Of a stretch of DNA of 64,000 nt, positions 1 through 64,000 are shown in pieces. Within the stretch, counting starts at the first letter, position 1, and each line of letters begins with the position of its first letter. A program made the position numbers and the translations under genes. The stretch is taken from positions 1 to 64,000 of the IMG/VR virus record IMGVR_UViG_3300044712_002668. The stretch is one strand, 5' to 3'. A model generated the notes under the pieces. The model had not been told where the DNA came from. It saw nothing but the letters and a program-made list of their open reading frames with translations, and searched no databases.

Positions 1-450
1 AATGTATTTTCTTTTGTTGTAAAGAAAGAAGATTCAAAAATCTTTGGCCAAGAAATGGCCAGGTTGTTATTGAGGGATCCTTGGGGAACAGAAATTTCAA
101 TGGTTTGCTTCCCAGAAGCCTGGGAAGGAATGAAGAACCGTATTGAAAAGCAGTTATCTGGTGGAAAGCAGAAGATTGAACCAGGGGTTGCAATCAAATG
201 CTTGGCGTTATTTCAATGGGAAACAGAAAGTACATATTCTTTGATATTAGATGATATATTGTCATATAAAGCACCTCCCAGCTTACCAGTTGAACGCAAG
301 TCAAAAAAGGTAAAAATGCCAAGAACTACCAAGGTTAGTATCAAAGATATAGAAGACTCTTCAAAGGAGGAGTTGGTTGAAAAGCTGGAGGAAGAGGTGT
401 TGGAGATTGGAATGTCTCCAATTGATGATGATAACGATGATTTATGGTGA
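1..450 (+). CDS. dnaE: DNA polymerase III alpha-type (family C) C-terminal OB-fold, 5'-truncated by the window
   Basis: Frame 1 is open from base 1 (NVFSFVVKKEDSKIFGQEMARLLLRDPWGTEISMVCFPEAW), matching the DnaE OB-fold pattern G..MAF.TLED..G.+E+..FP..Y. Confidence 0.7.
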   Translation, partial: NVFSFVVKKEDSKIFGQEMARLLLRDPWGTEISMVCFPEAWEGMKNRIEKQLSGGKQKIEPGVAIKCLALFQWETESTYSLILDDILSYKAPPSLPVERKSKKVKMPRTTKVSIKDIEDSSKEELVEKLEEEVLEIGMSPIDDDNDDLW

Positions 451-453
451 AAT

Positions 454-1215
454 ATGAAATGCATAACATGTAGTGCAGAAATACCCCCAGCCTTTGTCCA
501 TGCAATAGAAACCAACGTCTGTCCTGGTTGCGCAGGCCCTATCATGTCAGATGATAGTAAAACCTTGATGACAGAATTGGCAGAAGCTATGCAAAGAATG
601 CCTAATGATCCTCAAGGATTAGCAGGATGGATTTTATCAAACTATAAAATAAAGAAGATTGGTGCTGCAGAACCTGTTGAAAAGTTTCATAGAAAAGGTT
701 CAAAGTCTAAATCTGATGAGGACATTGATACTTCAAATTTAAAGATAGATCCAACATATAACAATTTCTTGAAGAGAACGGATCAGTATAATGCTGTAAC
801 AGATCAAAAACGCATTGCAAAATTGAAAAATATAAAAGATGGTAAGATGTCAGAGTTGGCAAAAACCATCACAACAATGGAAGATCCTTATGGGGATGAC
901 ACCGTTTCCTCAATCGCTGAAGAGGATGGTGTAGTGGATCCAGAGGATCAAAAAGTATATAATGAAATGAAAAAGTCTGGTCTTGACATCTTTGCAAGTC
1001 AAAAGATGCCATCTACTGGAATAACTGATTTATCAGAGGTCATATCTTCAAATGATATTCTTTCTCTTCAACAAGAAAATGATTCAGATTTAATTAAAGC
1101 TGAAAAAGAATTGGCCAGAACAAAAGAGGGAATGGCTGTATTACAAACTAATAGACTCAAGAAAATAAAAGCTCAAGATGCATTAGAAAGTGGTGGTGGA
1201 TCTTTCAGGAGATAA
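454..1215 (+). CDS. Hypothetical protein with N-terminal zinc ribbon
   Basis: CITC...CPGC at N-terminus; 253-aa ORF in operon. Confidence 0.75.
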   Translation: MKCITCSAEIPPAFVHAIETNVCPGCAGPIMSDDSKTLMTELAEAMQRMPNDPQGLAGWILSNYKIKKIGAAEPVEKFHRKGSKSKSDEDIDTSNLKIDPTYNNFLKRTDQYNAVTDQKRIAKLKNIKDGKMSELAKTITTMEDPYGDDTVSSIAEEDGVVDPEDQKVYNEMKKSGLDIFASQKMPSTGITDLSEVISSNDILSLQQENDSDLIKAEKELARTKEGMAVLQTNRLKKIKAQDALESGGGSFRR

Positions 1216-1216
1216 T

Positions 1217-1486
1217 ATGGCAAAAGATATTGATTTGGTATCAAAATTAAAACTTGCGGCTGCTTATCAAGAAGAAGAATGTGAAGAAAAAGAAGATATT
1301 TTTGATGATGATAAAATTACAGTTGATATGCTGAATACGGCAGAACTATTGAACCAAGCCAAAGAAGCTGGAAAAATTCCTATTAATAAAGATACTATAA
1401 AAATACAAGCAAAACAAGAGAATGCTAAAGCCATTTTGGATGGTGATAAACCCATGCCTGAAGGTGGTTTCAGGAGGAGATCCTGA
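1217..1486 (+). CDS. Hypothetical acidic protein
   Basis: AGGAG at 1207-1211 supports ATG at 1217 rather than 1190. Confidence 0.7.
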   Translation: MAKDIDLVSKLKLAAAYQEEECEEKEDIFDDDKITVDMLNTAELLNQAKEAGKIPINKDTIKIQAKQENAKAILDGDKPMPEGGFRRRS

Positions 1487-1860
1487 TGGGTGATGAACGC
1501 ATTAGAATTATAGATCATAAAAAAATACTCTTAACAAATGATGAGTTTACTGCTTATCAGAATTTGTGTAGAGAGTATGATAGACCTAATTTTAAGGGTG
1601 AAGCTTTATTCCAAGATCATTTTGAAACAAATGATGAAGGTATAATTCTTTTCGTTAGACCACCAAGTAAGAAATACTCTTCATTAGAGGTTTTTTGTTT
1701 TCTGATTAGTTTACAAGTTAACCAACATCTTAGAGTTTCTCAGAATCAAGTAGATTCACTTGTTAGGGAAGCTACCATAAAGTATAAAGAAATGATTGCT
1801 GATTTAGAAAGTAAGAATAAAATACTTGAAGAAAAGCTGAAAGTGGTCGAGGCGGTCTAG
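1486..1860 (+). CDS. Hypothetical protein
   Basis: TGATG-coupled to upstream ORF; 124 aa. Confidence 0.7.
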   Translation: MGDERIRIIDHKKILLTNDEFTAYQNLCREYDRPNFKGEALFQDHFETNDEGIILFVRPPSKKYSSLEVFCFLISLQVNQHLRVSQNQVDSLVREATIKYKEMIADLESKNKILEEKLKVVEAV

Positions 1861-1888
1861 TGAAGCTTCTACTAAAAGTAGAGGTTTT

Positions 1889-2332
1889 ATGATTGAACAA
1901 CCGACTAAAGAAGAAATTGATTCTTTGACAACAGACTTTGAAAGTAAATACCATAAGGTATTAAAAGCTTTAGATTCATTATCCAATGGAACATTCCATG
2001 AAGATGATGCATCTTCTTTAGCAGCTTTTTGTTTGATTACTCAAGCCGCTTTGAACGCAGAGCTGAGTTCTGCGGAATTCAAGGTCAGAGCAATCAAACG
2101 TGATATAGATTTTGCTAAAGCGGAAGCTTATATTAAGCTTAAATCCGATAAAAAAGAGGGTAAGAGGATGACGGAAGTAGAACTTTCTCAGCTTCTTGTT
2201 CTTGATCCTGAAGTACAAAAATTAAGTAAAGAGCAAAATACAGCCGAAAAGGATGCAAAAGACTTGGCTACAATATACGCTCTATTGAAAGAAGCACATT
2301 TGACATTTAGATCAATTAAAAAGGGAGTATAA
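1889..2332 (+). CDS. UvsY-like recombination mediator (putative)
   Basis: Helical 147-aa protein with KAEAYIKLK...MTEVELSQLLVLDPEV, immediately upstream of the RecA-like gene. Confidence 0.45.
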   Translation: MIEQPTKEEIDSLTTDFESKYHKVLKALDSLSNGTFHEDDASSLAAFCLITQAALNAELSSAEFKVRAIKRDIDFAKAEAYIKLKSDKKEGKRMTEVELSQLLVLDPEVQKLSKEQNTAEKDAKDLATIYALLKEAHLTFRSIKKGV

Positions 2333-3373
2333 ATGGGTAGAAAAAGATTAGAAGACAGTGAACTTGATGGAGCTATGATTCCATCACCAGAAGATGACGA
2401 GGTTATTGCAAGCACGCCATTGAAGTTAGATGTAAGCAAACTGGTTGAAAAGGCCAGGGGTAGATTTTCAAAAGATAAAAATAAAGCCAGTCTTGCTAAA
2501 TTCATGCAGCAAGGCAGCGGGATTGCATTATCAAACAATCCAAGTGATTATATTACATCTACTAAGATTCAAGAATTCTGGAAGCCATTGACTGGCATTC
2601 TGGGAGCGCCATTTGGACGCATAATTCAAATTGCAGGACGCCCTGATAGTGGAAAATCCACAATTGGCATGCTTTTTATGAAGGCTGCGCAAGATGCAGG
2701 GTATTTAGTTATATTATGGGATGCTGAAGGTAAGTTTGATTCTGTACGTTTCAAGGAGCGTATGGGTGGAGATCCTGCCCAATTGGTAGTGGCTCCAAGC
2801 CGTAATATTCTGGATGGTGTAGCTCAGGTTGTAGCTTATGTCAGGGCTGCAAAAGAGATGAATCCTGATCAAAAGATTTTGATTGTTTGGGATTCTGTTG
2901 GAGCTTCTATAAACTCTGCAGAAGATGAAGAGAATGATGATTATTCTAAACAGCCTGGTGTAACAGCCAAGGAAGTATCATTTGGAATAAGAAGATTCAA
3001 TCAGATAATTGAAAAGACAAGAAACCTTGAAACTGGAGAGTATACAATAGCTTGTATTTGCATAAATCAAGTTTATGCAAAGATTGGGTTTATGGCTAAG
3101 GGCTATCAACAAAAGGGTGGTTCTGAGCTTGAGTATCTTAGTTCATTAATTCTTGAAATGACAAGTAAAGGAGCTTTGACCAAGCAACGTCAGGGTAAAA
3201 AGATTAAATTTGGAATTACTACACGAGCCAAGGTATCAAAGAATCATTTATTTGGTGGTGAGGATTGTGTAGCAGAGTTAGAGTTGGTAGTTTCTTCTGG
3301 AGGAATTTCTCTAGCTAAGGAAATTAAAATGGTCGAGCCTGACATTGAGGGCTGGTCTGAAGAAGAGGAATAA
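2333..3373 (+). CDS. recA: RecA/UvsX-like recombinase
   Basis: Walker A GRPDSGKST, WDAEG, Walker B IVWDSV, INQ motif, KGG..LEY.SS, KVSKNHL. Confidence 0.9.
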   Translation: MGRKRLEDSELDGAMIPSPEDDEVIASTPLKLDVSKLVEKARGRFSKDKNKASLAKFMQQGSGIALSNNPSDYITSTKIQEFWKPLTGILGAPFGRIIQIAGRPDSGKSTIGMLFMKAAQDAGYLVILWDAEGKFDSVRFKERMGGDPAQLVVAPSRNILDGVAQVVAYVRAAKEMNPDQKILIVWDSVGASINSAEDEENDDYSKQPGVTAKEVSFGIRRFNQIIEKTRNLETGEYTIACICINQVYAKIGFMAKGYQQKGGSELEYLSSLILEMTSKGALTKQRQGKKIKFGITTRAKVSKNHLFGGEDCVAELELVVSSGGISLAKEIKMVEPDIEGWSEEEE

Positions 3374-3375
3374 AA

Positions 3376-3687
3376 ATGTCACAATTTACAGGTAAGCCTG
3401 TTGATCGGTCTGCTGTTAAGTCGATATATATACTTGTAGCAGAAGATCCTACAACAAAAGAAAAAGTGCAGTATTATAAAACTGATTCATTATCAACTAT
3501 AGAAACTGCAGGTTTTTTTGAGTTCAGGGGTTTTTTGCTAACAAAAGCGCAAGCAGATAACTTAGTAAAACAAAGTGCAGCAACAAGTGTGGGAATTGAA
3601 GTTAATAGAAAAATTCCAGTACACAGAATAATCCGCATAGAAAACGTTACGTATACAAAAGTTAAAACAGAAGCGCAAGGAGAATAA
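3376..3687 (+). CDS. Hypothetical protein
   Basis: 103-aa ORF with GAGGA RBS between recA and ssb. Confidence 0.7.
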   Translation: MSQFTGKPVDRSAVKSIYILVAEDPTTKEKVQYYKTDSLSTIETAGFFEFRGFLLTKAQADNLVKQSAATSVGIEVNRKIPVHRIIRIENVTYTKVKTEAQGE

Positions 3688-3689
3688 TT

Positions 3690-4457
3690 ATGAGTGAAAA
3701 CAAAGTATCAGTTGGTTTGATTCCGTGGGGAACTCGTCAGAAGCCTGCTAGTCAGAATTTCAATAACGAGGATTTGCCCAAACTTCCTTACTTACGCTTG
3801 AAGGATGGAAGCAATATTGTTCGTGTAGTTACGCCAAGTGCAAACTATTACCATATTCGCTATCTGCCAAAGGATAGCAAAAAGAATTTTGGAGATCGTG
3901 TTCGTACAGCGTATCCTACATATGGACAAGAGTGTCCGGTACTCAAGGATCTCAAGTTGACAGAAAAAGACATCAAGGAAAGGTTTATGACAGTTGTTAT
4001 TGATCGTTCCGATGGTCAACTGAAGCTTTTTGATATGAGTGTTCTTGTTCAAGAGCAAGTGGAAGGAATTTTGCTTGATAAGAATGAGGGGAAGTCACCT
4101 GAGAAGCGTGTAACCCCAAGTGATTTTGATATCAATATTCGTTTCAATTCCAAGTCCAACAAGCCAACTGGGTTTTATAACGTGGTTCCTCGTGATTCTG
4201 AGGCTCTTAGCGAAGAGGATATTCAAACAATAAACTCTGCTGGAGGTCAAGAAATGCTGGCCAAGGTTCTACAAAGAGCAGTGGCCTGTCCTAAGCCAGA
4301 ATTCGTCCGTAAGCGTCTTATGGAGCTGGGTTGGGATGGTGTATCAGCAGCTACCCCAGCCCAAGCTAAAAGTGAAGTGGGCGAGGATATTGCAGAGCCT
4401 AAGGAGGCTGATTATTCTTTCGATAGAAAGAATAAGGCCGCGGCGGCTTCGGCATGA
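3690..4457 (+). CDS. Single-stranded DNA-binding protein, gp32-like
   Basis: YLRLKDGSNIVRVV start motif, DFDINI..YNVVP core, acidic C-terminal region, strongly biased codon use, position next to recA. Confidence 0.7.
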   Translation: MSENKVSVGLIPWGTRQKPASQNFNNEDLPKLPYLRLKDGSNIVRVVTPSANYYHIRYLPKDSKKNFGDRVRTAYPTYGQECPVLKDLKLTEKDIKERFMTVVIDRSDGQLKLFDMSVLVQEQVEGILLDKNEGKSPEKRVTPSDFDINIRFNSKSNKPTGFYNVVPRDSEALSEEDIQTINSAGGQEMLAKVLQRAVACPKPEFVRKRLMELGWDGVSAATPAQAKSEVGEDIAEPKEADYSFDRKNKAAAASA

Positions 4458-4506
4458 AGATGATATAATCATAATGCCAGAAGAAGAGTTCTTCCACTGA
4501 ACTCAG

Positions 4507-4545
4507 ATAAAGCCTGTACAATAAAATGTACGGGCTTTATTGTTA
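4507..4545 (+). terminator. Intrinsic terminator after ssb
   Basis: Stem ATAAAGCCTGTACA (4507-4520) / TGTACGGGCTTTAT (4527-4540), one G-U pair, T-rich tail. Confidence 0.7.
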
Positions 4546-4556
4546 TATGTATATAC

Positions 4557-5120
4557 ATGAGAGTAATTGGTCTTGATGCTAGTACCACTACTATAGGTAT
4601 TTCAATTATAGATTTTGATGGTTATAATTTAACCTTGGTTTATAATGATTTTTATAAACCTGATAAAGATGATGACTTGCTTTTTAAGATAAAAAAAGCT
4701 AAAATGCATGTAGGTAATTTATGTTCTTTATATTCTCCTGACGTATTTGTAATAGAGGATTATGTAAAATTCATGAAAGGTGCGAGTTCAGCCGCTACCA
4801 CAATACCATTAGCAGTCATGAATATGACTCTGAGATTGATGGCAAATGAACTATATGAATTGACACCACAATGTTTAAATGTTCTTAAAATAAGACATGC
4901 ATTAAAGCTAACCAATGAATTGCCAGAAAAACATGAAATGCCTGAGATTGTAGCGTATCATCTTGGATTGAAAGAGTTTCCATGGAGAAAGAAAATCAAC
5001 CGTAAAAAAGAAGAGGTTATCATGGAAGAGTCTTATGATATGGCTGACGCAATGGCAGTAGCATTGGCCTGGATCAAAACTACTCAAACACCAAAAATTA
5101 AGAAGAGCAGGAAGAAATGA
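4557..5120 (+). CDS. ruvC: RuvC-like Holliday junction resolvase
   Basis: MRVIGLDASTTTIG (first Asp), PDVFVIEDY (Glu), DMADAMAVAL (last two Asp). Confidence 0.85.
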   Translation: MRVIGLDASTTTIGISIIDFDGYNLTLVYNDFYKPDKDDDLLFKIKKAKMHVGNLCSLYSPDVFVIEDYVKFMKGASSAATTIPLAVMNMTLRLMANELYELTPQCLNVLKIRHALKLTNELPEKHEMPEIVAYHLGLKEFPWRKKINRKKEEVIMEESYDMADAMAVALAWIKTTQTPKIKKSRKK

Positions 5121-6169
5121 ATACAATAGAGGCTTGTCAATTATTGGGAATTGAACCTGGTGCATCTGATGATGATGTTGCCAAAGCTTTTCGTAAGAAA
5201 GCCAGTGAGCTTCACCCAGATCGAAACAAGGCGGAAGATGCTGAAATTCAATTCAAAAAGATGAATGAGGCTTATCAGTTTTTAAAACAGTATGGAACAA
5301 CTCCAAGAAATGATGTTTCAGCAAACAATTATAATCATTCTGATGATTTAGCTGAAGAATTAAGACGAAAAATGTCTGAGATGTTCGGGGGTGGAATTGG
5401 TAATTTTTTCAACTTTGGAATGAATTTTAGACAATCTAAAGCTGTACCAATTACAATATCATTTAAAGATTCTATTTTAGGTTGTTCAACACCAATAACT
5501 TATGTTCGCAAAATACGGTGTGAAAACTGTAAGGGTCTTGGTAAGACAATTGGTAAAAACAAAATATTATGTCAAAAATGTGCTGGTAAAGGTAAGAGAG
5601 AATATCATGGTTCTAATAGAGAGTTACCATGTACAACATGTAAAGGACAGGGCTTTATAGGAACTGAGATTCCATGTGAAGTTTGCAAGGGATCTTGTTC
5701 CAGTTTGAAAAATGAAAACATTACTGTAAACATACAGCCTGGAATTCAACATGGTGCATCTGTATCATTACGTGGTGCTGGTGATTGGGTTAGTGAGAAT
5801 TTTTTTGGAGATATTCAGCTTATTGTTTCAGTAAAACCAGAAGAAAATATGTATCTTGAAGGTTTAGATGTTATATCAAGAATTGATATAACTTTGTTGG
5901 AGGCCCTTAAAGGTACAAAAAAGAAAGTTCAAACCATTCGTGGTGAGAAGGTTCTTACACTGTCATCAAAAATAAGACATCGAGATACGGTAAGGGTGGC
6001 TGGTTTTGGAGTGCCACCACACGGATCTCATGTATTTATAGTAAACGTATCTTATCCGGAAAACGTTGATAAGATTATTGAGGTATTGGATGAAGGGGCG
6101 AAAAAAGAGGTTGTTGCCGAACCTGTTATAGAGGCAAATAATATAGAAGGAGATTCAAGTGGCGTTTAG
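5117..6169 (+). CDS. dnaJ: DnaJ-family chaperone
   Basis: J domain with HPD, four CxxCxGxG-type repeats, C-terminal domain (GDIQL, ITLLEALKG). Confidence 0.92.
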   Translation: MNTIEACQLLGIEPGASDDDVAKAFRKKASELHPDRNKAEDAEIQFKKMNEAYQFLKQYGTTPRNDVSANNYNHSDDLAEELRRKMSEMFGGGIGNFFNFGMNFRQSKAVPITISFKDSILGCSTPITYVRKIRCENCKGLGKTIGKNKILCQKCAGKGKREYHGSNRELPCTTCKGQGFIGTEIPCEVCKGSCSSLKNENITVNIQPGIQHGASVSLRGAGDWVSENFFGDIQLIVSVKPEENMYLEGLDVISRIDITLLEALKGTKKKVQTIRGEKVLTLSSKIRHRDTVRVAGFGVPPHGSHVFIVNVSYPENVDKIIEVLDEGAKKEVVAEPVIEANNIEGDSSGV

Positions 6170-6518
6170 AACTTTTTGTGATCAGGGCTGTAAAAAAGAG
6201 ATTGAGCCCGTAGTTGATAAAGAAACTTTAATTGCATATTGTACCGAATGTAATAAACCATTAAGTAATGTTTCGGTTTTTATGCGCAGACAGCTTATTG
6301 CAATGAATCAGGTACGAAGAACTGTTAAAAAGAAATTTGCTTGGTCAGTTAAGTGTGCCAAGTGTGATAAGGAAAACCCTCCCGAACTAAGTAAAGATGG
6401 AAATGCCATTTTATGTTCTTATTGTCATGAGGAGTTGACTGGTTTGAGTAAACCATTTGCTCAAATGGTCAAGGTGAATCTTCAAGCCCAACGAAGGGCA
6501 GAAGGGCCATCTGAATAA
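6159..6518 (+). CDS. Double zinc-ribbon protein
   Basis: CDQGC/CTEC and CAKC/CSYC pairs; GTG start overlapping dnaJ end. Confidence 0.7.
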   Translation: MAFRTFCDQGCKKEIEPVVDKETLIAYCTECNKPLSNVSVFMRRQLIAMNQVRRTVKKKFAWSVKCAKCDKENPPELSKDGNAILCSYCHEELTGLSKPFAQMVKVNLQAQRRAEGPSE

Positions 6519-7318
6519 TGGATCTGTTAAATAAACATAAAAAAACTCAAAGTATTTTAAAAAAATTCATATCTGCTTGTAGATATTTATTAAATCATGA
6601 CAAGGTCGGAAAACAGGCAAAAGAATATCTGAATGATAGAATAAACAAGAACATTCAAAAAACTTTTGGATTTGGATATTTTCCTGAAGATCAAAAACTG
6701 GATTTATTGACATCTATTATAAGCAAAGAAGAGCTTGAATTTATTGGGATGTGTTATCCTAAATTCATATCAGGCAACCCTATTAACCATGGACATTTTT
6801 CTGATCATAATTTGATTATGCCATTTACCAATGTGCATGGTGATATAGTGTCCTTAGTAGGAAGAACATTACTGTCAGATGATGAACGCGGTGATTTACA
6901 GAAATACAAATATAATGTAGGGTGTAAAAAAGAAAAGTATGTATATGGCTTGAATTTCTCAAAAGACTCAATAATCAAAAAAGATTATGTTATATGTGTA
7001 GAAGGTCAGTTTGATTGCTTAAGTCTATTTAGTGAAGGTATTCATAATGCAATAGCAGTAGGTTGTGCTGAGTTATCAAAATATCAAATGTTTCAGATAT
7101 TAAGATATACAAAAAATATTTTTATTATGTTTGATAATGATGAGGCAGGATCAAAAGGAAAGCAAAAAGCTAAAGATCAATTTGGTAAGTACGCAAATAT
7201 AAAAACAATTGATTCTCCTAAAGAGTTTAAAGATATAGATGAATTTTTCCGTAAAACAACAGATTCAGAATATAAATCTTATGTAGTAGAAAGTCTTAAT
7301 AATATGTATGGAGCTTGA
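6518..7318 (+). CDS. dnaG: DnaG-type primase catalytic core (TOPRIM) lacking the N-terminal zinc-binding domain
   Basis: AKEYLNDR..FGFGYFP, IMPFTNVHGDIVSLVGR, KYKYN, ICVEGQFD, MFDNDEAG. Confidence 0.88.
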   Translation: MDLLNKHKKTQSILKKFISACRYLLNHDKVGKQAKEYLNDRINKNIQKTFGFGYFPEDQKLDLLTSIISKEELEFIGMCYPKFISGNPINHGHFSDHNLIMPFTNVHGDIVSLVGRTLLSDDERGDLQKYKYNVGCKKEKYVYGLNFSKDSIIKKDYVICVEGQFDCLSLFSEGIHNAIAVGCAELSKYQMFQILRYTKNIFIMFDNDEAGSKGKQKAKDQFGKYANIKTIDSPKEFKDIDEFFRKTTDSEYKSYVVESLNNMYGA

Positions 7319-7756
7319 ATGGATAGAAAAACGAATAGATCTAATAAGTATCAAAATCTTTTTGCTGAATTACAGTATTCCAATGATATGATGAGTGAAT
7401 TTGCGGAAAGTCAGGGTTTGTTTGAAAATTATAAACCTGAAGACCGTGAAAAGCTTATGGATCTTCGTGATGAATTGAAAATCGAATTCTGGAAGCTTGT
7501 AGATACGGAATTAACCGCTAGACAAAGACAAGTTATAAAACTATATGCTCAAGGTTATACTCAGATTGAAATTGCTAAACAATTGAATGTTAATCAGAGT
7601 TCTATTACCAAATCGATAAATGGCAATTGTGATTATAGAAATGGTCGTAAGATTTACGGCGGAGCAAGCAAGAAACTTAAAAGATTAGCGTATTCAAATA
7701 TAAAAATAATAGATATTCTTCGTCAAATAGCTGAAATTCATGCCGAATACAACTAA
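7319..7756 (+). CDS. Sigma70-region-4/LuxR-like HTH transcription regulator
   Basis: ELTARQRQVIKLYAQGYTQIEIAKQLNVNQSSITKSING. Confidence 0.7.
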   Translation: MDRKTNRSNKYQNLFAELQYSNDMMSEFAESQGLFENYKPEDREKLMDLRDELKIEFWKLVDTELTARQRQVIKLYAQGYTQIEIAKQLNVNQSSITKSINGNCDYRNGRKIYGGASKKLKRLAYSNIKIIDILRQIAEIHAEYN

Positions 7757-7826
7757 GAATTATTATATAATCAGATATTGAGATTGATTATTATCATGCA
7801 AAATACGTTATAATAAGGACAAACTA

Positions 7827-7840
7827 ATATCAGCTGATAT
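7827..7840. promoter_or_regulatory. Perfect 14-bp palindrome, candidate operator
   Basis: ATATCAGCTGATAT is its own reverse complement; intergenic, just downstream of the HTH gene. Confidence 0.35.
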
Positions 7841-7844
7841 AAAG

Positions 7845-7876
7845 AAATCCAGAGGAAGCTCTGGATTTTCTTTTTT
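7845..7876 (+). terminator. Intrinsic terminator ending the replication module
   Basis: AAATCCAGAG-GAAG-CTCTGGATTT followed by TCTTTTTT. Confidence 0.85.
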
Positions 7877-7951
7877 AAGACCTATCATTTATTCCGTATC
7901 ACTTTAGCGCAGTAATTGAAACGCTAACTATTATTTGTGGAGTTGTTCTAA

Positions 7952-8434
7952 ATGGATAAGTATTCAATAGATTTTGAGTCTTTAGGGGACCAGCTGAATA
8001 AAAAGAAAAGCTATCGTTTGGAGGATGTCAAAGACAAGATTGAGAAAGTGGCCTTTGACGTTGTTCGTTTCAGGGACAACCAGGATACCAATCTTTTATG
8101 GAAGATTGAAAATACCAATGAAGGACCAGTCATTATGGCGTTATATGATGAAGATACTGGTTCTTTAAAGGATGGTGATTGGTCGGTTATTCCTGATAAG
8201 AAAATAGCTAGTGTACATGTTTTCTATAAAGGAGAGCCTATTGCCAAGGTGGCAAGCTCTGAACTGGGCATTCCTGATAGTGAATTGGAAACATTGGCCA
8301 GGTGGTTACCTGAAAAATTACAGACCAGTGTAGAAATTCAGTCAGCAGTGCTGCAAAAAGTTGCATATATGTATAGGGAAGATCTTGTTCATAGATTCCC
8401 AGAATTAAAAAAGGCCGCTGCGCAGAAAAAATAA
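7952..8434 (+). CDS. Hypothetical protein, first gene of head module
   Basis: 160-aa ORF after terminator. Confidence 0.75.
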   Translation: MDKYSIDFESLGDQLNKKKSYRLEDVKDKIEKVAFDVVRFRDNQDTNLLWKIENTNEGPVIMALYDEDTGSLKDGDWSVIPDKKIASVHVFYKGEPIAKVASSELGIPDSELETLARWLPEKLQTSVEIQSAVLQKVAYMYREDLVHRFPELKKAAAQKK

Positions 8435-8449
8435 ATCGAGGACTTCAGT

Positions 8450-9976
8450 ATGAATATACAGAAATTATCTTCTCTTATACAAGGTACCGCTAAACAACTT
8501 CACAATAGCGAGAAATTACCTTTACCGCTTTTAGCAGTTAAAGCTCGTAAAGCTGCTGAAAGCCGTCCAATGGATATTCCAATTGTCAGTACCGCTCAGG
8601 TATTAACAAAAATGGCATCCAATCAAACGTTTATCAGTAGATCCGAGTTTGCTGAAGTTCTAAATAGCTTTAAAACACCAAGTTCAAAGTTGGCTGATGT
8701 ATTCGCTGAAGAACTAGGACAGAATGAACTTGATAAACCAAAGTTGTTTCAACGCGATTCAAATGAAGGTATGTCATTGGACCGTGATTATGATCGTTTG
8801 GCAGATCCTGTTTTAGCAAACGCTTTGAGCGGTGCTTTTTCAGAAACAAGAGAAGCTAAATTATATTCAAATGCAGAAGCTGAGAAGGCGCATAAATCCT
8901 GTTATGCACAGTTGCTAAGTGTTGGTTTGCCATCTCGTAGCATTACAACGTTTGCTGGTAGAAATGATATAATCATATGCCAAGCTTCCTATGAGAGTCC
9001 AAAGGGACAAGCTCATGTTTTGGTGCCAGTTGAAATCAAAGAAGGAAAAGCACTTCTACCATCAATGTTTTTGACAAGATTTGGATTCCGTGAGATCACC
9101 AAGGAAAATGTAGCGGCGCATGTTTTTGATGTTGCTGGAAAATCTTTCAAGGTAGATGGCGAGAATTTATTGAATGTTATAGCTGAGGCTAAACATGGAG
9201 TAAGAAAAGTTGCCAGCGATGTAGAGATGGCGGCAATCAAGCTGGCTTCTGAGAAGGGTAGAGCAGCTTTGGATCCAAGCCATGTTGTGTATGCAGAGCT
9301 TGATACTGATAAGCCTGCGGGCGTTCAGTTACCACAAATACCACTTACACAAGAAGAGGATACGTTTGCTAGTAAACTAAGTAATCCTGATGGTGTAGCA
9401 CGTTTTGTACATGGGGATAAGCTGGTTGAAGCTGCCAGACACATGCTGGTTTCTAAATTGGCAGGAATGTCATACAGGAACGTACAGGTAAAGGTAGCAG
9501 ATGTTGAGGATAAGAAGATATTCTTCAATGTGGCTATTGGCACTCATACTGGTTTGAAGGTACCTGTTGATATAAAGGGTGGAAACGCGATGCCACCAAA
9601 GGTAGTTATTGCTGATGGGCAGATTAAAGGGTTTTCTGCAACAGCAATCAATGATTTCGTTCAAAGCGGTCATGGTGGAGATAAGAGGGCTCTTGCAGCA
9701 GCATCTCCTACTTATGATATGAAACCAACAGAGCTTTTGGATGTTGTAAAACAATCAGTAGCCGAGGGTAATTATTTGAGAGCTGAGGAGGCTATAAATG
9801 TGCTTGGAGAGATTGATACTTCAGCCCAGCAGGTAGCATTGGCTCATTTTATGTCAAACATATACGAACCAGGAAAAGAACCTTCAAAACAAATCAAGGT
9901 TGCTGCATCAAAACCGGTGCAAGATCTTCCTGTTACATTTATGACTCACAAGATTTTCTTTCCTGAAGGAGAATAA
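8450..9976 (+). CDS. Putative virion (head) protein
   Basis: 508 aa; contains RKVA-S and IKVA-A motifs; no recognised family. Confidence 0.7.
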   Translation: MNIQKLSSLIQGTAKQLHNSEKLPLPLLAVKARKAAESRPMDIPIVSTAQVLTKMASNQTFISRSEFAEVLNSFKTPSSKLADVFAEELGQNELDKPKLFQRDSNEGMSLDRDYDRLADPVLANALSGAFSETREAKLYSNAEAEKAHKSCYAQLLSVGLPSRSITTFAGRNDIIICQASYESPKGQAHVLVPVEIKEGKALLPSMFLTRFGFREITKENVAAHVFDVAGKSFKVDGENLLNVIAEAKHGVRKVASDVEMAAIKLASEKGRAALDPSHVVYAELDTDKPAGVQLPQIPLTQEEDTFASKLSNPDGVARFVHGDKLVEAARHMLVSKLAGMSYRNVQVKVADVEDKKIFFNVAIGTHTGLKVPVDIKGGNAMPPKVVIADGQIKGFSATAINDFVQSGHGGDKRALAAASPTYDMKPTELLDVVKQSVAEGNYLRAEEAINVLGEIDTSAQQVALAHFMSNIYEPGKEPSKQIKVAASKPVQDLPVTFMTHKIFFPEGE

Positions 9977-10905
9977 TGGCTATTTCAATGGATTTAAGAG
10001 TTCTAGCTCGCAAGCTGGAGAAGAGCAGTGATGACTTATTGGTTAATGCGGCAGCAAAAGATCCTAATATTTTTGATAAAGTTGCCCAGGCTGTAGCCGC
10101 TGCTTCAACCTTACTTGAAGAAGTTGCAAATGATTTGGATGCCTCTCAATCTAATGAAATAAAACCAGAACAACTGGATGAAATAGCAGCATTAGCTTCT
10201 TCATTTTATGAGAGTGGAAATCCATTATTGAAAAAGCAGGCTTCTGTATTGGATGAGATATTGCTGTCTATTGCAGCTCCAAAAAACGCTATAGCTGAAT
10301 CTAAGAGAGTTAGTGAAGATGAGATTAATAAACTCAGAGCAAAGCGCAGGGGAGAGGCTGTTAAGGAGTTATATCAAGATCCAAAAGAAGCTCTTGATAA
10401 GATGAACCTTGTAAAAGAGCAAACTGATGCGGTCAAGAAGCAGGTAAAGCGTTATGCCCCATTGGAGGCTCCATTACAGACACGGTATGCACCTGATATG
10501 CCAGGTGTTATGATGACAAGAATTTCTGATCATATTTACCAAGATTTAGTTACTGGTAAGATTTATGACTTCAAGGCTGGATATACAACAGTTAAGGGAA
10601 ATAAAATTCCAGGTTCTTCTGTTGAAAATCAAACCGCTGCTCTGGGAGATCAGCGTCATGGCAATGCCATGTTTGAAACTCGTGAAAGTATTATGAATAG
10701 AATGGCTTCTGATGAAATTGACTTTATAAAACAGGCTGGTGATAAGATAAATATTGCCAAACAATTTTTGAAAGATGCCTCTGAGTTTTATCCTGAGAAG
10801 AAAGCGTTGGCAATCGAAGTGGTAGATAAATATCTATCAAATGATGATATGACACTTTCTTTGGACCTCTTGGATGGTCCAAAAAAAAAACTCATGAGGT
10901 GGTAG
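9976..10905 (+). CDS. Putative head protein/leader; 0-frame product ending just after an A10 slippery run
   Basis: 309 aa; KKQA-S, NRMA-S and IKQA-G motifs; ends ...GPKKKLMRW*. Confidence 0.75.
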   Translation: MAISMDLRVLARKLEKSSDDLLVNAAAKDPNIFDKVAQAVAAASTLLEEVANDLDASQSNEIKPEQLDEIAALASSFYESGNPLLKKQASVLDEILLSIAAPKNAIAESKRVSEDEINKLRAKRRGEAVKELYQDPKEALDKMNLVKEQTDAVKKQVKRYAPLEAPLQTRYAPDMPGVMMTRISDHIYQDLVTGKIYDFKAGYTTVKGNKIPGSSVENQTAALGDQRHGNAMFETRESIMNRMASDEIDFIKQAGDKINIAKQFLKDASEFYPEKKALAIEVVDKYLSNDDMTLSLDLLDGPKKKLMRW

Positions 10906-10951
10906 GTTTAAGCAGTTATGCTGCTTTCTTCCCTCCAACAGCACAACCTCA
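10879..10951 (+). other. Candidate -1 ribosomal frameshift / slippage site
   Basis: CCA AAA AAA AAA CTC (A10 at 10881-10890); -1 frame is open from the run into the 2096-aa ORF; downstream pairings AAGCAG/CTGCTT and TGAGGT/ACCTCA. Confidence 0.6.
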
Positions 10952-13900
10952 AATTGATGAGATACTTGATAAATACAAGGCTTTATCAATTTCATATGAG
11001 GAATGCAAAAAGCAATTAATAGAGCTTGGACGTTCTCTTAAGTTGCCAGAGGCTTTGCTGGAACATGAAGTGAAGCTTTTGATTCAAAACGATAGTCAAA
11101 ATAATTTCCCACCAGAAGCCACTAAGGCAGTTAATGATATTTTAGAGTGGTATAAGAAAGATCCAATGAATAAAGCGAAAGCTATTAGCGCTTTATATCA
11201 TTTAGCAGCCGAATATAATGTACCTAATGTTAATTATATAGTACATCGTATTATTAAAGAGTTTGAAGCTGAAAACTCTCTTGTACCACAATTGCCAGCT
11301 ATACCAGGAAGAGAGTCATTTGTTGGGGTGGAAAATGAATTTGATAGTACCATAATAGATTTATGGCAAGGTATTGAAACACCAGAAACAGCCTTTATAA
11401 TATTAGACCGTTTATTAATTCATAATCCACAATATACTAAAAATGAAAAAGCAAGAGAAAAGGTTATAAATCCGATAATTGAGTATGTTGAAGGAATGCG
11501 TGGGCACACAGCATTTACACCAGAAACAGAAAGTACTTTTTCTGAGCAAATTCCAACAGAGATAAATAGTGATTTATTGAGCCCTGAAGTTCAGGCTACC
11601 AAGAAATTCCGTGCCCACCAGATTGGTCTTGAAAGATATGACTCAGAAACACTGAAACACATTGAAAATGTGTTTGATTTATTGAGAAGCTCTACTATCT
11701 CAAAGGAAGAAGCTTTTAATAAATTGTTCTTGGTTATTAAGAAATTCTTATCTACAAAGAAGAATTATACGGAGATTCCTGGCGAATTGGATGCTTGGTC
11801 AGAACAGCATACAAGAGCTCTACTTAATGCTGAGTATAATAGGATTCAGCAACAAAAAAAGAAAGAGATGGCTGATAATAGGCTTAAAGAGTGTTCTCCA
11901 AGACATATTCTTGGAGCGCCAATTAATTTTTCAGACCCAGCAGTAGCTAATAAAGTAAGGAGATTATATCATCTGTTTACTAATGGTAAATTACCATGGA
12001 AAACATATCGTGCTGAGTTATTAAAAATTGGTATTGATGGTGATACACTTCCTGAAGAGAATGATATTCAAAATGCTGTAGAAGAGTTGATAACTCGTGT
12101 ATATAGTTTCAGTATAACATGGAGTGATTTTACCAGGAACATGATATTGCTTGGCAAAAATCGTAAAGATATACTTGAAATTGCAGAGAATCTGTTCAAG
12201 GACAATCAAATTACCGAGCATCAATTAACAGAGAGAACTTTGTTTGTTCTTTTGGCTTTGAAAGGATATGAACAAGGAGCCTGGAAAGCTTTTGAAAATT
12301 TCATGAAGGCAAAGGATCTTCCAGATGGAGATGAAAATAAACAGACAATACAACGGTTTGAGAGTAAGCTTGAAACAATGGGTCTCAACAAAAACGAGAT
12401 TGAAATGTTTATCAAGCTATCAGGTGTAACAACTTTTTATGAGTTGGTTCCAAAACTTACAGGTAATAATATCCTTGTAAGAATAGAAATTGATAGAAAA
12501 CTAACCGGTGAACCTGAATGGTCAAGGGTAATTATAAACGGTGCAAGAGAGTCTTTACCCCTAAAGAGCAAGACACTTAAAACTGGTATTTACAACATTG
12601 TTTTTGATGTTTGTGGTTATAAACAATTATCTCAAATTTTCAATCTTGATTTGCCAGAGTCTATGCCAGCGGAGTCTCCAAAGAAAGAACACTGCGTTGA
12701 TATTTGGGTTGCCAATCCATTATTTCCTGAGAAATGGTTGTTTTTCAAATCTGTACCACTTGAGGTGGATGCTAGCCAAGCAAAAATTGTACGTAGATTT
12801 GTAAAGCAAATTGAAAGTGTAACTGACACGGTTGAAGCTAGAACCAATCTATTAGTCAAATACAGTGCAATTGAGTTTTTGAAAACTCTGGATATTGCAG
12901 AGGAAGCAAAAGCTCTTGGATCTGATTATGGAAAGCTAACGCCAGAGGTATTATCTGGTATTTTAGGTTGCTTCAAACAAGCCAGGGATACAACTCATCC
13001 AGGTGATAAGCCTGGTGTTCAATGGGATTTGACCAATGAAGATCATGTAAATGACCTCATTGCTAAAGCCAATAATTTATGGAATGATCGCTTTTTGAGC
13101 GCAAATGTAGGCGAAAATCTTAATAAGATGATTTCCTTGGATACTTTCAAGGTTATATTCTCCTTGTTCAATAAAATAACGTCAACTGTAGATCCTCCAG
13201 AGGGAGATACATGGAATGTTGAAGACAAGGAACAAGCTGGTACTTTAGCGTCCAAGATAAAAGAAAGCATAGATCAAACTTATACAACTCGTAAGATTTA
13301 TAGCCTTGATAAGACTGTTATTACAAGTATTATTACAAGAATATATAATGATATAATGCATAACACAATGCCATTGGATATGGCATTGCCAGAATCTACT
13401 GAGAGTGTTGAACAGGATCTTTCAAAATTCTGGGATTTATCAAACCCTGATCATGTTGCATATCTTACAGAGAAAGCCAAGCAAAAATGGGATGATTTGA
13501 TAACACAGATAATATCAGCTCCAGCAATAAAGGATCCTGAGAATCCAGATATCAAAACAAGAAATGATTTATATCTTGAATTTATGTTATATGGTTTTCC
13601 TAAGTTGAAAGAACAGATGGAAAATGAGAAGAAAGAAGAACAAGTTGTGGTAGAACCCGCAACACCTTCTGCACCAGCAAAGGCTAGAAGATTAACAAAA
13701 GAGGAAAAAGCAGCTAAAGAAGCATCTCAAAAGAGAAATATTGATATTATCAAACAAATGACTGAAAGAAGCTTTGTTGCCAGAAGTATGTTTGGTAATT
13801 TCTCAAGAGAGCAACGTGAAAAAGAATGGAACAAAATTTGGCAAGAGATGTGTGCCGAAAGTCGTGATTGGATTCTTTTATCAGCGGTTGAGGAAAAGGG

Positions 13901-16900
13901 CACACAAATTGATGGTAAAAAGCTTGTATCAGAAGAAATACAACGCAGACTTGCTGAAAAGATGAAGCTTGGAACACTTTCTCCAGAAACGCTTGATTTA
14001 GACAAGATTTCTGAAGAAATCTTGAGCAATCCTGAGTATGATACATTATTCAATTTCATAAAGAAAAACTGGGTAAGATCATCTGGTGATTTGAATGCAA
14101 AGGGACTATCTGACGATGACCTTCAGAGAGAAACTTTGCGTTGGTTTAAGGAAAGCGGAGATGCCTTATTGTTATTGGCTGTTTTGAAATATTGGTATAT
14201 GGGTGTTCATAATGAGCGTATCAAAAAGAATGTTCAAGCCAAGAGCGCTGGAGCGCAAAAATTGGTAGCAGCTCAAGGTGTTACACTTGATAAAATGCAT
14301 TTATGGATGCAAAAAATCCAAGATTTGGCAGCCTATGCTCCAACACATTATCACGCAGTATATAAATGTATCATTGCATTGGTAGCTAAAGCTGTAAAAT
14401 TGTTGAGTATTGCAATTGATATAGCAAATCCTGAAAAAATTAAAACGGAACAATCCTTTTCTTTATCGAAAGAATTGAAGAGTGAAATGACAGTTGTTTC
14501 ACCTGATGATCCTGAGTTGTTTGCGGAAGCTGAGCGTCTTGGTGATTATGGTCATTTCTTACCAATGATGTTGAAGATAACAGATAATGGTAAGCTACCT
14601 GTAGAAATTCATGCACCTGTAGAACATATGAAAGACATTACTTCATTGGATTCTTCTGTTCAAAAAGTAATAAGAAACCCAGCGCTTGGAGGCGATTTAC
14701 GAACTGAAGAGGGTTTGAAGATCAAGGTACGTAATTTATATGAAGGTATAAATGCCATGTTGAGAATCATGGTCAATGTACAGGCTAGATTAACATCTCC
14801 AGTTCAAGACATTTCTAATCTTGTAGCTTTGAAATTGTACTCAATCCACAAGAAACTTGATGAAATGTTAAAACCAGTAGTGTTCTTGTGTGAAAATGCA
14901 TTGCGTAAACTTCTTACAAAAGAAGTGGTAATTAGAAATGTTGTTGGCAGGTCTCAAATGCAAGGAAATCAGGCGTATTATAATGCGCTTGGTTCTGCAG
15001 AATTAGGTAAAAAGACATTTGATCCAGTAGAAGGTGTAAGTAGCCGAGTATTGGGTATTGCCAACGCATACCTGAGTGATCAGCCAATTCGTTTGCAAAA
15101 ACTGGATGAAAAAATCAATCTGAGTGATGCTCAAGAGGCTGCTTTATATCCAGCTCAAGTTATGAGAATTTGGAAGAGAGATGAGTTACAACAGGATGGC
15201 TCTACCAAAACAATGGTAACTGAGGAATATATAAATGTTTATGAATACTATAATGTGTTCGATAAAATTAAAAAAGATGAAGATTTCCAGACTTTTGATA
15301 AGACCAGATCTGCAAAGATTATCAAAACAATGAAAGAACATTATTGTCAGAATCCATATCTTCGTAGAGAATTTGAAAATGGTAGAACCACTACATGGAA
15401 AGATGTATGTGATAATTATAGAAAAGATCCAGCAATGTCACCTCCAATGTTGACTTTGAAACAAATTGAGGATCTTGACGCTGGAAAGTTAGTTTATAAT
15501 GGAAAACAAGTTGGACCTTATGCGGTTTATAGAAAGCAGGTAAAACCAGATTTAACTAATCTAAGGGTTGACTTCAAAACTGATACTGACTTTTCAAGAT
15601 TGAAAGGACCTTGGTGTGTAAGCAATGATTGTCAAAATGATTTGTTTATTTGGAGCCGTTTGGTTGGTCAATGGTATTTGAAGCAAAAAGGTATTGAACC
15701 AACTTCAGAGAAAGAGCTTGATAAGGCTTATCAAGAATGCAAAAAAGTGTGGGCAAAATTGATTGTTGCTTCAAAGGGTAAAGTTCAATCAGGTAAGGAA
15801 GATAAAGAAATTACCGCTGATTTGCGTGCCGTATTTGAACAACAGAATGCTGTCAGCGCTTCTATGCATGCCTTTGGATTGGTAAGTCCATTTGATTATA
15901 ACCCTGGTAGCAGACAGGCCGTATATATAATAAACATTCCAATGGTTGATTGGGCCATAGAGCGTGAACTTGCTAAGCGTAAGGGTCTTCCTATGCCCAA
16001 GAAAGAAGAGGAAGATGAGTTGCCAAGTGGTGGTGATGAAGGTGAAGAGGATTTGCCAGAAGGTGATTGGACTGAGGAAGGAAGTGATCTTGAACATAAG
16101 TACAGGGATATAGAGCCTGGTCATTATGTAGGACAAGCAGGAGGAGAGGCTAAGTATCTTTCAAATGAAGAGATAAAGGCACGCAGGCAGGCAAGAAAGG
16201 ATTTAGAAAAGGCACAGGTTCAACTTGAGGAGGAAGATGATATTCCGGAAGAAACTGGACCAGCGGTAAGATTAACTGGTGAAAAACCAGCTTTACCAGA
16301 ACCTAAGCCTGGAACTTTTAAGGATACACAGAAGGCATTCCCATCTAAATTGAAGAGTGTTTTAACTACAGTACCATCTTCAATTTTGGGAATTGATGAA
16401 CCACCAGTACCTAAATTGCCAGAAAGAAGTTTATCACGTTTTGATAAACCTGTTGAAATTAAACAAGAAGAAGAGCCAGAAACAGCATTGGTACCATCTA
16501 GTGAAGACGAATCATTAGAGTCTTTATTGGCTGATTTACCAGAGGGTGATGGTGGAGAAGGTGGTGGAGAGAGTGGGGCTGCTAAAAAGATTCTACATCC
16601 CGTTCAACAAGTAAGACAGGTACATAGAAATTTTCTTGATGATTTCGGTAATGTTTCTGGTGCAGGTCCTATATCACCAAATGCTTTACAAGACACTAGA
16701 AAGTTTAGCGTATCTTCTTGGATTGAAATGGTAGCAAAGGAGTTTGGTAACGATCCAGATATTACTCCTGAAAAACCATTACACTCCCCTCTTACTAAAC
16801 CTTTGGCTTGGGAAAGATTAACTAATTCTGTATCTATTGGGGCAGCATCTGATGATATAAAGAAAGGTTTGACTCCAGAACAAAGTAAAGAATTTGATAT

Positions 16901-17189
16901 TATCATGGCTTTGAAAGCAGATCCTGCAAAGAAAGAAGAGTATGCTCAAAAGTATAAGCTGTACATAAGTAGATTCTTCTTGAAGAAGGGTTTTGTACCA
17001 CCTGCTGCATTGAATTATGTTGCAATTCAATTGAAGAAAATGGCTTCTGAAGTGGAAGACAATCCAGTTAGAGCCGGAATTTTGAATGAAGAAGCAAAGT
17101 ATGCCAATGAATTATTCGGTGATAAAAAGTGGTCTGAAGTTGGAGCAATGATAATTTCAAATCAAAAGTCTATTGGAACAAGGAAGTAA
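10899..17189 (+). CDS. Giant hypothetical protein, probably made as a -1 fusion to the upstream ORF
   Basis: 2096-aa ORF; GTG start has no upstream SD; helical repeats and acidic linkers. Confidence 0.8.
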   Translation: MVGLSSYAAFFPPTAQPQIDEILDKYKALSISYEECKKQLIELGRSLKLPEALLEHEVKLLIQNDSQNNFPPEATKAVNDILEWYKKDPMNKAKAISALYHLAAEYNVPNVNYIVHRIIKEFEAENSLVPQLPAIPGRESFVGVENEFDSTIIDLWQGIETPETAFIILDRLLIHNPQYTKNEKAREKVINPIIEYVEGMRGHTAFTPETESTFSEQIPTEINSDLLSPEVQATKKFRAHQIGLERYDSETLKHIENVFDLLRSSTISKEEAFNKLFLVIKKFLSTKKNYTEIPGELDAWSEQHTRALLNAEYNRIQQQKKKEMADNRLKECSPRHILGAPINFSDPAVANKVRRLYHLFTNGKLPWKTYRAELLKIGIDGDTLPEENDIQNAVEELITRVYSFSITWSDFTRNMILLGKNRKDILEIAENLFKDNQITEHQLTERTLFVLLALKGYEQGAWKAFENFMKAKDLPDGDENKQTIQRFESKLETMGLNKNEIEMFIKLSGVTTFYELVPKLTGNNILVRIEIDRKLTGEPEWSRVIINGARESLPLKSKTLKTGIYNIVFDVCGYKQLSQIFNLDLPESMPAESPKKEHCVDIWVANPLFPEKWLFFKSVPLEVDASQAKIVRRFVKQIESVTDTVEARTNLLVKYSAIEFLKTLDIAEEAKALGSDYGKLTPEVLSGILGCFKQARDTTHPGDKPGVQWDLTNEDHVNDLIAKANNLWNDRFLSANVGENLNKMISLDTFKVIFSLFNKITSTVDPPEGDTWNVEDKEQAGTLASKIKESIDQTYTTRKIYSLDKTVITSIITRIYNDIMHNTMPLDMALPESTESVEQDLSKFWDLSNPDHVAYLTEKAKQKWDDLITQIISAPAIKDPENPDIKTRNDLYLEFMLYGFPKLKEQMENEKKEEQVVVEPATPSAPAKARRLTKEEKAAKEASQKRNIDIIKQMTERSFVARSMFGNFSREQREKEWNKIWQEMCAESRDWILLSAVEEKGTQIDGKKLVSEEIQRRLAEKMKLGTLSPETLDLDKISEEILSNPEYDTLFNFIKKNWVRSSGDLNAKGLSDDDLQRETLRWFKESGDALLLLAVLKYWYMGVHNERIKKNVQAKSAGAQKLVAAQGVTLDKMHLWMQKIQDLAAYAPTHYHAVYKCIIALVAKAVKLLSIAIDIANPEKIKTEQSFSLSKELKSEMTVVSPDDPELFAEAERLGDYGHFLPMMLKITDNGKLPVEIHAPVEHMKDITSLDSSVQKVIRNPALGGDLRTEEGLKIKVRNLYEGINAMLRIMVNVQARLTSPVQDISNLVALKLYSIHKKLDEMLKPVVFLCENALRKLLTKEVVIRNVVGRSQMQGNQAYYNALGSAELGKKTFDPVEGVSSRVLGIANAYLSDQPIRLQKLDEKINLSDAQEAALYPAQVMRIWKRDELQQDGSTKTMVTEEYINVYEYYNVFDKIKKDEDFQTFDKTRSAKIIKTMKEHYCQNPYLRREFENGRTTTWKDVCDNYRKDPAMSPPMLTLKQIEDLDAGKLVYNGKQVGPYAVYRKQVKPDLTNLRVDFKTDTDFSRLKGPWCVSNDCQNDLFIWSRLVGQWYLKQKGIEPTSEKELDKAYQECKKVWAKLIVASKGKVQSGKEDKEITADLRAVFEQQNAVSASMHAFGLVSPFDYNPGSRQAVYIINIPMVDWAIERELAKRKGLPMPKKEEEDELPSGGDEGEEDLPEGDWTEEGSDLEHKYRDIEPGHYVGQAGGEAKYLSNEEIKARRQARKDLEKAQVQLEEEDDIPEETGPAVRLTGEKPALPEPKPGTFKDTQKAFPSKLKSVLTTVPSSILGIDEPPVPKLPERSLSRFDKPVEIKQEEEPETALVPSSEDESLESLLADLPEGDGGEGGGESGAAKKILHPVQQVRQVHRNFLDDFGNVSGAGPISPNALQDTRKFSVSSWIEMVAKEFGNDPDITPEKPLHSPLTKPLAWERLTNSVSIGAASDDIKKGLTPEQSKEFDIIMALKADPAKKEEYAQKYKLYISRFFLKKGFVPPAALNYVAIQLKKMASEVEDNPVRAGILNEEAKYANELFGDKKWSEVGAMIISNQKSIGTRK

Positions 17190-17954
17190 ATGGCAGATTT
17201 CAAGAAAATTGTTGATCATCCAGAAAAACAAACGATTATAACAAAGCTGGTAAGCGGAGACAGCCCCAAAGCTGTCTCCAAATACCTCAAAGATAAATAT
17301 GAACAACCAGATGAGGCGCATTTAAGACTTTCAGCTACACTTTTACAAGAATTTATTGATACATATGCAGATCATCACGGCTATATAAAAAAAATTATAT
17401 CAGATGATCTATCTACCAAACTTGATAAAAAAATAGCAGAATCTCTCTTGAATAACAAGGAGTGGAGAAAGCGTCTTGAAGAGACAGCAGAAGAACATAT
17501 TGATTTTAAAAAGAAGCTAGCCCATTTATTGACTATTCTTGAAGCTCGTGCAGAGCAGTTGTTTGATTTGATTCAGTCAAACCCTGAAGGAATAAAAACA
17601 GATTATATATTTACCAAGTATATGGAACTGCTTATGCAGGCTATAGAAAAGGGAGATAAGATAGTCAATGAAAAAGCTGATATCAAGATTGAACATTCTT
17701 ATACAGTTCAAATGGTTGAACAACAATCCATTATATTTCAGCAAGCCATTAAACGGAGCCTGGAACGTCTTGGTCCAAAATATGCTTCCATGTTTATGGA
17801 TATTTTACAAGAGGAAATAGCAAAAATAAACCCACAAAGTATTTCACAGGCAATTCCTGTCATTAACTTAGAAAAGGATAATAAAGCAGTTGATAAGTTG
17901 CTTGACTCTGCAACAAATTTAACTGATAAATTTTTAGATGATGAGGATGAATGA
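17190..17954 (+). CDS. Hypothetical helical protein (possible small terminase-like)
   Basis: 254 aa; N-terminal HTH-like block followed by coiled coil; function call weak. Confidence 0.6.
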   Translation: MADFKKIVDHPEKQTIITKLVSGDSPKAVSKYLKDKYEQPDEAHLRLSATLLQEFIDTYADHHGYIKKIISDDLSTKLDKKIAESLLNNKEWRKRLEETAEEHIDFKKKLAHLLTILEARAEQLFDLIQSNPEGIKTDYIFTKYMELLMQAIEKGDKIVNEKADIKIEHSYTVQMVEQQSIIFQQAIKRSLERLGPKYASMFMDILQEEIAKINPQSISQAIPVINLEKDNKAVDKLLDSATNLTDKFLDDEDE

Positions 17955-19924
17955 TAAACAATTTCTTTAAAAAGAAATTAGATAGCGATAGGTTTTTGCT
18001 TTTACCAGATGATGTGAAGGAAAAACTTATATCTGATTTTAATTTAATGTCTTCTTTGGGTATAGAGAATGAAGACGATCAAAGGAAGTTTTATTACATA
18101 TCATTACATACACCTAGAATAATCAAGGATTTATTTAAAAATCAAATTCCACATCATATGTATGGAAAAATTATTGAAGAGGTTTATAGTAACCGTGAAA
18201 ATAAGCCTGTTAATTCTTTATTGGCTTTAATGGAAGCTATTGATGGAGCCATAAAGAAAATGTTACCGGAACGTATGAAACTTGCTTATCCACAAGGGGA
18301 ACCAATTTTAAACCAAAGACCAACCTATAATCTTGAGAAATGGGTAGGGGCAACTAGAGATATTTACGCATTAATATCGAAGGGCAACAAAGAAAAGGAA
18401 GCCTTTGAAGAAGTAACCAAAAATTGGCAGGAAAGGGAAAAAATGAATTACGAAAAATGGTTGAATTTCTATAGAGAAAGGGTTCCAGAGAAATATACTA
18501 AGATGGCTAATTTATTTGTCACACCTAACGGTATATCTTTTGACGGTATTAATTATGATAGTTTGAAGTCAAAAATTCCAAATCCTATTTCTGTAACGAA
18601 TACTCCTGGTCATCCAAAAGACGTTCATGACACAGATGATAAATCTGATCAAAATGATGTAAGAGAACGTATTGATAGACAACGTACAAAGATTATTGGA
18701 CGTTTGCGCTCTGCTGAAAAATTGCTTGAAAGCAATGATGGTCAGTTATTTGCTGGTGACGATTTAGAGTTGATGTTGCGTTTACTACAAGATTTAAAAC
18801 GTAAAGTACAAACAGCTACTAAAAGGACAGTAAAATCATCATTATTTGACGATTATATAATTCGTACTGCGAATTATTTATCTTCTCTTGGTAAAGAACA
18901 AGCGGCTGACTTTTTTATAAAAGTAGCAGGCCCTCCAGGAATGCCTGAGATTCCTTCTCCATTAACTGGTCCATTGCCAGGTCCTAATGACCCTGTTGGC
19001 GGTAGTAGTGGAGGTGACGGAACAGGAGATAAGAATGATACTGAAGAGTTGTTAAAAGAGTTTTTTGACAATCTTTCCAGAGGTGTTCAGGACCCTGATA
19101 ATGAAGCCAGAGAGCGTAATCGTATTTTTGAAGACAAGAAACGTCCTCCTCATGGTCATGGCAGATATTCTGCTGGAAAACTTGATGTAAGGCCACCACA
19201 TGGTCAGGGTAGATATTCAAAAAAGAAAGCAGATGAAGAGTTTGAATTGGTTGTTGAAGCTCAAGAGGCTATACCAGCACAAGAGGTAGCGCCAGCTAAA
19301 GCACCTATTCCTGCCCCGGAAGCCATTCCAGAACCTGTTTCTGAGGCTCCTGCTGTGGAGGGTGCCATTGAGGATATAGAGCCCTCTGCGCCTAAGGTAG
19401 TAGAAGATAAAACCGATGACGTTATTGATGCTGCATTGAAAAATATCAGTATTGGAGATGTTGTAAAGCGTTTGGAGATGTTGGTTTCCATTTATAATCA
19501 ACGTGAGATTTCACGTCAATTATCAATTCTTGATATTATGATGGATAGGGTTGGTTTAGCATCATTTTTCCCAAGTCTTGGAGAGGCAATGGCTAAGGCA
19601 TTGGAGGCCAATCAATACATCGGTAGTCGTTTGGAAGATGTGTTGACAAAAGTAAAGGGTTCAATGCAAATACCTGGAGCTGATCAATGGACAGAGATTA
19701 AGCAAGATACAGCACCGGAAACAATGGCTATCAGACAAAATCTTGAAAACCAAGAGGCTGAGGAACAAAAGAGAAAAGACCTAAGAAAACAAAAGGAGCT
19801 TAGCAGGCTTGAAGGAAAGGAACCGGCAGCAGCACCTGCTGCACCCCCACCACCATCTATCGAACCACAAGAGTTGGAAAGACCAGCACGCGTTGAAACC
19901 ACACCACCAATTCAAACTAGATAA
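17951..19924 (+). CDS. Putative multi-segment head protein
   Basis: 657 aa; MKLA-Y, TKMA-N, IKVA-G and KKA-D motifs, Pro-rich linkers, RPPHG(H/Q)GRYS duplicate. Confidence 0.75.
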   Translation: MINNFFKKKLDSDRFLLLPDDVKEKLISDFNLMSSLGIENEDDQRKFYYISLHTPRIIKDLFKNQIPHHMYGKIIEEVYSNRENKPVNSLLALMEAIDGAIKKMLPERMKLAYPQGEPILNQRPTYNLEKWVGATRDIYALISKGNKEKEAFEEVTKNWQEREKMNYEKWLNFYRERVPEKYTKMANLFVTPNGISFDGINYDSLKSKIPNPISVTNTPGHPKDVHDTDDKSDQNDVRERIDRQRTKIIGRLRSAEKLLESNDGQLFAGDDLELMLRLLQDLKRKVQTATKRTVKSSLFDDYIIRTANYLSSLGKEQAADFFIKVAGPPGMPEIPSPLTGPLPGPNDPVGGSSGGDGTGDKNDTEELLKEFFDNLSRGVQDPDNEARERNRIFEDKKRPPHGHGRYSAGKLDVRPPHGQGRYSKKKADEEFELVVEAQEAIPAQEVAPAKAPIPAPEAIPEPVSEAPAVEGAIEDIEPSAPKVVEDKTDDVIDAALKNISIGDVVKRLEMLVSIYNQREISRQLSILDIMMDRVGLASFFPSLGEAMAKALEANQYIGSRLEDVLTKVKGSMQIPGADQWTEIKQDTAPETMAIRQNLENQEAEEQKRKDLRKQKELSRLEGKEPAAAPAAPPPPSIEPQELERPARVETTPPIQTR

Positions 19925-19926
19925 TT

Positions 19927-20664
19927 ATGAAAATACGTGATGTATTACTCAATGTCAAGATACTGGCAAATGAAAACAATTTGTCAGAGCCTTTTATTGT
20001 TGGTGGTTTGCCACGTGATAAAGTCTTGAAAAGATCAAGAATGGTTGATGATGTTGATATTACTACTGGAGATGATACCATACAACAGCTTGCAATATTA
20101 ACATCTCAAAAATATAAAGCTTATCCAGTAAATTTCCCAGATGGTCATTATCAAGTTGCGATTGGACAAGTGCGCTTTGATTTTTCTTCAAATTACAGAT
20201 CTCCTGATGTTGAATATTTTCTTGAAAGAGCAGGGGTAAAAAATCCTACTCCAATGCAGCTTGAATTATTCAGTCGTGATTTTACATGCAATACACTTAC
20301 TATTGCTATGAATTTGCGAGTGATTGAGGATCAAACAGGCTTGGGATTGAATGATATAAATAAAAAAATTCTAAGGACACCATTGCCTCCAAGAATTACT
20401 CTTAGAGATGATCCTAGAAGGGTTATACGAGCTATCTATCTTGCTGCAAAGCTTGGGTTTACAATAGAGGAAGACATAATAGAATGGGCTAAAAGTAATC
20501 CTGATAGAATAAAGGAAAAAGTAAAACCTGGATTTTCAAGAAATAAGTTATTATCAGCTTTCAGATATAATTCAAAAAATACTTTAAATTATATAACAAG
20601 TATGAATTTGTGGGATGTGGTGATTATACCAAAAGATTTACTTCCTTATAGGGTGTCAAGATGA
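19927..20664 (+). CDS. Class II tRNA nucleotidyltransferase / poly(A) polymerase family protein
   Basis: FIVGGLPRD, DVD catalytic pair, SRDFTCN, DDPRRVIRAIYLAAKLGF; 245 aa, shorter than typical full-length CCA enzymes. Confidence 0.88.
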   Translation: MKIRDVLLNVKILANENNLSEPFIVGGLPRDKVLKRSRMVDDVDITTGDDTIQQLAILTSQKYKAYPVNFPDGHYQVAIGQVRFDFSSNYRSPDVEYFLERAGVKNPTPMQLELFSRDFTCNTLTIAMNLRVIEDQTGLGLNDINKKILRTPLPPRITLRDDPRRVIRAIYLAAKLGFTIEEDIIEWAKSNPDRIKEKVKPGFSRNKLLSAFRYNSKNTLNYITSMNLWDVVIIPKDLLPYRVSR

Positions 20665-20921
20665 CAAAGAAAAAAGATTCAAGAATCAATATGGATACAA
20701 GACCTACATCCGTATTTATCGGAAGAACAAATTATGATTATACCTCAGATGGTCCTGATGAGACTAGCCCTGGAGGTGGTTTATATCATGGTCCAATGGA
20801 TAAATATAAAAGTGTAATGGATTTCAGAAAGAAAAGAAAAAATCAAAATGAAAGAGTTAAAAGGAGATTGAAAAGAAAACAAGCGTGGGATATATTGATT
20901 AATATGATAAAGGCATCATAA
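20661..20921 (+). CDS. Hypothetical basic protein
   Basis: 86 aa, ATGA-coupled. Confidence 0.65.
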   Translation: MTKKKDSRINMDTRPTSVFIGRTNYDYTSDGPDETSPGGGLYHGPMDKYKSVMDFRKKRKNQNERVKRRLKRKQAWDILINMIKAS

Positions 20922-21424
20922 TGACAAAAAGACACTTGAAATTGGCAGCAATAAGAAAAAATGATGATAATCCATGTCCGTATGGATTACCAATTCCATT
21001 TGGCTGTCAATATTCTGGTGGTGTAATTGATCGTATGGCTACTTTTGATATGATGGGCAAAGAAGTCACAGATGAGGAAAAACAAGAAATTGCAGATGCA
21101 AACGTAAAACTACTTGCGTGGAGTATTACAAACGAAGAGCATGAAATAAAAAAATGCCCTTATGCAGCTAAGATTTTTGAAGAGAAGAATTCATCAGAGT
21201 GTAATTATGATGATACAGCTCCTGGTGAGGGTCAGAAATCAACTTTGATGGCTGCTCCCTTTTATTCTCAGATTTTCAGTGGTATTGCATTGAATGGTTT
21301 ATATTCTTATCCCATTGGATATTATGCAGATTATAATATAAGTAGAAACTTGTTTTACGGTATTTTCTCATTACAAGGTGGAATAGTCTTACACGATACA
21401 GTTATTAAGGTTGGTAGAAAGTAA
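20921..21424 (+). CDS. Hypothetical Cys-containing protein
   Basis: CPYGLPIPFGC, KCPYA, ECNY; TAATG-coupled. Confidence 0.7.
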   Translation: MTKRHLKLAAIRKNDDNPCPYGLPIPFGCQYSGGVIDRMATFDMMGKEVTDEEKQEIADANVKLLAWSITNEEHEIKKCPYAAKIFEEKNSSECNYDDTAPGEGQKSTLMAAPFYSQIFSGIALNGLYSYPIGYYADYNISRNLFYGIFSLQGGIVLHDTVIKVGRK

Positions 21425-21469
21425 TTGTTACGCATAAACATGCAGATATGTATATTTTGGGGTTAACTT

Positions 21470-22339
21470 ATGACCAAGACAGCACAACACATACATGAAT
21501 TTCAACTTCCAGAGTTTCTGGAAGTTCATCTTGATGAACCCATGGTTTTTGATACTGAGGAAAATGGAGAGCCAGAGTTTTCTCTTAGTATACATGACGT
21601 TCCTGGGGCTCCCGATGCCACAGAAATTGAAGAGCCAGTAGAAGATCCTGAAGACAGTGATGTTGAAATTGAGGAAGAAGGAGAGCCTGGCGAAGGCAAT
21701 ATCTGGGATTGGGGTGCAGCCGGTGGCCATAAAGGATTCTTGGCTTGGCTCAAAAAAATGATTGAAAACATTCCGCGTCATAGTGGTCATGATACTACTG
21801 GATTGGAAAAGGCTATTGCTTATTTTGAAAGTATTGACCGTGAGATCAGTAAAGCAATGCGTACCGATTTCAAGGATGAAATCAACTCTGCACACGCTGA
21901 AAAAGCCCGTGAAGAAATTGAGAATGGTTTGGAGCGCTTGGTAGAACGTCTTGAGAAGGTCAGGACAACAAAATATAAGAGACACCAGAAGAAAACCAAG
22001 AAAAAGGCTTGGTATGATGTTGGTACTGAAGATGGGTTTATAAAAGAGGCTCAGAAGGCTACCAAGATAACTGGTATTACAATTACAGTACCTTTAATTA
22101 TTTCTCTTGCTGCTAGAGTTGTTATCAATGGAGTTGTTTCTGCTGGTCATGATTTAGAAGAGCTTTTTGATGGTCAAGTAAAAGAGTGGAATTTTGATAA
22201 GCGTGAAAAAGCCGAGTTGGCACAGTTATTAGCTGATATGGGTTATGCAATGCGTAGAGATCGTGGATTTGAAGTTGGCAAGGAAGTTGACCAGACACGT
22301 TCTGATAACAGAGACTGGGCTGCTTCTTATTATGGATAA
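21470..22339 (+). CDS. Putative head protein with acidic N-terminal region
   Basis: 289 aa; starts MTKTA-Q; internal KKKA-W and IKEA-Q; biased codon use. Confidence 0.75.
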   Translation: MTKTAQHIHEFQLPEFLEVHLDEPMVFDTEENGEPEFSLSIHDVPGAPDATEIEEPVEDPEDSDVEIEEEGEPGEGNIWDWGAAGGHKGFLAWLKKMIENIPRHSGHDTTGLEKAIAYFESIDREISKAMRTDFKDEINSAHAEKAREEIENGLERLVERLEKVRTTKYKRHQKKTKKKAWYDVGTEDGFIKEAQKATKITGITITVPLIISLAARVVINGVVSAGHDLEELFDGQVKEWNFDKREKAELAQLLADMGYAMRRDRGFEVGKEVDQTRSDNRDWAASYYG

Positions 22340-22350
22340 CAGGTGAAAAC

Positions 22351-22683
22351 ATGAGAGATATGTCTAAATTTTATCGTACAGATGAGGTATCAAGAACAAC
22401 AACTGGTTGTCCATTGTGGCTTGAGCGTTTTGCTGAACAAATGGCAGTACAAGATGCCAAGACTGCTGTAGAAGTTGCCAGAGATCGTTCTCGTACTCCT
22501 TCTGTATTTGAACAAATGAGTTCTATTGTCAGTGGAGCCGCTCCAAGAGCAGGATCAGTAGAAGATGTTGTAAAGGAATATCAAAAACGTACCGGTCTTG
22601 ATTCTTACATTAAATCTTCAAGCTTACAAAGCGCTGCCCAGTCAATTATTGCAAACGCTGAGGCTGAAGAAAAAAAAGTATAA
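22351..22683 (+). CDS. Hypothetical protein; 0-frame product of frameshift cassette
   Basis: AGGTG RBS; ends GAA AAA AAA GTA TAA. Confidence 0.75.
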   Translation: MRDMSKFYRTDEVSRTTTGCPLWLERFAEQMAVQDAKTAVEVARDRSRTPSVFEQMSSIVSGAAPRAGSVEDVVKEYQKRTGLDSYIKSSSLQSAAQSIIANAEAEEKKV

Positions 22684-22716
22684 TGACCAATAACGAGAAA
22701 CCTACGTTATTGGTCA
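22671..22716 (+). other. Programmed -1 ribosomal frameshift signal
   Basis: Heptamer A AAA AAA (22671-22677), 6-nt spacer GTATAA, perfect 12-bp hairpin TGACCAATAACG/CGTTATTGGTCA; -1 frame open into the next ORF. Confidence 0.75.
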
Positions 22717-23018
22717 ACCATCCTGAAATAGAGAGTTTTATAAATAATTTGATTGATACTAATCATGGTATTCAAATACCAGCTATATTACATTCTATTC
22801 GTGAAATGTTTTCGCGAGATGGTGTAACTCAACAATATCTTGATGATGTTGAATTAAAAACATATATAAGTAATATTTTGATGCAAAAAAATCCAATTGA
22901 TATTGGAGTTTCCAACAATATCGGACGTGGAGTTGGAACAGTAATCGAGAATACACACGGACAAGATCAGAACAAAGAATGGTCTACTAATCTTCAGCCT
23001 GTAAAATCTGCTACTTAA
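22683..23018 (+). CDS. Hypothetical protein; -1 frame extension of 22351 ORF
   Basis: 111 aa; no clear SD; start codon lies at the base of the hairpin. Confidence 0.7.
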   Translation: MTNNEKPTLLVNHPEIESFINNLIDTNHGIQIPAILHSIREMFSRDGVTQQYLDDVELKTYISNILMQKNPIDIGVSNNIGRGVGTVIENTHGQDQNKEWSTNLQPVKSAT

Positions 23019-23076
23019 TCTACTCATTCATCTGTATATTATATGATATATGCATATTTAAACAGATGGAGATTTA

Positions 23077-24957
23077 GTGGCAAGTAGACATCAAGTTGTA
23101 GATGGGTTTTCACATTTATTTAATAGTTTCAAGGATAGTGTTCTAAATACAGATCCTGTTTATTTTGTTGAAAATAATTTAAATGTAGATGGAAATCCTT
23201 TAAAATTAAGAGGTAATGGTTATAAACCATTCGTTGATATTTATAGATACATAGCCCTTACAGCTCTTGAGCCAACCTCAAAGCCAATTGTGCTTGTTAA
23301 GGGCAGACAAGTAGGGGCTACAACTATGGCTGCAGCGTTAGAGTCATACTTTGTAGCCTGTGGTTTATTTGGAACAAATGGTCGCCCACCAATGCGTATC
23401 ATGCATTTGTTTCCAACATTATCATTAGCAGCCGCTTATACTAAAGATAAACTTGATCCTATAATAACAGCATCCAGACCAATGCCTGGAGAAATGAAAT
23501 CTAATGGGTTATTGAAATCATTTTTGGAAACCAAGCTTGATTCTTCAAACAGTTCTTATAACAATACTCACTTTAAAAAGTTTGTAAACAATAACCAGGT
23601 TTGGATTGAGTCGACTGGTTTAGATGGCGATAGGGTGCGCGGTCGCACCTGTGATCTTGCTATGTTCGACGAAGTTCAAGATATTTCAGATTTAGCTATG
23701 GGTGCTGTATCAAAAATACTTACCCAAGCAAAGTATGGTCCACCTGAAGGTGTTCAAGTATATTTTGGAACACCAAAGCAAAAAGGAGGATCATATTGGA
23801 AAATGTGGCAACATTCTACTCAGAATTATTATCACCTTCGCTGTGAGAAATGTGGTGAGTATTTCCCGTTGTACAGACCAGATGTTAACTGGGAGGATGT
23901 GTGGGTTTATTTTAAAACCGTAAAGTGTCCTACATGTGGTTGTGAACAAGATAAAATTGAAGCCGCAGAACGTGGAAAGTGGATTCCAATGAATGATGAA
24001 AATGATCCCGATATCACATTCGTTGGTTTTCATATAAATCAATTATATATTCCAAAGTTTTCAAGAGAAGATATTGAGAAGACAAAGCCTGAGAAAAGCC
24101 CAGTAAATACTGAGCGTATTTATATGAATGAGGTTATTGGAGAGTTTTATGATGGAGAGGGAGGCACTCTTTCAATAGAACAAATTCACGAGAAATGCGC
24201 TGATAAGGATAGGGCTTTTGCAACTCAAATATCTCCAGCAGAAGGTAAACGTGTTTATGTAGGGTTTGACTGGGGACAAAGAGGTGAGCTGGATGCTCGT
24301 GCAGGACGTCGTGTAGGACGTTCTTATAGCTGTGCTGTGGTTCTTACAGCAGATGGCCCAAACCTTTTCAATATTGAATTTGCTACTCGCTTGATGCGTA
24401 ATGATGATGAAACAAAAATTGAAATTGTAGAAGAGATGTTTAGACGCTACAGTATTTCATTAGCTGTAGGCGATATCGGTGATGCTTTCGGTTTGACTCA
24501 AAAATTACAAAGAATGTATGATGATAAATTCTTGGCCAGCCGTTCTTCTCATAAAGTAAATGGTCATATAAAATATTCTTCTGATGAATTTCCAAAAATA
24601 ATTGTATTTGAAAAAGATTTTTATATAGGAGAAATAATAGGATTATTAAAAAATGGAAATGTAAAATTTCCTTATAAAAGCTTTAATAGAATTGATTGGT
24701 TGGTAAATCATTGTGCAAGCATGGACATAAAAGTTACTAAAGATAAGTCTGGAGAGTCAATAAAGCATTATGTTAAAGGTAGCAGTCCAAACGATGGTTT
24801 GATGGCATTGCTGAATGCTTATTTGGCTTGGAAGTTTGATGTAACCCAAGGTTTCAAGATTCACAATCCAATGCATATGAAATATGATGTAGCAACGACA
24901 GGAAAAGAGGTACAAGCTGTACTTGGTTATTTGCCACGTTTCTCTAATAAAATTTGA
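23077..24957 (+). CDS. terL: Terminase large subunit
   Basis: Walker A region VKGRQVGATT, Walker B RGRTCDLAMFDEVQD, coupling motif FGTP, lambda-gpA-like zinc finger CEKC...CPTC, nuclease YVGFDWG. Confidence 0.9.
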   Translation: MASRHQVVDGFSHLFNSFKDSVLNTDPVYFVENNLNVDGNPLKLRGNGYKPFVDIYRYIALTALEPTSKPIVLVKGRQVGATTMAAALESYFVACGLFGTNGRPPMRIMHLFPTLSLAAAYTKDKLDPIITASRPMPGEMKSNGLLKSFLETKLDSSNSSYNNTHFKKFVNNNQVWIESTGLDGDRVRGRTCDLAMFDEVQDISDLAMGAVSKILTQAKYGPPEGVQVYFGTPKQKGGSYWKMWQHSTQNYYHLRCEKCGEYFPLYRPDVNWEDVWVYFKTVKCPTCGCEQDKIEAAERGKWIPMNDENDPDITFVGFHINQLYIPKFSREDIEKTKPEKSPVNTERIYMNEVIGEFYDGEGGTLSIEQIHEKCADKDRAFATQISPAEGKRVYVGFDWGQRGELDARAGRRVGRSYSCAVVLTADGPNLFNIEFATRLMRNDDETKIEIVEEMFRRYSISLAVGDIGDAFGLTQKLQRMYDDKFLASRSSHKVNGHIKYSSDEFPKIIVFEKDFYIGEIIGLLKNGNVKFPYKSFNRIDWLVNHCASMDIKVTKDKSGESIKHYVKGSSPNDGLMALLNAYLAWKFDVTQGFKIHNPMHMKYDVATTGKEVQAVLGYLPRFSNKI

Positions 24958-24971
24958 TATATAGGTATTTG

Positions 24972-26903
24972 ATGGTAAACTTCATTAATAATAACAAAAC
25001 TAGAGCTGAAGAGCTGATTGAAAAAAATGGTCATATCGTGACTAGATCTGATACTTTTTCTAAAACAGCAACAGCTAATGTACTTCCTGAAATTTCCAGT
25101 AGAGCTGCAAAAGGAGTAAGTGAACAGCGGCGTGAGATGATGGAGCTGCAATTTGAAGCAGGGGAGTTCAGAGAAAAGGGGACTTCAAATTACAACCCAG
25201 GAAGGAGAGGTTCATCAAACAATGAAGAAAATATGATGAGACAAACCCAAGCTGGATTTGTTTCAAAGGCTTCAAAACCATTATATAAACAAGCTGATGG
25301 AACGTCCCCTATGTCTGGAGCCAGTAGTGCTACCAGTAGTGGTTGGAGAGGTTCCAATGATAGCGGCAGGCAAATTCCAGAAGTTTACTCGCCACTTTGG
25401 TTGAATTCAAACCTCAACCTTCCAAGAGATAGAGCTACCATCAATGCTTGGAGCAGATCGTTTTTTGCTTTGAACCCAATCGTTCACAACGCGATTACTT
25501 TACATTCAACATATCCAATTGCAAAATTAAATATCAAATGTAAAAACTCAAAGGTTGAGAAGTTTTTCAATCAAATGATGGATGAGATTGATTTGATGAA
25601 TATGTGTGTACAAATCGCTCAAGAATATTGGACTCTTGGAGAAGCATTTGTATATGGTGAATTGGATGAGGGCAAAGGGCGTTGGAGCCGTTTGATGATT
25701 TTGAATCCCGATTATGTAAACGTACAGCGTTCTGTAATTGCTGCAGAACCTATTATCAGTTTACGTCCTGATGAGAATTTGAAGCGTGTTGTTTTTGGTA
25801 ATAAGCCACCGGATATTCAACAGAGAAAACAGCTTGAACCATCCATTATAGAACACGTTAGAAGAAATGAAAATATACCATTGAATAATTTTTACGTTTC
25901 TCATATTGCCAGGAGAATAAGCCCTTATGAAATAAGAGGCACTGGTCTTATTGTTAGTTGTTTTAGAGCCTTGATGCTTATGGATAAATTCCGTGAGTGT
26001 AAGTATGTACAAGCGGATAACATGGTTAATCCGCTCACATTGGTAAAGATTGGAAATCAGGATTTCAGACCAACACCAGTAGATCTGGAGCATTGGAGAA
26101 ATGTATTTGAAGAAGCTCAATTTGATAAGGATTTCAAAATCTTTACACATGATGCAATTGCGGTTGAGCGTGTAGGCTATGGACAGGGTATTTATGATAC
26201 TAACAATGATGTAGATAAGCTTATAAAAGAAATCTATGTAGGTTTGATGGTACCATCTGTAATCATGGATGGTAGTGATACTACATATGCAACTGGTAGC
26301 GTGGCTTTGGATGTACTTAGACAGCGTTACATGCAATTCCGAAACTATATGTCATCTTGGTTGAGAACCAGGATTTTTGCACCAATTGCTCAAATTAATG
26401 ATTTTTATGAGCGCGTTGATGGTGAAAAAGTACTGATAGTACCAGATGTAGATTGGAATCATATGTCATTATTTGACATGGATTCTTATATAAACAACCT
26501 TGTAAACCTATCTACAGGTGAAGGTCCAGCCAAGCGTGTTTCTGTACAAACATTATATCGCAGTTTGGGTCTTGAATTTGAGGATGAGCGCAGGAAAATA
26601 CGATATGAAGATATAAATGATGCTATTCGTGCTAGGGAGATCGCTGCAATGTCTCGTTATTCTTTGCATGAATTGAAGTCATTGACAATCAATGATGAAA
26701 TTGAAGAGGCAGGTGATGAGCCAGTACCTGGTCAAAGTCCATATGTTTCTGGCGCAGGAGCCCCACCACCAGGAGGTGGAATGGGAGGCATGCCACCGGG
26801 AATGGGTGCGCCACCAGGAATGGGTCCAACTCCAGGAGCACCACCACCAGGACCAATTGGTGGGGGAGGCCCACCAGCTGGAGGCCCTCCACCATCACCT
26901 TGA
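24972..26903 (+). CDS. Portal protein with N-terminal extension and Pro/Gly-rich tail
   Basis: Follows terL; NPIVHNAI, YWTLGEAF, LNPDYV, PYEIRGTGLIVSCFRALM portal-like blocks. Confidence 0.75.
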   Translation: MVNFINNNKTRAEELIEKNGHIVTRSDTFSKTATANVLPEISSRAAKGVSEQRREMMELQFEAGEFREKGTSNYNPGRRGSSNNEENMMRQTQAGFVSKASKPLYKQADGTSPMSGASSATSSGWRGSNDSGRQIPEVYSPLWLNSNLNLPRDRATINAWSRSFFALNPIVHNAITLHSTYPIAKLNIKCKNSKVEKFFNQMMDEIDLMNMCVQIAQEYWTLGEAFVYGELDEGKGRWSRLMILNPDYVNVQRSVIAAEPIISLRPDENLKRVVFGNKPPDIQQRKQLEPSIIEHVRRNENIPLNNFYVSHIARRISPYEIRGTGLIVSCFRALMLMDKFRECKYVQADNMVNPLTLVKIGNQDFRPTPVDLEHWRNVFEEAQFDKDFKIFTHDAIAVERVGYGQGIYDTNNDVDKLIKEIYVGLMVPSVIMDGSDTTYATGSVALDVLRQRYMQFRNYMSSWLRTRIFAPIAQINDFYERVDGEKVLIVPDVDWNHMSLFDMDSYINNLVNLSTGEGPAKRVSVQTLYRSLGLEFEDERRKIRYEDINDAIRAREIAAMSRYSLHELKSLTINDEIEEAGDEPVPGQSPYVSGAGAPPPGGGMGGMPPGMGAPPGMGPTPGAPPPGPIGGGGPPAGGPPPSP

Positions 26904-26961
26904 TAATGGGCTATAATTAACACGCATATTTTGGCTTCTTATAAGAAGCATTTGGAGAGCT

Positions 26962-28647
26962 ATGTCCATTGAAAAAGAAGCACAAGAACGCTCAATATTC
27001 AACAGAATGTATGGGGCTTTAAATCTTACTAAACATTTGCGTAAATTGTGGAGTTCCAGGTATTCACGTTTGATATCATACATGGAATATGTAGATAATC
27101 GTTTGAGACAGGTTGCTGTACACTCTACCCCTAATATACGTAAGTTATTACATATGGCCAGAATGGCACATAAGCGCTACCAAACTCCTTCTGTTATGTT
27201 GCATGCTTATCAAGCAATGGAATTGATGAAGAAAATATTTTCTAGCGATCATAATCAAATAGAAAAATTTATAGATTTGAGAAATAAAACTATTGAAGAG
27301 TTTTATAAACATAATATGAATGTTAATAAACAGGATTTGGCTAAAATGCATCAGGCATTATATCAAGCTCCTGAACCTGCTGCTGCCACTTCTGCTCCCG
27401 CTGCTGCAAACCCTTCACCAGAACAACCGAATATACCAAGAAGGAACGTAGAGCAAACTGCTAATGCCTCCAAAGAAAGAGCACAGCTTATATCTGAGGC
27501 AAAAGGTTTGACAACTCAAGTTTGGGAAGGTTTGAGATATGGTATTCCTGAAATCATGCCTACTCAAAGAGGATTTGAGGGAGGTGTATTGAGTGGTGTA
27601 TCTGGAGATAGTATGCGTCAACAGGTTGAATCTGCTGATGATGCGTTGAATTTGGTTCAAAGTATATTTGATTCAATGACTGCAGTATTCAATCAGTTGG
27701 ATGAAGAAAGAGCCAAGGGTGAAGTAGATGCGTTTATAAAGACGCTTACTGATTTCAAGAATACTGTAGATAATGCCGATAAAGAAATAAAAACAGTATA
27801 TAATAAACATTTTGCTACTCTTATTTCTGGTTTATCGGGACAAACTCCTGGTGCAGAATCAACGCCAACTGGTCCAGCTTCTCTGGAAACTCAACCAGGG
27901 GTTGAGTTGAATCCTGAGGGTGGGGAAATACAACTGGAAGAACAACCTGAAAAGAATAATGGAATTACACCAGAGAATATAAATAAAGAGGTTTTAGCCG
28001 ATTTCAGATCTCTAATACAGCCATTATATGAGGCTCAGGCTCTTTTCAATAGTGCAAACGATCCAAATGTAACACTTACAAAATACACAAGTATAGCTGA
28101 AAATATACAGGCAACATTTGAGGATATAAACCACAGCGATTTATTTTCCAGTGGTGTGAAAGCATTATTGGTTCCTGGTGGTAAAATTACAAAATTAGAT
28201 TTGAATAATCTTGATAACATTACAATATCTGATGTATCAAGGCAAATTTTATATATACTTGATGGTTTGAAAAAAGAATTCATACCAAAAATATTAGTGG
28301 CTTTTGGTAATGAACAACTACAATCTGATTTCATAAATGAAATGCTGGCCGGATATGATGTGTGGAGTTTGTTTCTGAAGCTGCCACAAGAACAAGACAT
28401 TAAAGATGCGGTATCAGATCCTGTAAAGATAAAAACATTATCAGAAAATATAATCAAAGATAATCAAGAAGATATTGTTGCAAAGTCAATGGATTACATT
28501 AGGGAGTTGATTTCATTATCACATGAATATGTAAATACAAACAAGGGCTTGTCAATAAGGTTGTTATGCGAAGCTTCTGAGATGTGTGAGAAGATTGGCA
28601 TGCATAAACAAAGCGAAATTATTCTAAAGCAAGCGCAGAGGATATAA
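26962..28647 (+). CDS. Putative head/internal protein
   Basis: 561 aa; starts MSIEKEA-Q, ends with helical module plus LKQA-Q. Confidence 0.7.
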   Translation: MSIEKEAQERSIFNRMYGALNLTKHLRKLWSSRYSRLISYMEYVDNRLRQVAVHSTPNIRKLLHMARMAHKRYQTPSVMLHAYQAMELMKKIFSSDHNQIEKFIDLRNKTIEEFYKHNMNVNKQDLAKMHQALYQAPEPAAATSAPAAANPSPEQPNIPRRNVEQTANASKERAQLISEAKGLTTQVWEGLRYGIPEIMPTQRGFEGGVLSGVSGDSMRQQVESADDALNLVQSIFDSMTAVFNQLDEERAKGEVDAFIKTLTDFKNTVDNADKEIKTVYNKHFATLISGLSGQTPGAESTPTGPASLETQPGVELNPEGGEIQLEEQPEKNNGITPENINKEVLADFRSLIQPLYEAQALFNSANDPNVTLTKYTSIAENIQATFEDINHSDLFSSGVKALLVPGGKITKLDLNNLDNITISDVSRQILYILDGLKKEFIPKILVAFGNEQLQSDFINEMLAGYDVWSLFLKLPQEQDIKDAVSDPVKIKTLSENIIKDNQEDIVAKSMDYIRELISLSHEYVNTNKGLSIRLLCEASEMCEKIGMHKQSEIILKQAQRI

Positions 28648-30203
28648 TGATTGACGAAGGCTTTTTAAAAACAGCATCAGATCAATTACGTACTGCCAGT
28701 AAAGAGCATGATTTTGTAAGTATAGCTTCTGTTATTGATAAGTGGCAAGGTTGGATTGCAAGCAATTGGCGTGCAATTTTTGACAGTGAATTTCGTAAAA
28801 ACAAAGCAGAAGCATCCAGGGTATATCTAAAACTTAAACACCCATTGAAAGAATTGATAAAACATTTCAATGCTTTAGAGAACTCTTTTGAAACAGGGGA
28901 TGTTGATTCATCAATCAAGCTAGCGCGTGTAACTCCTGCAATTATAGATCAGGTTTCTTTATTGCTTGCTGAAATGAATCAAGGTTTGAAAAAAGTGGAT
29001 CAATCGGTTCCAAGTATTACTGTTACCGATTTAGGTCTTACAGTTACTGATGAAGCTGTATCTAATGTTCAACAGGGATACAAACAAAACAAAGAGTTAT
29101 TGGCGCAGTTAGCCAAGCAACTACCAGAACGTTTACAAAAAGAATTTTCTGAAAAAAACATTATTGTTGGTGGCGATTGTGGTAAAATACCAATTGCCAA
29201 TATTCATTGGTTTCAGCAATTCAATACTGAAAATATGCCAATTCCAACCAAAACTGAAATTGAGGCTGGAAACAGAATAAATAAACTTTTGAAACGTACT
29301 ACATTTACAAATGGATTTAAAATTCCAGAAAATGAAGTAGATCAAATTGTCAGTGAAGGTTTACATGATTTCATGTATAAGGTAGTACGTCCAAACATTC
29401 TTAAATATGGTGTTTTGATAGCGTACAAATTTCCACCTGTTTCACAGACGGTCAAGAACAGAAATGTAAATGAAATGTATGCTGAAGTGCAGCTTGGTGC
29501 ATTAAAATTTCCATGTAAAAAATATAACATTTTATTAGATGTTACTTTTATATTGAATGATTTGGCAGCGCGCAGAGATCCTACTCATAAACTTATTATT
29601 GCAATGACTAAGAACATTACTTTGAATACAATGTCAACTGGTAATGTAAAAACAAGAAAGGAATCAGTTTACGAAGTTCCAGAAGAGGAAATTACGTATC
29701 TTGATAAGACAAAGCCGCCTCCACCTCCATCTGCACAGAAACCAGAGGTAGAAGAGGAGGAAGATGAAGATCTTGAAGAGGTTACGGCAACAGAAGGTAT
29801 TCTTACAAGGCTTGTCAAGAGAGCAATTATAAATGAATCGTTACCTATGAGTAGAATATTGGTGTCTATTTCTGAAGCGCCACTTCATTATCGTTTGAAG
29901 TTTGCAAAGGTTTTGACCAGTGCTTTAAGGGGTGAGTTGGATGCTGATGTTTGTTCTATTCACAATGAATCGAATAATGTTGAGGTTGAGTGTGATTTGA
30001 GGGGTTCTGTTTCGGCTTGCCATGAAGCTGTTGAAATTATTTCTAAAGCAACCGCAGATGCTTTTGAAGACGCTACCAGTATAAAAATATCTGTTGGATT
30101 CAAGAAAAACGCATCCTCAATATATAAACTGGCAGAACCAGATGTATTAGAGGAAAGTTTCAGGAAAGTGGCAATGGAGGTATGGCATGCAAACACGAGA
30201 TAA
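28647..30203 (+). CDS. Putative head/internal protein
   Basis: 518 aa; MIDEGFLKTA-S, LVKRA-I, FRKVA-M. Confidence 0.7.
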   Translation: MIDEGFLKTASDQLRTASKEHDFVSIASVIDKWQGWIASNWRAIFDSEFRKNKAEASRVYLKLKHPLKELIKHFNALENSFETGDVDSSIKLARVTPAIIDQVSLLLAEMNQGLKKVDQSVPSITVTDLGLTVTDEAVSNVQQGYKQNKELLAQLAKQLPERLQKEFSEKNIIVGGDCGKIPIANIHWFQQFNTENMPIPTKTEIEAGNRINKLLKRTTFTNGFKIPENEVDQIVSEGLHDFMYKVVRPNILKYGVLIAYKFPPVSQTVKNRNVNEMYAEVQLGALKFPCKKYNILLDVTFILNDLAARRDPTHKLIIAMTKNITLNTMSTGNVKTRKESVYEVPEEEITYLDKTKPPPPPSAQKPEVEEEEDEDLEEVTATEGILTRLVKRAIINESLPMSRILVSISEAPLHYRLKFAKVLTSALRGELDADVCSIHNESNNVEVECDLRGSVSACHEAVEIISKATADAFEDATSIKISVGFKKNASSIYKLAEPDVLEESFRKVAMEVWHANTR

Positions 30204-30498
30204 TATCTTAAAAGTATTTGGCTCTGTGTGTAAAGAGCTTCGTCTTTTGGGTGATAAAGATTTGCTTGATAAGGCTTTATGTGCTTTTGCTGCGGTAACC
30301 GATGTTGAGAGGCCAAGAATTGATCTTAGTTACAGTTATGTTATGAGAGAGTTAAGGAAAGAAAAAGATAATGATAAAATAAAACTATTTCAAAAAACAT
30401 TCAAAGATACTTTTGAAAAGGCACTATTGAATAATTTGAAAAATCCAGATAATATTGCACTAATGGCTGCTATAAAGATTATTGATTTTGAGGAATGA
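30187..30498 (+). CDS. Hypothetical protein
   Basis: 103 aa, GGAGG RBS. Confidence 0.65.
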   Translation: MQTRDNILKVFGSVCKELRLLGDKDLLDKALCAFAAVTDVERPRIDLSYSYVMRELRKEKDNDKIKLFQKTFKDTFEKALLNNLKNPDNIALMAAIKIIDFEE

Positions 30499-30499
30499 T

Positions 30500-31591
30500 A
30501 TGCCTGATAGATTTGCTGAGGTAGTAAAGGGTCAATTATACAGGGGTGGAGCACCTACACCGGCTGATTTGCAAATGTTGAAAAATTTATTTGGCATTAA
30601 AAAGGTTGTGAGTTTGGATGACGAAATCGGTCATGCGATTCATAATGATGTAAAGGCTTTGGGTATGAAGCATGTAATAATACCATTGACTACGGGATTT
30701 GATCCAAGGGTTAGATGGTTGAAGAGTGCCTTACCAAAGCTTTTAAAAGATGGTCCTGTTTATATTCATTGTAAACATGGTAAAGATAGAACGGGTATGG
30801 CAGTGGCCATGTTCAAGGTATTGAATGGAACTAATGTTACAGACGCACTGGCTGAGGCTCAAGGTTTTGGAATGGGTGAAGGTTTATCTGATGATGTTCA
30901 CGATTCGTATTATGAAGCGGTAATAAATTTTGCAAAACAAATTCAAAATGATATATCTGATGCTAGTGATGTTGTTGAGATGACAAGAGAAAACAATAAT
31001 ATGTCATTGAATGAGCCCGGTCCAAGAAATTCTTTTATGCCAGGAACAGATCCTGAAAATAACAGATTGAATCGTGTAGCATCAAACAATAAAATCTATT
31101 GTAAATGTAACATTGATGATGTAAGTAAATCAAAAACTATATGGTTTTTTGATAAAGAAAAAGCAATAGAGCATGGTAATAGTTCTGGAAAATTATATTC
31201 TGCAAACTTGAATCCAGAATATAAAATTGTTGAATTGGATACTATTCCAAATAAAGAGCAGATAAATAATATTTTGACAAAAGACATTGCTGCTGCAATA
31301 TTTCAAAAAACAACTATTTTAGTGGTATATTATAAAGTTTTAGATAATTTGAAAGAAGAAGGGGATAATAATTATGTGTTTGATGTAGGTTCAACAGGAC
31401 CTACACAAATAGATAGTGTCAATAATAATGTTCCCACAAGTGGTGGTTTTGCAGGAATGGACGCTCAATTTACCTACATGGGAACACCTATTGGCGGAGA
31501 AGAAGGCGTCTCAATGGATAATGAAATGTTCCCAATAAACATAGATAGAGCTATCCCTGCAAGTTATATTCCTAATTCTACAGGATTATAA
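30500..31591 (+). CDS. Cys-based protein tyrosine/dual-specificity phosphatase fused to an unknown C-terminal domain
   Basis: LYRGGAP and HCKHGKDRTG (CX5R loop, 30767-30796); GAGGA RBS supports ATG at 30500. Confidence 0.85.
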   Translation: MPDRFAEVVKGQLYRGGAPTPADLQMLKNLFGIKKVVSLDDEIGHAIHNDVKALGMKHVIIPLTTGFDPRVRWLKSALPKLLKDGPVYIHCKHGKDRTGMAVAMFKVLNGTNVTDALAEAQGFGMGEGLSDDVHDSYYEAVINFAKQIQNDISDASDVVEMTRENNNMSLNEPGPRNSFMPGTDPENNRLNRVASNNKIYCKCNIDDVSKSKTIWFFDKEKAIEHGNSSGKLYSANLNPEYKIVELDTIPNKEQINNILTKDIAAAIFQKTTILVVYYKVLDNLKEEGDNNYVFDVGSTGPTQIDSVNNNVPTSGGFAGMDAQFTYMGTPIGGEEGVSMDNEMFPINIDRAIPASYIPNSTGL

Positions 31592-31622
31592 GGTAATATA
31601 AAGATATACTTATTAGGTTGAT

Positions 31623-32252
31623 ATGCACAAGAGAGCTTATTCTATACAGATGAATTTTGCTGTACCTGACTCTGAAAAAAGAGTTGCGGAAAAAGCAGAA
31701 GAGCAGTTTGAAAATTTATTAGCTCGCCTGAAAGTAAACTCTGAATTTTTAGGTGCTATATATGAGCCTTTTAAACGTCATCAAAATATAGACTCTGATA
31801 TATTATTGAAATATCGCAAAACATTCAGAGATTATCGTGATGAAGTGCAAGTCAAATATGAAAAGGCATTAAAAAGTGCAAATAAATGCATGGTTTTGAT
31901 GAGTGAGTTTGGAACGGATACGGTCATTGAGAAAATGATGGACTCTTTCATATCACTTATTAAAGAAATCGAAAAAGATGTTAATGCTTTTTTGTCAATA
32001 TTCTCGAATATAGATGATCCGGAATTTAAAACATATGTAATTACTTGTGTTGATGCGATAAGAAAGAGATCAAATCAAGTGAAGCAAATAGTCAATGATA
32101 GAATTCTTGATCATATAGAAACTAATATTCTGGCAAAGAATTGGGCAGACAATTTATCAGAGCGTTTTCAAGAGAAAATAAAAGAGAAAGTACCATTGGT
32201 AGTACAGTTATTTCATGAAAGGCAGAAAGCTCTGAAAGAAAGCAAGATTTAG
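31623..32252 (+). CDS. Hypothetical helical protein
   Basis: 209 aa; starts MHKRA-Y. Confidence 0.7.
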   Translation: MHKRAYSIQMNFAVPDSEKRVAEKAEEQFENLLARLKVNSEFLGAIYEPFKRHQNIDSDILLKYRKTFRDYRDEVQVKYEKALKSANKCMVLMSEFGTDTVIEKMMDSFISLIKEIEKDVNAFLSIFSNIDDPEFKTYVITCVDAIRKRSNQVKQIVNDRILDHIETNILAKNWADNLSERFQEKIKEKVPLVVQLFHERQKALKESKI

Positions 32253-32264
32253 GTTGGAGATCCT

Positions 32265-32423
32265 ATGTTAATAAAAACAGGTGATGCACAGATAATTGGT
32301 GTTGTGAAAGAAGCCAATAATGATGCGTTGGAAGACAAAGAAAGGGAAAAGATTTTAAAGCAAGCCCTGGAACAGGCTAAAAATTCACCAAGACCAATTA
32401 AAAAAACGAGTTCGGAGATCTAA
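32265..32423 (+). CDS. 52-aa ORF missed by the ORF track; N-terminus duplicates that of the protease gene
   Basis: GGAG RBS; MLIKTGDAQII...; TAATG-coupled to 32423. Confidence 0.65.
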   Translation: MLIKTGDAQIIGVVKEANNDALEDKEREKILKQALEQAKNSPRPIKKTSSEI

Positions 32424-35400
32424 TGTTAATAAAACTGGGAGAATCACAAATTCGTTCTGGAGATATACAATCTATTGAAAAAATATCAAATGATATAGAT
32501 TTGGATATTGAAAACAGAATGACTAAGTTTGCAAAACAATTAAAAGTTATAGCACCTCAGGCCAAAGATTTCTTATATTTTACCTGTGTTATGATGCACG
32601 CTGCCGAGGCTTCATTATTAAATGATGACGGTTCCTTGAAGAAGCATGCAGATGGAAGTCCGGTAAGAGCACAATGGGAAAAGGTTGGGGATCATGGAAT
32701 AAAATGGATATGTTCTGATAGGAATGTAAAACCATATAAAAATAATAATAATGATATTTTCCCTGAGAAGGAACTAAAGGTAGCTTACAAGAAATGGGTT
32801 GGACGTCCATTATGCCTCGATCATCAATCACAATCAGTTGATAAGATTCGAGGCGTTATTGTAGATACAGTTTGGGATGAGAAAAGAAAAAGAGTTATTG
32901 CACTATGTGCTTTGGATAAAAAGAATTATCCAGATCTTGCGCATAAAGTTGCATCAGGAGTAGCAACCAATGTTTCAATGGGTACTGCCGTAGGTCGTGC
33001 AGTATGTACTGAAGATGGTTGTCATCGTGTAGCGAAGACAGAACGTGATTTTTGTCAGCACATGAGAAATAAAAGCTGTTATGGTGAGATTAATCTTGAT
33101 TTATCTCCTATAGAGCTTTCATTAGTTGTTAGCGGTGCAGATCCAAAAGCCAAGGTAAAACATATTATTGCCAAGGATTTGGGGAAAGCAGCCGAAACAC
33201 TCACTGATTACCTTGGAATGAAAGAAGGTGATGGTGATATTACGAAAGACGATTTAAAGGAAGTTCAGAAAGATCTTGAACAATTGACCAAAAAAATCAG
33301 TAAGTTGACTGGCGAATTGGACGAGATAACGGAAGAAACCGATATACACGATGCGAGCGCTTATCCAGCTACTCGCTCAACATATGAGGTATCTGATGTT
33401 GAGACATCGGGAGTTAATTTAAGAGCGCCGGAGCAAATTCCATTATATGCTTCGGACTTACAAAAGGCAATAATGGGAGCGCAAGAAAAGATTGCGCAGC
33501 TTCAGGAGAATTATAACAGACTTTCTTCTTTGTTAAAGAGCGAGGAATCAATGACTAGAAAAAATGCATATTTTCAAGGAACAGTTGAGCCAAAACCAGG
33601 CGAGACAATGTATACACCAGATCCCTTGGCAGACAAGGCAAGGCTCATGGATAAGCATCTTCATGGTCCTGGCGATTTCCCAGACGTAGGTAATGTCGAG
33701 GGAATGTATCCAGGTATTACTCAGGATGACGAGGAGCTTAAAAAGAAGCTCCAACGTTTGGCAGAGGAGGAAGAGCGCGCGTTATTCCGTGAGGCTGCGC
33801 TAAAGAAAGCCAAGGAAAACCTGCTAAAGCGTCAAGCTGAATTAAAGAGCGAAGCTTATTGGCAGGGCACCACTGAGCCAAAACCTGGCCAGACCACATA
33901 TAAGCCAGATCCATTGAACAATGAAGCTCGTGAAGATGACAAACATCTTCAGGGTCAGAAACCATTCCCAGATGTGGGTAATGTTGATGGATTGTATGGC
34001 GATGACATGAAGACCAAAGAGAAACTTTCTCGTGCTTCATTGAATGCTAAATTCCGTAAGGCAGCCGGTTCTGATGGTCGTTTGGATAAGGCCGCATCTC
34101 GTTGGGAGGTCTATGCCAATGATACCCTTATTTTGACAGCTTCCGTTGATCAAATTACCAAGGGTAATGCTGACGTATTGTTTGAATCCGTTGCTACAAA
34201 GAGATTTGGAAAGAGTCTTTTGGACAGGATTCAATCAGAAGGTTTCGAGGCTACTCGTGCAGCTCTTCTAAAGACTGCCGGCGCCCCTCCAGCACCTCCA
34301 GCAATGCCTGAAATGCCTCCAGCAGCTCCTCCAGCAGGCGCTCCTCCAGCCCCTCCAGTTGGTGCTGAAGAGCCTCCACAGGCTCCAGAAAAGGGTGGGG
34401 ATCGTGTAAAGGAGATTATAAACGATCTTCGTGATCTTCTTGATGAGATTGATAATAAGATCAGCGATCTTGAAGAGCATTGTCTTGGACCAGTTGAAGA
34501 GGACGCCACTCATGTAGAGAATGTGGAACCAGCTCCAGAGCATGATTTCGCAGGTGAGGCTCCAAAGACAGCGTCTCAGTTACAGAGAATGCGTAAGACT
34601 GTAAATGGTATGTTGCGTGATGGAATCCATGAGATGATGTCAGATCTCAGTGCTCATGCAAAGGAAATCAAGACAGCAAGTGAGTTATATAAGCGCAGCT
34701 ATGATACAATGACTCCAGAGCAGCGCAAGTATTTGAATGCATTGGCAGCAGACGCCGTTACTGATGCAAAGTCTGCATTAAGAGAGTCTGTTCGTTTGAT
34801 GGGCGCAGTAGTAAAGTATGCTCATGGAACAGCAGAATTGGAGAAACGCGCTATGAAATCAGAAAAAGAAGAAGAGGATTGTAATGCAGCTGAGGATCCA
34901 ATGGGCGATCCAATGGGTGAGCTAACTGAGCTGACTCCAGAGACTTTGGGTGAGATTGGTGGTGAGGAAGAGATTCCTGGCCCAGAAGAGACAGAAGAAG
35001 CTGGTGTACCAACAGATGTAACAGAGAGTATTGAACAGGCTTTGGAGGAAGAGGCTGGTGATTTGCCAGAAGAGGAAGAGGAAGAGCTTGAGGAAGAGGA
35101 TGTTGGTAATGCTCCAGGTGATATTGTAAATCAGAATGGAAAAACAACAGTTGAATTGAATCCTCAAAATATGAAATTCCCAGGACCTGTACAAGCTTCT
35201 CTTAACACCAAGGAATCACGCGCACAAGCTCGTATGAAATTGGCAGAGAAGGCAGTTGAACTCGGTTTCAACGATCTTTCTGGCAAGGCCCATCCAAAGG
35301 GCAGCGTAGACGCTCCAAATGTTGAGACAAAGCCAAGTGTTGATGCCAAGTTCCATGTTCCACAAGATCTCAAGTCTTTGATGTTGGATCTTGCAAACCT

Positions 35401-35938
35401 TCCTCCAAAGGTTCGCAAGCAGGCTGAAGAGATTCACAATCTTGTAACCGCAGGACAGCTCGATCCAACAGACGTTGATGGATTGGTTGCTCATGGGGTA
35501 GATCCAGCGGCTGTAAAGTACTGGAAGGAAATGTGGGGTGCTGCTGGAGACTCTGAGTCAAAGGAATTTGCTACCAAGATGGTTGCAGAGCATCAGGCAT
35601 TCAAGGCAGCCGAGGACATGACATCTCATAAGGCTCGTATCAAGCAGGCTTATGAGTTAGCTTATGACATGGAAAGAAAGGGTATGATTGATCATGGACA
35701 GATTGATGATCAGGTCAATGAGATCATGAACTGGAATGAGGCTGGTTTCAACAGCGTCAAGAACATGATTGGACGTAAGCCTGTCGTAAAGCAAGCTTCT
35801 ATTCCAAATGTTGGCTTGTTACACTCCGGAGATGTAATACTTCCATCTGCACAGTTTGCAGGTGTTGAGTCCGTATCTTCTAATGGATCCGAAATCAAGA
35901 ACTACTTCGAGAGTTATTTTGCAAACAAGAGACTGTAA
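32423..35938 (+). CDS. Prohead (maturation) protease fused to scaffold-like region
   Basis: N-terminal domain with LCLDH, NVSMG and IELSLVVSGADPKA typical of phage prohead serine proteases; then coiled-coil, repeat, Pro-rich and acidic segments; lies between portal and capsid genes. Confidence 0.75.
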   Translation: MLIKLGESQIRSGDIQSIEKISNDIDLDIENRMTKFAKQLKVIAPQAKDFLYFTCVMMHAAEASLLNDDGSLKKHADGSPVRAQWEKVGDHGIKWICSDRNVKPYKNNNNDIFPEKELKVAYKKWVGRPLCLDHQSQSVDKIRGVIVDTVWDEKRKRVIALCALDKKNYPDLAHKVASGVATNVSMGTAVGRAVCTEDGCHRVAKTERDFCQHMRNKSCYGEINLDLSPIELSLVVSGADPKAKVKHIIAKDLGKAAETLTDYLGMKEGDGDITKDDLKEVQKDLEQLTKKISKLTGELDEITEETDIHDASAYPATRSTYEVSDVETSGVNLRAPEQIPLYASDLQKAIMGAQEKIAQLQENYNRLSSLLKSEESMTRKNAYFQGTVEPKPGETMYTPDPLADKARLMDKHLHGPGDFPDVGNVEGMYPGITQDDEELKKKLQRLAEEEERALFREAALKKAKENLLKRQAELKSEAYWQGTTEPKPGQTTYKPDPLNNEAREDDKHLQGQKPFPDVGNVDGLYGDDMKTKEKLSRASLNAKFRKAAGSDGRLDKAASRWEVYANDTLILTASVDQITKGNADVLFESVATKRFGKSLLDRIQSEGFEATRAALLKTAGAPPAPPAMPEMPPAAPPAGAPPAPPVGAEEPPQAPEKGGDRVKEIINDLRDLLDEIDNKISDLEEHCLGPVEEDATHVENVEPAPEHDFAGEAPKTASQLQRMRKTVNGMLRDGIHEMMSDLSAHAKEIKTASELYKRSYDTMTPEQRKYLNALAADAVTDAKSALRESVRLMGAVVKYAHGTAELEKRAMKSEKEEEDCNAAEDPMGDPMGELTELTPETLGEIGGEEEIPGPEETEEAGVPTDVTESIEQALEEEAGDLPEEEEEELEEEDVGNAPGDIVNQNGKTTVELNPQNMKFPGPVQASLNTKESRAQARMKLAEKAVELGFNDLSGKAHPKGSVDAPNVETKPSVDAKFHVPQDLKSLMLDLANLPPKVRKQAEEIHNLVTAGQLDPTDVDGLVAHGVDPAAVKYWKEMWGAAGDSESKEFATKMVAEHQAFKAAEDMTSHKARIKQAYELAYDMERKGMIDHGQIDDQVNEIMNWNEAGFNSVKNMIGRKPVVKQASIPNVGLLHSGDVILPSAQFAGVESVSSNGSEIKNYFESYFANKRL
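33557..34003 (+). repeat. Two copies of a ~53-aa unit in the scaffold region
   Basis: RKNAYFQGTVEPKPGETMYTPDPL...DKHLHG..FPDVGNVEGMY vs KSEAYWQGTTEPKPGQTTYKPDPL...DKHLQG..FPDVGNVDGLY. Confidence 0.9.
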
Positions 35939-35953
35939 TTAAAACAGCAAATG

Positions 35954-35983
35954 AGGGGCAGGTGTTTGCCTGCCCCTTGTTTT
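35954..35983 (+). terminator. Intrinsic terminator after protease/scaffold
   Basis: AGGGGCAGG/CCTGCCCCT stem followed by TGTTTT. Confidence 0.75.
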
Positions 35984-36001
35984 AAATCTTTAGAGGTATA
36001 T

Positions 36002-36685
36002 ATGACAAAATTTGATATCGCAAGTAGTATGGATTCTATTATAAGTAGCGAAAGTCATCAAAAAATCTTTACCAGGACCCCTATCACAAAGAAGGCTTCT
36101 TTTGAGAGAGAGGCATCTATTGAAGTTGATCCATCCACATCAGCTATCAAAGATTGCTTTGAGACTCTTAATACCATTTCTGAGATTCTTGATGATGCTG
36201 GGCACTTTGAAGCTTCTGCTTTTGCCATTCAAGCTATGGCTGCTTTAACAAAGCAGGCAAAAGAAAAGTGCGATGAAGAGTGTGAAGAAGAAAAAGAAGA
36301 AAAGAAAGAAAAAGAAGAGGAGGAGGAAGAAGAGGAAGAAGAGGAGGAGGAAGAAGAAGACGATGATGAAAATGATGCATTTGATTTAGCTTCAGTTTTC
36401 GCTTCCCTTGAATCTTTTGCTGCCAAGGATGAGGATCCAAAAGCCAAGGTGAGGAACCGTCCAGAGCCAATTTTTCCTGCCAATAGTCCAAAGGTAAAAG
36501 ACAAGAAGGATCATTTCCCAATCAATACCAAGGGGCGTGCTCGCAATGCTTTGGCCAGAGCCGGAGCATTCAAAGAGCCACCAGCATGGTATAAGGGTTC
36601 TTTATCATCTTTTCAAAAAGCAGTTAGAAGTGCCGTAAAGAAAGCATTTCCAGACATCAAAATTGAAAAGGAAAAGAAGGATTGA
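36002..36685 (+). CDS. Putative head protein with poly-Glu tract and DUF6582-like C-terminal domain
   Basis: GAGG RBS supports ATG at 36002; E/D run; HFPINTKGRARNALARA resembles DUF6582-type phage head motifs (from memory). Confidence 0.7.
   Translation: MTKFDIASSMDSIISSESHQKIFTRTPITKKASFEREASIEVDPSTSAIKDCFETLNTISEILDDAGHFEASAFAIQAMAALTKQAKEKCDEECEEEKEEKKEKEEEEEEEEEEEEEEEDDDENDAFDLASVFASLESFAAKDEDPKAKVRNRPEPIFPANSPKVKDKKDHFPINTKGRARNALARAGAFKEPPAWYKGSLSSFQKAVRSAVKKAFPDIKIEKEKKD
36275..36376 (+). repeat. GAA/GAG low-complexity tract (poly-Glu)
   Basis: Encodes EECEEEKEEKKEKEEEEEEEEEEEEEEEDDDEND. Confidence 0.9.
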
Positions 36686-36686
36686 T

Positions 36687-36872
36687 ATGGAAAAAATCGC
36701 GCTTGATGTATTAATGAATTCATATTTGAATGGAAAGATAGAAAAGGTTGCTCATGAAAAAACAGCAATTGATTCTTTAGCCAAAGCTCAAAGTCTATTG
36801 GTGAAAGCCAATGATGACGAGCATGCGGATATGATAAGTGAAATATTGAATAGTTATGCTGAGGATATATGA
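36687..36872 (+). CDS. Small putative head protein
   Basis: Starts MEKIA-L; AGGA RBS. Confidence 0.65.
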   Translation: MEKIALDVLMNSYLNGKIEKVAHEKTAIDSLAKAQSLLVKANDDEHADMISEILNSYAEDI

Positions 36873-37174
36873 CATTATTTAAACAGGCATCTACTGAAAA
36901 AGAGTTATATGATGGTATGAGTGAAAATATTGATCATGTATATGATAGTATACCAAATCAAAATGTTGATTTAGTGGATCAAGCGATTACTGAACTGGAA
37001 ATTGCGGCGAAAGCATTTCAAACTTCTGGTTTGATTGTTCAAGCCGCAAAGACAGAAAAAGTAGTAAAATCTTTAAAAAAGAAAAAGAATAAAAAACCAA
37101 CTAAAGAAGAGGTCAAAGGATTCAAACCATTTGGCTTCAAGAAAAAAGATTTAGTGAAGGGAGATGATAAATGA
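36869..37174 (+). CDS. Small putative head protein
   Basis: Starts MTLFKQA-S; Lys-rich tail. Confidence 0.65.
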   Translation: MTLFKQASTEKELYDGMSENIDHVYDSIPNQNVDLVDQAITELEIAAKAFQTSGLIVQAAKTEKVVKSLKKKKNKKPTKEEVKGFKPFGFKKKDLVKGDDK

Positions 37175-37449
37175 AAAATATAAAAAAGATTGCTATGCAG
37201 GCGGCAAAAGCTGCAGCAATTAATACTTATAAAAGTATTATGAAAGCAGCTGATTTAACAAATAAATTTACACCACAACAAATTGATGCGTTTCCATTTA
37301 TTTTGGCTAATACAGCTACACAATTAGGTTGGAAAAAGATAGGGCAAGGATCTGGAACTGATAAGAAAACATATGATATTTATGAAAACAACAAGTCAGA
37401 TCAAAGATATCAAGAGCCTTTCTATAAAGCAATACCAAACGCTCTATAA
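37171..37449 (+). CDS. Small putative head protein
   Basis: Starts MKNIKKIA-M. Confidence 0.6.
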   Translation: MKNIKKIAMQAAKAAAINTYKSIMKAADLTNKFTPQQIDAFPFILANTATQLGWKKIGQGSGTDKKTYDIYENNKSDQRYQEPFYKAIPNAL

Positions 37450-37480
37450 ACCACGCACATAATTGGAAATTCTAAAAATA

Positions 37481-37512
37481 AAAACCCCTGTACTCAAATA
37501 CGGGGGTTTTTT
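37481..37512 (+). terminator. Intrinsic terminator
   Basis: AAAACCCCTGTA/TACGGGGGTTTT stem with T tail. Confidence 0.75.
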
Positions 37513-37520
37513 GTTATATA
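37512..37520 (+). promoter_or_regulatory. TG(A/T)TATAT(A/G) candidate phage promoter motif
   Basis: TGTTATATA; related copies at 4541, 23044, 24955, 46042, 50890 and 53922, all upstream of gene starts. Confidence 0.5.
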
Positions 37521-37540
37521 TGTATAGTAAAGGAGAATGA

Positions 37541-38230
37541 ATGCTTAAATTAGTACAAGTTGGAAATGCTCTTCCAGTATCTTATCCAGTAGACCCTACC
37601 GCTGAATTTGAACCCGGAACTATCGCTCAATTCAAGGTTATGGGTAATAATATTGTTGTTGGTGTTAGTGATGGTAGAGCACCTTTCGGAATAATAGATG
37701 ATTATAAAACAAGAGCATATACAGCGCCATCTATTGATGAAGAGGTTGTAGCTGAGGTTCCCACGGTAGAACAGAATGGAAGGCTGGTATCTGCTGTGGA
37801 TGTAAAATGGGAACTAGCTAATCCTAATGTTATTCCCACTAGCTTTGTTACTAGTCCGGTGGATGTGGCTTTGATTCCACGTAATGGTGTAATTGTATTT
37901 CCGGCTGGCACACCTTTGAATTTTGATAGTACTGGTAGTGGAACTCCTGACTCTATAAGAACCGTAGTAAGTTATACATATCAGATTCCTAATATTTCTG
38001 GAGATGATTCTACAGCAGGAAGCGGTAAAGTTACAATATGGTTTCAAAGAGGTATATTTCAAACTGATAAATATGAAACAAATCAAAGATATCCAGTTAA
38101 TGCTATTTTATTTGTTTCTGAGAATGGTTTATTGACTACACAGCAACCAAGTGAGGAACATCCTGGTGTAGCTGTGGTTACCGGCCCTCCTACAGCCTTA
38201 TATAGCACATTAGAATTTTGCTGGTTGTAA
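37541..38230 (+). CDS. Capsid decoration-like protein, paralogue 1
   Basis: Shares N- and C-terminal blocks with 38240 and 46117 (LKLVQVG; ILFVSENGLLTT). Confidence 0.55.
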   Translation: MLKLVQVGNALPVSYPVDPTAEFEPGTIAQFKVMGNNIVVGVSDGRAPFGIIDDYKTRAYTAPSIDEEVVAEVPTVEQNGRLVSAVDVKWELANPNVIPTSFVTSPVDVALIPRNGVIVFPAGTPLNFDSTGSGTPDSIRTVVSYTYQIPNISGDDSTAGSGKVTIWFQRGIFQTDKYETNQRYPVNAILFVSENGLLTTQQPSEEHPGVAVVTGPPTALYSTLEFCWL

Positions 38231-38239
38231 GAGATATAA

Positions 38240-38644
38240 ATGTTCAAGATAGTTGAGAGTATAAACAAGGCACCAATCAGATTTCCAATAAAACCTGGTG
38301 TCAAGATAGTTCCGGGTTGTGTGGTACGTTTAAATGAATTGGATGGAAATATTGTAGTTGATATAAGTGATGGTGAGAATGTCTTTGGGATAGCATCAAA
38401 TGCTTGTAAGAATATTTCTGGTAGATTATGCTTTGGTGATATTGTAAATGTGCATGTACAAAGGATGATTATACGAACTGACCGTTTTGATAAAAAGTAT
38501 GATATAGATATAGGTTCTTCTTTATATGTGAATAAATATGGAATATTGACTTCATTAAAACCATTTGATAAATCCTATATTGTAGCAAAGGTAATAACTC
38601 CGGCATCAGAACAAAAGCAGTTTATTGAAGCATTATGGTTATGA
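38240..38644 (+). CDS. Capsid decoration-like protein, paralogue 2
   Basis: FKIVES; NIVVDISDG; SLYVNKYGILTS; matches 37541 minus its central insert. Confidence 0.55.
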   Translation: MFKIVESINKAPIRFPIKPGVKIVPGCVVRLNELDGNIVVDISDGENVFGIASNACKNISGRLCFGDIVNVHVQRMIIRTDRFDKKYDIDIGSSLYVNKYGILTSLKPFDKSYIVAKVITPASEQKQFIEALWL

Positions 38645-38706
38645 AATACAATGCATAACCAGATATTCTTATAGCTTTAGTGAAAGCTATGGGCAAAAGG
38701 TGAATA

Positions 38707-39054
38707 ATGGTAGCTGATGAGATTTGGAAGGATTTTTTTACTGATTATCAGACTCGTAGAGTTTTAGATAGTTCTGAGGTATTCAGGGAATATGCGCGAG
38801 CTGAACTTGAGAGGGATGCAGCCAGAAAAGCGCGTGAGCCCATAGAAGCATTAGAGAAAGCGGCAGCAATCAAGGATCAAGAGGAAGCATATTTGAATGA
38901 GATATATTCCCTCAACAAAAAAATTGCTGAAAATCCGGTATTGAAGGCGAAATTCAAGCAAGCGAAAGCGGCATTAGAGGCGCATCCGGAATTGATACAG
39001 AAGGTTGATCCTAATTTTATATATGGTTTGGACTTATTGGATCTAGGTGAATAA
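38707..39054 (+). CDS. Putative internal head protein
   Basis: 115 aa; DSSEVFREYAR leader motif. Confidence 0.7.
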   Translation: MVADEIWKDFFTDYQTRRVLDSSEVFREYARAELERDAARKAREPIEALEKAAAIKDQEEAYLNEIYSLNKKIAENPVLKAKFKQAKAALEAHPELIQKVDPNFIYGLDLLDLGE

Positions 39055-40794
39055 ATGAAAATAGCTAAGCAATCATTTAGTAATCTGTATACTTCTGAGG
39101 TGTATCGTGAGCTTGAGCGTAAAGCTGTCAAGAAGGGTTTTTTCGAACCTACAGCCAAGCAGGTAGTGGAGCATGCCATTCAGAAGAAAGCCTCTCCTAA
39201 AGAGGATTTAGAGGCTACAGGGGATGTTACTCAGGACATTGGCAAGTTGGTTGAAGCCTGTCGTAGGAAGGGTTATATAAAATTTGCTGATGATATTGAG
39301 AGCAAATTTGTTTTATATAAGCAGGCTGAATCTCAACTATACAATCTGAATGTGGACAAGATCAAGGACATTGAGGATTTTGCACATAAGGATGGAGATG
39401 TTGATATTGTAGATGCTGGTGACTTGGGAATGGTAGAAACCATTGAGAGTGCTGCACAGAAGATCTTGAGTGTAGTAAAGACTGAGCCAACTGGAAAGTT
39501 GGCGGCTTTTTCTGCGCATATTTTGAAGACTGCAGAACAACCAGCTATAACTATAAAACCTCCAGAGGGGCTTACAAATATATTGGCAAATGTTGGAAAC
39601 AAAACTGCAGATAGTATCTGGGTTGAAACAAAGAATAACATTGCAAAATATAAAAACTCTTTACAACCTATAAATATTACGTTTCCAGACTTTAAACTTT
39701 GGAATAATGATATTATAAAAATGTATAGTAAATATTCTAATATAAAAACAGAACGTATAATAATGTTTTTATCGTTATATACATCTTTGGGGGCTCAATT
39801 AAATGATATAAAGCCAATTGTTGCTGCCATATATAACAACCCAGAAAATATTAGAGGTATTTGTAAGCAATTAAGTATGACAGATTCTGATAATTATTTT
39901 ACAGGGGTTTCTAGAATAGAACTTCCAACTGATACAGGGGAACGTGAAGATCGTGGAAACACCAGTGTAGATAGACCAAACACTTACCTTGGTTGGTGGG
40001 CAAACAGAATAAAAGGTAATGTAGGAGAATTTTTTGCAGGCTCTCCAACAACAAAAGGTCAGGAAAATCCAAAATCAATTTATACAAAAGGATTAGATCA
40101 GCAAATAAGAGTTGGAGCTGTTGAAAACATTCAAGAATTGGCTGGTAAGATATTAATAGAGTGGAAAAAATTATATGATGATGTTGTAGGGCCAAATCAA
40201 TCTAAAATATCAGAAGCAAATACTGCGGTTTCAAACAAAATAAATGAGTTTACTGGACAAATAAAAACACTTAATTTGAGTGAAGATATAAAAAATGCAA
40301 ATGGATCAATTAATCCAAAACTTTGCTATGATTCTTTGAAGTCTTTTTCAGATAAATTAAACGGCATTATAAAAACAGCTGTAGAATTACAAAATGAGCT
40401 TAAAACATTATCTTCAGAAAATTATAAAGGACTTTCTGATACTGTTAATGGACTAACAGGAGAATTAAAATCAGATAAAATTGCCGTTCTTATGCAGGAT
40501 CCTAATGGTAAGAAAAATGTAGAAGAGAAAATATATGTTGCTCCCATGATGGTTAAACTTGGTAAAGTAAAAGTTTATCTTGAATCAATGGTAGATAATG
40601 CTTCCGATGAAATTAAACCAAAAATAAAAGAAAACATAGAAAAAGTAGACATTTTAATAGATTTGATTAATCAAGCAAAAGGTAAACCATTTGCAGAGTT
40701 GAAGGTAAATTTAGCCCAATATGATGTTGATTTTAATTCAATAGATCAGTTGTTAGGATGGGTAAACGCTACAGCGTCTAAAATGGGCTTATAA
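39055..40794 (+). CDS. Putative internal/ejection protein (conserved leader plus AT-rich cargo)
   Basis: 579 aa; TSEVYRELER, helical module, LKTA-E, then composition shift. Confidence 0.7.
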   Translation: MKIAKQSFSNLYTSEVYRELERKAVKKGFFEPTAKQVVEHAIQKKASPKEDLEATGDVTQDIGKLVEACRRKGYIKFADDIESKFVLYKQAESQLYNLNVDKIKDIEDFAHKDGDVDIVDAGDLGMVETIESAAQKILSVVKTEPTGKLAAFSAHILKTAEQPAITIKPPEGLTNILANVGNKTADSIWVETKNNIAKYKNSLQPINITFPDFKLWNNDIIKMYSKYSNIKTERIIMFLSLYTSLGAQLNDIKPIVAAIYNNPENIRGICKQLSMTDSDNYFTGVSRIELPTDTGEREDRGNTSVDRPNTYLGWWANRIKGNVGEFFAGSPTTKGQENPKSIYTKGLDQQIRVGAVENIQELAGKILIEWKKLYDDVVGPNQSKISEANTAVSNKINEFTGQIKTLNLSEDIKNANGSINPKLCYDSLKSFSDKLNGIIKTAVELQNELKTLSSENYKGLSDTVNGLTGELKSDKIAVLMQDPNGKKNVEEKIYVAPMMVKLGKVKVYLESMVDNASDEIKPKIKENIEKVDILIDLINQAKGKPFAELKVNLAQYDVDFNSIDQLLGWVNATASKMGL

Positions 40795-40807
40795 TAGTAG
40801 GTGTATC

Positions 40808-42793
40808 ATGCTTTCTAAATTTGCAAAAATGATAATAAACAAAACAGGTGGTTTAGATTTTTCTGAAGGTGTTGGAAAACAAAATCCATCTCAAAAAACA
40901 CCAGCGGTTGTTCCTTCTGCGCCAGGAGCTGTATCACCACCAGCTTCTGGAACTGTATCACCAACTTCAACATCACAACAAACAACTGGTGATGTAAAAC
41001 AACGCGAAAATATAATCCGTGGTATGCAGTTTGCTATGTCAAAACTTCAAGATGAGGTTTATGCTAAAGAAGACGTCGCAAAAACCATAATGGGACTTAG
41101 AAAGCAATCCGGTGATACCATTGAATCTGTTCAAAAGAAAATAAATGAATTGTCTGCTCAGTTTGGCAGAACTGCTAAACAAAAACAATATACAGCCGCA
41201 AACCTCGATGGAGTTTGGGGTTCTGCTACAGAAACAGCCTTGAAGAAAATTCAGGAGTTTATGGTGTATGCAAACATAACAGGCATACCAGCCATATCTC
41301 CTGATAGAGTCAAATCAAACGATGCAAATTCTATTTCAAAAGACATTGAAAGGGCTGAAAATAATACCAGAACCCTGGAATTGTTATTTCAACAATTGGG
41401 AATTAAATTCCAGTCTGGACTGGGTGGTTCTAGTCAAATTTTTGATCAAATTAAACAAGATCTCCTTGAGGAAGATACAAGAAATCCATTACAAGCACAG
41501 GCTCGTGGTAATGTTGCTGTTACAGCAGATAACTTAAAAGATATATATTCTTTTATATATTTTGCTGTTAGTGCTGAGTTGAAGATTAATGGTATTGTAC
41601 CAAATCCAGAAGAAAAAAATGGTAAAATTGGTAGCAGCATACAAAGTAAAGGAACACCACCAACGGCAAGAGTAGGAAACCAAGAAGTTGTAGATCCTTG
41701 GACTCATCCTTCTTATCGCAAAGCTCAAAAAGAAGAAGTTTTAAAATCATTGGCTGAATTGATTAAATCTTCCACAATTGTACGTTTATCTGAGAATAAA
41801 CCAGGTTGGGGAGTACGTTTTCCAGATGTACCAGAGGGTACAAATACTACGAAAGTTGAAGAAACTGATGCTGACGAAGAGGCTGGAGTTTTAGCTGATG
41901 ATCCTTATTCTGGAGCTGATATTCCTGATGATGAGTATCAGGTTGCACCACCAACTGGTATGAGTGGTGGTGTGATTTGTATTGCTCAGATTGATGCTAT
42001 GTTGACATGGTTTCAAAAAAGATCTTTCTTTGTTGAAAGTTATTTTGGTATTGGTTTAAATAAAAGAGATAAACACCCAATAGAAACAAACCGTTTTATA
42101 ACAAATGCTGATGTTCAACTAGCAAGAACTTATAGACAAATGGTTGAGAATCTTATTAGAATGTGGGGTGTGGTAAAGAAGGCATTGATGGATGATGGAT
42201 TTACCCCATATCAACCATTTAGTTTGAGTGATTTAGCAGATTTATATAGATTACACGGCTGGTCCACATATGGCTCTGGTGGAGGAATAATACCCGGACG
42301 TGGTGGCCCTGGATATGGACAATCCGGACGATATGGAAGAGGTCGTAGGGGGCCTGGTGGGCAGATTATTGAAGGATTACCAGAAACAACATCAGACCCT
42401 CCTTTTGGAGGAAAATATCTTGATATGAATCGTTTGATTAGTGTTTTCGGACCATCTGTTTCACGAGTAAAACCTGATCTTGTAAATGGTATTAAAGAGT
42501 ATTTTATTCAAGGAAGCATACCTTATAATGCGTTTACAAATATGGAAGTAAATACTTTTAGACGTGCCTTTACTTATTGTAAAGATGATAATGATTTAGC
42601 TTTGGCTATGCAAGATTTAAGTGCTTTCTTGCAAGGTGTATATGCTACCTGGGCAAAACGCAATCAACCACAGGCTTTGATACAAAGACAATCTGATTTT
42701 CATAGTTTATGGCAACAACAAATATGGTCTTTGCAACAGGGTGCAGAGTGGAAGCCAGTATATGAAAGGGCATTACCACACCTAAGACACTAA
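40808..42793 (+). CDS. Putative ejection protein with peptidoglycan-binding-like motif
   Basis: 661 aa; LDGVWGSATETALKKIQEF (41204-41260) resembles PG_binding_1. Confidence 0.6.
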   Translation: MLSKFAKMIINKTGGLDFSEGVGKQNPSQKTPAVVPSAPGAVSPPASGTVSPTSTSQQTTGDVKQRENIIRGMQFAMSKLQDEVYAKEDVAKTIMGLRKQSGDTIESVQKKINELSAQFGRTAKQKQYTAANLDGVWGSATETALKKIQEFMVYANITGIPAISPDRVKSNDANSISKDIERAENNTRTLELLFQQLGIKFQSGLGGSSQIFDQIKQDLLEEDTRNPLQAQARGNVAVTADNLKDIYSFIYFAVSAELKINGIVPNPEEKNGKIGSSIQSKGTPPTARVGNQEVVDPWTHPSYRKAQKEEVLKSLAELIKSSTIVRLSENKPGWGVRFPDVPEGTNTTKVEETDADEEAGVLADDPYSGADIPDDEYQVAPPTGMSGGVICIAQIDAMLTWFQKRSFFVESYFGIGLNKRDKHPIETNRFITNADVQLARTYRQMVENLIRMWGVVKKALMDDGFTPYQPFSLSDLADLYRLHGWSTYGSGGGIIPGRGGPGYGQSGRYGRGRRGPGGQIIEGLPETTSDPPFGGKYLDMNRLISVFGPSVSRVKPDLVNGIKEYFIQGSIPYNAFTNMEVNTFRRAFTYCKDDNDLALAMQDLSAFLQGVYATWAKRNQPQALIQRQSDFHSLWQQQIWSLQQGAEWKPVYERALPHLRH

Positions 42794-42804
42794 TCAGGAA
42801 ATAA

Positions 42805-44091
42805 ATGAACGGAGATATTCAATACATATCAGATACACTGCTTCTGGAGAAGACATTTAAAATACTGTCTTCTCTGGAAGCTGATCCGTTTAATAAAAAA
42901 GCCGGTATTATAGATAATTTAAAATCCTCAATTGGTTCTGGTATTGATGAAGCTATCAAACAACATGTTAGTTTTGATTCGCCAGAATCTACCATTCATA
43001 CTGTGATTGGCATTCTTCAAGGACCAGTTTTATGGGCAATTGGTGGTTGGCAGATTTCTTTATTGGCCACTGCCGCTCAAGTTCTTTGGGGTATTGATAT
43101 TTATACCATTATCAAGAAGCTTGTCCAAATAATATCAGGCATGTTGCAGGTAAAGAAACAATTGTCATTTGATGATGTTACAAACGCAATTAGAAGTGTA
43201 ATGCCAGCTGGATTGATGGAAGAAAAAAAGACAGCCGGTGATTTTTTGTTTGGTTTGAGAGAACTTGAAGAACAAGGTAAAATCTTAAAAGCTGCTTCTT
43301 ATAAAATACCAAAAGAGCAAGATAGATTGATTGTTCTAGCTGCTGGAGCCTCTACTCAACCAGCCGCTGGAAATATAAAAAACCTATTATCATTCATGGG
43401 AAAGGCCAGAGGCATGTTCCTGATTATGGGTATTTTCAGATGGATAATTGTAACACTATTAATGGGAACTGGCTTATTGGCCGGTGGTCATATTTTGAAG
43501 AAGTTTGTTGGTAAAGAACTGGCTGAAACTGGAATTCAAGATAAATGGAATAAGCTTATTCAAGGAGATGTCAGTGGGCTTTGGGGAGCAAAACCAGAGG
43601 CCAAGCCTGATGCAAAGCCAGAAACCAAAACTGATACTAAAGCTGCTCCATCTATTTGGTCAAAAATATTCGGGGATGGAACTTCTACGGTTCCATCTGC
43701 ACCTGATATAAAAACAAAACAACCATCTTTATTATCAAGGCTGTATTCTAATATCGTAGGAAAGCCAGAAAAAAGTTCAGACATGGTATATGAACCATTG
43801 AGAGATAATTATGGTAAATTAAGAACTATTGCTGAGTTGATTTGGGATTGGATTATGGATGAGTTTGAGGATCAATATCCAAAGCTTGAATCTTTCAAAG
43901 AAAAAATAACAAGCTCACAATATTTTAAGAAAGTAGAGCTTACGCTTAAAGCAGCATACAATAAGGGAAAATCTGATAATAGAAGTCCTGAAGGACTTAT
44001 TATGCCAGATGAATTACCAAATCGTGAAGCGGTTTTTAACTATATGAAGCCAATATTGGATCCAATATTCGCACAGGCAAAAAGAGGTTGA
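42805..44091 (+). CDS. Putative membrane-active ejection protein
   Basis: 428 aa; long hydrophobic segments (VIGILQGPVLWAIGGWQISLLATAAQVLWG; GMFLIMGIFRWIIVTLLMGTGLLAGG). Confidence 0.55.
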   Translation: MNGDIQYISDTLLLEKTFKILSSLEADPFNKKAGIIDNLKSSIGSGIDEAIKQHVSFDSPESTIHTVIGILQGPVLWAIGGWQISLLATAAQVLWGIDIYTIIKKLVQIISGMLQVKKQLSFDDVTNAIRSVMPAGLMEEKKTAGDFLFGLRELEEQGKILKAASYKIPKEQDRLIVLAAGASTQPAAGNIKNLLSFMGKARGMFLIMGIFRWIIVTLLMGTGLLAGGHILKKFVGKELAETGIQDKWNKLIQGDVSGLWGAKPEAKPDAKPETKTDTKAAPSIWSKIFGDGTSTVPSAPDIKTKQPSLLSRLYSNIVGKPEKSSDMVYEPLRDNYGKLRTIAELIWDWIMDEFEDQYPKLESFKEKITSSQYFKKVELTLKAAYNKGKSDNRSPEGLIMPDELPNREAVFNYMKPILDPIFAQAKRG

Positions 44092-44094
44092 AAA

Positions 44095-45345
44095 ATGTTT
44101 GAGGATAGTGAAATTTTTGACGAATATGCAAAAATAGCATTCGCACAGGGCCTGGTTGCCGAAGCGGAAGAGGATAAAGAGGCACCAAAACCAAAAACGC
44201 GCAACAAAGATACTGATGAATCAATTCAGTTGCTGTATGGAATCAATCCAGAGAGTATTTTTAAAGAGGATTGTATTTTGGATGCAGCTCATCCTGAATC
44301 AAAATCAGTTGGCAGATCTTATGATGCCATGAACTCAATTGTTGAGAATCTTCATGAAAGACAAGATATTATGGCTTATATAGCTCAGAAAGTACCGAGA
44401 GGTGTGCTGACTATGGAGCGTTATGTCAAGGCCAAGGAAGAACTTGTCAATTCTATCATCAGAGCAGCGTTTCTATTTGATAATAGAAATGAAACAGCGT
44501 TGATGTCATTGGCTGATAAGTGTGCTGAACAAGTAGCATCTCAAAGAGTAAAGAACGCTGCTGCTGGTATTCTGCCTGCATTGGTTCCCGCTGCAGGTAC
44601 TGCACTGGTTGGAACCGGAGTTGCTGCAGGAGCAGTGCTTGCTGGCTATTTGGCATGGGGGCCAACTTTAGCTGTGGGCGTTAAAAACAACGGACAGCAA
44701 GTGATTGATGCTTTGATCAATTTGCAGGGAGAAGAATATTTCTCCACTTTATTACAATCTGTTTACGATACAGTTTTGGATTTGATGGAAATAACTGGTA
44801 AAGTATCAGCTTATAAAATCAAAATCGATCAAGATCAGATGACAAATCCTGATAATACACAATTGAGTCCTAGTTTTTTTGCGGAGGCAAATAATGCCCT
44901 TACCATATATACAAGGGCATTAGGAATTGTAAAAGAAAATATTCCAAAGTGGGTATCAACTTTACAAAGAGCACATACAACAGCAAAAATGCTTGAATCT
45001 CAAGATAACACTGATATTTCAAATAAATTCTATTATGTTCTTGGAATGGTAAAATGGGATCAAGTTGATATAGTGATAGATAAACTTACAGGGCGCAAGA
45101 TATTCAGTGGTTTATCAGAATCATTCATGAAGAAAAGAGAACCAACTATCGGTGGTTTATATGGAGCTATAAAGCTTGAAGAGGAGTCCGCAAAGAAATA
45201 TATTGAGGTTACCTCTCAAATATCAAGGCAAGCACCAATAACACCTGGAATTTCACAACCAATAACACCTGGAATTTCCCAAAAACCTGAAGCTGGAAAA
45301 TCAACTCCTAAATCTGGAATCAAGAAACCAGAATTTTATTTCTAA
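44095..45345 (+). CDS. Putative membrane-active ejection protein
   Basis: 416 aa; EDSEIFDEYAK leader, VKNA-A followed by a ~40-aa Gly/Ala hydrophobic stretch. Confidence 0.55.
   Translation: MFEDSEIFDEYAKIAFAQGLVAEAEEDKEAPKPKTRNKDTDESIQLLYGINPESIFKEDCILDAAHPESKSVGRSYDAMNSIVENLHERQDIMAYIAQKVPRGVLTMERYVKAKEELVNSIIRAAFLFDNRNETALMSLADKCAEQVASQRVKNAAAGILPALVPAAGTALVGTGVAAGAVLAGYLAWGPTLAVGVKNNGQQVIDALINLQGEEYFSTLLQSVYDTVLDLMEITGKVSAYKIKIDQDQMTNPDNTQLSPSFFAEANNALTIYTRALGIVKENIPKWVSTLQRAHTTAKMLESQDNTDISNKFYYVLGMVKWDQVDIVIDKLTGRKIFSGLSESFMKKREPTIGGLYGAIKLEEESAKKYIEVTSQISRQAPITPGISQPITPGISQKPEAGKSTPKSGIKKPEFYF
45234..45278 (+). repeat. 21-bp direct repeat with 24-bp period (PITPGISQ x2)
   Basis: ACCAATAACACCTGGAATTTC at 45234 and 45258. 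Confidence 0.9.
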
Positions 45346-45346
45346 T

Positions 45347-46021
45347 ATGAAACAAAATCAAGTAAAACTTTCTTCTATAAAGGATTTGCTAATAACAAAT
45401 CCTTTGCTTGATTTAAAAAAATCACAAGAGAAGATAAAAGCTAATGAGGCTAAACCTGCCAATCCAACTATAAAACAATGGAAAGAGTATTTAAAATCAG
45501 ATGGAAAATATACTGGTGATGTAAATTCTCCCGATATTGATAATGACTTTAAAACAGCAATGATAAATGCAGAAAGTGCATTATCAAATGATGTCCCTTC
45601 AATAAAGGGATTGATTTGGACAGGAAATAGTATCAATCCTGCAATTTCTATTACAGATTATCAACAGGCATTAAAGCTTTTAATCGAGAAAAAGAAGCCG
45701 AATTCTGAAAAAGAAAGTACATCTCAAAAAACTTCAAGCAGAATTGAAATTCTTAAAAAAATGGCCCATGCAACAATGGATGCAATTGGCCCGATTACCG
45801 AGGCAATGCAAGATGCTCCTAATGCTACAAAGATGCAAAAAGATCCGGGAGCTGCCGCTGCAGAAACGGGAAATCCAGAAACTTCTCCAATTCAAAACGT
45901 AATGATAAATAAACTGCCTCAAAAAAAGCAAAAACAAGAAGATAAGCTGCTTCAAAATAAGCCTAATATTGACGACAGAATGCTTCAACTTGTAGATTTA
46001 ATAGAAAAAACACAACATTGA
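45347..46021 (+). CDS. Hypothetical virion protein, possible degenerate PG-binding motif
   Basis: IKQWKEYLKSDGKYTGDVNSPDIDNDFKTAM; KKMA-H. Confidence 0.6.
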   Translation: MKQNQVKLSSIKDLLITNPLLDLKKSQEKIKANEAKPANPTIKQWKEYLKSDGKYTGDVNSPDIDNDFKTAMINAESALSNDVPSIKGLIWTGNSINPAISITDYQQALKLLIEKKKPNSEKESTSQKTSSRIEILKKMAHATMDAIGPITEAMQDAPNATKMQKDPGAAAAETGNPETSPIQNVMINKLPQKKQKQEDKLLQNKPNIDDRMLQLVDLIEKTQH

Positions 46022-46116
46022 TAAAAATTCTATTACTACTTTGTTATATATTTTGAAAGACCTATAGATGCAAGACAAAACGCGTACCACGTTATTCGGT
46101 ACAAAGGATATACACT

Positions 46117-46779
46117 ATGGCATTAGAATTAGTTCAACCAGGTATTCAATCACTTGGTCAGTTTGATGGTTATGATAACGTTTACTTAACTGTTAAGGGT
46201 GGAGAAGTTGCCACAATCGTACAAGCGGCTGTTAAGGGCGCTGATTTGGCATCTTGGGATGTAAACAATGACGGATATGTTTCTCCAGCTGGAAAGGGTC
46301 AGGCCCGTCCTGCTGCTACAACAAATCTTGTCAGCGGATCCCGTCCATTGTTCCTTGTTGATGACGGTATTGCTGGATATGGAACTCTCTTTGGTTCTGT
46401 TGTTGGTGGGATTGCTGGCCAGTTAACTACTGGACAGGTTCTTGGACCACACAGTGCCACAGGTTCTGGTAAACTCACACTCTGGGACAAACCAGGAACA
46501 TATGCAGTAACACTTGATGCAGTTGACACCACTGCAGGTACTGGCTTGATTCCAAGCAATACCACATTGCAGATTGGTGACAAGCTCTATGCAACCAGCG
46601 CAGGTCTTTTGACCCCAACACTCGGTTCTGCTTTCGAGAACGTTGTTATCGGACGTTTCCTTAATTTCGAGACCAATAAGGGTGGTGCTCTTGTCAACAC
46701 CCCAGTTACCTTGGCTACTACAACCCAGGTACAGCAAATGGCTCGTGCCCTCATTTACTTCGCTCCTCCAATTGCGTAA
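46117..46779 (+). CDS. Capsid decoration/cement protein, paralogue 3
   Basis: Directly upstream of the capsid gene, strong codon bias, LELVQPG and LQIGDKLYATSAGLLTP blocks. Confidence 0.6.
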   Translation: MALELVQPGIQSLGQFDGYDNVYLTVKGGEVATIVQAAVKGADLASWDVNNDGYVSPAGKGQARPAATTNLVSGSRPLFLVDDGIAGYGTLFGSVVGGIAGQLTTGQVLGPHSATGSGKLTLWDKPGTYAVTLDAVDTTAGTGLIPSNTTLQIGDKLYATSAGLLTPTLGSAFENVVIGRFLNFETNKGGALVNTPVTLATTTQVQQMARALIYFAPPIA

Positions 46780-46799
46780 TAATTGAGATATAAAGGTTT

Positions 46800-46822
46800 G
46801 GGGAGTGTTTTTGACACTCCCC
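46800..46822 (+). promoter_or_regulatory. GC-rich stem-loop without U tail between decoration and capsid genes
   Basis: GGGGAGTGT-TTTTG-ACACTCCCC. Confidence 0.5.
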
Positions 46823-46877
46823 GATCCACTAAAGCTGCTGATGGATTTTGGTAGCTTATTTACAGGAGGTTCTTAAT

Positions 46878-47888
46878 ATGAGTTTATTTAGTACACAAGG
46901 CGAAATGAACGCCACTAGTTTGAAGGATGCTTTGCAGACACTTGTAAAGTATGCAGCGATTCTTGAGGAAGGTCAGCCAAGCAATATGCAGCTTGCTGGT
47001 CGTCCAAGTCTCGATGATGGAAAGCGTGATGAGCTTATTGCTCGCGCTATCATGACCCAGGAGGGCAAACTTGCTCTTGCCCAGGCCATGGCGAACCCAA
47101 TTCGCCGCAACTTGGACTACCAAGGTATTGCACGTCGTCTCTTGGTTGTTGACCCTCTTCCACAGGGTGTCAACCCAACCTATGAGCGTGATATTGACGT
47201 AGCCGCTACCGTTATTTCAAGCAACGGTACCGGTGGTGAGAGCCGTGTATTCGGTGATCGTATCACCGTTCCAACATTCGAGCTTTACTCCAACCCAACC
47301 GTTCGTATCTCCGAGGTTCGTCGTCGTAGATTCAACGTCATTGACCGTGCTGTTCAAAAGGCACGTCAGGAGCTTATGGCCCAGGAAGATGCAAACATCT
47401 TCGCAGCCATTGACTCTGCGGCTACAGTAGAGAACGTTGCACAGGATATTGCTGACAGCGGCTTGCTCAAGCGTGACCTTGTTGAAATCAAGGCCCAGAT
47501 TGATCGCTGGGACTTGGTAACAACCAAGTTCTTCATGAACATCAACGAGTTTACTGACATCTTGAACTGGGCATCCGGTGGTGGCCAGGGTCCAGGTGGT
47601 GGTGAAGTTGATCCAGTTACACAGCGTGAAATTCTCCAGACCGGCCTCTATGCCCACATCTGGGGCGCTGACATCATGGTTTCCAAGATTGTTCCACCAG
47701 GAACCGTTTACGGAGCCGCAGACCCAGAGTTCGTTGGTGTTATGCCAATCCGTCAGGACATTGAAGTTCTCCCAGCCGACGAGCCAAAGCAATTGAAGCT
47801 CGGATGGGTTGTTTCTGAGGAGATCGGTATCGGTATCGTCAACCCACGTGGTGTTGCCGTTTCTCGTAAGTCAACTCTCCCAGGATAA
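46878..47888 (+). CDS. Major capsid protein (HK97-like fold)
   Basis: AGGAGG RBS, strongest codon bias in window, LAQAMANPIRRNLDYQGIARRLLVVDPLPQG and VPTFELYSNP..ISEV blocks, strong terminator after it. Confidence 0.85.
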   Translation: MSLFSTQGEMNATSLKDALQTLVKYAAILEEGQPSNMQLAGRPSLDDGKRDELIARAIMTQEGKLALAQAMANPIRRNLDYQGIARRLLVVDPLPQGVNPTYERDIDVAATVISSNGTGGESRVFGDRITVPTFELYSNPTVRISEVRRRRFNVIDRAVQKARQELMAQEDANIFAAIDSAATVENVAQDIADSGLLKRDLVEIKAQIDRWDLVTTKFFMNINEFTDILNWASGGGQGPGGGEVDPVTQREILQTGLYAHIWGADIMVSKIVPPGTVYGAADPEFVGVMPIRQDIEVLPADEPKQLKLGWVVSEEIGIGIVNPRGVAVSRKSTLPG

Positions 47889-47911
47889 TTAGTCCAGTAG
47901 AGTCGTAACAG

Positions 47912-47943
47912 GAGGCGGGATTTAGGTCCCGCCTCTTTTTTTT
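47912..47943 (+). terminator. Intrinsic terminator after capsid gene
   Basis: GAGGCGGGAT-TTAG-GTCCCGCCTC followed by T8. Confidence 0.9.
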
Positions 47944-47995
47944 GCTAAACCCCTGACGCTCTTCTTTTCGGAAGGGCATTTTTTTGTATAGAAAC

Positions 47996-48778
47996 ATGTT
48001 ACCATTAGAAGCAAAAATAAGGCTAATAGCGCGTGTGGTGGATGATTTCACAGAGTTTGCTGCATCAAATAATACACCGCCATCTAATTTTACATATAAA
48101 ATCAATAGCGCCGATGAAGGTTCTGATATTCATCGTCAAGCTCGTTTGGCTGCTTATGCCTCTTTTGAAAAACCTTTAATAAAAAATGCTTTTGATACCA
48201 GGCGTATAAATCAAGAAACAGATCGTAACCCAAGAACCAATCTTCAATATTGGCACCGTACCGATCCTTTCATTGATGATACTGATAAATCAAAGTTGAA
48301 TACTTTTGCTAAACTATTCAATATGCTTGATAATACCAAAAAGAAACTTGGTACTCAACCAGAATGGTTTGAAAGCTATACTCGCCAATTACATGATAAT
48401 GTACACAGAATTTTACGAGTCAAACAAGCGGATCTTGATATATTCAGACCTCAATTATCATACTTGGAACAGTTGATATATGCACGTTATAGATTATCAA
48501 TGGAAGATATTGAAAAGCTATCTGAAGATGAGCTTAGAGATAAAATCCTTGCCAAAGATGAGGGTTTGATAGGAAGAAATAATTATCTTAAAGAGACTAC
48601 AGGTACAGATGAAAACAATTCAAATTCTTTAAAAATAACCAAAGATGGATTGACCAAAACAACTCAGGAATCTATAATAAATGCAATCTTTGGTGCTGAT
48701 GGCAGTTTTAGGAAAGATGGTGAAAAAAATGTTGAGCGTACTATAACCATCACTATAAGAGATAACGTAATTGACTAA
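47996..48778 (+). CDS. Hypothetical protein
   Basis: ~260-aa ORF after capsid terminator; start 47984 or 47996. Confidence 0.7.
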   Translation: MLPLEAKIRLIARVVDDFTEFAASNNTPPSNFTYKINSADEGSDIHRQARLAAYASFEKPLIKNAFDTRRINQETDRNPRTNLQYWHRTDPFIDDTDKSKLNTFAKLFNMLDNTKKKLGTQPEWFESYTRQLHDNVHRILRVKQADLDIFRPQLSYLEQLIYARYRLSMEDIEKLSEDELRDKILAKDEGLIGRNNYLKETTGTDENNSNSLKITKDGLTKTTQESIINAIFGADGSFRKDGEKNVERTITITIRDNVID

Positions 48779-48786
48779 GGAAAATA

Positions 48787-49401
48787 ATGCCTCCTGTTGG
48801 GTTTGAAACATGGTATCCAAAACATTGTCATACTGTTTTTACAGTACGTAATATATGTACTGATAACAGATTGATACATGTATTCCATTATCCTATACCA
48901 CCAGGTAAACAAAGGGATTTGATGGAGATTCCTTATGTATCAGAAGCAGATATCAGACACTCTTTATTGAAGGGTGAACTATATATCAAACTTATTTGTA
49001 GGGATATAAGAGTTGTTGATAGCACTATAGATCTTATACAGTTCGATGCTTGTCATAAGAACTTCTTGCAAGAAGCCGGTATTACAATTGGATTGGATGC
49101 AGGTGGTGGCGGTGGTGGACAAGTTGATTATTTATTCCGTCAAAATGTACAGTTAATTGGTCCTAAGAATGATGCTAATAGAGTTTTTATGACTCCATTC
49201 GGGGAAAAGTTTATAAATGATACGTTTGAAGATAATGATTTTCGTATAATAGTAGAGCATAATGGAAGAAGGTTAATAGAAGATATTGATTATACTGTAT
49301 TAGAATCCATGCCAGGTTTGGGATATGATATGGTACGATTTGATTCTTTTGTACCTAATAAACGTAGTCAGATTATAGCGGATTATGTAATAAAAAGGTG
49401 A
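48787..49401 (+). CDS. Putative virion structural protein
   Basis: 204 aa; C-terminal beta domain VEHNGRRL..DYTV. Confidence 0.6.
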   Translation: MPPVGFETWYPKHCHTVFTVRNICTDNRLIHVFHYPIPPGKQRDLMEIPYVSEADIRHSLLKGELYIKLICRDIRVVDSTIDLIQFDACHKNFLQEAGITIGLDAGGGGGGQVDYLFRQNVQLIGPKNDANRVFMTPFGEKFINDTFEDNDFRIIVEHNGRRLIEDIDYTVLESMPGLGYDMVRFDSFVPNKRSQIIADYVIKR

Positions 49402-49404
49402 TAA

Positions 49405-50892
49405 ATGGCTTCCAGATATAATGCATTAGACCAAGAGTTAGATATTGCGGGTTCACAAACACAATTGGCAACAATGACCTTGGCTGATGAGCCTAGTTTA
49501 CTTGGAAGCCCAGTGGTTGGTCAAACAGGAGCTGTAGGAACTATTACAGCAGCCTCTGGTGGTGTTACAACTCTTGGTGGTTTGACAGGTATGACTGTCA
49601 ATTCTGTTGGTAGGTTTATCACTATAACAGGTGCGGCAAATGCTAATAATAATGGAACTTTTCTTATTATTACATACAACTCAGCTACATCTGTAGATAT
49701 TGCAAATGCAACAGGTGTATTTCCTGATGCAAATAGCGGAACTCTTGGATGGACAGAAAGAGCTCCATATTCATTGCTTGATGATTTGAATTATGAGAGA
49801 ACAGATCGTCAAGCTATCAAGGGTGTTCCATATTATGATCCAATTCCAACATATACCCGCCCTACAGCGACAACAACACCGGTTCCAGCCAATTTATCAA
49901 ATATTGCTGGTAAAACTACCGATGCACAGGCGGTTGTAACAAATAGAAAATATGAAGATGCCAGTGTTAATCTTGGTGATGGTTATGTAATTTTGACAGC
50001 TACAGGTCAATTACAACATGCTGGTACAATTGATAGAACCGGAGTACCAATATGGAGCGGTGCTGATAATGGAAATTGGGAAGCAACTTATTGTGAACTT
50101 GCTTCTGAACTTGAAAGAGAGCTTGTAGTAGTAGGTGGTCCATATGATGGCTATCGTATTTTTGGACGTGCAACGGGAGGATATTCTACATCTCCTGATA
50201 CCGTAGAGGTAGATTTCTTCTGTGTGCAGCGTGGTGCTCCAATAGGTACAGCAGTTCCATATGTTTGGGATGGATATCAACCAACACAGATTGATATTTA
50301 TTATCCATATAGAGTTCGTTTGGATCAAATGCCAGAAACAGCGATGCGTGTTTTGTTGGTAAATGGTTTAGTTAGCGATTCTTTTACACAAGAAATTGAC
50401 CAGATTCTTTCTACTATTGGAACAACTCCTGGTGATACCAGTTTGGCTGGCCTTCTCACCAATCTTACTGCTTATTATCCGTTCTATAATCTTCCAAATG
50501 CAACACCAACAGTTGTTGATGCGTTGAATACTTTGAATGAACAAATTGGAAACCGTGATTATACTGGTCCAATTCTTACAGATGGTTACACAATAACACA
50601 ATCTTTACAACAGTTGGCAAATGCTATTTCAGGTGCAACTTCTCAAAGATATATTGAAAGATTGGGATCTGCAGTAGCAGCAAATACTGCTCATACTCTT
50701 CCAGGTGGTTTGTCATACACTCCAGATGGAACAAATAATGGAAAGAATATGTGGGTATTTACTAGAGGATTGTTGAGAGATCCAGGCCCTGCAAGTGGTG
50801 GTAATGATTATGCTGAAACCAGTTCTACACAAATCACTTTCTATTCAAGATTGAATACAGGGGATCATATAAATTATATCGTATATCTTTGA
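49405..50892 (+). CDS. Putative virion surface/fibre protein
   Basis: 495 aa, Thr/Gly rich; C-terminal VFTRGLL..NDYAE..ITF domain related to that of 48787. Confidence 0.6.
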   Translation: MASRYNALDQELDIAGSQTQLATMTLADEPSLLGSPVVGQTGAVGTITAASGGVTTLGGLTGMTVNSVGRFITITGAANANNNGTFLIITYNSATSVDIANATGVFPDANSGTLGWTERAPYSLLDDLNYERTDRQAIKGVPYYDPIPTYTRPTATTTPVPANLSNIAGKTTDAQAVVTNRKYEDASVNLGDGYVILTATGQLQHAGTIDRTGVPIWSGADNGNWEATYCELASELERELVVVGGPYDGYRIFGRATGGYSTSPDTVEVDFFCVQRGAPIGTAVPYVWDGYQPTQIDIYYPYRVRLDQMPETAMRVLLVNGLVSDSFTQEIDQILSTIGTTPGDTSLAGLLTNLTAYYPFYNLPNATPTVVDALNTLNEQIGNRDYTGPILTDGYTITQSLQQLANAISGATSQRYIERLGSAVAANTAHTLPGGLSYTPDGTNNGKNMWVFTRGLLRDPGPASGGNDYAETSSTQITFYSRLNTGDHINYIVYL

Positions 50893-50905
50893 TATATAGT
50901 GATTT

Positions 50906-51112
50906 GTGCAAAAGACAGATATAACATTCAAGGAAATAACTCCTCCAATTGGTTTATGGTGTGATTCTGGCCATAAAGCTCCGGAGGAGTTTCAACATAA
51001 ACCAATAAGATTTTTCAGTATATCTGGAAAAGTTACGGGTGTATTTTGTGAATGTTGTGTTATAGTTGCAAATTATGTATCTGATCAAAAAAGGAAGTTA
51101 AATGGGATATAA
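50906..51112 (+). CDS. Small Cys/His-containing protein
   Basis: CDSGH...CECC; GTG start. Confidence 0.5.
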   Translation: MQKTDITFKEITPPIGLWCDSGHKAPEEFQHKPIRFFSISGKVTGVFCECCVIVANYVSDQKRKLNGI

Positions 51113-51461
51113 TGAAGACTTGATAAATGTAAGAAAGAGGGTTCTTGATTTATTGGAAAGAGGAGCTGTTACTCCAACAAATAAAGATTTTTTTGAATCA
51201 ACATTGATTCAAATAATGAATGATGCTGAAAGAAACAGGCAAACTTGCATGACAAGTGCTGAAAATCTTAAAAGGCAAGTAAACGTATTAGAAGGACAAG
51301 CTTCTGGTTTTGCTTCTGTAAGCAGTTTGATTCTTGGTGTTTTGAATGGTTTTGTAACCATTCATGATAAGAATGAACAAGAAATAAAAGAACTAAATAA
51401 AGTAAAAGAACAAGACACTCAAGAAGAAGAATCTAAAAAATCAAAACCACGTAAAAAATAA
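51102..51461 (+). CDS. Hypothetical coiled-coil protein
   Basis: 119 aa. Confidence 0.65.
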   Translation: MGYNEDLINVRKRVLDLLERGAVTPTNKDFFESTLIQIMNDAERNRQTCMTSAENLKRQVNVLEGQASGFASVSSLILGVLNGFVTIHDKNEQEIKELNKVKEQDTQEEESKKSKPRKK

Positions 51462-51507
51462 GATTAAACCTGTATTAAGGTATAACCGGTTCTAAAGGCT
51501 ATACCTG

Positions 51508-52626
51508 ATGTCTCAGCTTAATTTAATCCGAAAAGAAGATATTCTGGATTCAGATTTCTTTGATGCTTATGAACTATCTTCCGATGGTTATGAGGTATAT
51601 TTTTCGGGAGCAACCGTTTTATCCACCTCTTCAATAAGTAAAACTGTTGTTGTTTCCGGAATTACACAAACAAATCGTGATAATAACGTAGAAGTAGGCG
51701 ATAGGGTATATCTGTATGGTACTTCTGGTGCTGATGGGTATTACACTATCGCTTCTATTTTAAATGATTATTCTTTTACTACCTTAGAGAATATAGTAAG
51801 TTCTACTGGTGGTAAATGTGATTATATTTATCATTCTGGTGCTTTGAATATTGGTTTTGATCCTACAAGAACCAATAATATTACAGCTCATAATGTTCAA
51901 GATGCCATTGATCAGTTAGATCAAGTAGTTACCAATTGTTGTGCAGGTAAGGGTAATCTTGATGGGTATAAACATGCTGAATTAAGGCAGTTAATTCATT
52001 TGGCAGACGGTATTGGCGGGCCTTTTGAAGGTTTCATTACCGGGGCTTATAGAGAGCTTACAGGTTCCATGATATTTCCAACAACTGTTACCTGGTATGT
52101 TGATTCCGGGAAAACGAAAAAAATTGTTGAAAAGTTTATAACATACGATGCTTTTTTGGCTGTATCTCAAATAACCTGGAATGTATATTTCAATGACGGT
52201 ATAAATGTTGCAGCTACTGCTACAGATATTATTACAAACTCTGGTCCATTTGAAATATCCAGAATAAGAAATATCACAGATTACAGTGTAACCAGCGGAG
52301 CGTTAACAGAAGAAACTCATAAGAGTCTAAGACAGCTTATACATCTGTCAGATGGTGTCGGTGGTCCTTTTGAGACATTTCCAAATGGTGTTTATAGAGA
52401 AATTAATCCAGTGGGTCCATTTCCAACTTCTATTATATGGTATATGGATGCTACCAAGACAAGTAAAATCGTTGAGAAGTTCATTACTTATAATGGTTAT
52501 AAAATGCCTACTCAAGTTTTACGAAACGTTTATGATACAAACGGGGTTACAATTTTGGCAACGGTTATTGATACCATGACATACAGTGGTGCTTTTGAAA
52601 TAAATAGAACAAGAGCAATCATGTAA
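51508..52626 (+). CDS. Putative virion protein with duplicated C-terminal domain
   Basis: Two copies of H..LRQLIHL.DG.GGPFE.F..G.YRE...FPT...WY.D..KT.KIVEKFITY. Confidence 0.7.
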   Translation: MSQLNLIRKEDILDSDFFDAYELSSDGYEVYFSGATVLSTSSISKTVVVSGITQTNRDNNVEVGDRVYLYGTSGADGYYTIASILNDYSFTTLENIVSSTGGKCDYIYHSGALNIGFDPTRTNNITAHNVQDAIDQLDQVVTNCCAGKGNLDGYKHAELRQLIHLADGIGGPFEGFITGAYRELTGSMIFPTTVTWYVDSGKTKKIVEKFITYDAFLAVSQITWNVYFNDGINVAATATDIITNSGPFEISRIRNITDYSVTSGALTEETHKSLRQLIHLSDGVGGPFETFPNGVYREINPVGPFPTSIIWYMDATKTSKIVEKFITYNGYKMPTQVLRNVYDTNGVTILATVIDTMTYSGAFEINRTRAIM

Positions 52627-52666
52627 ATAACGAATATTTAAGTATAAAAAGAGATAAGGAGAAATC

Positions 52667-53914
52667 ATGTCAGCAGAATCACCAGCATCAATTTTGTTTT
52701 CATCGGATGGTATTGAATTAGCCGTTCAAAATGGAGTATCAACTCCGGCTAATACTCGTGGTATCATAGCAACAGGACAAAGCGCAGACGGTTACTCAAG
52801 ATTTATTAAATTAGATACTTTGGGTAATGTTATTGTAGCTGGTTCTGGTACAGCAGGATCTCCAGCCGGTGGAGTTTTGACGATTCAAGGTTCTCCAACA
52901 GGAACTCCTATTCCAATTAGCGGTAGTATTACAGCTACATCAAGTGGTAATGCTACTCCCTCAGATGGTTATGCCAACCCAAGCAATGCATCCCTTGAAT
53001 TTAGTTTATTGGCTGGTTTTAACGGTACAACTTGGGATAGGTTGAGAACCGGAACTACTAATGCTGATGCTGTAGCTAACTTGACTCTGGGTGCATTACA
53101 GACAGGTAGTTATTTATATGGTTATAATGGTGCAACATGGGATAGATTACGTTCATCCACTGCTAATGGTTTGGTGGTTGATGTTACTCGTATTCAAACT
53201 GCTGTTACTGCAAACCAGGGAACTTCAAACACTTTAGCTAATGCTTGGGCAACCAAGATTACAGATACTACAAATGGCCCTGTAGCTGTCAAAGCCGCTT
53301 CTACTGCAGCTATAGCCACTGATCCTGCTTTGGTAGTTGCTATTTCTCCAAATAACTCTGTAACAACCGTTGGTGGTACAACCCCAGCTGATGCTTTTGC
53401 AAACCCAACCACTGCTCAAACAGATTTCAGTTTACAAGCTGGTTTTAACGGTACTACCTGGGACAGGCTCAGAACACAGGGAAGCAATGCTGACGCTATC
53501 TCTGTATTGACACTTGGTGTACAGACCACGGCTGGATATTTATATGGTTTCAACGGAACTACATGGGATAGATTACGTTCATCTACAACCAATGGTCTTG
53601 TTGTTGATGTAAGCCGTGTACAAGGTGTTGTATCCCCTCCGGTTTCAGCCACATCAACTTTATCAAACGTTGCTGCTTCTGCTTCAAACGTTACATTATT
53701 AGCCGCCAACTCTGCTCGTTTAGGAGCTACAATATATAATGACTCAAACAATGTTTTGTATGTCAAGTTGGGAACAACAGCTTCTACTACTAGCTTTACA
53801 ATTAGATTGTTAAGTCAGTCTTATTGGGAGGTTCCATTCAATTACACAGGAAGAATTGATGGAATTTGGAACGGATCTAACGGATCGGCTAGAATGGATG
53901 AATTGACTGCATAA
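52667..53914 (+). CDS. Repeat-rich fibre/spike protein (short form)
   Basis: Four (F/Y)NG(T/A)TWDR units; N- and C-terminal domains shared with 53961. Confidence 0.7.
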   Translation: MSAESPASILFSSDGIELAVQNGVSTPANTRGIIATGQSADGYSRFIKLDTLGNVIVAGSGTAGSPAGGVLTIQGSPTGTPIPISGSITATSSGNATPSDGYANPSNASLEFSLLAGFNGTTWDRLRTGTTNADAVANLTLGALQTGSYLYGYNGATWDRLRSSTANGLVVDVTRIQTAVTANQGTSNTLANAWATKITDTTNGPVAVKAASTAAIATDPALVVAISPNNSVTTVGGTTPADAFANPTTAQTDFSLQAGFNGTTWDRLRTQGSNADAISVLTLGVQTTAGYLYGFNGTTWDRLRSSTTNGLVVDVSRVQGVVSPPVSATSTLSNVAASASNVTLLAANSARLGATIYNDSNNVLYVKLGTTASTTSFTIRLLSQSYWEVPFNYTGRIDGIWNGSNGSARMDELTA

Positions 53915-56900
53915 TTTGGCTTGATATATAGTAAGTTGAGAGTCAGAATATAGGATTTTCATGAGTGGAACATCACCAGCTGTAACTTTATTTAATTCAG
54001 AAGGAACCGAGTTAGCCGTTAAAAGTGGAGATACGATATCTTTAAATTCTCCAGCGTTAATTTTAGCTGGAAAAACCACTGATGGATATGCTTATCCTGT
54101 TTCTGTGGATGGGTATGGACGGCAAGTTATTGTTAGCGATCCTTCTAGTCCATTAGCTATTAGTGGAAACATTACTGCAACAAACCCTTCGGTTGGTACT
54201 AACGATGCAACCGCTCCAACCAGCTCTACACAAATTGCTGGCGTAAATATTGATGGTTATTTAACTGCTGTACAAGTAAGTCGTGAAGGCCACGTAGCAA
54301 TAGCTGGAAATACTTTACAAGGGTATGCTGGTGAGGTTGTTGGTTGGACTACTACTACACACCAATCATTGACAGTTGATGGTATTGGAGCTTTATATAC
54401 TCGTGGTCAGGTGATGACCGATGAAGGATCTTTTACTGATGATTTCCAGGGTTCAGGATTTACTACTAACTTAACTGGTACATTGGAGTTTACCAATGGT
54501 TCAGATCAGGTTGTTGGTACTGGAACTCTATTTTTGACAGAGTTGGATTATTATACTGTCATTAAAAAAAGCACTGATGCTGATACATTGTTTATACAGG
54601 TTTCATCTGTTGAGGATGATACACATTTAACTTTACTTACTCCATATCAAGGAACATCTCAGTCTGGACAGACTGGTGTTAAATCAAAATGGATTACAGC
54701 AGTTGGTACTGGCGGATCAATTTCTGTTGGTAGTTCACTTGTAACAATTGCTGCTGGTACAACCAGCGGTTCTATCACTGGATTCTGGACTGTTCCCGAT
54801 TACATCCCGTTCTTGGGAGCGTTAAAGGTTTCTGTAGATAATAGGCGTTCAAATCAGAATATCTACATTGGATGGTTTGACGTAGCTCAGAATGCTCAAC
54901 CAAACCTTTTGGCAGCATTTTTATTGGATGGAACAACCAATACAGCGGCAAAATGTGTATCTGGTACGTCTACTGCTGCTGCAGATACTCAAACAACAAG
55001 CATTACAATACCAAACGGCGCTAACAGTACAGCATCAAACATATATCGTGTAGCTCCTTGGCAAGGCCAGGTTGCATTTTATATCAATGATTCTCTAGTT
55101 GCAGTAAATACACAACATATTGTTCCACCATATGCTGATATAAGGTTTGGTGTATATGTTGTAAATACCGGAATTCCTGCAGGCGCTACCAGCATTGTTA
55201 CTGATTCGGCAATTTACGAAAGCATTGACAGATTTGATGTTCGTTGCTATAATACGAACGCTGATTTGTTACAGGTTACAGCTAATGGTCGTACCACCAC
55301 AGGTGTTCCTGTTCCCCTTCAGGTTAGCTCTGCTGGTATTGCAGTAGTATCTGGTGCTGTGACGCTATCTGGTACCGCAAATACTATACGTGGCAACGTT
55401 ACACAATATACTGCTGATGGTACGGCTGCTGCTGCTAACTCACTACCAGTGATTGCGCAGATGCTCGCAAAGAAGGAAGGTGCCAATACTCTTGACCGTT
55501 TAGTAGCTGGTCCAACCAATGCTGATGGTGAGGCTGTAGAAACTGTAGGCGCTCTTGTAACCAAATCCAGACTTTATGGGTTCAATGGTACAACGTGGGA
55601 TCGTTTAGACAGTTCTACTGCTAATGGTCTTATAGTTGATGTTAGTCGTGTTCAGGGAACTGTAACAGTTGGCGGTATCAACGCCAATGGTGGTGGTATA
55701 ACCGGAAACCCGGTTCGTATTGGAGGCTCATCTGGAGCTGCTACTTATGATATCAAGTGTGATACCAGCGGTAACCTTTATATGCAAGGCATGGGTACTG
55801 CTGGAGCTGCCTCTGGTGGAGTGCTTACCATTCAGGGCGATCCCAGTGGTACTCCAATACCTATCAGCGGATCAATTACTGCTACAAATCCGTCAGTTTC
55901 TATTGTAAACACAACACCTCCTGGTTCAGCCACTTATATTGGTGCCAAAGCCAATACAAACGCTCCAACAATGACTGATGGGTATATAGCTCCGTTGTCA
56001 TTGACAACTGGTGGAAGGTTGAGAGTTGAATCTCAATTCTTGAACGTTGTTGATTCTGGAAACTCTACTACAACTCCTCTTGGTGCGGGTGCTACATTTA
56101 CTGGAACAGCGGTAGATTTATTATCATATGCTAGCATTACATATTCTGTATTTACAGACCAGGATAGTGCTGCAAATGGAGTTGTATGTCAGTTCAGTCC
56201 TGATAATGTAAACTGGGATGACCGTATAACTAATAGTAAAACTGCAGACGGAACAGTTAGCGATTTTTCGGCTCGTCCACATGATAGGTATTTCAGAATC
56301 AAGTATACCAACGGAGCTACACCTCAAACTACATTCCGTTTTTATACTATCTTGAAGCGTATCATGCCGGCTGGTGATACTACAGGAGTTGATCATCCAC
56401 CACATTCTGGTGATGATGCTCTTCTGGTAAAAGCTGTCATGTCTGGTAAATCCACTGGTGGTGGCGGTTCATATGTTGACGTGAAAGTGAATCCATCTGG
56501 GACAATCCAGATTGGAGGTGGAGATACGCCTGCCGAAGGTCATGCAAACCCAACAGACGCGCAGCTTTCAACGGCGTTTAATATGGGCTGGAACGGTACG
56601 ACATGGGACCGTATTCAAACTCACGGAAATGATGTTGATGCTGATACCGTTGAAAGCACAGGATCACTAGCTGTTTGCTCACACAATATGGTTTTCAATG
56701 GTACAACATGGGATCGTATACGTGGAACTATTGCAAACGGACAGCTCGTTGATGTCTCTAGGGTGCAGGGAAATGTCACGGTTACTCAAGCAACAGCTTC
56801 TAATTTGAATGCTGCTGTTGTTGGTACTGGTGTGGCTGGTACACCTGCGGGTGGAGTTCTTACTGTCCAAGGATCTCCAACTGGAACTCCAATACCAATT

Positions 56901-58390
56901 TCCGGCAGCATTACAGCAACAAACCCGAGCGTTGGAAGCATCGGTGCTTCAGTACCAACAAGCGGCACTTTTATAGCTGGCACAGACGGATCTTTGCTTA
57001 GGGGTATTCAGTCTGTACAAGTACAAACAGCTCCAAATGGCAGCGATTATGCATTAGTTACAAAGAATGCTTATCAATCAACTATAGGAGCCTCAGTACC
57101 GAGTTATGCTGCTTTCATGTCTGGTACTGACGGGTCACTTGCTCGTGCAGTATATTTGGCCACTGCTGGAACGGCCGTTTCTGGTTCAGAGTATGCAGTG
57201 CTTGTAAGAAATGGTTTTCAAGCACAAACAGGACAGAGCCCGCCGTCTTATGCAGCATTAATAGGTGGTAGTGATGGCTCTCTAACAAGGGTGTTAAGAA
57301 CCGCAGCTGATGGAACATTAAGAGTTGATCCAACTGGCACAACCACACAACCTGTTTCTGGAACAGTTACAGCTGCACAAGCTACCGCTGCCAACCTGAA
57401 TGCAACTGTGGTTCAAGGCAATGCGGGAACAGCAGCTCAAGGTTGGTTTGCAAGAATTACTGATGGAACCAATACTGCTGCTGTGAAAGGCGCATCAACT
57501 GCTGCAATAGCTACAGATCCTGCTTTGGTAGTTGCAATATCTCCTAATAATTCGTTAACAATTTCTGGTAATATCACTCCAGCAGATGCATTTGCTAATC
57601 CAACAACAGCACAAACCGGCTGGAGTTTGCAGGCAGTGTTCAATGGTACTACTTGGGATAGAGCAAGAGGAACAGCGGCTCTTGGAACCTATGTTTCTGG
57701 CCCGGTAGCATCTGGAAATACAGTGCCTGCAAACCCTGTGTTTGTTGGTGGTTCTGATGGTACAAACGTCAGAGCTATAAGAACTGATACTTCTGGTTAT
57801 GCAGCGGTAAGAGTTACGGATCAAACTAACTTTATGCCAACGATGGACGCGGCAGCGCGTCGTGGTTATGTACAAATAACAGATGGCACCAATAGCATGC
57901 CAACTGCTGATACAGTAGCAAGAAGCAGTTTCCATAGAATTACTGATGGAACCAATACCGCTGCTGTAAAAGCAGCTTCAACAGCGGCAATTGCAACAGA
58001 CCCAGCTTTGGTAGTTGCAATATCACCGAATAATCCTCTCACAATTGGTGGTAGTTCAACACCATCAGATGGATACGCCAACCCAAGCACAGCGTCACAA
58101 TCCCAAGCTTTCAATATGGTATATAATGGCACCACTTGGGATAGACAGCGTGGTACTACCGCATTGGGTACTTATGTATCAGGGCCTGTAGCCTCTGGTA
58201 ATGCGGTTCCAGCAAACCCAATATTTATTGGTGGTTCTGATGGTACAAATATCAGAGCTGTAAAGACTGATGGGTATGGAGATGTATTTACAAGACTTAG
58301 TGACGGTGTCAGCAACGTTGCTATAAAAGCGGCGTCAACAGCAGCGGTTGCCACAGATCCGGCGTTGGTAGTTGCAATATCTCCGAATAA
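53135..58390 (+). repeat. Dispersed DNA direct repeats within and between the two fibre genes
   Basis: Identical 23-mer at 53135 and 53561; identical 20-mer at 53321 and 57516; identical 23-mer at 57453 and 57936. Confidence 0.85.
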
Positions 58391-58688
58391 TTCTCTAACT
58401 GTAAAAGAACCAAGACCTGGGACTGCATCACAAGCTAACGTAGCATTGAGCGCTACTAGCGTTACATTGTTGTCATCAAATTCAAATAGACTAAGATATT
58501 CAGTGATAAACGATACAAATAGACAGGCTTACGTATCGCATAGCGGGGCCGCAAGTACAACAAACTTTAAATATACACTTCAACCTGGTGAATATTATGA
58601 GGATCCCTTCCCATGTTTCACTGGAGCCGTAACCATTATATGGTCAGCTTCTGGAAGCGGATCGGCTAGAGTTTGTGAGGAGACATAA
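53961..58688 (+). CDS. Repeat-rich fibre/spike protein (long form)
   Basis: 1575 aa; five NGTTWDR units, three AVK.ASTAA.ATDPALVVAISPNN units, GGVLT.QG.P.GTPIPISGSITATNPSV units. Confidence 0.75.
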   Translation: MSGTSPAVTLFNSEGTELAVKSGDTISLNSPALILAGKTTDGYAYPVSVDGYGRQVIVSDPSSPLAISGNITATNPSVGTNDATAPTSSTQIAGVNIDGYLTAVQVSREGHVAIAGNTLQGYAGEVVGWTTTTHQSLTVDGIGALYTRGQVMTDEGSFTDDFQGSGFTTNLTGTLEFTNGSDQVVGTGTLFLTELDYYTVIKKSTDADTLFIQVSSVEDDTHLTLLTPYQGTSQSGQTGVKSKWITAVGTGGSISVGSSLVTIAAGTTSGSITGFWTVPDYIPFLGALKVSVDNRRSNQNIYIGWFDVAQNAQPNLLAAFLLDGTTNTAAKCVSGTSTAAADTQTTSITIPNGANSTASNIYRVAPWQGQVAFYINDSLVAVNTQHIVPPYADIRFGVYVVNTGIPAGATSIVTDSAIYESIDRFDVRCYNTNADLLQVTANGRTTTGVPVPLQVSSAGIAVVSGAVTLSGTANTIRGNVTQYTADGTAAAANSLPVIAQMLAKKEGANTLDRLVAGPTNADGEAVETVGALVTKSRLYGFNGTTWDRLDSSTANGLIVDVSRVQGTVTVGGINANGGGITGNPVRIGGSSGAATYDIKCDTSGNLYMQGMGTAGAASGGVLTIQGDPSGTPIPISGSITATNPSVSIVNTTPPGSATYIGAKANTNAPTMTDGYIAPLSLTTGGRLRVESQFLNVVDSGNSTTTPLGAGATFTGTAVDLLSYASITYSVFTDQDSAANGVVCQFSPDNVNWDDRITNSKTADGTVSDFSARPHDRYFRIKYTNGATPQTTFRFYTILKRIMPAGDTTGVDHPPHSGDDALLVKAVMSGKSTGGGGSYVDVKVNPSGTIQIGGGDTPAEGHANPTDAQLSTAFNMGWNGTTWDRIQTHGNDVDADTVESTGSLAVCSHNMVFNGTTWDRIRGTIANGQLVDVSRVQGNVTVTQATASNLNAAVVGTGVAGTPAGGVLTVQGSPTGTPIPISGSITATNPSVGSIGASVPTSGTFIAGTDGSLLRGIQSVQVQTAPNGSDYALVTKNAYQSTIGASVPSYAAFMSGTDGSLARAVYLATAGTAVSGSEYAVLVRNGFQAQTGQSPPSYAALIGGSDGSLTRVLRTAADGTLRVDPTGTTTQPVSGTVTAAQATAANLNATVVQGNAGTAAQGWFARITDGTNTAAVKGASTAAIATDPALVVAISPNNSLTISGNITPADAFANPTTAQTGWSLQAVFNGTTWDRARGTAALGTYVSGPVASGNTVPANPVFVGGSDGTNVRAIRTDTSGYAAVRVTDQTNFMPTMDAAARRGYVQITDGTNSMPTADTVARSSFHRITDGTNTAAVKAASTAAIATDPALVVAISPNNPLTIGGSSTPSDGYANPSTASQSQAFNMVYNGTTWDRQRGTTALGTYVSGPVASGNAVPANPIFIGGSDGTNIRAVKTDGYGDVFTRLSDGVSNVAIKAASTAAVATDPALVVAISPNNSLTVKEPRPGTASQANVALSATSVTLLSSNSNRLRYSVINDTNRQAYVSHSGAASTTNFKYTLQPGEYYEDPFPCFTGAVTIIWSASGSGSARVCEET

Positions 58689-60574
58689 TGCCTATTTATT
58701 CGCAACCTACAGCAAAGAGTGTAGCAACAATTAGTAAAGAGCCTAGTGGATGGGCTGATAGAACAACAGCTACTCTTAGCAGAGTTGATGGTACGCTTAC
58801 ATTCAGCGTCACACCTGTTAGCGGATCTTTTACAATTTATATCAAAGGCGTACCTTTCACTTATACCTCTGCACAATCTATAACCTGGACAGATACAGAG
58901 GGTACTTGGTATTTTTATTTTGATATCAACGGCACTCTTACATCAACACAAGATTCGAATGCGTGGGTTACGGCTTTACTTGGCGATGGTGTATTGGTAG
59001 CATCATTATATTGGGATGCTACAAACAATATAAGCATGATGTTCTCAGAAGAGCGTCATGGTTTTATGCAAGGTGATATTCATCTTGAGATGCATAATGC
59101 ATTTGGTACGCAATGGGTATCTGGTGGTGTACTTTCTCCTACTACTGTTGCTGGTACTGGTGCAAATGCTTCTGATGCTCAACTTGGTGTCAGTACAGTT
59201 ACCATCTACGATGAAGATATCAGGATGACATGGTCTAATGGATCTCCGCAGACCATGAATAACCCTGCTGCTATACCTGTATATTACAAATTAGGCGCTA
59301 ATGGTTATTGGAGAAAGAAAACCGCTGATAGCTGGCCATTTATTTATTCTGGAACAGCAGGATATACAGGAGCGCAGGGACGTATTCCGTATAATCAAAA
59401 TAATGCTGGAACTTGGTCATTGACACAAATAGCGCAAAGCAGCTATGTTTTGATACATATTTACGCTACAAATGATATTATTGAACCTATTATAGCTATA
59501 CATGGTCAAACAGAATATGCAACATTAAATTCAGCTCAGTCTGGAATTACAACTGAATTATTGAGTATTTCTGCCATTGTAAAAGGATTGAATTTTGAAG
59601 TAACTCCACTTGGATCTTTGATAGTGCAATCAAACAGTGGTTATGGAAACACTCCAAAAGCCAGATTTCAACCTGCTACAGCAGCAGGCGCTTCATATAT
59701 AGATTTTCGTGGCAATACTTTTAGAGGTGGTACCAGCTCTGGTGTTACTGCTCACAGCCAGCTAACTGGTCTTGCTAATGATGATCATACAATATATGCG
59801 TTATTGGCTGGTAGGGCTGGTGGTCAAACTTTAATTGGTGGTACTGCTGCTAGTGAAAACTTAACACTTCAATCAACTGCAAACGCTACTCGCGGATATA
59901 TAACCATACCAGATCCATTAACAATAGGATCAAATCCAGATTTCTCTATAATACCAATTTCAAGTAGTCAAGTTGCAATTACATCTCGTAGAGATTTACA
60001 ATTAGTTGGAAATAGACAGGCTGGAGTTAGCTATACACCATCAGTTATAGGTGGAGATGGTTACTATTCAGTTATTATACCATCATCTTCTAACTCCACA
60101 TTAGCTACGGTAGGAATAAGAGCCACTGTAGGTCAAACAATTCCAATGTTAAGATTTGAAGATGGTTATGGAACCAGTGTTGGAACAATAGATTCTAGCG
60201 GAAATATAGCGTTAGTAAACAAGAATGTTAGCGGTGTAAAAACAGCAACATTTAATACACACCAAGCTATTACAGCTTCAACATCAGCAACAACTATAGA
60301 TTTTTCATCATATCAATCGGCAACTGTAACTTTGGTTGGAAGCCAGGCAACAGCATTTACTTTAACATCACCTGCTGGTCCAACAGCATGCAGATTGATT
60401 GTAATACAACCAGCATCAAATATGGTAACACCAACATGGACTACAAAACCATATGCTCCAAGCGGAGCTTTAACAATAGCCACAACAGCCAGTGCAAGAA
60501 CGCTGATTGGTTTGGTATATGATGGAAGCGTTTGGTATGCAGTATCATCTCAACCTATGACACAGTTAGCGTAA
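58688..60574 (+). CDS. Putative fibre/receptor-binding protein
   Basis: 628 aa, Ser/Thr/Gly rich, HSQLTGLANDDH fibre-type motif, C-terminal beta domain. Confidence 0.6.
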   Translation: MPIYSQPTAKSVATISKEPSGWADRTTATLSRVDGTLTFSVTPVSGSFTIYIKGVPFTYTSAQSITWTDTEGTWYFYFDINGTLTSTQDSNAWVTALLGDGVLVASLYWDATNNISMMFSEERHGFMQGDIHLEMHNAFGTQWVSGGVLSPTTVAGTGANASDAQLGVSTVTIYDEDIRMTWSNGSPQTMNNPAAIPVYYKLGANGYWRKKTADSWPFIYSGTAGYTGAQGRIPYNQNNAGTWSLTQIAQSSYVLIHIYATNDIIEPIIAIHGQTEYATLNSAQSGITTELLSISAIVKGLNFEVTPLGSLIVQSNSGYGNTPKARFQPATAAGASYIDFRGNTFRGGTSSGVTAHSQLTGLANDDHTIYALLAGRAGGQTLIGGTAASENLTLQSTANATRGYITIPDPLTIGSNPDFSIIPISSSQVAITSRRDLQLVGNRQAGVSYTPSVIGGDGYYSVIIPSSSNSTLATVGIRATVGQTIPMLRFEDGYGTSVGTIDSSGNIALVNKNVSGVKTATFNTHQAITASTSATTIDFSSYQSATVTLVGSQATAFTLTSPAGPTACRLIVIQPASNMVTPTWTTKPYAPSGALTIATTASARTLIGLVYDGSVWYAVSSQPMTQLA

Positions 60575-60583
60575 AGAGGAATT

Positions 60584-61192
60584 ATGACAACAACTACAAC
60601 TACATTACTTTATCCTTTTAGTGATTTTCCAAATAAAAGCTGTAATCCAGATATTTTAATAAGAGAATTACAAGATGCTTCGGTTTCTGGTGCGGCTGTT
60701 ACTCTTATTGGAAACAATGCACAAATCTCTTTCAACCAATTATTGACAAGCTCTCAAATAGTTTTATGTGATGGGGTTGTATCGGTTCATCAAGGATCTG
60801 TTTTCCAACCACAAATGCAGGGTTGGTTTATACAAGAAGATGGATATACAACAAATTCAGAATGGGTAAATTGTTTTACATTTGATACTGGTGCTCTGCC
60901 TGAATCTTGGTATCAGATTATGTGGTCATGTGAAACTTCTGCAGATGGTGGTGGAATTGCAGAATTCAGGTCACTTATCAATGGTGTAAACTATGTCACT
61001 CCAATGATTGAAGTAAGTTATGATAGCTGGGATAGAAGTACATGGGGCAGTTTAAGTGGTGGTATGTGGGTATACAGGCGTGCTGGTGAAAATGTAGTTA
61101 TTAATTTTGAACACAAAACAAATACAGGAATAGCAAACATTAGAAGAAGAAGATTTTCATTAATCAACGTTGGTAGAAACGTAAATTCATAA
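60584..61192 (+). CDS. Virion-associated protein, tandem paralogue A
   Basis: TLLYPFSDFPNKSCNPDILIRELQDASV aligns by eye with 61200. Confidence 0.6.
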   Translation: MTTTTTTLLYPFSDFPNKSCNPDILIRELQDASVSGAAVTLIGNNAQISFNQLLTSSQIVLCDGVVSVHQGSVFQPQMQGWFIQEDGYTTNSEWVNCFTFDTGALPESWYQIMWSCETSADGGGIAEFRSLINGVNYVTPMIEVSYDSWDRSTWGSLSGGMWVYRRAGENVVINFEHKTNTGIANIRRRRFSLINVGRNVNS

Positions 61193-61199
61193 GGATAAT

Positions 61200-61778
61200 A
61201 TGGCAACTATTACAACTCTTTCATATGATATAGAAGATATTGCTGGTAAAGGGTGCAATCTTCCTGTTTTGCATCGTGAATTAGAAGATGCATCCCTTAA
61301 TCCTGCTGGTGTTAGAAGAGATGGTAACACTATATATGTTGATTTTCAAGATTTGGTTACTCTAGATCAGAAAGCTACATGTGATACTGTTGTTTTAGCC
61401 CATCAGGCTTTAAATTTTTCTCCAACTGTAAACGCTTATAATGATCCAGAAGAACATTCAATACAGCTTGGTGACTGGGTAACGGTAGGAACATTTAATT
61501 CTGGACCATTACCAGAAGGCGTATATATTTTAACATGGTCAGCAGAAGCAAAAATTGATACTGAAGGGTTAGGAAATCGTATAGGGTTAGAGGTATCAAT
61601 GAACGGTTATGAGTGTAGCCGTGATACTTTAGCAGTTCCAGATTGGGCTAAATACCAAGATGGAGAATGGGTTCCAATCAAAGCTGGTCAAAGTTTTATT
61701 CTTGAAATGAAAGCTAAAACAATTGGATGTGCTGGCTCTGTTAGAAGAATACGAGCAGGATTATTAAAGGCAATGTAA
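61200..61778 (+). CDS. Virion-associated protein, tandem paralogue B
   Basis: TLSYDIEDIAGKGCNLPVLHRELEDASL. Confidence 0.6.
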   Translation: MATITTLSYDIEDIAGKGCNLPVLHRELEDASLNPAGVRRDGNTIYVDFQDLVTLDQKATCDTVVLAHQALNFSPTVNAYNDPEEHSIQLGDWVTVGTFNSGPLPEGVYILTWSAEAKIDTEGLGNRIGLEVSMNGYECSRDTLAVPDWAKYQDGEWVPIKAGQSFILEMKAKTIGCAGSVRRIRAGLLKAM

Positions 61779-61798
61779 GATAACGTAGGTAAGTGTAA

Positions 61799-62506
61799 AT
61801 GTCAATATCATTAGGTAATGCTGCGTCTTTAGGTGGATACCCATTAAATAACATGGATGTTAGCCATGTTTTACAATCTGGTTCCAACCGTATGGTTGTG
61901 GCGTTTTTTGCATTACACGGTGCTACATCTTATACTATAAGCACCGCTACGTACAATAGCACTAATATGACCCAGTTGGGTTTTGGAATTTGTCCAGCTT
62001 TATATAGTCGTTCAATTGCTATTTATTGTTACTATATATTAGAAGCATCTCTACCTGCAGCAGGAACGTATACATGTAGGTTCAAATCAAACGCAGGTTA
62101 TGCTGGTGGCGTGGCTGTTTACAGCATGTCCAATGTAGCCCAATCTGCTCCTAATACATTGGCCACTGCTGGTAACTCTCGTAACCCAGACCTTACAGGT
62201 CGTTATACTTTAGCTGATGGTACCAAAACATTTGGATGGACGCCTGGAGGTAGCTATTCACACTATGAACAGGTTGCTACATATATAAGTGAAGTTAGCG
62301 GAGGTGATGGGGATATATTATACCTTGATTCTACAGCTACCGAAATCAATAGTACCAATACACCTGATACACAAACACCAGCACAAACAGATACATATGG
62401 CACAATTAATATGACAGGTAGTACCTATCAATGGGGATCTCGTATTCTAGTAGCTGGAACTGGTGCGGTTGTTGATAACGCAGCAATAATGGGAGCTACT
62501 TTCTAA
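61799..62506 (+). CDS. Hypothetical beta-rich virion-associated protein
   Basis: 235 aa. Confidence 0.6.
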   Translation: MSISLGNAASLGGYPLNNMDVSHVLQSGSNRMVVAFFALHGATSYTISTATYNSTNMTQLGFGICPALYSRSIAIYCYYILEASLPAAGTYTCRFKSNAGYAGGVAVYSMSNVAQSAPNTLATAGNSRNPDLTGRYTLADGTKTFGWTPGGSYSHYEQVATYISEVSGGDGDILYLDSTATEINSTNTPDTQTPAQTDTYGTINMTGSTYQWGSRILVAGTGAVVDNAAIMGATF

Positions 62507-62524
62507 TAGTTTTGCATATGGTTG

Positions 62525-63919
62525 ATGAACATCTTTAGAGCCATATGTTTTTATGTGTTTTTCCTTGCCATAAATGGTCTATTTATATTCTTTGATTTCG
62601 TTGTTAAACAAAGAAAAACAGGTTCATTACGTGAGCGTCTGCAATATTTATTAGAATCTTCTTTAAAACATGAATTCTTTAAAGAAAGAATTGGTAGTTT
62701 TCTTGAAAAGAATAAAGATGTAAATGATGAAGAGTTTTTTAAGAACTGGAAAGAGTTACCAATCTTAACAAAACCAGATTATGTTTATATAAATATTGAA
62801 GGTAAATATCCTAAAATATCAAATAACTTCTTTGTGGCTTTGTATCAACTTTGGAGTGGAAGGTTTACATATCAACTTGCCACTGGTGGTTCTTCAAAGC
62901 TTCCCTTGACTGTAAGCATGGATAAACAACATGCATTTAAAATGGCTTTTTCATTTTTCCTTTGTTGGTATAAAATGGGATGGCGACCTGGCCAAAAAAT
63001 TCTTATATATTATCCTGATAAAATATATGATCTTGAAGTTTTCAAACATTATAGGGTTTTATTTGACTGGATTGGTGTAAGGTTCCATACGTTTTCAAAA
63101 ATAGATGTTGAAGATTTTATTAAACAACTAAACTCATATCAACCAAGTATATTGATAATTTTTCCATCTCCTTTAAATATACTTTCAAATAAAATTCATA
63201 AAAAGAATCTTGCTAGTTTTTGGCAGCCTAAATTTATCAATGTAAGTGGAGAGACATTATTCAAATGTCAAAGAGATAACATTCAGCGTATATTTTATAA
63301 ATCAAAACTAGATGATTCTTATGGTTCTGTAGAATTGGGAGAGATTGCTCATGAAAAATACCCAGGATTATTGGAAGTTTTTGATCATCATGTGTTTGTA
63401 GAGACCATTGATGCTGAAGATGGTAAAAAAGAAATGATTGCTACCGTCTTTGGAAACGGATACTTCCCATTCATTAGATATAAAATGGGCGATTTAATGA
63501 ATATTATTGAAAAAGATGGAAAGCAATATCTTTGCAATATTGATGGAAAAGCTAGTAACAAAATGAAACTTGGAAAAGAGATAATTTATCCTAGAGATCT
63601 TGATAAGTGTATTACAGAGATAAATAAAGTATTGAATCCAAAATATCCTGTTATTATAGATGCTCGCCTCATAAAAGATGAACACACTATAACCTTATCA
63701 ATTATTTTAAGTGGGAAAATACACAAACTATTATTAAATGTTGTAGAACATAAGGCACAGCAGGTGTTTAAAGAAAGGTTTGGAACCCGTCCTAATATAG
63801 ATTTTGTAGAAATTTTCAAGCATGATTATAGATTGAAGTACAGGGCATTGGTAGATAAAAAAGATGAGCACGAATGGGCGGGTGGGATTATAGGACAAGA
63901 GGATAAAATGAGGCTATAA
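62525..63919 (+). CDS. Phenylacetate-CoA ligase / CapK-like adenylate-forming enzyme
   Basis: LPILTK, ATGGSSKLP (P-loop variant), VSGETL, DSYGSVELG, FPFIRYKMGD. Confidence 0.75.
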   Translation: MNIFRAICFYVFFLAINGLFIFFDFVVKQRKTGSLRERLQYLLESSLKHEFFKERIGSFLEKNKDVNDEEFFKNWKELPILTKPDYVYINIEGKYPKISNNFFVALYQLWSGRFTYQLATGGSSKLPLTVSMDKQHAFKMAFSFFLCWYKMGWRPGQKILIYYPDKIYDLEVFKHYRVLFDWIGVRFHTFSKIDVEDFIKQLNSYQPSILIIFPSPLNILSNKIHKKNLASFWQPKFINVSGETLFKCQRDNIQRIFYKSKLDDSYGSVELGEIAHEKYPGLLEVFDHHVFVETIDAEDGKKEMIATVFGNGYFPFIRYKMGDLMNIIEKDGKQYLCNIDGKASNKMKLGKEIIYPRDLDKCITEINKVLNPKYPVIIDARLIKDEHTITLSIILSGKIHKLLLNVVEHKAQQVFKERFGTRPNIDFVEIFKHDYRLKYRALVDKKDEHEWAGGIIGQEDKMRL

Positions 63920-63944
63920 TCAGGTATTATAGCGGAGGAATAAT

Positions 63945-64000
63945 ATGGGTATTACACCGTCAAAATCAAAAAATACATATAATCTTTTTCAGAGGGTTAC
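63945..64000 (+). CDS. Start of next gene (truncated by window end)
   Basis: GGAGG RBS, ATG, open to the end. Confidence 0.55.
   Translation, partial: MGITPSKSKNTYNLFQRV

What the first reader, a model, noticed from the sequence alone, without database searches (positions are those of the whole stretch)
22669..22716. Textbook -1 frameshift cassette directly upstream of terminase
Seen: GAA AAA AAA GTA TAA with heptamer A-AAA-AAA (22671-22677), 6-nt spacer and a perfect 12-bp hairpin (22684-22695 / 22705-22716, 9-nt loop). The -1 frame reads EKK-SIMTNN... giving a 222-aa fusion versus a 110-aa 0-frame product. Established: phage -1 frameshifts are best known in tail assembly chaperones (lambda G/GT). 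Inference: a recoded gene pair in head assembly or packaging, which I do not recall being described at this position.
Basis: partly seen in the sequence, partly recalled or inferred. Interest (0 to 1): 0.8.

Follow-up and report, generated by a model that had tools for sequence, protein, structure and literature searches.

The report
Conserved poly-A frameshift site beside terminase
Two small genes just upstream of the large terminase of an uncultured jumbo phage are the two halves of one protein, joined only when the ribosome (or RNA polymerase) slips back one base on a run of A's. Relatives keep this slip site, so the phage probably makes a short and a long form of a packaging-module protein on purpose.

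Summary
ORF1 (22351-22683, 110 aa) ends EEKKV-stop. A_AAA_AAA lies in the 0 frame at 22671-22677. After a 6-nt spacer comes a perfect 12-bp hairpin (22684-22716), the only perfect hairpin of 11 bp or more in the 64 kb. ORF2 (111 aa) is in the -1 frame.

ORF1 and ORF2 match the N- and C-terminal halves of single proteins of about 215 aa in 80 representative clusters. Synteny orf289-[N/C]-TerL-portal holds in every relative with enough sequence.

In the close clade an A8-A11 run sits at the interdomain linker:
- 11 distinct sequences are split, all with the C-domain in the -1 frame and a stop 1-2 codons after the run.
- 16 are read straight through the run, and both alternative frames stop within 7 codons in the 11 examined.
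- In five of the eight split relatives checked the C-domain has no start codon of its own, yet it is under purifying selection.
- All three A8 loci carry an 11-12-bp hairpin 6-7 nt downstream, with unrelated stem sequences in two lineages. No locus with a longer run does.

I conclude a programmed -1 recoding site of the dnaX type giving two isoforms: ribosomal in this phage, possibly transcriptional in A10 relatives. The protein's function is unknown. It is a new member of a known kind.

The parts
22351..22683 (+). ORF1, 110 aa: N-terminal domain and 0-frame (short) product, ending ...AEAEEKKV-TAA
   Evidence: BLASTP matches the first ~110-130 residues of 80 of the 89 long (>=190 aa) family representatives, E down to 7e-30.
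22660..22663 (+). Shine-Dalgarno-like GAGG, 7 nt 5' of the heptamer; a possible upstream stimulator as in dnaX
   Evidence: Read from the sequence. The two other A8 loci have AGGA 8 nt before the run. This is a 4-mer, so the evidence is weak.
22670..22677 (+). A8 run; slippery heptamer A_AAA_AAA at 22671-22677 in the 0 frame (Lys-Lys)
   Evidence: An A8-A11 run occupies the same linker position in 27 distinct relatives.
22678..22683 (+). 6-nt spacer GTATAA: one sense codon, then the 0-frame stop TAA (22681-22683). The last A overlaps the ATG of ORF2.
   Evidence: All 11 split relatives have the 0-frame stop 1-2 codons after the run.
22684..22716 (+). Perfect 12-bp stem with 9-nt loop: the downstream frameshift stimulator
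   Evidence: Hairpins at the same place with unrelated stem sequence occur in L017 (12 bp) and L018 (11 bp). No T tract follows, so it is not terminator-like.
22677..23018 (+). -1 frame reading (SIMTNNEK...) = C-terminal domain. Annotated as ORF2 from ATG 22683, 111 aa. The transframe product is 222 aa.
   Evidence: A profile of this domain finds 105 representatives, 89 of them >=190 aa with the domain at the C-terminus.
23077..24957 (+). Large terminase subunit (context; next gene downstream)
   Evidence: PF05876, E 2.7e-18; phrog_675, E 2.6e-57. The synteny is conserved.

Best explanation
ORF1 and ORF2 are one gene for a two-domain protein of about 220 aa in the terminase-portal module. Its function is unknown. 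It is expressed as two isoforms through a programmed -1 change of frame at a poly-A tract in the interdomain linker.

In this phage most ribosomes decode Lys-Lys-Val and stop at TAA, giving the 110-aa N-domain protein. A fraction pause with the two tRNA-Lys on A_AAA_AAA while the 12-bp hairpin sits 6 nt downstream at the mRNA entrance. These slip back one base and continue as ...EEKK-SIMTNNEK..., giving the 222-aa N+C protein.

Shown here: the anatomy, the homology of the two halves to single proteins, conservation of the slip site and of the -1 arrangement, the absence of start codons in five of eight split relatives, purifying selection on the downstream half, and the link between A8 runs and a hairpin.

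Inferred: that slippage happens at all, its efficiency (probably substantial, because close relatives flip between 'fused' and 'split' genomic states as dnaX does), that it is ribosomal rather than transcriptional in this phage, and that the protein acts in DNA packaging.
For: 1. One gene in relatives. A profile of ORF2 finds 105 representative proteins; 89 are >=190 aa and carry the domain at the C-terminus. ORF1 matches the N-terminus of 80 of those same proteins, and every match ends before residue 130. The 222-aa fusion equals the typical family length (69 members are 190-245 aa).

2. Conserved slip site. Eleven distinct split sequences were found (window, L017, L018, L003, L004, L014, L016, L019, L034, L047, L048). 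All have the C-domain in the -1 frame, none in +1, and all have the stop 1-2 codons after an A8 or A10 run. Sixteen distinct sequences are read through an A9-A11 run at the same place.

3. No independent start. In L017, L018, L014, L016 and L019 no ATG, GTG or TTG lies between the run and the conserved start of the C-domain. The -1 reading reproduces the linker peptide KKK-S-[L/I]-x-[A]-E seen in fused members.

4. Selection. dN/dS of the C-domain among split loci is 0.05-0.41 with dS saturated, so these are not pseudogenes. The run is all-AAA although Lys codons in the window are only 61% AAA. A>=8 runs are rare: 3 in 64 kb and 1-5 per 6-21 kb relative locus, one of them at this site in all but one (L045).

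5. Stimulator. All three A8 loci have an 11-12-bp hairpin starting 6-7 nt after the run (-17 to -26 kcal/mol). The window and L017 stems differ on both sides at 9 of 12 pairs and sit in different clades of the C-domain tree. None of the loci with A9 or longer runs has such a hairpin.

6. In the 11 fused loci examined, both alternative frames stop within 7 codons of the run; in 10 they stop within 6, which holds at only 22% of codon positions in the same genes. This is the Thermus dnaX layout described in PMC5009743.

7. An independent assembly reproduces the A8.
Against: - There is no direct evidence of a transframe product or of RNA heterogeneity. No RNA run was listed, and the public DNA contigs laid on the region did not span the run.
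- The window, unlike five of the eight split relatives checked, has an ATG at 22683 overlapping the stop (TAATG), so some free C-domain could be made by reinitiation.
- A_AAA_AAA is generally less shifty than A_AAA_AAG in E. coli (my own knowledge), and the host and its tRNA-Lys are unknown.
- Only two independent A8 lineages support the link with a hairpin.
- The C-domain tree is poorly resolved, so the number of fused/split switches is uncertain.
- Function is unassigned.
Confidence: 0.75

Rival explanations
1. Transcriptional slippage is the main mechanism. RNA polymerase stutters on the A/T run and adds one A to part of the transcripts (A8 to A9, A10 to A11). Ordinary translation of those transcripts then gives the fused protein. 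In fused relatives the slipped transcripts give the truncated protein.
For: - Most relatives carry A10-A11, longer than a ribosomal heptamer needs, and have no downstream hairpin.
- In the fused loci examined, stops lie close by in both alternative frames, as in Thermus dnaX, where slippage gives insertions of different lengths (PMC5009743).
- A second A10 run in the window (10881-10890) splits another gene that is a single ORF in relatives. This suggests a general property of A runs in this clade.
- Known precedent: tssM (PMC4256274).
Against: - The window's run is only A8, below the 9 or more typical of efficient bacterial slippage sites (my own knowledge).
- A hairpin 6 nt downstream of the run is a ribosome-specific stimulator. 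It has no known role in RNA polymerase slippage, yet it is selected in both A8 lineages.
- All 11 split loci need the same shift (+1 nt in the RNA, equal to -1 frame). If deletions were as frequent as insertions, +1-frame arrangements might also be expected.
Confidence: 0.2
2. These are two separate genes after a gene fission. ORF2 is translated on its own from ATG 22683 by termination-reinitiation at the TAATG overlap. The hairpin only hides that start until a ribosome finishing ORF1 opens it.
For: - The window has the ATG overlapping the stop and no Shine-Dalgarno sequence of its own.
- The hairpin begins at the T of the ATG.
- Gene callers annotate two genes.
Against: - L017 and L018 have the same hairpin arrangement but no start codon at all before the conserved domain. 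L014, L016 and L019 likewise have none.
- This does not explain why an all-A run is conserved at nucleotide level in both split and fused relatives, or why the frame is always -1.
- Reinitiation may still add a third product in this phage only.
Confidence: 0.08
3. There is no programmed event. The split is a homopolymer sequencing or assembly error, a recent inactivating indel (pseudogene), or DNA-level length variation of the tract in the phage population (phase variation).
For: - Homopolymers are error- and mutation-prone.
- The fused and split states differ by a net single-base frame offset at or near the run.
- Contigs from low-depth public runs break at the run.
Against: - Identical A8 in two independent assemblies. 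Identical A10 sequences recur in 2-3 samples each (L014=L015=L023, L016=L026, L009=L010, L011=L012=L013).
- Eleven distinct split sequences are all -1, which has probability 0.5^11 if they were independent random indels.
- The C-domain is under purifying selection with saturated dS.
- The A8 loci carry a compensating hairpin.
Confidence: 0.05

Closest known systems
E. coli dnaX tau/gamma -1 programmed ribosomal frameshift (A_AAA_AAG, upstream SD-like element, downstream stem-loop)
   Same: - A lysine heptamer in phase, a stem-loop about 6 nt downstream, and a possible SD-like element upstream.
- Two products that share the N-terminus and differ by C-terminal domain(s).
- A stop right after the shift site.
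- Orthologues in which the roles of 0-frame and shifted product are reversed (PMC5009743).
   Different: - An unrelated protein family, in a phage structural/packaging module.
- In the window the long form, not the short one, needs the shift.
- The heptamer ends in A, not G, except L019, which has A_AAA_AAG.
- No match to any Rfam frameshift element.
Thermus thermophilus dnaX, Shigella spa13/mxiE and Citrobacter tssM: transcriptional slippage on A/T runs
   Same: Relatives have A10-A11 runs. In the fused loci examined, stops lie close in both alternative frames. Length variants come from one gene (PMC5009743; PMC4256274).
   Different: The window has only A8 plus a ribosome-type downstream hairpin. 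No RNA data were available to test it.
Lambda G/GT and other tail assembly chaperone frameshifts
   Same: A conserved -1 frameshift near the end of a small phage morphogenesis gene extends it with a second domain. The position is conserved across divergent phages.
   Different: It lies upstream of terminase and portal, not between tail tube and tape measure. There is no sequence or fold similarity. Many relatives encode the fusion directly.
IS3/IS1-family transposase orfA-orfB -1 frameshift (A6G/A7 plus structure)
   Same: A-rich heptamer, downstream structure, and a fusion protein made only by the shift.
   Different: It is not a mobile element. Synteny is fixed within the phage packaging module.
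Phage capsid frameshifts (T7 gene 10A/10B; Lactobacillus phage A2 major head protein)
   Same: Head-module proteins made in two lengths by a -1 shift (cited in PMC10885494).
   Different: Those extend the major capsid protein. This protein is neither a capsid nor a known head protein.

Membership tests
Bacterial-type -1 programmed ribosomal frameshift cassette | X_XXY_YYZ slippery heptamer in phase with the 0 frame | tested here: met
   A_AAA_AAA at 22671-22677; the 0-frame codons are AAA AAA.
Bacterial-type -1 programmed ribosomal frameshift cassette | Stable stem-loop or pseudoknot 5-9 nt downstream of the heptamer | tested here: met
   A 12-bp perfect stem after a 6-nt spacer, z = -4.9, unique in the 64 kb.
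Bacterial-type -1 programmed ribosomal frameshift cassette | The -1 ORF is open from the shift site and encodes a conserved, selected polypeptide | tested here: met
   The -1 frame opens at 22668 and runs to 23018. It is the C-domain of the family. dN/dS is 0.05-0.41.
Bacterial-type -1 programmed ribosomal frameshift cassette | Shift site and stimulator conserved in relatives | tested here: met
   The run is conserved in 27 distinct relatives. The hairpin is present in all 3 A8 loci, with unrelated stem sequences in the two lineages.
Bacterial-type -1 programmed ribosomal frameshift cassette | Transframe protein demonstrated | not testable with these tools
   No proteomic or reporter data are available.
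Transcriptional slippage site | Homopolymeric A/T run of about 9 or more | tested here: not met
   The window has A8. Many relatives have A10-A11, so the feature is met there.
Transcriptional slippage site | Transcripts heterogeneous in run length | not testable with these tools
   No RNA run was listed.
Tail assembly chaperone G/GT frameshift | Gene pair between the major tail/tube gene and the tape measure gene | tested here: not met
   The pair lies between orf289 and TerL/portal in all relatives.
Small terminase subunit (TerS) | Gene immediately upstream of TerL | tested here: met
   The position is conserved in every locus with enough sequence.
Small terminase subunit (TerS) | Sequence or profile similarity to known TerS families | tested here: not met
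   No Pfam or PHROG family matched any of 69 members, even at E<=1. A PDB profile search found nothing.
Small terminase subunit (TerS) | Helix-turn-helix DNA-binding domain plus oligomerisation core | tested here: inconclusive
   The AF2 model is all-helical with two domains, pLDDT 78.5. The C-domain resembles winged-helix domains only weakly (Z about 5, below the tool's noise level). Foldseek found nothing in PDB, BFVD, AFDB or the Atlas.
Rfam frameshift elements (any curated family) | Covariance-model match | tested here: not met
   Only chance-level matches, E 2.9-8.4, far below the gathering scores.
Intrinsic terminator | GC-rich stem followed by a T tract | tested here: not met
   The stem is followed by ACCATCC, and the scan lists no + strand terminator there.

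The most novel reading that the evidence does not exclude
In this clade of uncultured jumbo phages, poly-A tracts in interdomain linkers act as tunable isoform switches in more than one gene: the terminase-adjacent protein and a giant protein of about 2,400 aa.

Evolution would flip freely between 'fused' and 'split' genomic states. It would also swap mechanism: A10-A11 runs read by RNA polymerase slippage, and A8 runs backed by a newly evolved ribosomal stimulator hairpin.

The short and long forms of the terminase-adjacent protein would set a stoichiometry needed for genome packaging.
Probability: 0.4. Interest if true: 0.75.

Novelty: new member of a known kind. Interest (0 to 1): 0.62.

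Why it matters
- **Annotation.** It adds a well-supported recoding site in a gene family and genomic position (next to the large terminase) where the literature I could search describes none. Gene callers split this gene into two 'hypothetical proteins' in at least 11 distinct phage sequences, so annotation of these jumbo phages should join them.
- **Natural experiment.** The family shows the same linker tract in fused and split states, and a hairpin present only where the tract is short. This could help separate ribosomal from transcriptional slippage and show how stimulators arise.
- **Function.** It marks an uncharacterised, conserved two-domain protein as a candidate packaging factor. Its N-only to N+C ratio is evidently under selection.

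Tried and rejected
- **DNA search.** A blastn search of the region against 50,697 GenBank phages found no match.
- **Single-protein locus scans** with TerL or ORF2 found only the source contig. Alignments were needed.
- **Word-indexed protein search** could not show fused relatives because of its length window. The exhaustive profile search did.
- **Reads.** Read laying had only low-depth Logan contigs, none spanning the run, so tract length could not be checked at read level. No RNA run was listed.
- **Function.** Nothing informative came from Pfam, PHROGs, PDB sequence profiles, Foldseek (PDB, BFVD, AFDB clusters), ESM Atlas by shape or by features, or VIA-align.
- **TerS comparison.** The nearest cultured phages by TerL (Bacillus phages, about 25% identity) have no annotated TerS. 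Their 215-aa first gene is unrelated (hhalign probability 0.7%).
- **Terminator reading** of the hairpin was rejected because no T tract follows. There is no Rfam family.
- **Covariation count.** MAFFT misaligned the 3' arms of the three hairpins, so no formal count was run. The pair comparison was read directly from the sequences.
- **Second site.** The N-terminus of the 2,096-aa ORF finds only itself. Its status came from loci anchored on the CCA-adding enzyme gene.
- **tRNA.** The window has no tRNA genes, so no phage tRNA-Lys is visible here.

Full report
**What is there.** The window is the first 64 kb of an uncultured jumbo-phage contig (IMG/VR UViG_3300044712_002668, 336 kb; the JGI scaffold is 455 kb). 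All long ORFs are on the + strand.

At the finding, ORF1 (22351-22683, 110 aa) ends GAA AAA AAA GTA TAA. The A8 run is 22670-22677, and A_AAA_AAA at 22671-22677 is in X_XXY_YYZ phase. After the 6-nt spacer GTATAA come two perfectly complementary 12-nt arms (22684-22695 and 22705-22716) around a 9-nt loop. ORF2 (22683-23018, 111 aa) is in the -1 frame, and its ATG overlaps the TAA. A -1 slip gives ...EEKK-SIMTNNEK... and a 222-aa protein.

The hairpin folds far better than shuffles (z = -4.9, 0 of 200 as good). It is the only perfect stem of 11 bp or more in the window, where 0.1 is expected for 12 bp. A>=8 runs number only three in 64 kb. An independent assembly from another sample carries the identical sequence. 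TerL (PF05876, phrog_675) starts at 23077 and the portal follows.

**The two ORFs are one gene elsewhere.** ORF2 has two relatives at 46% identity in the word-indexed database. In both, the upstream ORF ends in an A10 run, with ORF2 in the -1 frame and only a GTG or TTG 'start'.

An exhaustive profile search with the three sequences found 105 representative proteins. Of these, 89 are 190 aa or longer (69 are 190-245 aa) and carry the ORF2 domain at the C-terminus. ORF1 matches the N-terminal ~110-130 residues of 80 of those same proteins, with E down to 7e-30. The 222-aa fusion is therefore the normal architecture, and the window's gene is interrupted exactly at the interdomain linker.

The order orf86-orf167-orf289-[N/C]-TerL-portal holds in every related locus long enough to show it. 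TerL is about 65-72% identical and the N and C domains about 40-55%.

**The slip site is conserved and the frame relation is not random.** I fetched about 70 related loci and classified each by the frames of the N and C domains and the longest A run between them.

- In the close clade nearly every sequence has an A8-A11 run a few codons before the C-domain.
- Eleven distinct sequences are split. The window, L017 and L018 have A8. L003, L004, L014, L016, L019, L034, L047 and L048 have A10.
- All eleven have the C-domain in the -1 frame and none in +1. In all, the 0-frame stop follows 1-2 codons after the run (typically A-run, GTN, TAR).
- Sixteen distinct sequences read straight through an A9-A11 run at the same place.
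- More distant relatives are plain fused genes, mostly without a run.
- Identical tract lengths recur in two or three independent samples for several sequences.

Among the eight split loci examined (the window plus seven relatives), five relatives have no ATG, GTG or TTG in the C-domain frame between the run and the conserved start of the domain (L017, L018, L014, L016, L019). There the domain can be made only by shifting from the upstream frame. The shifted reading regenerates the linker peptide KKK-S-[L/I]-x-A-E that fused members encode directly.

The C-domain of split loci is under purifying selection (dN/dS 0.05-0.41) while synonymous sites are saturated. So these are not decaying pseudogenes. 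The all-A tract has been kept against synonymous drift, even though AAA makes up only 61% of Lys codons in the window.

**Stimulator.** Folding the 50-60 nt after the run in each distinct locus shows a sharp split.

- The three A8 loci have an 11-12-bp hairpin starting 6-7 nt after the run: window -17.8, L017 -25.9, L018 -17.3 kcal/mol.
- No locus with A9-A11 has a comparable stem at that spacing.
- The window and L017 stems sit in the same register but differ on both sides at 9 of 12 pairs. I read this directly from the sequences, because MAFFT could not align the arms.
- The two lineages lie in different parts of the C-domain tree.
- L017 and L018 differ by dS about 1.5 in the domain, yet keep the stem apart from one A-U to G-U change and one terminal mismatch.

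A stem 6 nt downstream of the heptamer is the classical ribosomal stimulator. It is not a terminator and matches no Rfam family. All three A8 loci also have GAGG or AGGA 7-8 nt before the heptamer or run, as in dnaX. For a 4-mer this is weak evidence.

**Fused relatives look built for the reverse outcome.** In the 11 fused loci examined, both alternative frames hit a stop within 7 codons of the run, and in 10 of the 11 within 6. Only 22% of codon positions in the same genes have both stops within 6. That is the layout described for Thermus dnaX, where slippage yields the truncated product. The review by Atkins et al. notes that dnaX orthologues exist with the roles of standard and shifted product reversed, which is expected when efficiency is near one half (PMC5009743). 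The same logic fits here: every lineage with the tract can make both an N-only and an N+C protein, and only the genomic default differs.

**Mechanism and rivals.**

- *Ribosomal -1 frameshifting.* This is my best explanation for this phage, with its A8 run and hairpin.
- *Transcriptional slippage.* This is a serious alternative for the A10-A11 relatives without a hairpin, and it could contribute here. I could not test it because no RNA run was listed.
- *Independent translation of ORF2 by reinitiation at TAATG.* This is possible only in the window. It does not explain the relatives without start codons or the conserved tract.
- *Assembly error, pseudogene or DNA-level phase variation.* The evidence against these is the reproducibility across samples, the uniform -1 arrangement, the selection on the C-domain and the compensating hairpin. 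Read-level tract length could not be checked, because the contigs did not span the run.

**Function.** No Pfam or PHROG family matches any of 69 full-length members, and a PDB profile search gives nothing.

An AF2 model of a natural fused member (P0018, pLDDT 78.5) shows two helical domains (residues 25-108 and 120-177), a linker, and a conserved but unstructured tail. Foldseek and Atlas searches found only another uncharacterised phage protein. VIA-align gives winged-helix-like matches to the C-domain at Z about 5, below the tool's stated noise level.

From position alone I regard it as a candidate packaging factor, possibly a small-terminase equivalent. It fails the homology test for TerS and I do not file it there.

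**Comparison and novelty.** It works like dnaX or IS3-type -1 frameshifting, and in relatives perhaps like Thermus dnaX or tssM slippage. It is not a member of those gene families or of the tail-chaperone G/GT system.

Full-text searches found no frameshift described in a gene next to terminase. The Atkins review mentions terminase only for possible bypassing in phage Hau3. The PRFect paper's main text never mentions terminase and names no terminase-adjacent gene among known phage frameshifts.

I rate it a new member of a known kind. It has an unusually clean comparative signature and an instructive alternation between fused and split states and between long tracts and a short tract with a hairpin.

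Noticed in passing
window 10881-10890 (ORFs 9976-10905 and 10899-17189): A second A10 run sits at the junction of a 309-aa ORF (ending ...GPKKKLMRW-stop) and a 2,096-aa ORF that is in its -1 frame and has only a GTG 'start'. A -1 shift would give a protein of about 2,404 aa.

In close relatives the 309-aa homologue is the N-terminus of one long ORF (756-1,432 aa). L037 and L038 have an in-frame A10, and L043 an A9, at the same position. This is probably a second programmed slippage site. Neither ORF has a Pfam match.
   Followed up: partly
window 17387-17394: The third and last A>=8 run of the window lies in frame inside the 254-aa ORF 17190-17954 (...YIKKII...). L049 and L050 have an A8 at the same relative position of their homologue. 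Its significance is unknown.
   Followed up: partly
L008, L015, L017, L020, L025, L004 (TerL homologues); window 23077-24957 for comparison: In several relatives the TerL gene is interrupted, in frame, after about residue 190-200 by inserts of about 0.5-2.2 kb, while the window's TerL is continuous. In-frame inserts at one site suggest inteins. I did not examine this further.
   Followed up: no
window 24954-26903: The portal protein (phrog_16240) ends in a Gly/Pro-rich low-complexity tail of about 60 residues.
   Followed up: no
window 19927-20664: A CCA-adding/poly(A) polymerase-family enzyme (PF01743 in the precomputed annotation) is conserved 2.7 kb upstream at 58-64% identity in the close clade. 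It proved a good anchor for fetching relatives. The window has no tRNA genes.
   Followed up: partly
whole window; runs X1-X10: Near-identical sequence occurs in rhizosphere, freshwater and wetland metagenomes. Relatives come from contigs of up to 392 kb, so this is a widespread clade of environmental jumbo phages with no cultured member in the GenBank phage set.
   Followed up: partly
L019 316-332: One split relative has the run phased as A_AAA_AAG, the exact E. coli dnaX heptamer, followed by TAC TAG.
   Followed up: no

What the first reader, a model, noticed from the sequence alone, without database searches (positions are those of the whole stretch)
38707..45345. Second shared leader family with an abrupt composition switch at the cleavage motif
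Seen: DSSEVFREYAR (38767), YTSEVYRELER (39088) and EDSEIFDEYAK (44101) open three ORFs; 39055 and 44095 also share AH....V...(G/S).VE.+....+..+..(K/T).P.G. In 39055 the DNA changes by eye from biased codons (AAG, GAG, CGT) to AT-rich codons (AAA, ATA, TTA) right after LKTA at 39534. Inference: conserved loading leaders onto which new cargo domains are grafted by recombination, an exchangeable-payload cassette system.
Basis: partly seen in the sequence, partly recalled or inferred. Interest (0 to 1): 0.6.

Follow-up and report, generated by a model that had tools for sequence, protein, structure and literature searches.

The report
Huge-phage head protein with swappable tail domain
In the head-assembly gene block of a huge phage, one protein has a strongly conserved front part that is shared in diverged form with a neighbouring gene, and a rear part that related phages have swapped for unrelated versions exactly where the window's codon usage flips; whether the front part loads the protein into the capsid is untested.

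Summary
The window is the start of a 336-kb phage genome whose major capsid protein is 54% identical to that of Bacillus phage G.

- **Motif.** It occurs in only three ORFs of the genome (38707, 39055, 44095), all near an N-terminus.
- **Shared module.** The leaders of 39055 (B) and 44095 (C) are homologous (hhalign 94%, E 2e-7). ORF 38707 (A) shares only the short motif.
- **Codon switch.** GC3 in B falls from 0.39 to 0.18 at codon 158 (nt 39529). No shuffle in 2000 matched it, and it is the second-strongest step among 181 genes.
- **Relatives.** The A-B-D-E-C-F block is syntenic in about 15 related contigs. The 160-residue N-module of B matches 981 protein clusters; in all 150 listed hits it is N-terminal.
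- **Exchange.** The region after it comes in at least two mutually undetectable types. Two phage pairs have 80-86% identical leaders on different types. Their DNA similarity (77-82% on the left flank) stops at the PTGK codons and resumes inside gene D.

So the exchangeable-cassette idea holds for B among relatives. It does not hold for A or C. The "cleavage motif" and the "loading" role are untested, and LKTA is clade-specific. Selection could also explain the window's own codon step. No Pfam or PHROG family matches. The closest analogues are the T4 capsid-targeting sequence and the long SPN3US propeptides.

The parts
38707..39054 (+). ORF A, 115 aa. A small protein conserved over its whole length, directly abutting the start of B. 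It carries the motif SSEVFREYAR at residues 22-31 (nt 38770-38799).
   Evidence: Orthologues are 31-56% identical over the full length in 22 loci and the motif SSEV[WF]R.Y is conserved. There is no profile-level homology to B or C.
39055..39537 (+). N-terminal module of B (residues 1-161). It holds the SEVYRELER helix (nt 39094-39120), a helical hairpin, the stretch AH.DGD...ETI...K.PTGK (nt 39382-39498) and an amphipathic helix ending in LKTAE.
   Evidence: It is 38-58% identical in all relatives, and all 406 pairs are detectable. The profile finds 981 clusters; in all 150 listed hits it lies at residues 1 to about 160. It is homologous to the N-terminus of C. AF2 gives low confidence and isolated helices. 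GC3 is 0.39.
39487..39537 (+). Junction: the PTGK codons (39487-39498) through LKTAE (39523-39537). This is the domain boundary, the site of the GC3 change point (nt 39529, support 39502-39640), and the place where DNA similarity between related phages breaks off.
   Evidence: change point; P 100%, G 95%, K 87% across 148 representatives; K.AQ about 40%; break points at the Lys codon of PTGK in two pairs.
39538..40794 (+). C-terminal region of B (residues 162-579): a low-complexity linker followed by two helical bundles ('type I'). This is the exchangeable part. GC3 is 0.18.
   Evidence: Only 69 of 406 pairs are detectable by BLASTP. Types I and II are related only in the last ~76 columns. The AF2 model is confident and all-helical. 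Fold searches give only generic helical-bundle matches.
40808..42793 (+). ORF D, 661 aa. It is the functional partner of B: in 850-1320-aa relatives it is fused to B in one polypeptide. The right-hand break point of the cassette lies in its first ~30 codons.
   Evidence: The D profile matches the C-terminal half of the long-class proteins, and the genomic context of P0063 shows the fusion. Similarity between pairs resumes inside D.
42805..44091 (+). ORF E, 428 aa, with hydrophobic segments. It is a syntenic, fast-evolving member of the block.
   Evidence: 24-32% identity to its orthologues.
44095..45345 (+). ORF C, 416 aa. Residues 5-105 (nt 44107-44409) are a diverged copy of the B N-module. 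A Gly/Ala-rich hydrophobic segment and a helical domain follow.
   Evidence: hhalign probability 93.7%, E 1.9e-7. Orthologues align over nearly the whole length. AF2 gives low confidence for the N-terminal 190 residues and a confident helical region at 190-340.
45347..46021 (+). ORF F, 224 aa, the last fast-evolving gene before the decoration and capsid genes.
   Evidence: 25-33% identity to its orthologues.
32423..35938 (+). A 1171-aa protein with a head-maturation protease domain at residues 107-217. It is the candidate processing enzyme.
   Evidence: phrog_18299, E 5e-16. 33% identical to phage G gp19.
46848..47888 (+). Major capsid protein. The likely true start is the ATG at 46878 (MSLF...).
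   Evidence: phrog_2522, E 8.5e-78. 54% identical to phage G gp27. 85-93% identical in the related contigs. N-terminal alignment.

Best explanation
ORF 39055 (B) is a virion-head protein of a huge phage distantly related to Bacillus phage G. It is built from two parts with different evolutionary behaviour.

**The front part.** The first ~160 residues form a strongly conserved, non-globular module made of linear motifs: SEVYRELER, AH.DGD, ETI and K.PTGK. A diverged copy opens the neighbouring gene C.

**The rear part.** After a low-complexity linker comes a helical-bundle domain. Within this phage clade it is an exchangeable cassette. Homologous recombination uses the conserved leader as the left arm and the start of gene D as the right arm, and replaces one C-domain type with another. 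In many relatives D is fused to B.

**The codon switch.** The codon-usage switch in the window sits on that junction.

**Inferred, not shown.**
- The N-module docks the protein into the assembling prohead, as the T4 capsid-targeting sequence and the 124-127-residue propeptides of SPN3US ejection proteins do. The 1171-aa protease protein at 32423 may then trim it.
- The helical rear part, together with D, is the payload: an internal or ejected head protein.
For: **Head-module context.** Terminase, portal, protease fusion, decoration protein and capsid protein surround the block.

**Conserved synteny.** A-B-D-E-C-F-decoration-capsid is conserved in about 15 related contigs of up to 454 kb.

**N-module.** All pairs are detectable at 38-58% identity, against 69 of 406 pairs for the rest of the protein. 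The profile matches 981 clusters; in all 150 listed hits the module is N-terminal. It is homologous to the N-terminus of C. It is internally duplicated in some relatives.

**Exchange.**
- Types I and II are mutually exclusive and share only their last ~76 columns.
- The types are interleaved on the leader tree, with at least 5-8 changes forced by well-supported branches.
- P0030 and P0033 are 86% identical over residues 1-206 and then unrelated. P0018 and P0035 are 80% identical over 1-168 and then unrelated.
- At the DNA level, similarity runs to the PTGK codon (82% identity in one pair, 77% in the other), is absent for 1.1-1.3 kb, and resumes in D (71% in the first pair, 69-80% in short patches in the second).

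**Link to D.** B-D fusions exist in relatives.

**Window junction.** The GC3 and codon step lies at the same junction.

**Structure.** AF2 gives a low-confidence leader and a confident helical C-domain.

**Precedents.** T4 CTS with diverse internal proteins (PMC3012670), and long conserved propeptides in the SPN3US paralogues gp53 and gp54 (PMC5694885, PMC10052503).
Against: - There are no virion proteomics, so presence in the head and any cleavage are inferred from gene position only.
- No known cleavage consensus is present. The leader contains no [ASG]-x-E, and there is no conserved (L/I)-x-E at the junction (sequence, conservation).
- K.AQ/LKTA is clade-specific.
- C and A show no cargo variation.
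- The window has no close relative: the best leader identity is 58%. Its own C-domain cannot be shown to be recently acquired.
- The low GC3 continues through D (0.20), so the step could equally be a GC3-rich island covering A and the B leader.
- The same-sign GC3 difference in 15 of 16 orthologues points to a systematic cause rather than a scar.
- The metagenome contigs that show the swap could in principle be chimeric at the conserved leader. Four assemblies from different samples and the interleaving on the tree argue against this.
Confidence: 0.6

Rival explanations
1. The window has seen no exchange. The GC3 and codon step reflects different selective regimes inside one gene. The conserved leader keeps the codon style of highly expressed, constrained virion genes (AAG, GAG). 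The weakly constrained helical rear part drifts to the AT-rich mutational equilibrium of the genome.
For: - GC3 of the leader is at least that of the rest in 15 of 16 orthologues, whose local GC ranges from 0.32 to 0.47.
- The capsid, decoration and protease genes share the AAG/GAG-rich style.
- The low GC3 of the rear part continues into D, E and F.
- The C-domain is the fastest-evolving segment.
Against: - Both halves are translated from one mRNA, so expression level cannot differ.
- The shift is very large (AAG+GAG 0.71 to 0.18) and abrupt.
- Across the 18 genes and segments of the module, the correlation between GC3 and conservation is weak (Spearman rho 0.36, p 0.14).
- The well-conserved 229-aa gene has GC3 of only 0.20.
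- Cassette replacement at exactly this junction is documented in relatives.
Confidence: 0.3
2. B, with D, is a scaffolding or core protein rather than a delivered payload. The conserved N-module binds the very conserved capsid shell or portal. The helical rear part only fills space, so almost any helical bundle will do and it diverges or is replaced freely.
For: - The gene lies between the protease and the capsid gene.
- The rear part is all-helical and matches only generic bundles.
- The capsid protein is 85-93% identical while the block is 21-38% identical.
- No scaffold protein is otherwise identified. D has a faint Phage_scaffold hit (E 0.28).
Against: - The acidic 244-aa protein at 35951 and the 950-residue extension of the protease are alternative scaffold candidates.
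- C and E carry hydrophobic, membrane-like segments, which are more typical of ejected proteins.
- There is no sequence or fold match to any known scaffold.
Confidence: 0.25
3. The three-way 'leader family' is partly coincidence. A is unrelated to B and C and merely shares a short amphipathic-helix motif.
For: Profile comparison of A against B or C is not significant (E about 0.01 over 10-17 columns). A is conserved over its whole length as a separate small protein.
Against: The motif occurs nowhere else in the 1330 ORFs, is N-terminal in all three, and is conserved in the orthologues of all three. BLASTP of A against C gives E 0.004 over 72 residues. A abuts the start of B in every relative.
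Confidence: 0.5

Closest known systems
T4 capsid-targeting sequence (CTS) and the hypervariable internal proteins of T-even phages
   Same: A conserved N-terminal signal is attached to diverse, fast-changing head-internal proteins encoded in the head-gene region. The review PMC3012670 describes the internal proteins as highly diverse, with only a conserved CTS to encapsidate them. In the T4 case the diversity is thought to come from an arms race with the host.
   Different: The T4 CTS is 10-20 residues and is cut by gp21 (PMC5694885). Here the module is ~160 residues, there is no sequence similarity, and the protease belongs to the phage G gp19 lineage. Neither cleavage nor packaging is shown. 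Only one slot plus one paralogue carry the module, rather than several internal-protein genes.
Long N-terminal propeptides of the giant-phage ejection-protein paralogues SPN3US gp53 and gp54 (phiKZ-like phages)
   Same: Paralogous head proteins of a giant phage share a conserved N-terminal region of more than 100 residues while the rest has diverged (34% identity in SPN3US, PMC5694885). That region is proposed to be a prohead-targeting propeptide.
   Different: The SPN3US propeptides are removed at a defined motif ending in Glu by gp245 (PMC10052503). The window's leader has no [ASG]-x-E site and there is no detectable homology. The recombinational replacement of the downstream domain shown here was not among the passages of the two SPN3US papers that I read.
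Polymorphic toxin architecture (CdiA/Rhs type). This comparison rests on my own knowledge, not on a test.
   Same: A conserved N-terminal part, a short demarcating motif, variable C-terminal domains swapped by recombination, and often a composition drop after the motif.
   Different: There is no toxin domain and no immunity gene, and this is a phage head module, not a secretion system. Pfam finds nothing in the C-domains.
Phage tail-fibre and receptor-binding-protein mosaicism. This comparison rests on my own knowledge.
   Same: A conserved N-terminus anchors the protein to conserved virion parts, and the C-terminus is exchanged by recombination among relatives.
   Different: The gene lies in the head module between the protease and the capsid gene. 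The domains are helical bundles, not fibre or beta-helix folds.

Membership tests
T4-type capsid-targeting sequence / internal protein | Short (10-20 residue) N-terminal propeptide | tested here: not met
   The conserved module is ~160 residues in B and ~105 in C. The CTS length is taken from PMC5694885.
T4-type capsid-targeting sequence / internal protein | Removal by the prohead protease at a defined site | not testable with these tools
   This needs virion mass spectrometry. No conserved (L/I)-x-E lies at the junction.
T4-type capsid-targeting sequence / internal protein | Conserved signal on otherwise diverse proteins | tested here: met
   For B: the leader is conserved in all pairs, while the rest is detectable in 69 of 406 pairs and comes in at least two types. 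For C: not met, because the orthologues are collinear throughout.
phiKZ/SPN3US long-propeptide ejection proteins | N-terminal region of more than 100 residues shared by paralogues in the head module | tested here: met
   B 14-149 aligns with C 5-105, hhalign probability 93.7%, E 1.9e-7.
phiKZ/SPN3US long-propeptide ejection proteins | Cleavage motif of the gp245/gp175 type (small residue, any residue, Glu) | tested here: not met
   There is no [ASG]-x-E in B residues 1-165 (sequence). The protease domain groups with phage G gp19 and cluster C mycobacteriophages; no phiKZ-like phage is among the organisms named in the output.
phiKZ/SPN3US long-propeptide ejection proteins | Sequence homology to gp53/gp54 or other known members | tested here: not met
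   B has no tblastn hit in 50,697 phage records, and there are no PHROG or Pfam hits.
Polymorphic toxin (CdiA/Rhs-like) | C-terminal toxin domain with an adjacent immunity gene | tested here: not met
   Pfam finds no domain in any C-domain class. The downstream gene D is a conserved partner that is often fused to B.
Phage scaffolding protein | Match to a scaffold family or fold | tested here: inconclusive
   The position and helical content fit. No family match exists; only D gives Phage_scaffold at E 0.28. The fold hits are generic bundles.

The most novel reading that the evidence does not exclude
The ~160-residue N-module is a general prohead-incorporation signal of a large, uncharacterised clade of huge phages (981 protein clusters at 50% identity). 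The helical domains behind it are host-directed effectors delivered with the DNA. Recombination at the PTGK junction shuffles them between phages, making a polymorphic effector slot inside the phage head. A long signal of this kind would also offer a way to load proteins into giant capsids.
Probability: 0.25. Interest if true: 0.75.

Novelty: new variant of a known kind. Interest (0 to 1): 0.55.

Why it matters
Huge phages pack many proteins into their heads, but outside T4 and the phiKZ group almost nothing is known about how those proteins are addressed to the capsid or how they evolve.

This analysis defines a large unannotated family of 981 clusters with no Pfam or PHROG model. It has a clear two-part design, a precise junction (K-x-P-T-G-K), a paralogue in the same module, a fusion partner (D), and DNA-level evidence that the rear domain is replaced as a cassette between related phages.

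If the front module is a targeting signal, it gives a testable address label for giant capsids. It would also point to a place where these phages vary a delivered protein. If it is not, the case still shows that a sharp codon-usage step inside a gene can mark a domain and recombination boundary.

Tried and rejected
**Family scans.** Pfam and PHROGs scans of A-F found nothing usable. The only leads were PG_binding_1 for D at E 0.05, in 1 of 15 orthologues, and Phage_scaffold at E 0.28. I treat both as noise-level.

**Searches for relatives or solved structures.**
- tblastn of B against 50,697 phage records found no match.
- A profile search of the PDB found only designed or natural helical bundles.
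- Foldseek against the PDB found nothing at E 0.001 or better.
- BFVD gave two uncharacterised phage proteins at TM about 0.12.
- VIA-align wide gave Z of at most 10 on helical bundles, below the level that is meaningful for helical folds.
- The ESM Atlas gave no usable hit.

**Phage G.** Profiles of A, B, C and D were run against the 29 kb around the phage G capsid gene and found nothing. The family is absent or unrecognisable there.

**Complex prediction.** The B N-module with protein A gave 'no answer' (score 0.00). This is not evidence for or against binding.

**Protease domain.** It has no PDB relative by sequence.

**Cleavage consensus.** I looked for T4-like and phiKZ-like motifs in the leader and found none conserved.

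**Length classes as different cargo.** I considered that the 'long' and 'short' classes carry different cargo. I rejected this. The long proteins are B-D fusions. The one short-class representative whose context I examined occupies the same slot, with an extra 332-aa gene after it.

**Conservation as the cause of GC3.** This got only weak support across the 18 genes and segments of the module (Spearman rho 0.36, p 0.14).

**Not used.** Two contig look-ups returned no DNA. The reads tools were not used.
Full report
**What the window is.** The window is the first 64 kb of a single 335,988-bp contig with 37.9% GC. Almost all genes lie on the + strand. The region around the finding is a head-morphogenesis module:
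- large terminase (23077-24957)
- portal (24954-26903)
- a tyrosine-phosphatase-like gene (30482-31591)
- a 1171-aa protein whose residues 107-217 match a head-maturation protease (32423-35938)
- an acidic 244-aa protein
- several small ORFs
- the six ORFs called here A (38707), B (39055), D (40808), E (42805), C (44095) and F (45347)
- a head-decoration protein (46117-46779)
- the major capsid protein (46848-47888)

The capsid protein is 54% identical to gp27 of Bacillus phage G and the protease domain is 33% identical to phage G gp19. The phage is therefore a distant relative of phage G. A-F have no Pfam or PHROG match.

**Checking the observation.**
- *Motif.* SE[IVL][FYW].[ED][YLF] occurs in exactly three of the 1330 ORFs of 50 aa or more in the genome. 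These are A, B and C, at residues 23, 14 and 5. It is conserved in the orthologues of each.
- *Second similarity between B and C.* The AH...VE...P.G stretch is real. A profile of 30 B leaders against a profile of 15 C orthologues gives hhalign probability 93.7%, E 1.9e-7. B 14-149 aligns with C 5-105, and B carries an extra helical hairpin.
- *ORF A.* It does not reach significance as a profile against either B or C. It shares the short motif only.
- *Composition switch.* It is also real. The maximum-likelihood GC3 change point in B is after codon 158 (nt 39529; support interval codons 149-195). GC3 falls from 0.39 to 0.18, and 0 of 2000 shuffles are as strong. It is the second-strongest within-gene step among 181 genes. 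Lys AAG falls from 71% to 16%, Glu GAG from 71% to 22%, and Ile ATA rises from 18% to 63%. The two halves sit near the 89th and 12th percentiles of the genome's genes for AAG+GAG use.

**Relatives.** A word-based search with B found 18 proteins of 397-625 aa. Most match only the first quarter of B, at 43-54% identity. In the alignment the first ~160 residues are strongly conserved up to a motif I.K.AQ (LKTAEQ in the window). A Gly/Pro/Gln/Ser-rich linker follows, then sequence that barely aligns.

Contig look-ups and a scan of viral contigs gave about 15 distinct related loci, on contigs of up to 454 kb. All have the same gene order: A-B-D-E-C-F-decoration-capsid. Identity to the window varies greatly along the module:

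| Gene or segment | Identity to the window |
|---|---|
| Capsid protein | 85-93% |
| 229-aa protein | 68-78% |
| Decoration protein | 59-66% |
| Protease protein | about 53% |
| A | about 48% |
| B leader | 38-58% |
| B rear part | mostly undetectable |
| D | 21-26% |
| E | 24-32% |
| C | 31-38% |
| F | 25-33% (51% over a third of F in one locus) |

The block from the rear of B to F is thus the fastest-evolving part of a head module whose shell protein is almost frozen.

**Is the rear of B merely fast-evolving, or exchanged?**
- *Two types.* All 406 pairs of leaders are detectable by BLASTP, but only 69 pairs of rear parts are. The rear parts fall into type I (which includes the window) and type II. 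Profile comparison relates these only in their last ~76 columns (probability 86%, E 4.8e-6).
- *Family size.* A profile of the leader alone, searched against 1.84 billion representative proteins, found 981 clusters at E 0.001 or better (866 at 1e-10). In all 150 listed hits the module is at residues 1 to about 160.
- *Tree.* On a tree of 148 leaders, type I and type II are interleaved. Well-supported branches force at least 5 and 8 changes.
- *Sister pairs.* Several strongly supported sister pairs have near-identical leaders on different rear parts. P0030 (type II) and P0033 (type I) are 86% identical over residues 1-206 and then unrelated. P0018 (type II) and P0035 (type I) are 80% identical over 1-168 and then unrelated.
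- *DNA level.* Contigs L024 and L025 are collinear at 82% identity up to the Lys codon of PTGK in B. They show no similarity for about 1.1 kb, and resume at 71% about 30 codons (L024; about 16 in L025) into D. Contigs L005 and L026 break at the same PTGK codon after a 77%-identical left flank, show no similarity for about 1.3 kb, and resume only in short patches (69-80%) from about 38 codons into D.

This is cassette replacement between homologous flanks, not divergence in place. The caveat is that these are metagenome assemblies, and an assembler can cross between strains at a conserved stretch. Four assemblies from different samples and the pervasive interleaving on the tree make that an unlikely general explanation.

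**What the length classes mean.** Family members fall into three length groups: about 360-490, 510-650 and 850-1320 aa.
- The long ones are not new cargo. A profile of D matches their C-terminal halves, for example P0063 residues 599-1222. In that phage a single 1236-aa gene occupies the place of B plus D.
- The short ones form essentially one clade. In the one context examined, the gene lies in the same slot and is followed by an extra 332-aa gene and then D.

The family therefore occupies a single syntenic slot, with fusion and fission, plus the paralogous module on C. It is not a set of many cargo genes per genome. C orthologues are collinear over nearly their whole length and A orthologues are conserved end to end, so neither shows exchange.

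**The junction.** Across 148 representatives the near-universal landmark is K-x-P-T-G-K (P 100%, G 95%, K 87%). The following amphipathic helix ending in K.AQ is present in about 40%, mainly the window's clade. The DNA break points lie at PTGK. The window's change point, at codon 158, lies 10 codons after PTGK (145-148). PTGK itself lies one codon before the support interval of the change point, which starts at codon 149.

Nothing shows that LKTA is a cleavage site. The leader has no small-x-Glu motif of the phiKZ/SPN3US type, and there is no conserved Leu/Ile-x-Glu at the junction. The protease is of the phage G gp19 lineage, for which I found no specificity data in the searches I ran.

**Structure.**
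- *B.* AlphaFold2 with 17 sequences gives the conserved leader low confidence: pLDDT 31-76, isolated helices. The variable rear part is confident: pLDDT 80-96, a four-helix-type bundle at about 181-488 and a three-helix bundle at 490-579.
- *C.* The model behaves the same way: the conserved first ~190 residues are low-confidence and 190-340 are confident helices.

High conservation without a predicted autonomous fold suits a region that works through linear motifs bound to conserved partners. This is inference. Fold and profile searches return only generic helical bundles.

**Why the codon step?** Two explanations remain, and they are not exclusive.
- *For a recombination origin.* Both halves share one mRNA, the shift is extreme and abrupt, it coincides with a documented exchange junction, and the relatives span a wide GC3 range (0.08-0.52 in the leader). 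A cassette from an AT-richer relative would look like this.
- *For a selective origin.* Leader GC3 is at least that of the rest in 15 of 16 orthologues. The leader's codon style matches that of the capsid, decoration and protease genes. The low GC3 continues into D, E and F, so the picture can also be read as a GC3-rich island covering A plus the leader.
- *Limits.* Across the 18 genes and segments of the module, the correlation of GC3 with conservation is weak (Spearman rho 0.36, p 0.14). The window has no close relative, so its own history cannot be dated.

**Comparison with known systems.**
- *T4.* The closest functional analogue is the T4 capsid-targeting sequence. This 10-20-residue propeptide addresses a highly diverse set of internal proteins to the scaffolding core (PMC3012670, PMC5694885).
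- *SPN3US.* The other close analogue is the 124-127-residue propeptides of the SPN3US head proteins gp50, gp53 and gp54. The paralogues gp53 and gp54 share conserved N-termini and are proposed to be targeted in the same way (PMC5694885, PMC10052503).
- *This system.* It resembles these in design: a conserved N-terminal region on paralogous, diverging head-module proteins. It is not a member of either by sequence, length, cleavage motif or protease lineage (see the membership tests).
- *Other comparisons.* The resemblance to polymorphic toxins and to tail-fibre mosaicism is architectural only.

**Verdict.**
- *Observation.* Confirmed.
- *Interpretation.* Partly supported. An exchangeable C-terminal cassette behind a conserved N-terminal module is well supported for B among its relatives. 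It is not supported for A or C. The loading and cleavage roles are plausible analogies that remain untested.
- *Novelty.* I rate this a new variant of a known kind, of moderate interest.

Noticed in passing
window 37541-38230, 38240-38644 and 46117-46779: The 229-aa and 134-aa proteins begin alike (MLKLVQ... and MFKIVE...) and both end in ...WL. They resemble the start of the 220-aa decoration protein (MALELVQ...), so they may be paralogues of it. The 229-aa protein is unusually conserved, at 68-78% identity to relatives.
   Followed up: partly
window 46848-47888: The true start of the capsid gene is probably the ATG at 46878 (MSLF...), as in most relatives. A conserved ~41-residue N-terminal extension that phage G gp27 lacks (MSLF..GEMNA.SVKDALNTLVKYAAILEE(G/N)QP) could be a small propeptide.
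   Followed up: partly
window 46848-47888 compared with 39538-46021: There is an extreme rate contrast inside one module. The capsid protein is 85-93% identical to relatives in which D, E, C and F are only 21-38% identical.
   Followed up: yes
related loci L005, L006 and the contexts: GIY-YIG and LAGLIDADG homing-endonuclease genes are scattered through this head module in relatives. In the contig of P0002 (and L007, L018 and L019, where only a 76-aa piece matches) the capsid gene seems to be interrupted by one. They could promote local gene conversion.
   Followed up: no
window 40808-42793 (D), residues 127-160: The invariant pattern DG.WG..T..AL resembles the core of the peptidoglycan-binding domain PG_binding_1. 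The match is sub-threshold (E 0.05) and is seen in only 1 of 15 orthologues. D also has a Gly/Arg-rich stretch near residue 490-520.
   Followed up: partly
relatives P0008, P0020, P0030, P0033: The second half of the leader (AH.DGD...ETI...K.PTGK) is tandemly duplicated in these proteins, which suggests it is a self-contained functional unit.
   Followed up: partly
window 32423-35938: The protease domain (residues ~107-217) is fused to a ~950-residue extension. The gene has its own GC3 step at codon 249, from 0.22 to 0.37.
   Followed up: no
window 30482-31591: A tyrosine / dual-specificity phosphatase gene (PF03162, E 7.6e-10) lies between the portal and the protease and is syntenic in relatives. 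It may be a packaged enzyme.
   Followed up: no
window 35951-36685: This 244-aa protein has a long Glu/Asp run (residues ~105-140). It is a candidate scaffold-like or DNA-mimic acidic protein.
   Followed up: no
genome G000 contig C1 264527-266575 (outside the window): This gene has the strongest within-gene GC3 step in the genome, from 0.20 to 0.54 at codon 505.
   Followed up: no
window 44095-45345 (C) residues ~155-195 and 42805-44091 (E): Gly/Ala-rich hydrophobic segments look like membrane-inserting helices. This would fit proteins that act at the host envelope after ejection.
   Followed up: no

What the first reader, a model, noticed from the sequence alone, without database searches (positions are those of the whole stretch)
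46117..61192. DGY tripeptide strongly enriched in surface and fibre proteins
Seen: I count 20 DGY in seven proteins totalling 3907 aa (46117 x2, 49405 x4, 51508 x3, 52667 x2, 53961 x6, 58688 x2, 60584 x1). I noticed only one in the rest of the window (RuvC). Flanks mostly differ (FDGYD, WDGYQ, ADGYY, VDGYG, EDGYT), so it is not simply repeat expansion. Rough residue frequencies predict about one by chance. Inference: a sequon for post-translational modification (Tyr glycosylation, acylation or phosphorylation; note the CapK-like ligase next door and the CX5R phosphatase), an Asp-Gly isoaspartate site, or a docking motif for a common virion partner.
Basis: partly seen in the sequence, partly recalled or inferred. 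Interest (0 to 1): 0.7.

Follow-up and report, generated by a model that had tools for sequence, protein, structure and literature searches.

The report
Virion-only DGY tripeptide, candidate glycosylation sequon
In this uncultured giant phage and its relatives, Asp-Gly-Tyr occurs about twelve times more often than chance, only in exposed loops of outer virion proteins, beside a large phage-encoded sugar-transferase island, so it may be a new tag for sugar-coating the particle.

Summary
The window has 20 DGY in seven proteins (0.95 expected) and one elsewhere.

The window is the first 64 kb of a 336-kb phage contig related to Bacillus phage G. Across that contig:
- DGY is by far the most over-represented tripeptide (93-94 observed, about 17 expected).
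- The excess lies in the virion module (80 vs 6.4). The rest of the genome is at expectation (11 vs 9.6).
- The signal is in-frame only, follows normal synonymous codon usage, and is specific to D-G-Y (DGF, DGW, NGY, EGY are not enriched).
- There is no extended flanking consensus, and about 82 of 93 contexts are non-redundant.

In 117 orthologues of one neck-like protein, DGY sits at 23 different alignment columns (22 positions of the window protein). These are mostly predicted loops, and the motif is gained and lost many times. Relatives share the enrichment (319 vs 39.5). Phage G essentially does not.

Inside the virion module, outside the window, lies an all-soluble glycosylation island: about 9 glycosyltransferases, GDP-mannose dehydratase, nucleotidyltransferases and a methyltransferase. 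Its GT4 gene was found in all ten clade genomes tested and not in phage G.

Best reading (about 0.4): DGY is a sequon for cytoplasmic glycosylation of virion surface loops, probably on Tyr. This is unproven; mass spectrometry is needed.

The parts
46117..46779 (+). Capsid-decoration-like protein (220 aa), with DGY at aa 17 and aa 52 (nt 46165-46173 and 46270-46278)
   Evidence: It lies directly upstream of the MCP, as phage G gp26 'capsid decoration' does. It hits phrog_49 'head decoration' at E = 4.5e-4. The best Foldseek hits are weak but are capsid decoration or cement proteins. DGY52 is present in 58 of 58 aligned orthologues (the 59th row is gapped there), while DGY17 is present in only 16 of 59. 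In the AlphaFold2 model DGY52 sits in a low-confidence loop.
46848..47888 (+). Major capsid protein, 0 DGY (context and clade marker)
   Evidence: It hits phrog_2522 at E = 8.5e-78. It is 54% identical to phage G gp27 and 80-91% identical to 80 IMG/VR loci.
49405..50892 (+). Neck-like virion protein (495 aa), with DGY at aa 192, 248, 289 and 393
   Evidence: The AlphaFold2 model has pLDDT 86, and all four DGY start in coil just before a strand or helix. There are local fold matches to neck proteins 8es4_F and 9oab_Ga. In 117 orthologues DGY occupies 23 alignment columns, with 0-6 per sequence and none invariant.
51508..52626 (+). Unannotated virion-module protein (372 aa), with DGY at aa 26, 76 and 152
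   Evidence: Counts are. In orthologues the sites are present in 11/14, 8/14 and 1/14 sequences. There is no Pfam or PHROG family hit.
52667..53914 (+). Fibre- or spike-like protein with FNGTTWDR repeats (415 aa), with DGY at aa 41 and 100
   Evidence: It belongs to a viral family of hypothetical proteins in the ESM Atlas.
53961..58688 (+). Giant fibre-like protein (1575 aa) with FNGTTWDR repeats, with DGY at aa 41, 50, 98, 673, 1370 and 1437
   Evidence: Site 1370 is a repeat copy of site 100 in ORF 52667.
58688..60574 (+). Unannotated virion-module protein (628 aa), with DGY at aa 457 and 492
60584..61192 (+). Unannotated protein (202 aa), with DGY at aa 86
4557..5120 (+). RuvC-like protein carrying the only DGY outside the structural block (internal control)
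   Evidence: The Pfam RuvC hit is weak, at E = 1.5e-4.
30482..31591 (+). Tyrosine-phosphatase-family protein (HCKHGKDRT); considered as a DGY-related enzyme, but no link was found
   Evidence: It hits Y_phosphatase2 at E = 7.6e-10, and the motif was found. It is conserved in G001 and G004 but not in phage G.

Best explanation
DGY is a free-standing three-residue motif that selection keeps, in large and shifting numbers, in exposed loops of the outer virion proteins of this phage clade. These proteins include the capsid decoration protein, a neck protein, the extra domain of the tail sheath, baseplate periphery proteins and the fibres.

The most likely reason is that DGY is a sequon read by phage-encoded, soluble glycosyltransferases. 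These would attach a sugar, most plausibly to the Tyr hydroxyl, and build a glycan on assembled or assembling virion proteins in the cytoplasm, giving the particle a glycan coat.

Shown:
- the enrichment and its specificity to D-G-Y;
- its restriction to virion proteins;
- its loop location and its turnover between orthologues;
- the presence, position and conservation of the glycosylation genes.

Inferred:
- that those enzymes act on virion proteins;
- that DGY is what they recognise;
- that Tyr is the acceptor.
For: 1. Strength and specificity. In the virion module DGY is 80 vs 6.4 expected (p = 5e-58). The near neighbours are not enriched: DGF 10 vs 6.0, DGW 2 vs 1.6, NGY 12 vs 7.8, EGY 0 vs 3.6, YGD 7 vs 6.4. 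In virion proteins 34% of all DG are followed by Y and 46% of all GY are preceded by D. Elsewhere the figures are 4% and 6%.

2. Protein-level signal. The pattern is in-frame only, with normal synonymous codon usage.

3. Virion restriction with a sharp boundary. In G000 the GT island has 2 vs 1.1 and the rest of the genome 11 vs 9.6. In 10 relatives, the 10 kb on the virion side of the GT4 gene hold 151 DGY vs 8.2 expected, and the GT side holds 4 vs 4.4.

4. No shared context. 237 non-redundant flanks give no extended consensus. In two AlphaFold2 models, five of six DGY lie in coil next to different secondary-structure elements. The sixth (aa 17-19 of 46117) ends a strand.

5. Sequon-like turnover.
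- In 117 orthologues of 49405, DGY occupies 23 alignment columns, the most of any tripeptide, with 0-6 per sequence.
- About 116 parsimony changes are needed on the tree.
- The alternative states at those columns are unrelated (EAG, SPN, AAS, AGE).
- At 17 of the 22 positions of the window protein the D and G lie in coil, against a 43% background (p = 0.001).
- Between G000 and G001 orthologues, 18 of 32 sites are shared while G001 has 31 others. With G004, 10 of 30 are shared.

6. Clade-wide and independent of GC content. DGY is the top tripeptide in G001 (91 vs 16.0, GC 43%) and in G004 (40 vs 13.4, GC 35%). In 80 MCP-centred loci it is 319 vs 39.5.

7. Writer candidates. An island at about 116-137 kb sits inside the virion module and is almost entirely on the virion genes' strand. 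It contains:
- a GT4;
- four GT2;
- a 668-aa GT-B-like protein;
- a GT11;
- a Glyco_trans_1_2 protein;
- an FkbM methyltransferase;
- a HAD hydrolase;
- two nucleotidyltransferases, one fused to a kinase-like domain;
- GDP-mannose 4,6-dehydratase.
Another GT2 lies between fibre genes at 168 kb. No island protein has a predicted transmembrane segment, so glycan assembly must take place in the cytoplasm.

8. GT4 conservation. The GT4 was found in all ten clade genomes tested (41-71% identity where measured). No hit appeared in the first 400 kb of phage G, and Pfam GT1 is sub-threshold across the whole phage G record. Phage G also lacks the phenomenon: 32 vs 20.8, mostly one repeated domain motif.

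9. Dose trend. GT2 gene number tracks DGY excess: rho = 0.60 (p = 0.018) over 15 genomes and rho = 0.78 (p = 0.024) over 8 near-complete ones.
Against: - No modification has been observed, and there are no proteomic data.
- No precedent was found for a DGY sequon or for viral Tyr glycosylation.
- The GT island could serve another target: DNA hypermodification, host envelope or a small molecule.
- The GT-versus-DGY correlation rests on perhaps 3-4 independent lineages and on partly fragmentary contigs.
- G004 has no GT2, yet DGY is still its top tripeptide, so most island genes are not required for the enrichment.
- One fragment (G012) has GT2 genes but no DGY excess, although its virion module is probably truncated.
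- Non-virion proteins show no depletion of DGY, which off-target glycosylation might have been expected to cause.
- The major capsid protein itself has no DGY.
- A purely non-enzymatic role of an exposed Asp/Tyr pair would fit points 1-6 of the supporting evidence equally well.
Confidence: 0.4

Rival explanations
1. DGY is a non-enzymatic surface-function motif. An exposed Asp carboxylate next to a Tyr ring would act as a minimal sugar-binding or adhesive patch. Multiplied over hundreds of subunits, it would give weak multivalent sticking to polysaccharide such as host capsule, biofilm matrix or particles. No modification would be involved.
For: This fits the same observations as the sequon reading:
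- virion restriction, loop location, position independence and turnover with a maintained load;
- specificity for Tyr over Phe or Trp and for Asp over Glu or Asn;
- persistence of the enrichment in G004, which lacks the GT2 genes.

Several DGY-rich proteins carry lectin-like or dockerin domains.
Against: A three-residue patch without a defined pocket is an unusually strict requirement for weak binding. The reversed YGD, or DGF and DGW, would be expected to work partly, yet they are not enriched. This reading also does not explain the conserved juxtaposition with the GT4 gene and the island, or the trend with GT number.
Confidence: 0.2
2. DGY is a structural or stability device. A tight Asp-Gly turn capped by a Tyr would stabilise loops of long-lived extracellular proteins, for example against proteases. 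It would have been acquired convergently.
For: D-G is a good turn former. Five of six modelled sites lie in coil at the edge of a strand or helix, often with high pLDDT. One site (DGY52 of the decoration-like protein) is present in 58 of 58 aligned orthologues.
Against: - NGY, DGF, DGV and DGI, which should serve as well, are not comparably enriched.
- At polymorphic columns the alternatives are chemically unrelated.
- Homologous virion proteins of phage G and of low-DGY relatives do without the motif.
- Asp-Gly is the sequence most prone to isoaspartate formation (established chemistry). That is a liability for a long-lived particle.
- There is no common secondary-structure context or flank consensus.
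Confidence: 0.12
3. DGY marks another covalent chemistry: Tyr phosphorylation, nucleotidylation or sulfation; deliberate Asp-Gly isoaspartate or succinimide formation; or Tyr/Asp cross-linking between subunits.
For: A Tyr-phosphatase-family gene sits in the head-gene block and is clade-conserved. The specificity for the Tyr hydroxyl and the Asp carboxylate suits chemistry at either residue.
Against: - No protein kinase, sulfotransferase or isoaspartyl methyltransferase was identified. These families were not searched exhaustively.
- A phosphatase removes rather than writes a mark.
- The only kinase-like domain is fused to a nucleotidyltransferase in the sugar island.
- Gene support is far weaker than for glycosylation.
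Confidence: 0.1
4. DGY is a docking motif for one common partner, such as an assembly chaperone, a cement protein or a host factor, that recognises many virion proteins.
For: The motif is short, linear, exposed and shared by otherwise unrelated virion proteins. A conserved 167-aa protein of unknown function lies between the DGY-richest baseplate-side gene and the GT4 gene.
Against: Proteins carry 0-11 copies at shifting positions. Orthologues with 0 DGY exist (10 of 117). That is hard to reconcile with a required docking step. No candidate reader was identified.
Confidence: 0.08
5. The enrichment is an artefact of composition, repeats, ORF calling or a DNA-level signal.
For: Some sites are repeat copies, for example the 117-aa repeats in ORF 162321 and TPSDGYANPS in the window. 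Phage G's small excess is indeed a repeated domain motif.
Against: - Per-protein shuffles never exceed 6, against 20 observed.
- 82 of 93 contexts are non-redundant.
- The signal is in-frame only and uses mixed synonymous codons.
- It is reproduced in relatives with GC of 35-43%.
Confidence: 0.01

Closest known systems
Mycobacteriophage virion glycosylation (Freeman et al. 2023, as summarised in PMC12619734)
   Same: The phage encodes its own glycosyltransferases next to structural genes. The proposed targets are virion surface proteins, and the presumed outcome is a glycan coat on the particle.
   Different: In mycobacteriophages the glycans sit at the C-termini of capsid and tail-tube subunits. 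Here the candidate sites are an internal DGY tripeptide in loops of many peripheral proteins. The MCP itself has none, the island is much larger (about 9 GTs plus nucleotide-sugar enzymes), and nothing has been shown biochemically.
Chlorovirus and giant-virus autonomous glycosylation (PBCV-1 Vp54, Mimivirus fibrils; from my own knowledge)
   Same: The virus encodes GDP-mannose 4,6-dehydratase, soluble glycosyltransferases and a sugar methyltransferase. Glycosylation is cytoplasmic, needs no membrane oligosaccharyltransferase, and uses non-canonical acceptor sequences.
   Different: Those viruses use N-linkage to Asn in their own atypical sequons and infect eukaryotes. Here the motif has no Asn, Ser or Thr, and the virus is a tailed phage.
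Tyrosine O-glycosylation of Gram-positive S-layer proteins (Paenibacillus alvei SpaA, Thermoanaerobacter; PMC2943079)
   Same: This is the only established bacterial system with glycans O-linked to Tyr of a surface protein array.
   Different: The S-layer pathway builds the glycan on a lipid carrier and transfers it outside the membrane with an O-oligosaccharyltransferase. The phage island has no membrane proteins. The held review (PMC2943079) does not mention a consensus or sequon; the primary paper was not held.
Bacteroidota general O-glycosylation sequon D-(S/T)-(A/I/L/V/M/T) (my own knowledge; general system described in PMC8698959)
   Same: It is a three-residue sequon that starts with Asp, is scattered over many surface-exposed proteins, and is position-independent.
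   Different: The acceptor is Ser or Thr and the system is periplasmic and lipid-linked. It is host-encoded rather than viral.
Repeat motifs of phage fibres, such as the YPxNGRHTDGYWYVRG domain repeated in phage G giant proteins
   Same: They contain DGY and occur in large tail or fibre-like proteins.
   Different: Those are copies of one homologous domain with a long conserved context. In the window's phage the contexts are unrelated and the motif turns over.

Membership tests
Phage-encoded virion glycosylation (mycobacteriophage type) | Phage-encoded glycosyltransferases located with the structural genes | tested here: met
   GT4, GT2 x4-5, GT11, Glyco_trans_1_2 and a GT-B-like protein lie at 116-127 kb, between virion genes and almost entirely on their strand. 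Another GT2 lies at 168 kb.
Phage-encoded virion glycosylation (mycobacteriophage type) | Glycans demonstrated on capsid or tail subunits by MS or staining | not testable with these tools
   The phage is uncultured and known from metagenomes only. No proteomic data are available.
Phage-encoded virion glycosylation (mycobacteriophage type) | Acceptor sites at the C-termini of capsid and tail-tube subunits | tested here: not met
   DGY sites are internal and scattered, and the MCP has no DGY.
Giant-virus autonomous cytoplasmic glycosylation | Virus-encoded nucleotide-sugar synthesis | tested here: met
   GDP-mannose 4,6-dehydratase (E = 1.7e-122), an NTP_transferase, a kinase/NTP-transferase fusion and a HAD hydrolase are present.
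Giant-virus autonomous cytoplasmic glycosylation | Soluble enzymes, with no lipid-carrier, flippase or OTase step | tested here: met
   There are 0 predicted TM segments in all island ORFs by a crude hydropathy scan. Genome-wide only one ORF was flagged with at least 4 segments: the 682-aa virion-module ORF at 99127, which I regard as a probable false positive of the crude scan.
Giant-virus autonomous cytoplasmic glycosylation | N-linkage to Asn in atypical sequons | tested here: not met
   The motif contains no Asn. N-x-S/T is not enriched in virion proteins (378 vs 345).
S-layer-type Tyr O-glycosylation | Membrane O-oligosaccharyltransferase and lipid-linked glycan | tested here: not met
   No membrane proteins are present in the island. 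Wzy_C was not searched for specifically.
S-layer-type Tyr O-glycosylation | Glycan O-linked to Tyr | not testable with these tools
   This is inferred only from the strict requirement for Tyr rather than Phe or Trp.
Homologous structural repeat or one repeated fold | Extended conserved context around the motif and a common secondary-structure position | tested here: not met
   No flank position is enriched more than about 2-fold for any common residue in 237 non-redundant contexts. The motif occurs in different folds and loop types. 82 of 93 contexts are non-redundant.
Short linear motif or sequon (generic) | Enriched over composition, located in exposed or coil regions, position-independent, with evolutionary gain and loss | tested here: met
   

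The most novel reading that the evidence does not exclude
DGY is the first defined sequon for cytoplasmic protein tyrosine O-glycosylation. It would be written by a conserved phage GT4, extended by a variable set of GT2, GT11 and methyltransferase enzymes, on dozens of surface loops per virion protein. A whole clade of environmental giant phages would then wear a self-made glycan shield whose site map evolves like that of enveloped animal viruses.
Probability: 0.3. Interest if true: 0.85.

Novelty: new variant of a known kind. Interest (0 to 1): 0.75.

Why it matters
If DGY is a glycosylation sequon, it would be:
- a new protein-glycosylation code (three residues, a Tyr acceptor, soluble enzymes);
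- evidence that virion glycan coats occur well beyond mycobacteriophages, in large uncultured phages;
- a compact tag-and-enzyme pair that could be tested for glyco-engineering in bacteria.

Even if no modification exists, the signal is unusual. A tripeptide kept at about 12-fold excess in outer virion proteins, with rapid site turnover, points to a strong and so far undescribed selective pressure on phage particle surfaces.

The signal is also a cheap sequence marker for telling exposed virion proteins from internal ones in this clade.

Tried and rejected
Family and homology searches
- Pfam and PHROG scans of most window structural ORFs gave nothing useful.
- The 'CapK-like ligase' was not found.
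- tblastn of 49405 against cultured phages gave no hit. For 52667 only three metagenomic records matched.
- Foldseek of both models against the PDB gave no significant global match.
- phmmer of the GT4 and of the 668-aa protein against the PDB was uninformative.

Literature
- 'DGY motif', DGY plus phage, and 'glycosylated tyrosine' plus phage gave nothing relevant.
- The key papers on Tyr O-glycosylation and on mycobacteriophage glycosylation were not held.

Explanations rejected
- A DNA-level signal.
- A composition or dipeptide artefact.
- Repeat expansion.
- A generic beta-turn plus aromatic residue.
- Enrichment of the N-x-S/T sequon.

Inconclusive or unavailable tests
- DGY count in 49405 orthologues against DGY density in neighbouring genes correlated only weakly (rho = 0.44, p = 0.067, n = 18).
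- DNA hypermodification as the island's purpose: no ThyA or dCMP-hydroxymethylase homologue was found in G000, but the contig is only 78% complete, so this is not excluded.
- Searching 'relatives' is not available for virus records.
- No complex prediction was run, because an enzyme-peptide encounter is outside what that test validates.


Full report
**What the window is**

All long ORFs run on the + strand. The window is the first 64 kb of a single 335,988-bp virus contig, G000, which CheckV rates 78% complete.

- The ORF at 46848-47888 is a major capsid protein. It hits phrog_2522 at E = 8.5e-78 and is 54% identical to Bacillus phage G gp27.
- The same MCP is 80-91% identical to 80 IMG/VR loci. 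These sit on contigs of up to 452 kb.

So this is an uncultured clade of giant phages whose only cultured relative is the distant phage G.

Other identifiable genes in the window:
- a terminase at 23077;
- a portal-like gene at 24954, 33% identical to phage G gp14;
- a RuvC-like gene at 4557;
- a Tyr-phosphatase-family gene at 30482.

Most structural ORFs have no Pfam or PHROG family.

**Check of the observation**

The counts are exact: 20 DGY in the seven named ORFs (3907 aa) and one in the remaining 16,770 aa.

- With per-protein composition the expectation for 46117-61192 is 0.95.
- In 20,000 per-protein shuffles the mean was 0.97 and the maximum 6.
- DGY ranks first of all tripeptides in the region (p = 6e-20).
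- Only one pair of sites is a repeat copy, so 19 of 20 contexts are independent.

**Extension to the whole genome**

With a simple ORF caller (434-445 ORFs, about 102-105 thousand aa), DGY occurs 93-94 times against about 17 expected. It is the top tripeptide by more than 25 orders of magnitude in p.

The nucleotide pattern GAYGGNTAY is enriched only in frame 0 of the sense strand (94, against 2-7 in other frames or antisense). Its codons follow the genome's synonymous usage. Selection therefore acts on the peptide, not on the DNA.

The excess is confined to the structural module:

| Part of G000 | DGY observed | DGY expected |
|---|---|---|
| Virion module (46-116 kb and 139-170 kb) | 80 | 6.4 |
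| Enzyme island between them | 2 | 1.1 |
| Rest of the genome | 11 | 9.6 |

In virion proteins 34% of all Asp-Gly are followed by Tyr and 46% of all Gly-Tyr are preceded by Asp. Elsewhere the figures are 4% and 6%, which is what composition predicts.

The requirement is strict. In virion proteins the near neighbours are not enriched:

| Tripeptide | Observed | Expected |
|---|---|---|
| DGF | 10 | 6.0 |
| DGW | 2 | 1.6 |
| NGY | 12 | 7.8 |
| EGY | 0 | 3.6 |
| YGD | 7 | 6.4 |

**Which proteins carry it**

DGY-rich proteins are:
- the decoration-like protein upstream of the MCP;
- a neck-like protein at 49405, whose C-terminus matches neck proteins 8es4_F and 9oab_Ga;
- the tail sheath;
- proteins with ConA-like lectin, dockerin and T7-fibre-N domains;
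- several 1,500-2,200-aa fibre-like proteins.

In the sheath, the DGY lie at aa 198-222. This is outside the conserved C-terminal sheath domain at aa 630-843.

Within the module the distribution is bimodal:
- Proteins with a phage G homologue (MCP, sheath and others of unknown function) have 5 DGY in about 5,900 aa.
- Several large proteins, such as the 1740-aa ORF at 91874, have none. They may be internal, but their roles were not established.
- Clade-specific proteins, which are probably peripheral, carry the other 75.

**Not a repeated fold**

- 237 non-redundant contexts from this genome and its relatives show no extended consensus. No common residue is enriched more than about 2-fold at any flank position.
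- 82 of 93 G000 contexts are non-redundant.
- The AlphaFold2 model of 49405 (117-sequence alignment, pLDDT 86) puts D and G of all four DGY in coil. Three sit just before strands (Y194 opens one) and one just before a helix.
- In the model of 46117 (pLDDT 76), the conserved DGY52 lies in a low-confidence loop and DGY17 at a strand end.

**Evolutionary behaviour**

In 117 orthologues of 49405 (54-67% identical):
- DGY occupies 23 different alignment columns, the most of any tripeptide.
- There are 0-6 DGY per sequence, and no column is fixed.
- The alternative residues at those columns are chemically unrelated (EAG, SPN, AAS, AGE and others).
- On a FastTree built without those columns, about 116 state changes are needed. 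Recombination and tree error may inflate this number.
- These columns map to 22 positions of the window protein. At 17 of them D and G lie in coil, against a 43% background (p = 0.001). All high-frequency columns are in coil.

In the decoration-like protein, one site (aa 52) is present in 58 of 58 aligned orthologues and the other in 16 of 59.

Between G000 and G001 orthologues, 18 of 32 G000 sites are shared, while G001 has 31 further sites. Against G004, 10 of 30 are shared.

This pattern, a load that is maintained while sites move, is what N-glycan sequons do on viral envelope proteins (my own knowledge).

**Distribution among relatives**

| Genome or set | DGY observed | DGY expected | Note |
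|---|---|---|---|
| 80 loci, ±10 kb around the MCP | 319 | 39.5 | |
| G001 (392 kb, GC 43%) | 91 | 16.0 | top tripeptide |
| G004 (349 kb, GC 35%) | 40 | 13.4 | top tripeptide |
| Phage G, whole genome | 32 | 20.8 | p = 0.013 |

Most of phage G's excess is a repeated domain motif, YPxNGRHTDGYWYVRG, in four giant proteins. That is an ordinary repeat. The trait therefore belongs to the environmental clade, not to phage G.

**The surroundings: a glycosylation island**

The island lies between the DGY-richest baseplate-side gene (113222-116191, 8 DGY) and further virion genes. All its assigned genes are on the virion genes' strand, and many have overlapping stop and start codons. Its genes:

| Position in G000 | Gene |
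|---|---|
| 116991 | GT4 |
| 118280, 118963, 120688, 124417 | GT2 |
| 121491 | 668-aa protein with a GT-B-like C-terminal half (ESM Atlas lead only) |
| 125199 | GT11 |
| 125918 | Glyco_trans_1_2 protein |
| 128330 | FkbM-type methyltransferase |
| 128929 | HAD hydrolase |
| 131057 | kinase/nucleotidyltransferase fusion |
| 133611 | nucleotidyltransferase |
| 135783 | GDP-mannose 4,6-dehydratase (E = 1.7e-122) |

A further GT2 lies at 168203, between fibre genes.

None of the island proteins has a predicted membrane segment (a crude hydropathy scan). So there is no flippase, polymerase or oligosaccharyltransferase, and any glycan must be built on a soluble acceptor in the cytoplasm.

The GT4 gene is a core gene of the clade:
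- It is 70% identical in G001 and 41% in G004, with a matching Pfam GT1 hit in G003. G002, G005, G006, G007 and G009 score 45-68%.
- The GT4-centred loci add 66-71% matches, including G008.
- In total it was found in ten of ten clade genomes tested.
- In several genomes a GT2 lies directly beside it.
- Phage G gave no BLAST hit in its first 400 kb. Across its whole record Pfam GT hits are only sub-threshold.

In 10 GT4-centred loci, the 10 kb on the virion side carry 151 DGY (8.2 expected). The GT side carries 4 (4.4 expected).

GT2 gene number tracks the excess of the DGY pattern over its reversed-pattern control:
- rho = 0.60 (p = 0.018) over 15 genomes;
- rho = 0.78 (p = 0.024) over 8 near-complete genomes.

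This is suggestive only, because the genomes fall into perhaps three or four lineages and several are fragments.

**Interpretation**

What is shown: strong, specific, protein-level selection for Asp-Gly-Tyr in predicted loops of outer virion proteins, with turnover. Also shown: a conserved, soluble, virus-encoded glycosylation apparatus embedded among those genes.

What I infer (confidence about 0.4): DGY is the acceptor sequon of that apparatus, most plausibly with the Tyr hydroxyl as the acceptor, because Phe and Trp do not substitute.

Precedents for the general idea:
- mycobacteriophage virion glycosylation (cited in PMC12619734);
- giant-virus autonomous glycosylation (my own knowledge);
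- Tyr-linked S-layer glycans (PMC2943079).

None of these uses such a motif, and literature searches found no DGY sequon.

The main rival (about 0.2) is a non-enzymatic adhesive or sugar-binding role of exposed Asp/Tyr pairs. It explains everything except the gene neighbourhood. Structural stabilisation (about 0.12), another covalent chemistry (about 0.1) and a common docking partner (about 0.08) follow. Chance, composition, repeats and DNA-level signals are excluded.

**Caveats**

- ORFs were called with a naive longest-ORF procedure.
- Virion roles of five of the seven window proteins rest on position, size and composition rather than on homology.
- Exposure was judged from secondary structure and pLDDT, not from coordinates.
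- The island could instead modify DNA. No ThyA or hydroxymethylase homologue was found in G000, but the contig is incomplete.
- G004 keeps a 3-fold DGY excess without any GT2, so at most the GT4 (plus one other GT1-family gene) can be essential.
- Non-virion proteins show no DGY avoidance.

Noticed in passing
window 52667-53914 and 53961-58688: There is a second strongly enriched motif: nine copies of a near-invariant FNGTTWDR(L)R in repeated modules of about 35 and 140 aa. WDR is 10 observed vs 0.13 expected in the region. The repeat is often preceded by DG[Y/F/H]ANP[S/T]. Pfam gives only weak hits (Peptidase_U40, DUF6385). The protein belongs to a large viral family of hypothetical proteins in the ESM Atlas.
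   Followed up: partly
window 30482-31591: This is a tyrosine-phosphatase-family protein (HCKHGKDRT; Y_phosphatase2, E = 7.6e-10). It sits among head genes, between the portal-like gene and the MCP. It is conserved in G001 (44%) and G004 (39%), with no hit in the first 400 kb of phage G. It might be a packaged effector, but its function is unknown.
   Followed up: partly
window 10899-17189: This 2096-aa ORF has no DGY and no BLAST orthologue in G001, G004 or the first 400 kb of phage G. Its neighbours on both sides are conserved.
   Followed up: no
G000 contig 116,275-136,784 and 168,203-169,000 (loci L003, L004, L151): This is a large all-soluble glycosylation island inside the virion module. 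It has about 9 glycosyltransferase-like genes, an FkbM methyltransferase, a HAD hydrolase, two nucleotidyltransferases and GDP-mannose 4,6-dehydratase. An extra GT2 lies between fibre genes.
   Followed up: yes
G000 contig 235717-235926, 281866-282114, 316169-316405, 316406-316645: Four small ORFs (69-82 aa) are rich in Gly, Tyr and Cys (for example GGDGYGYGDGYCGYRW). They lie outside the virion module, and it is uncertain whether they are real genes.
   Followed up: no
Phage G JN638751 316,783-343,435 (loci L141-L143): Four giant proteins share a repeated YPxNGRHTDGYWYVRG motif and an LVDGYxVKxGGN motif. These repeats account for most of phage G's small DGY excess.
   Followed up: partly
G000 as a whole: The product of 49405-50892 is on record on a 454,833-bp contig, whereas G000 is 335,988 bp, is labelled a provirus and is rated 78% complete. 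The contig held here is probably a trimmed or partial version of a genome of about 450 kb.
   Followed up: no
G000 contig 84384-86921 (L002:384-2921): The tail sheath carries its three DGY within 25 residues (aa 198, 205, 222). These lie in an N-terminal or insertion region outside the conserved sheath domain (aa 630-843). The local sequence is a tandem pattern, RRDGYGNPIDGYAKFVV...LDGYGNQ.
   Followed up: no
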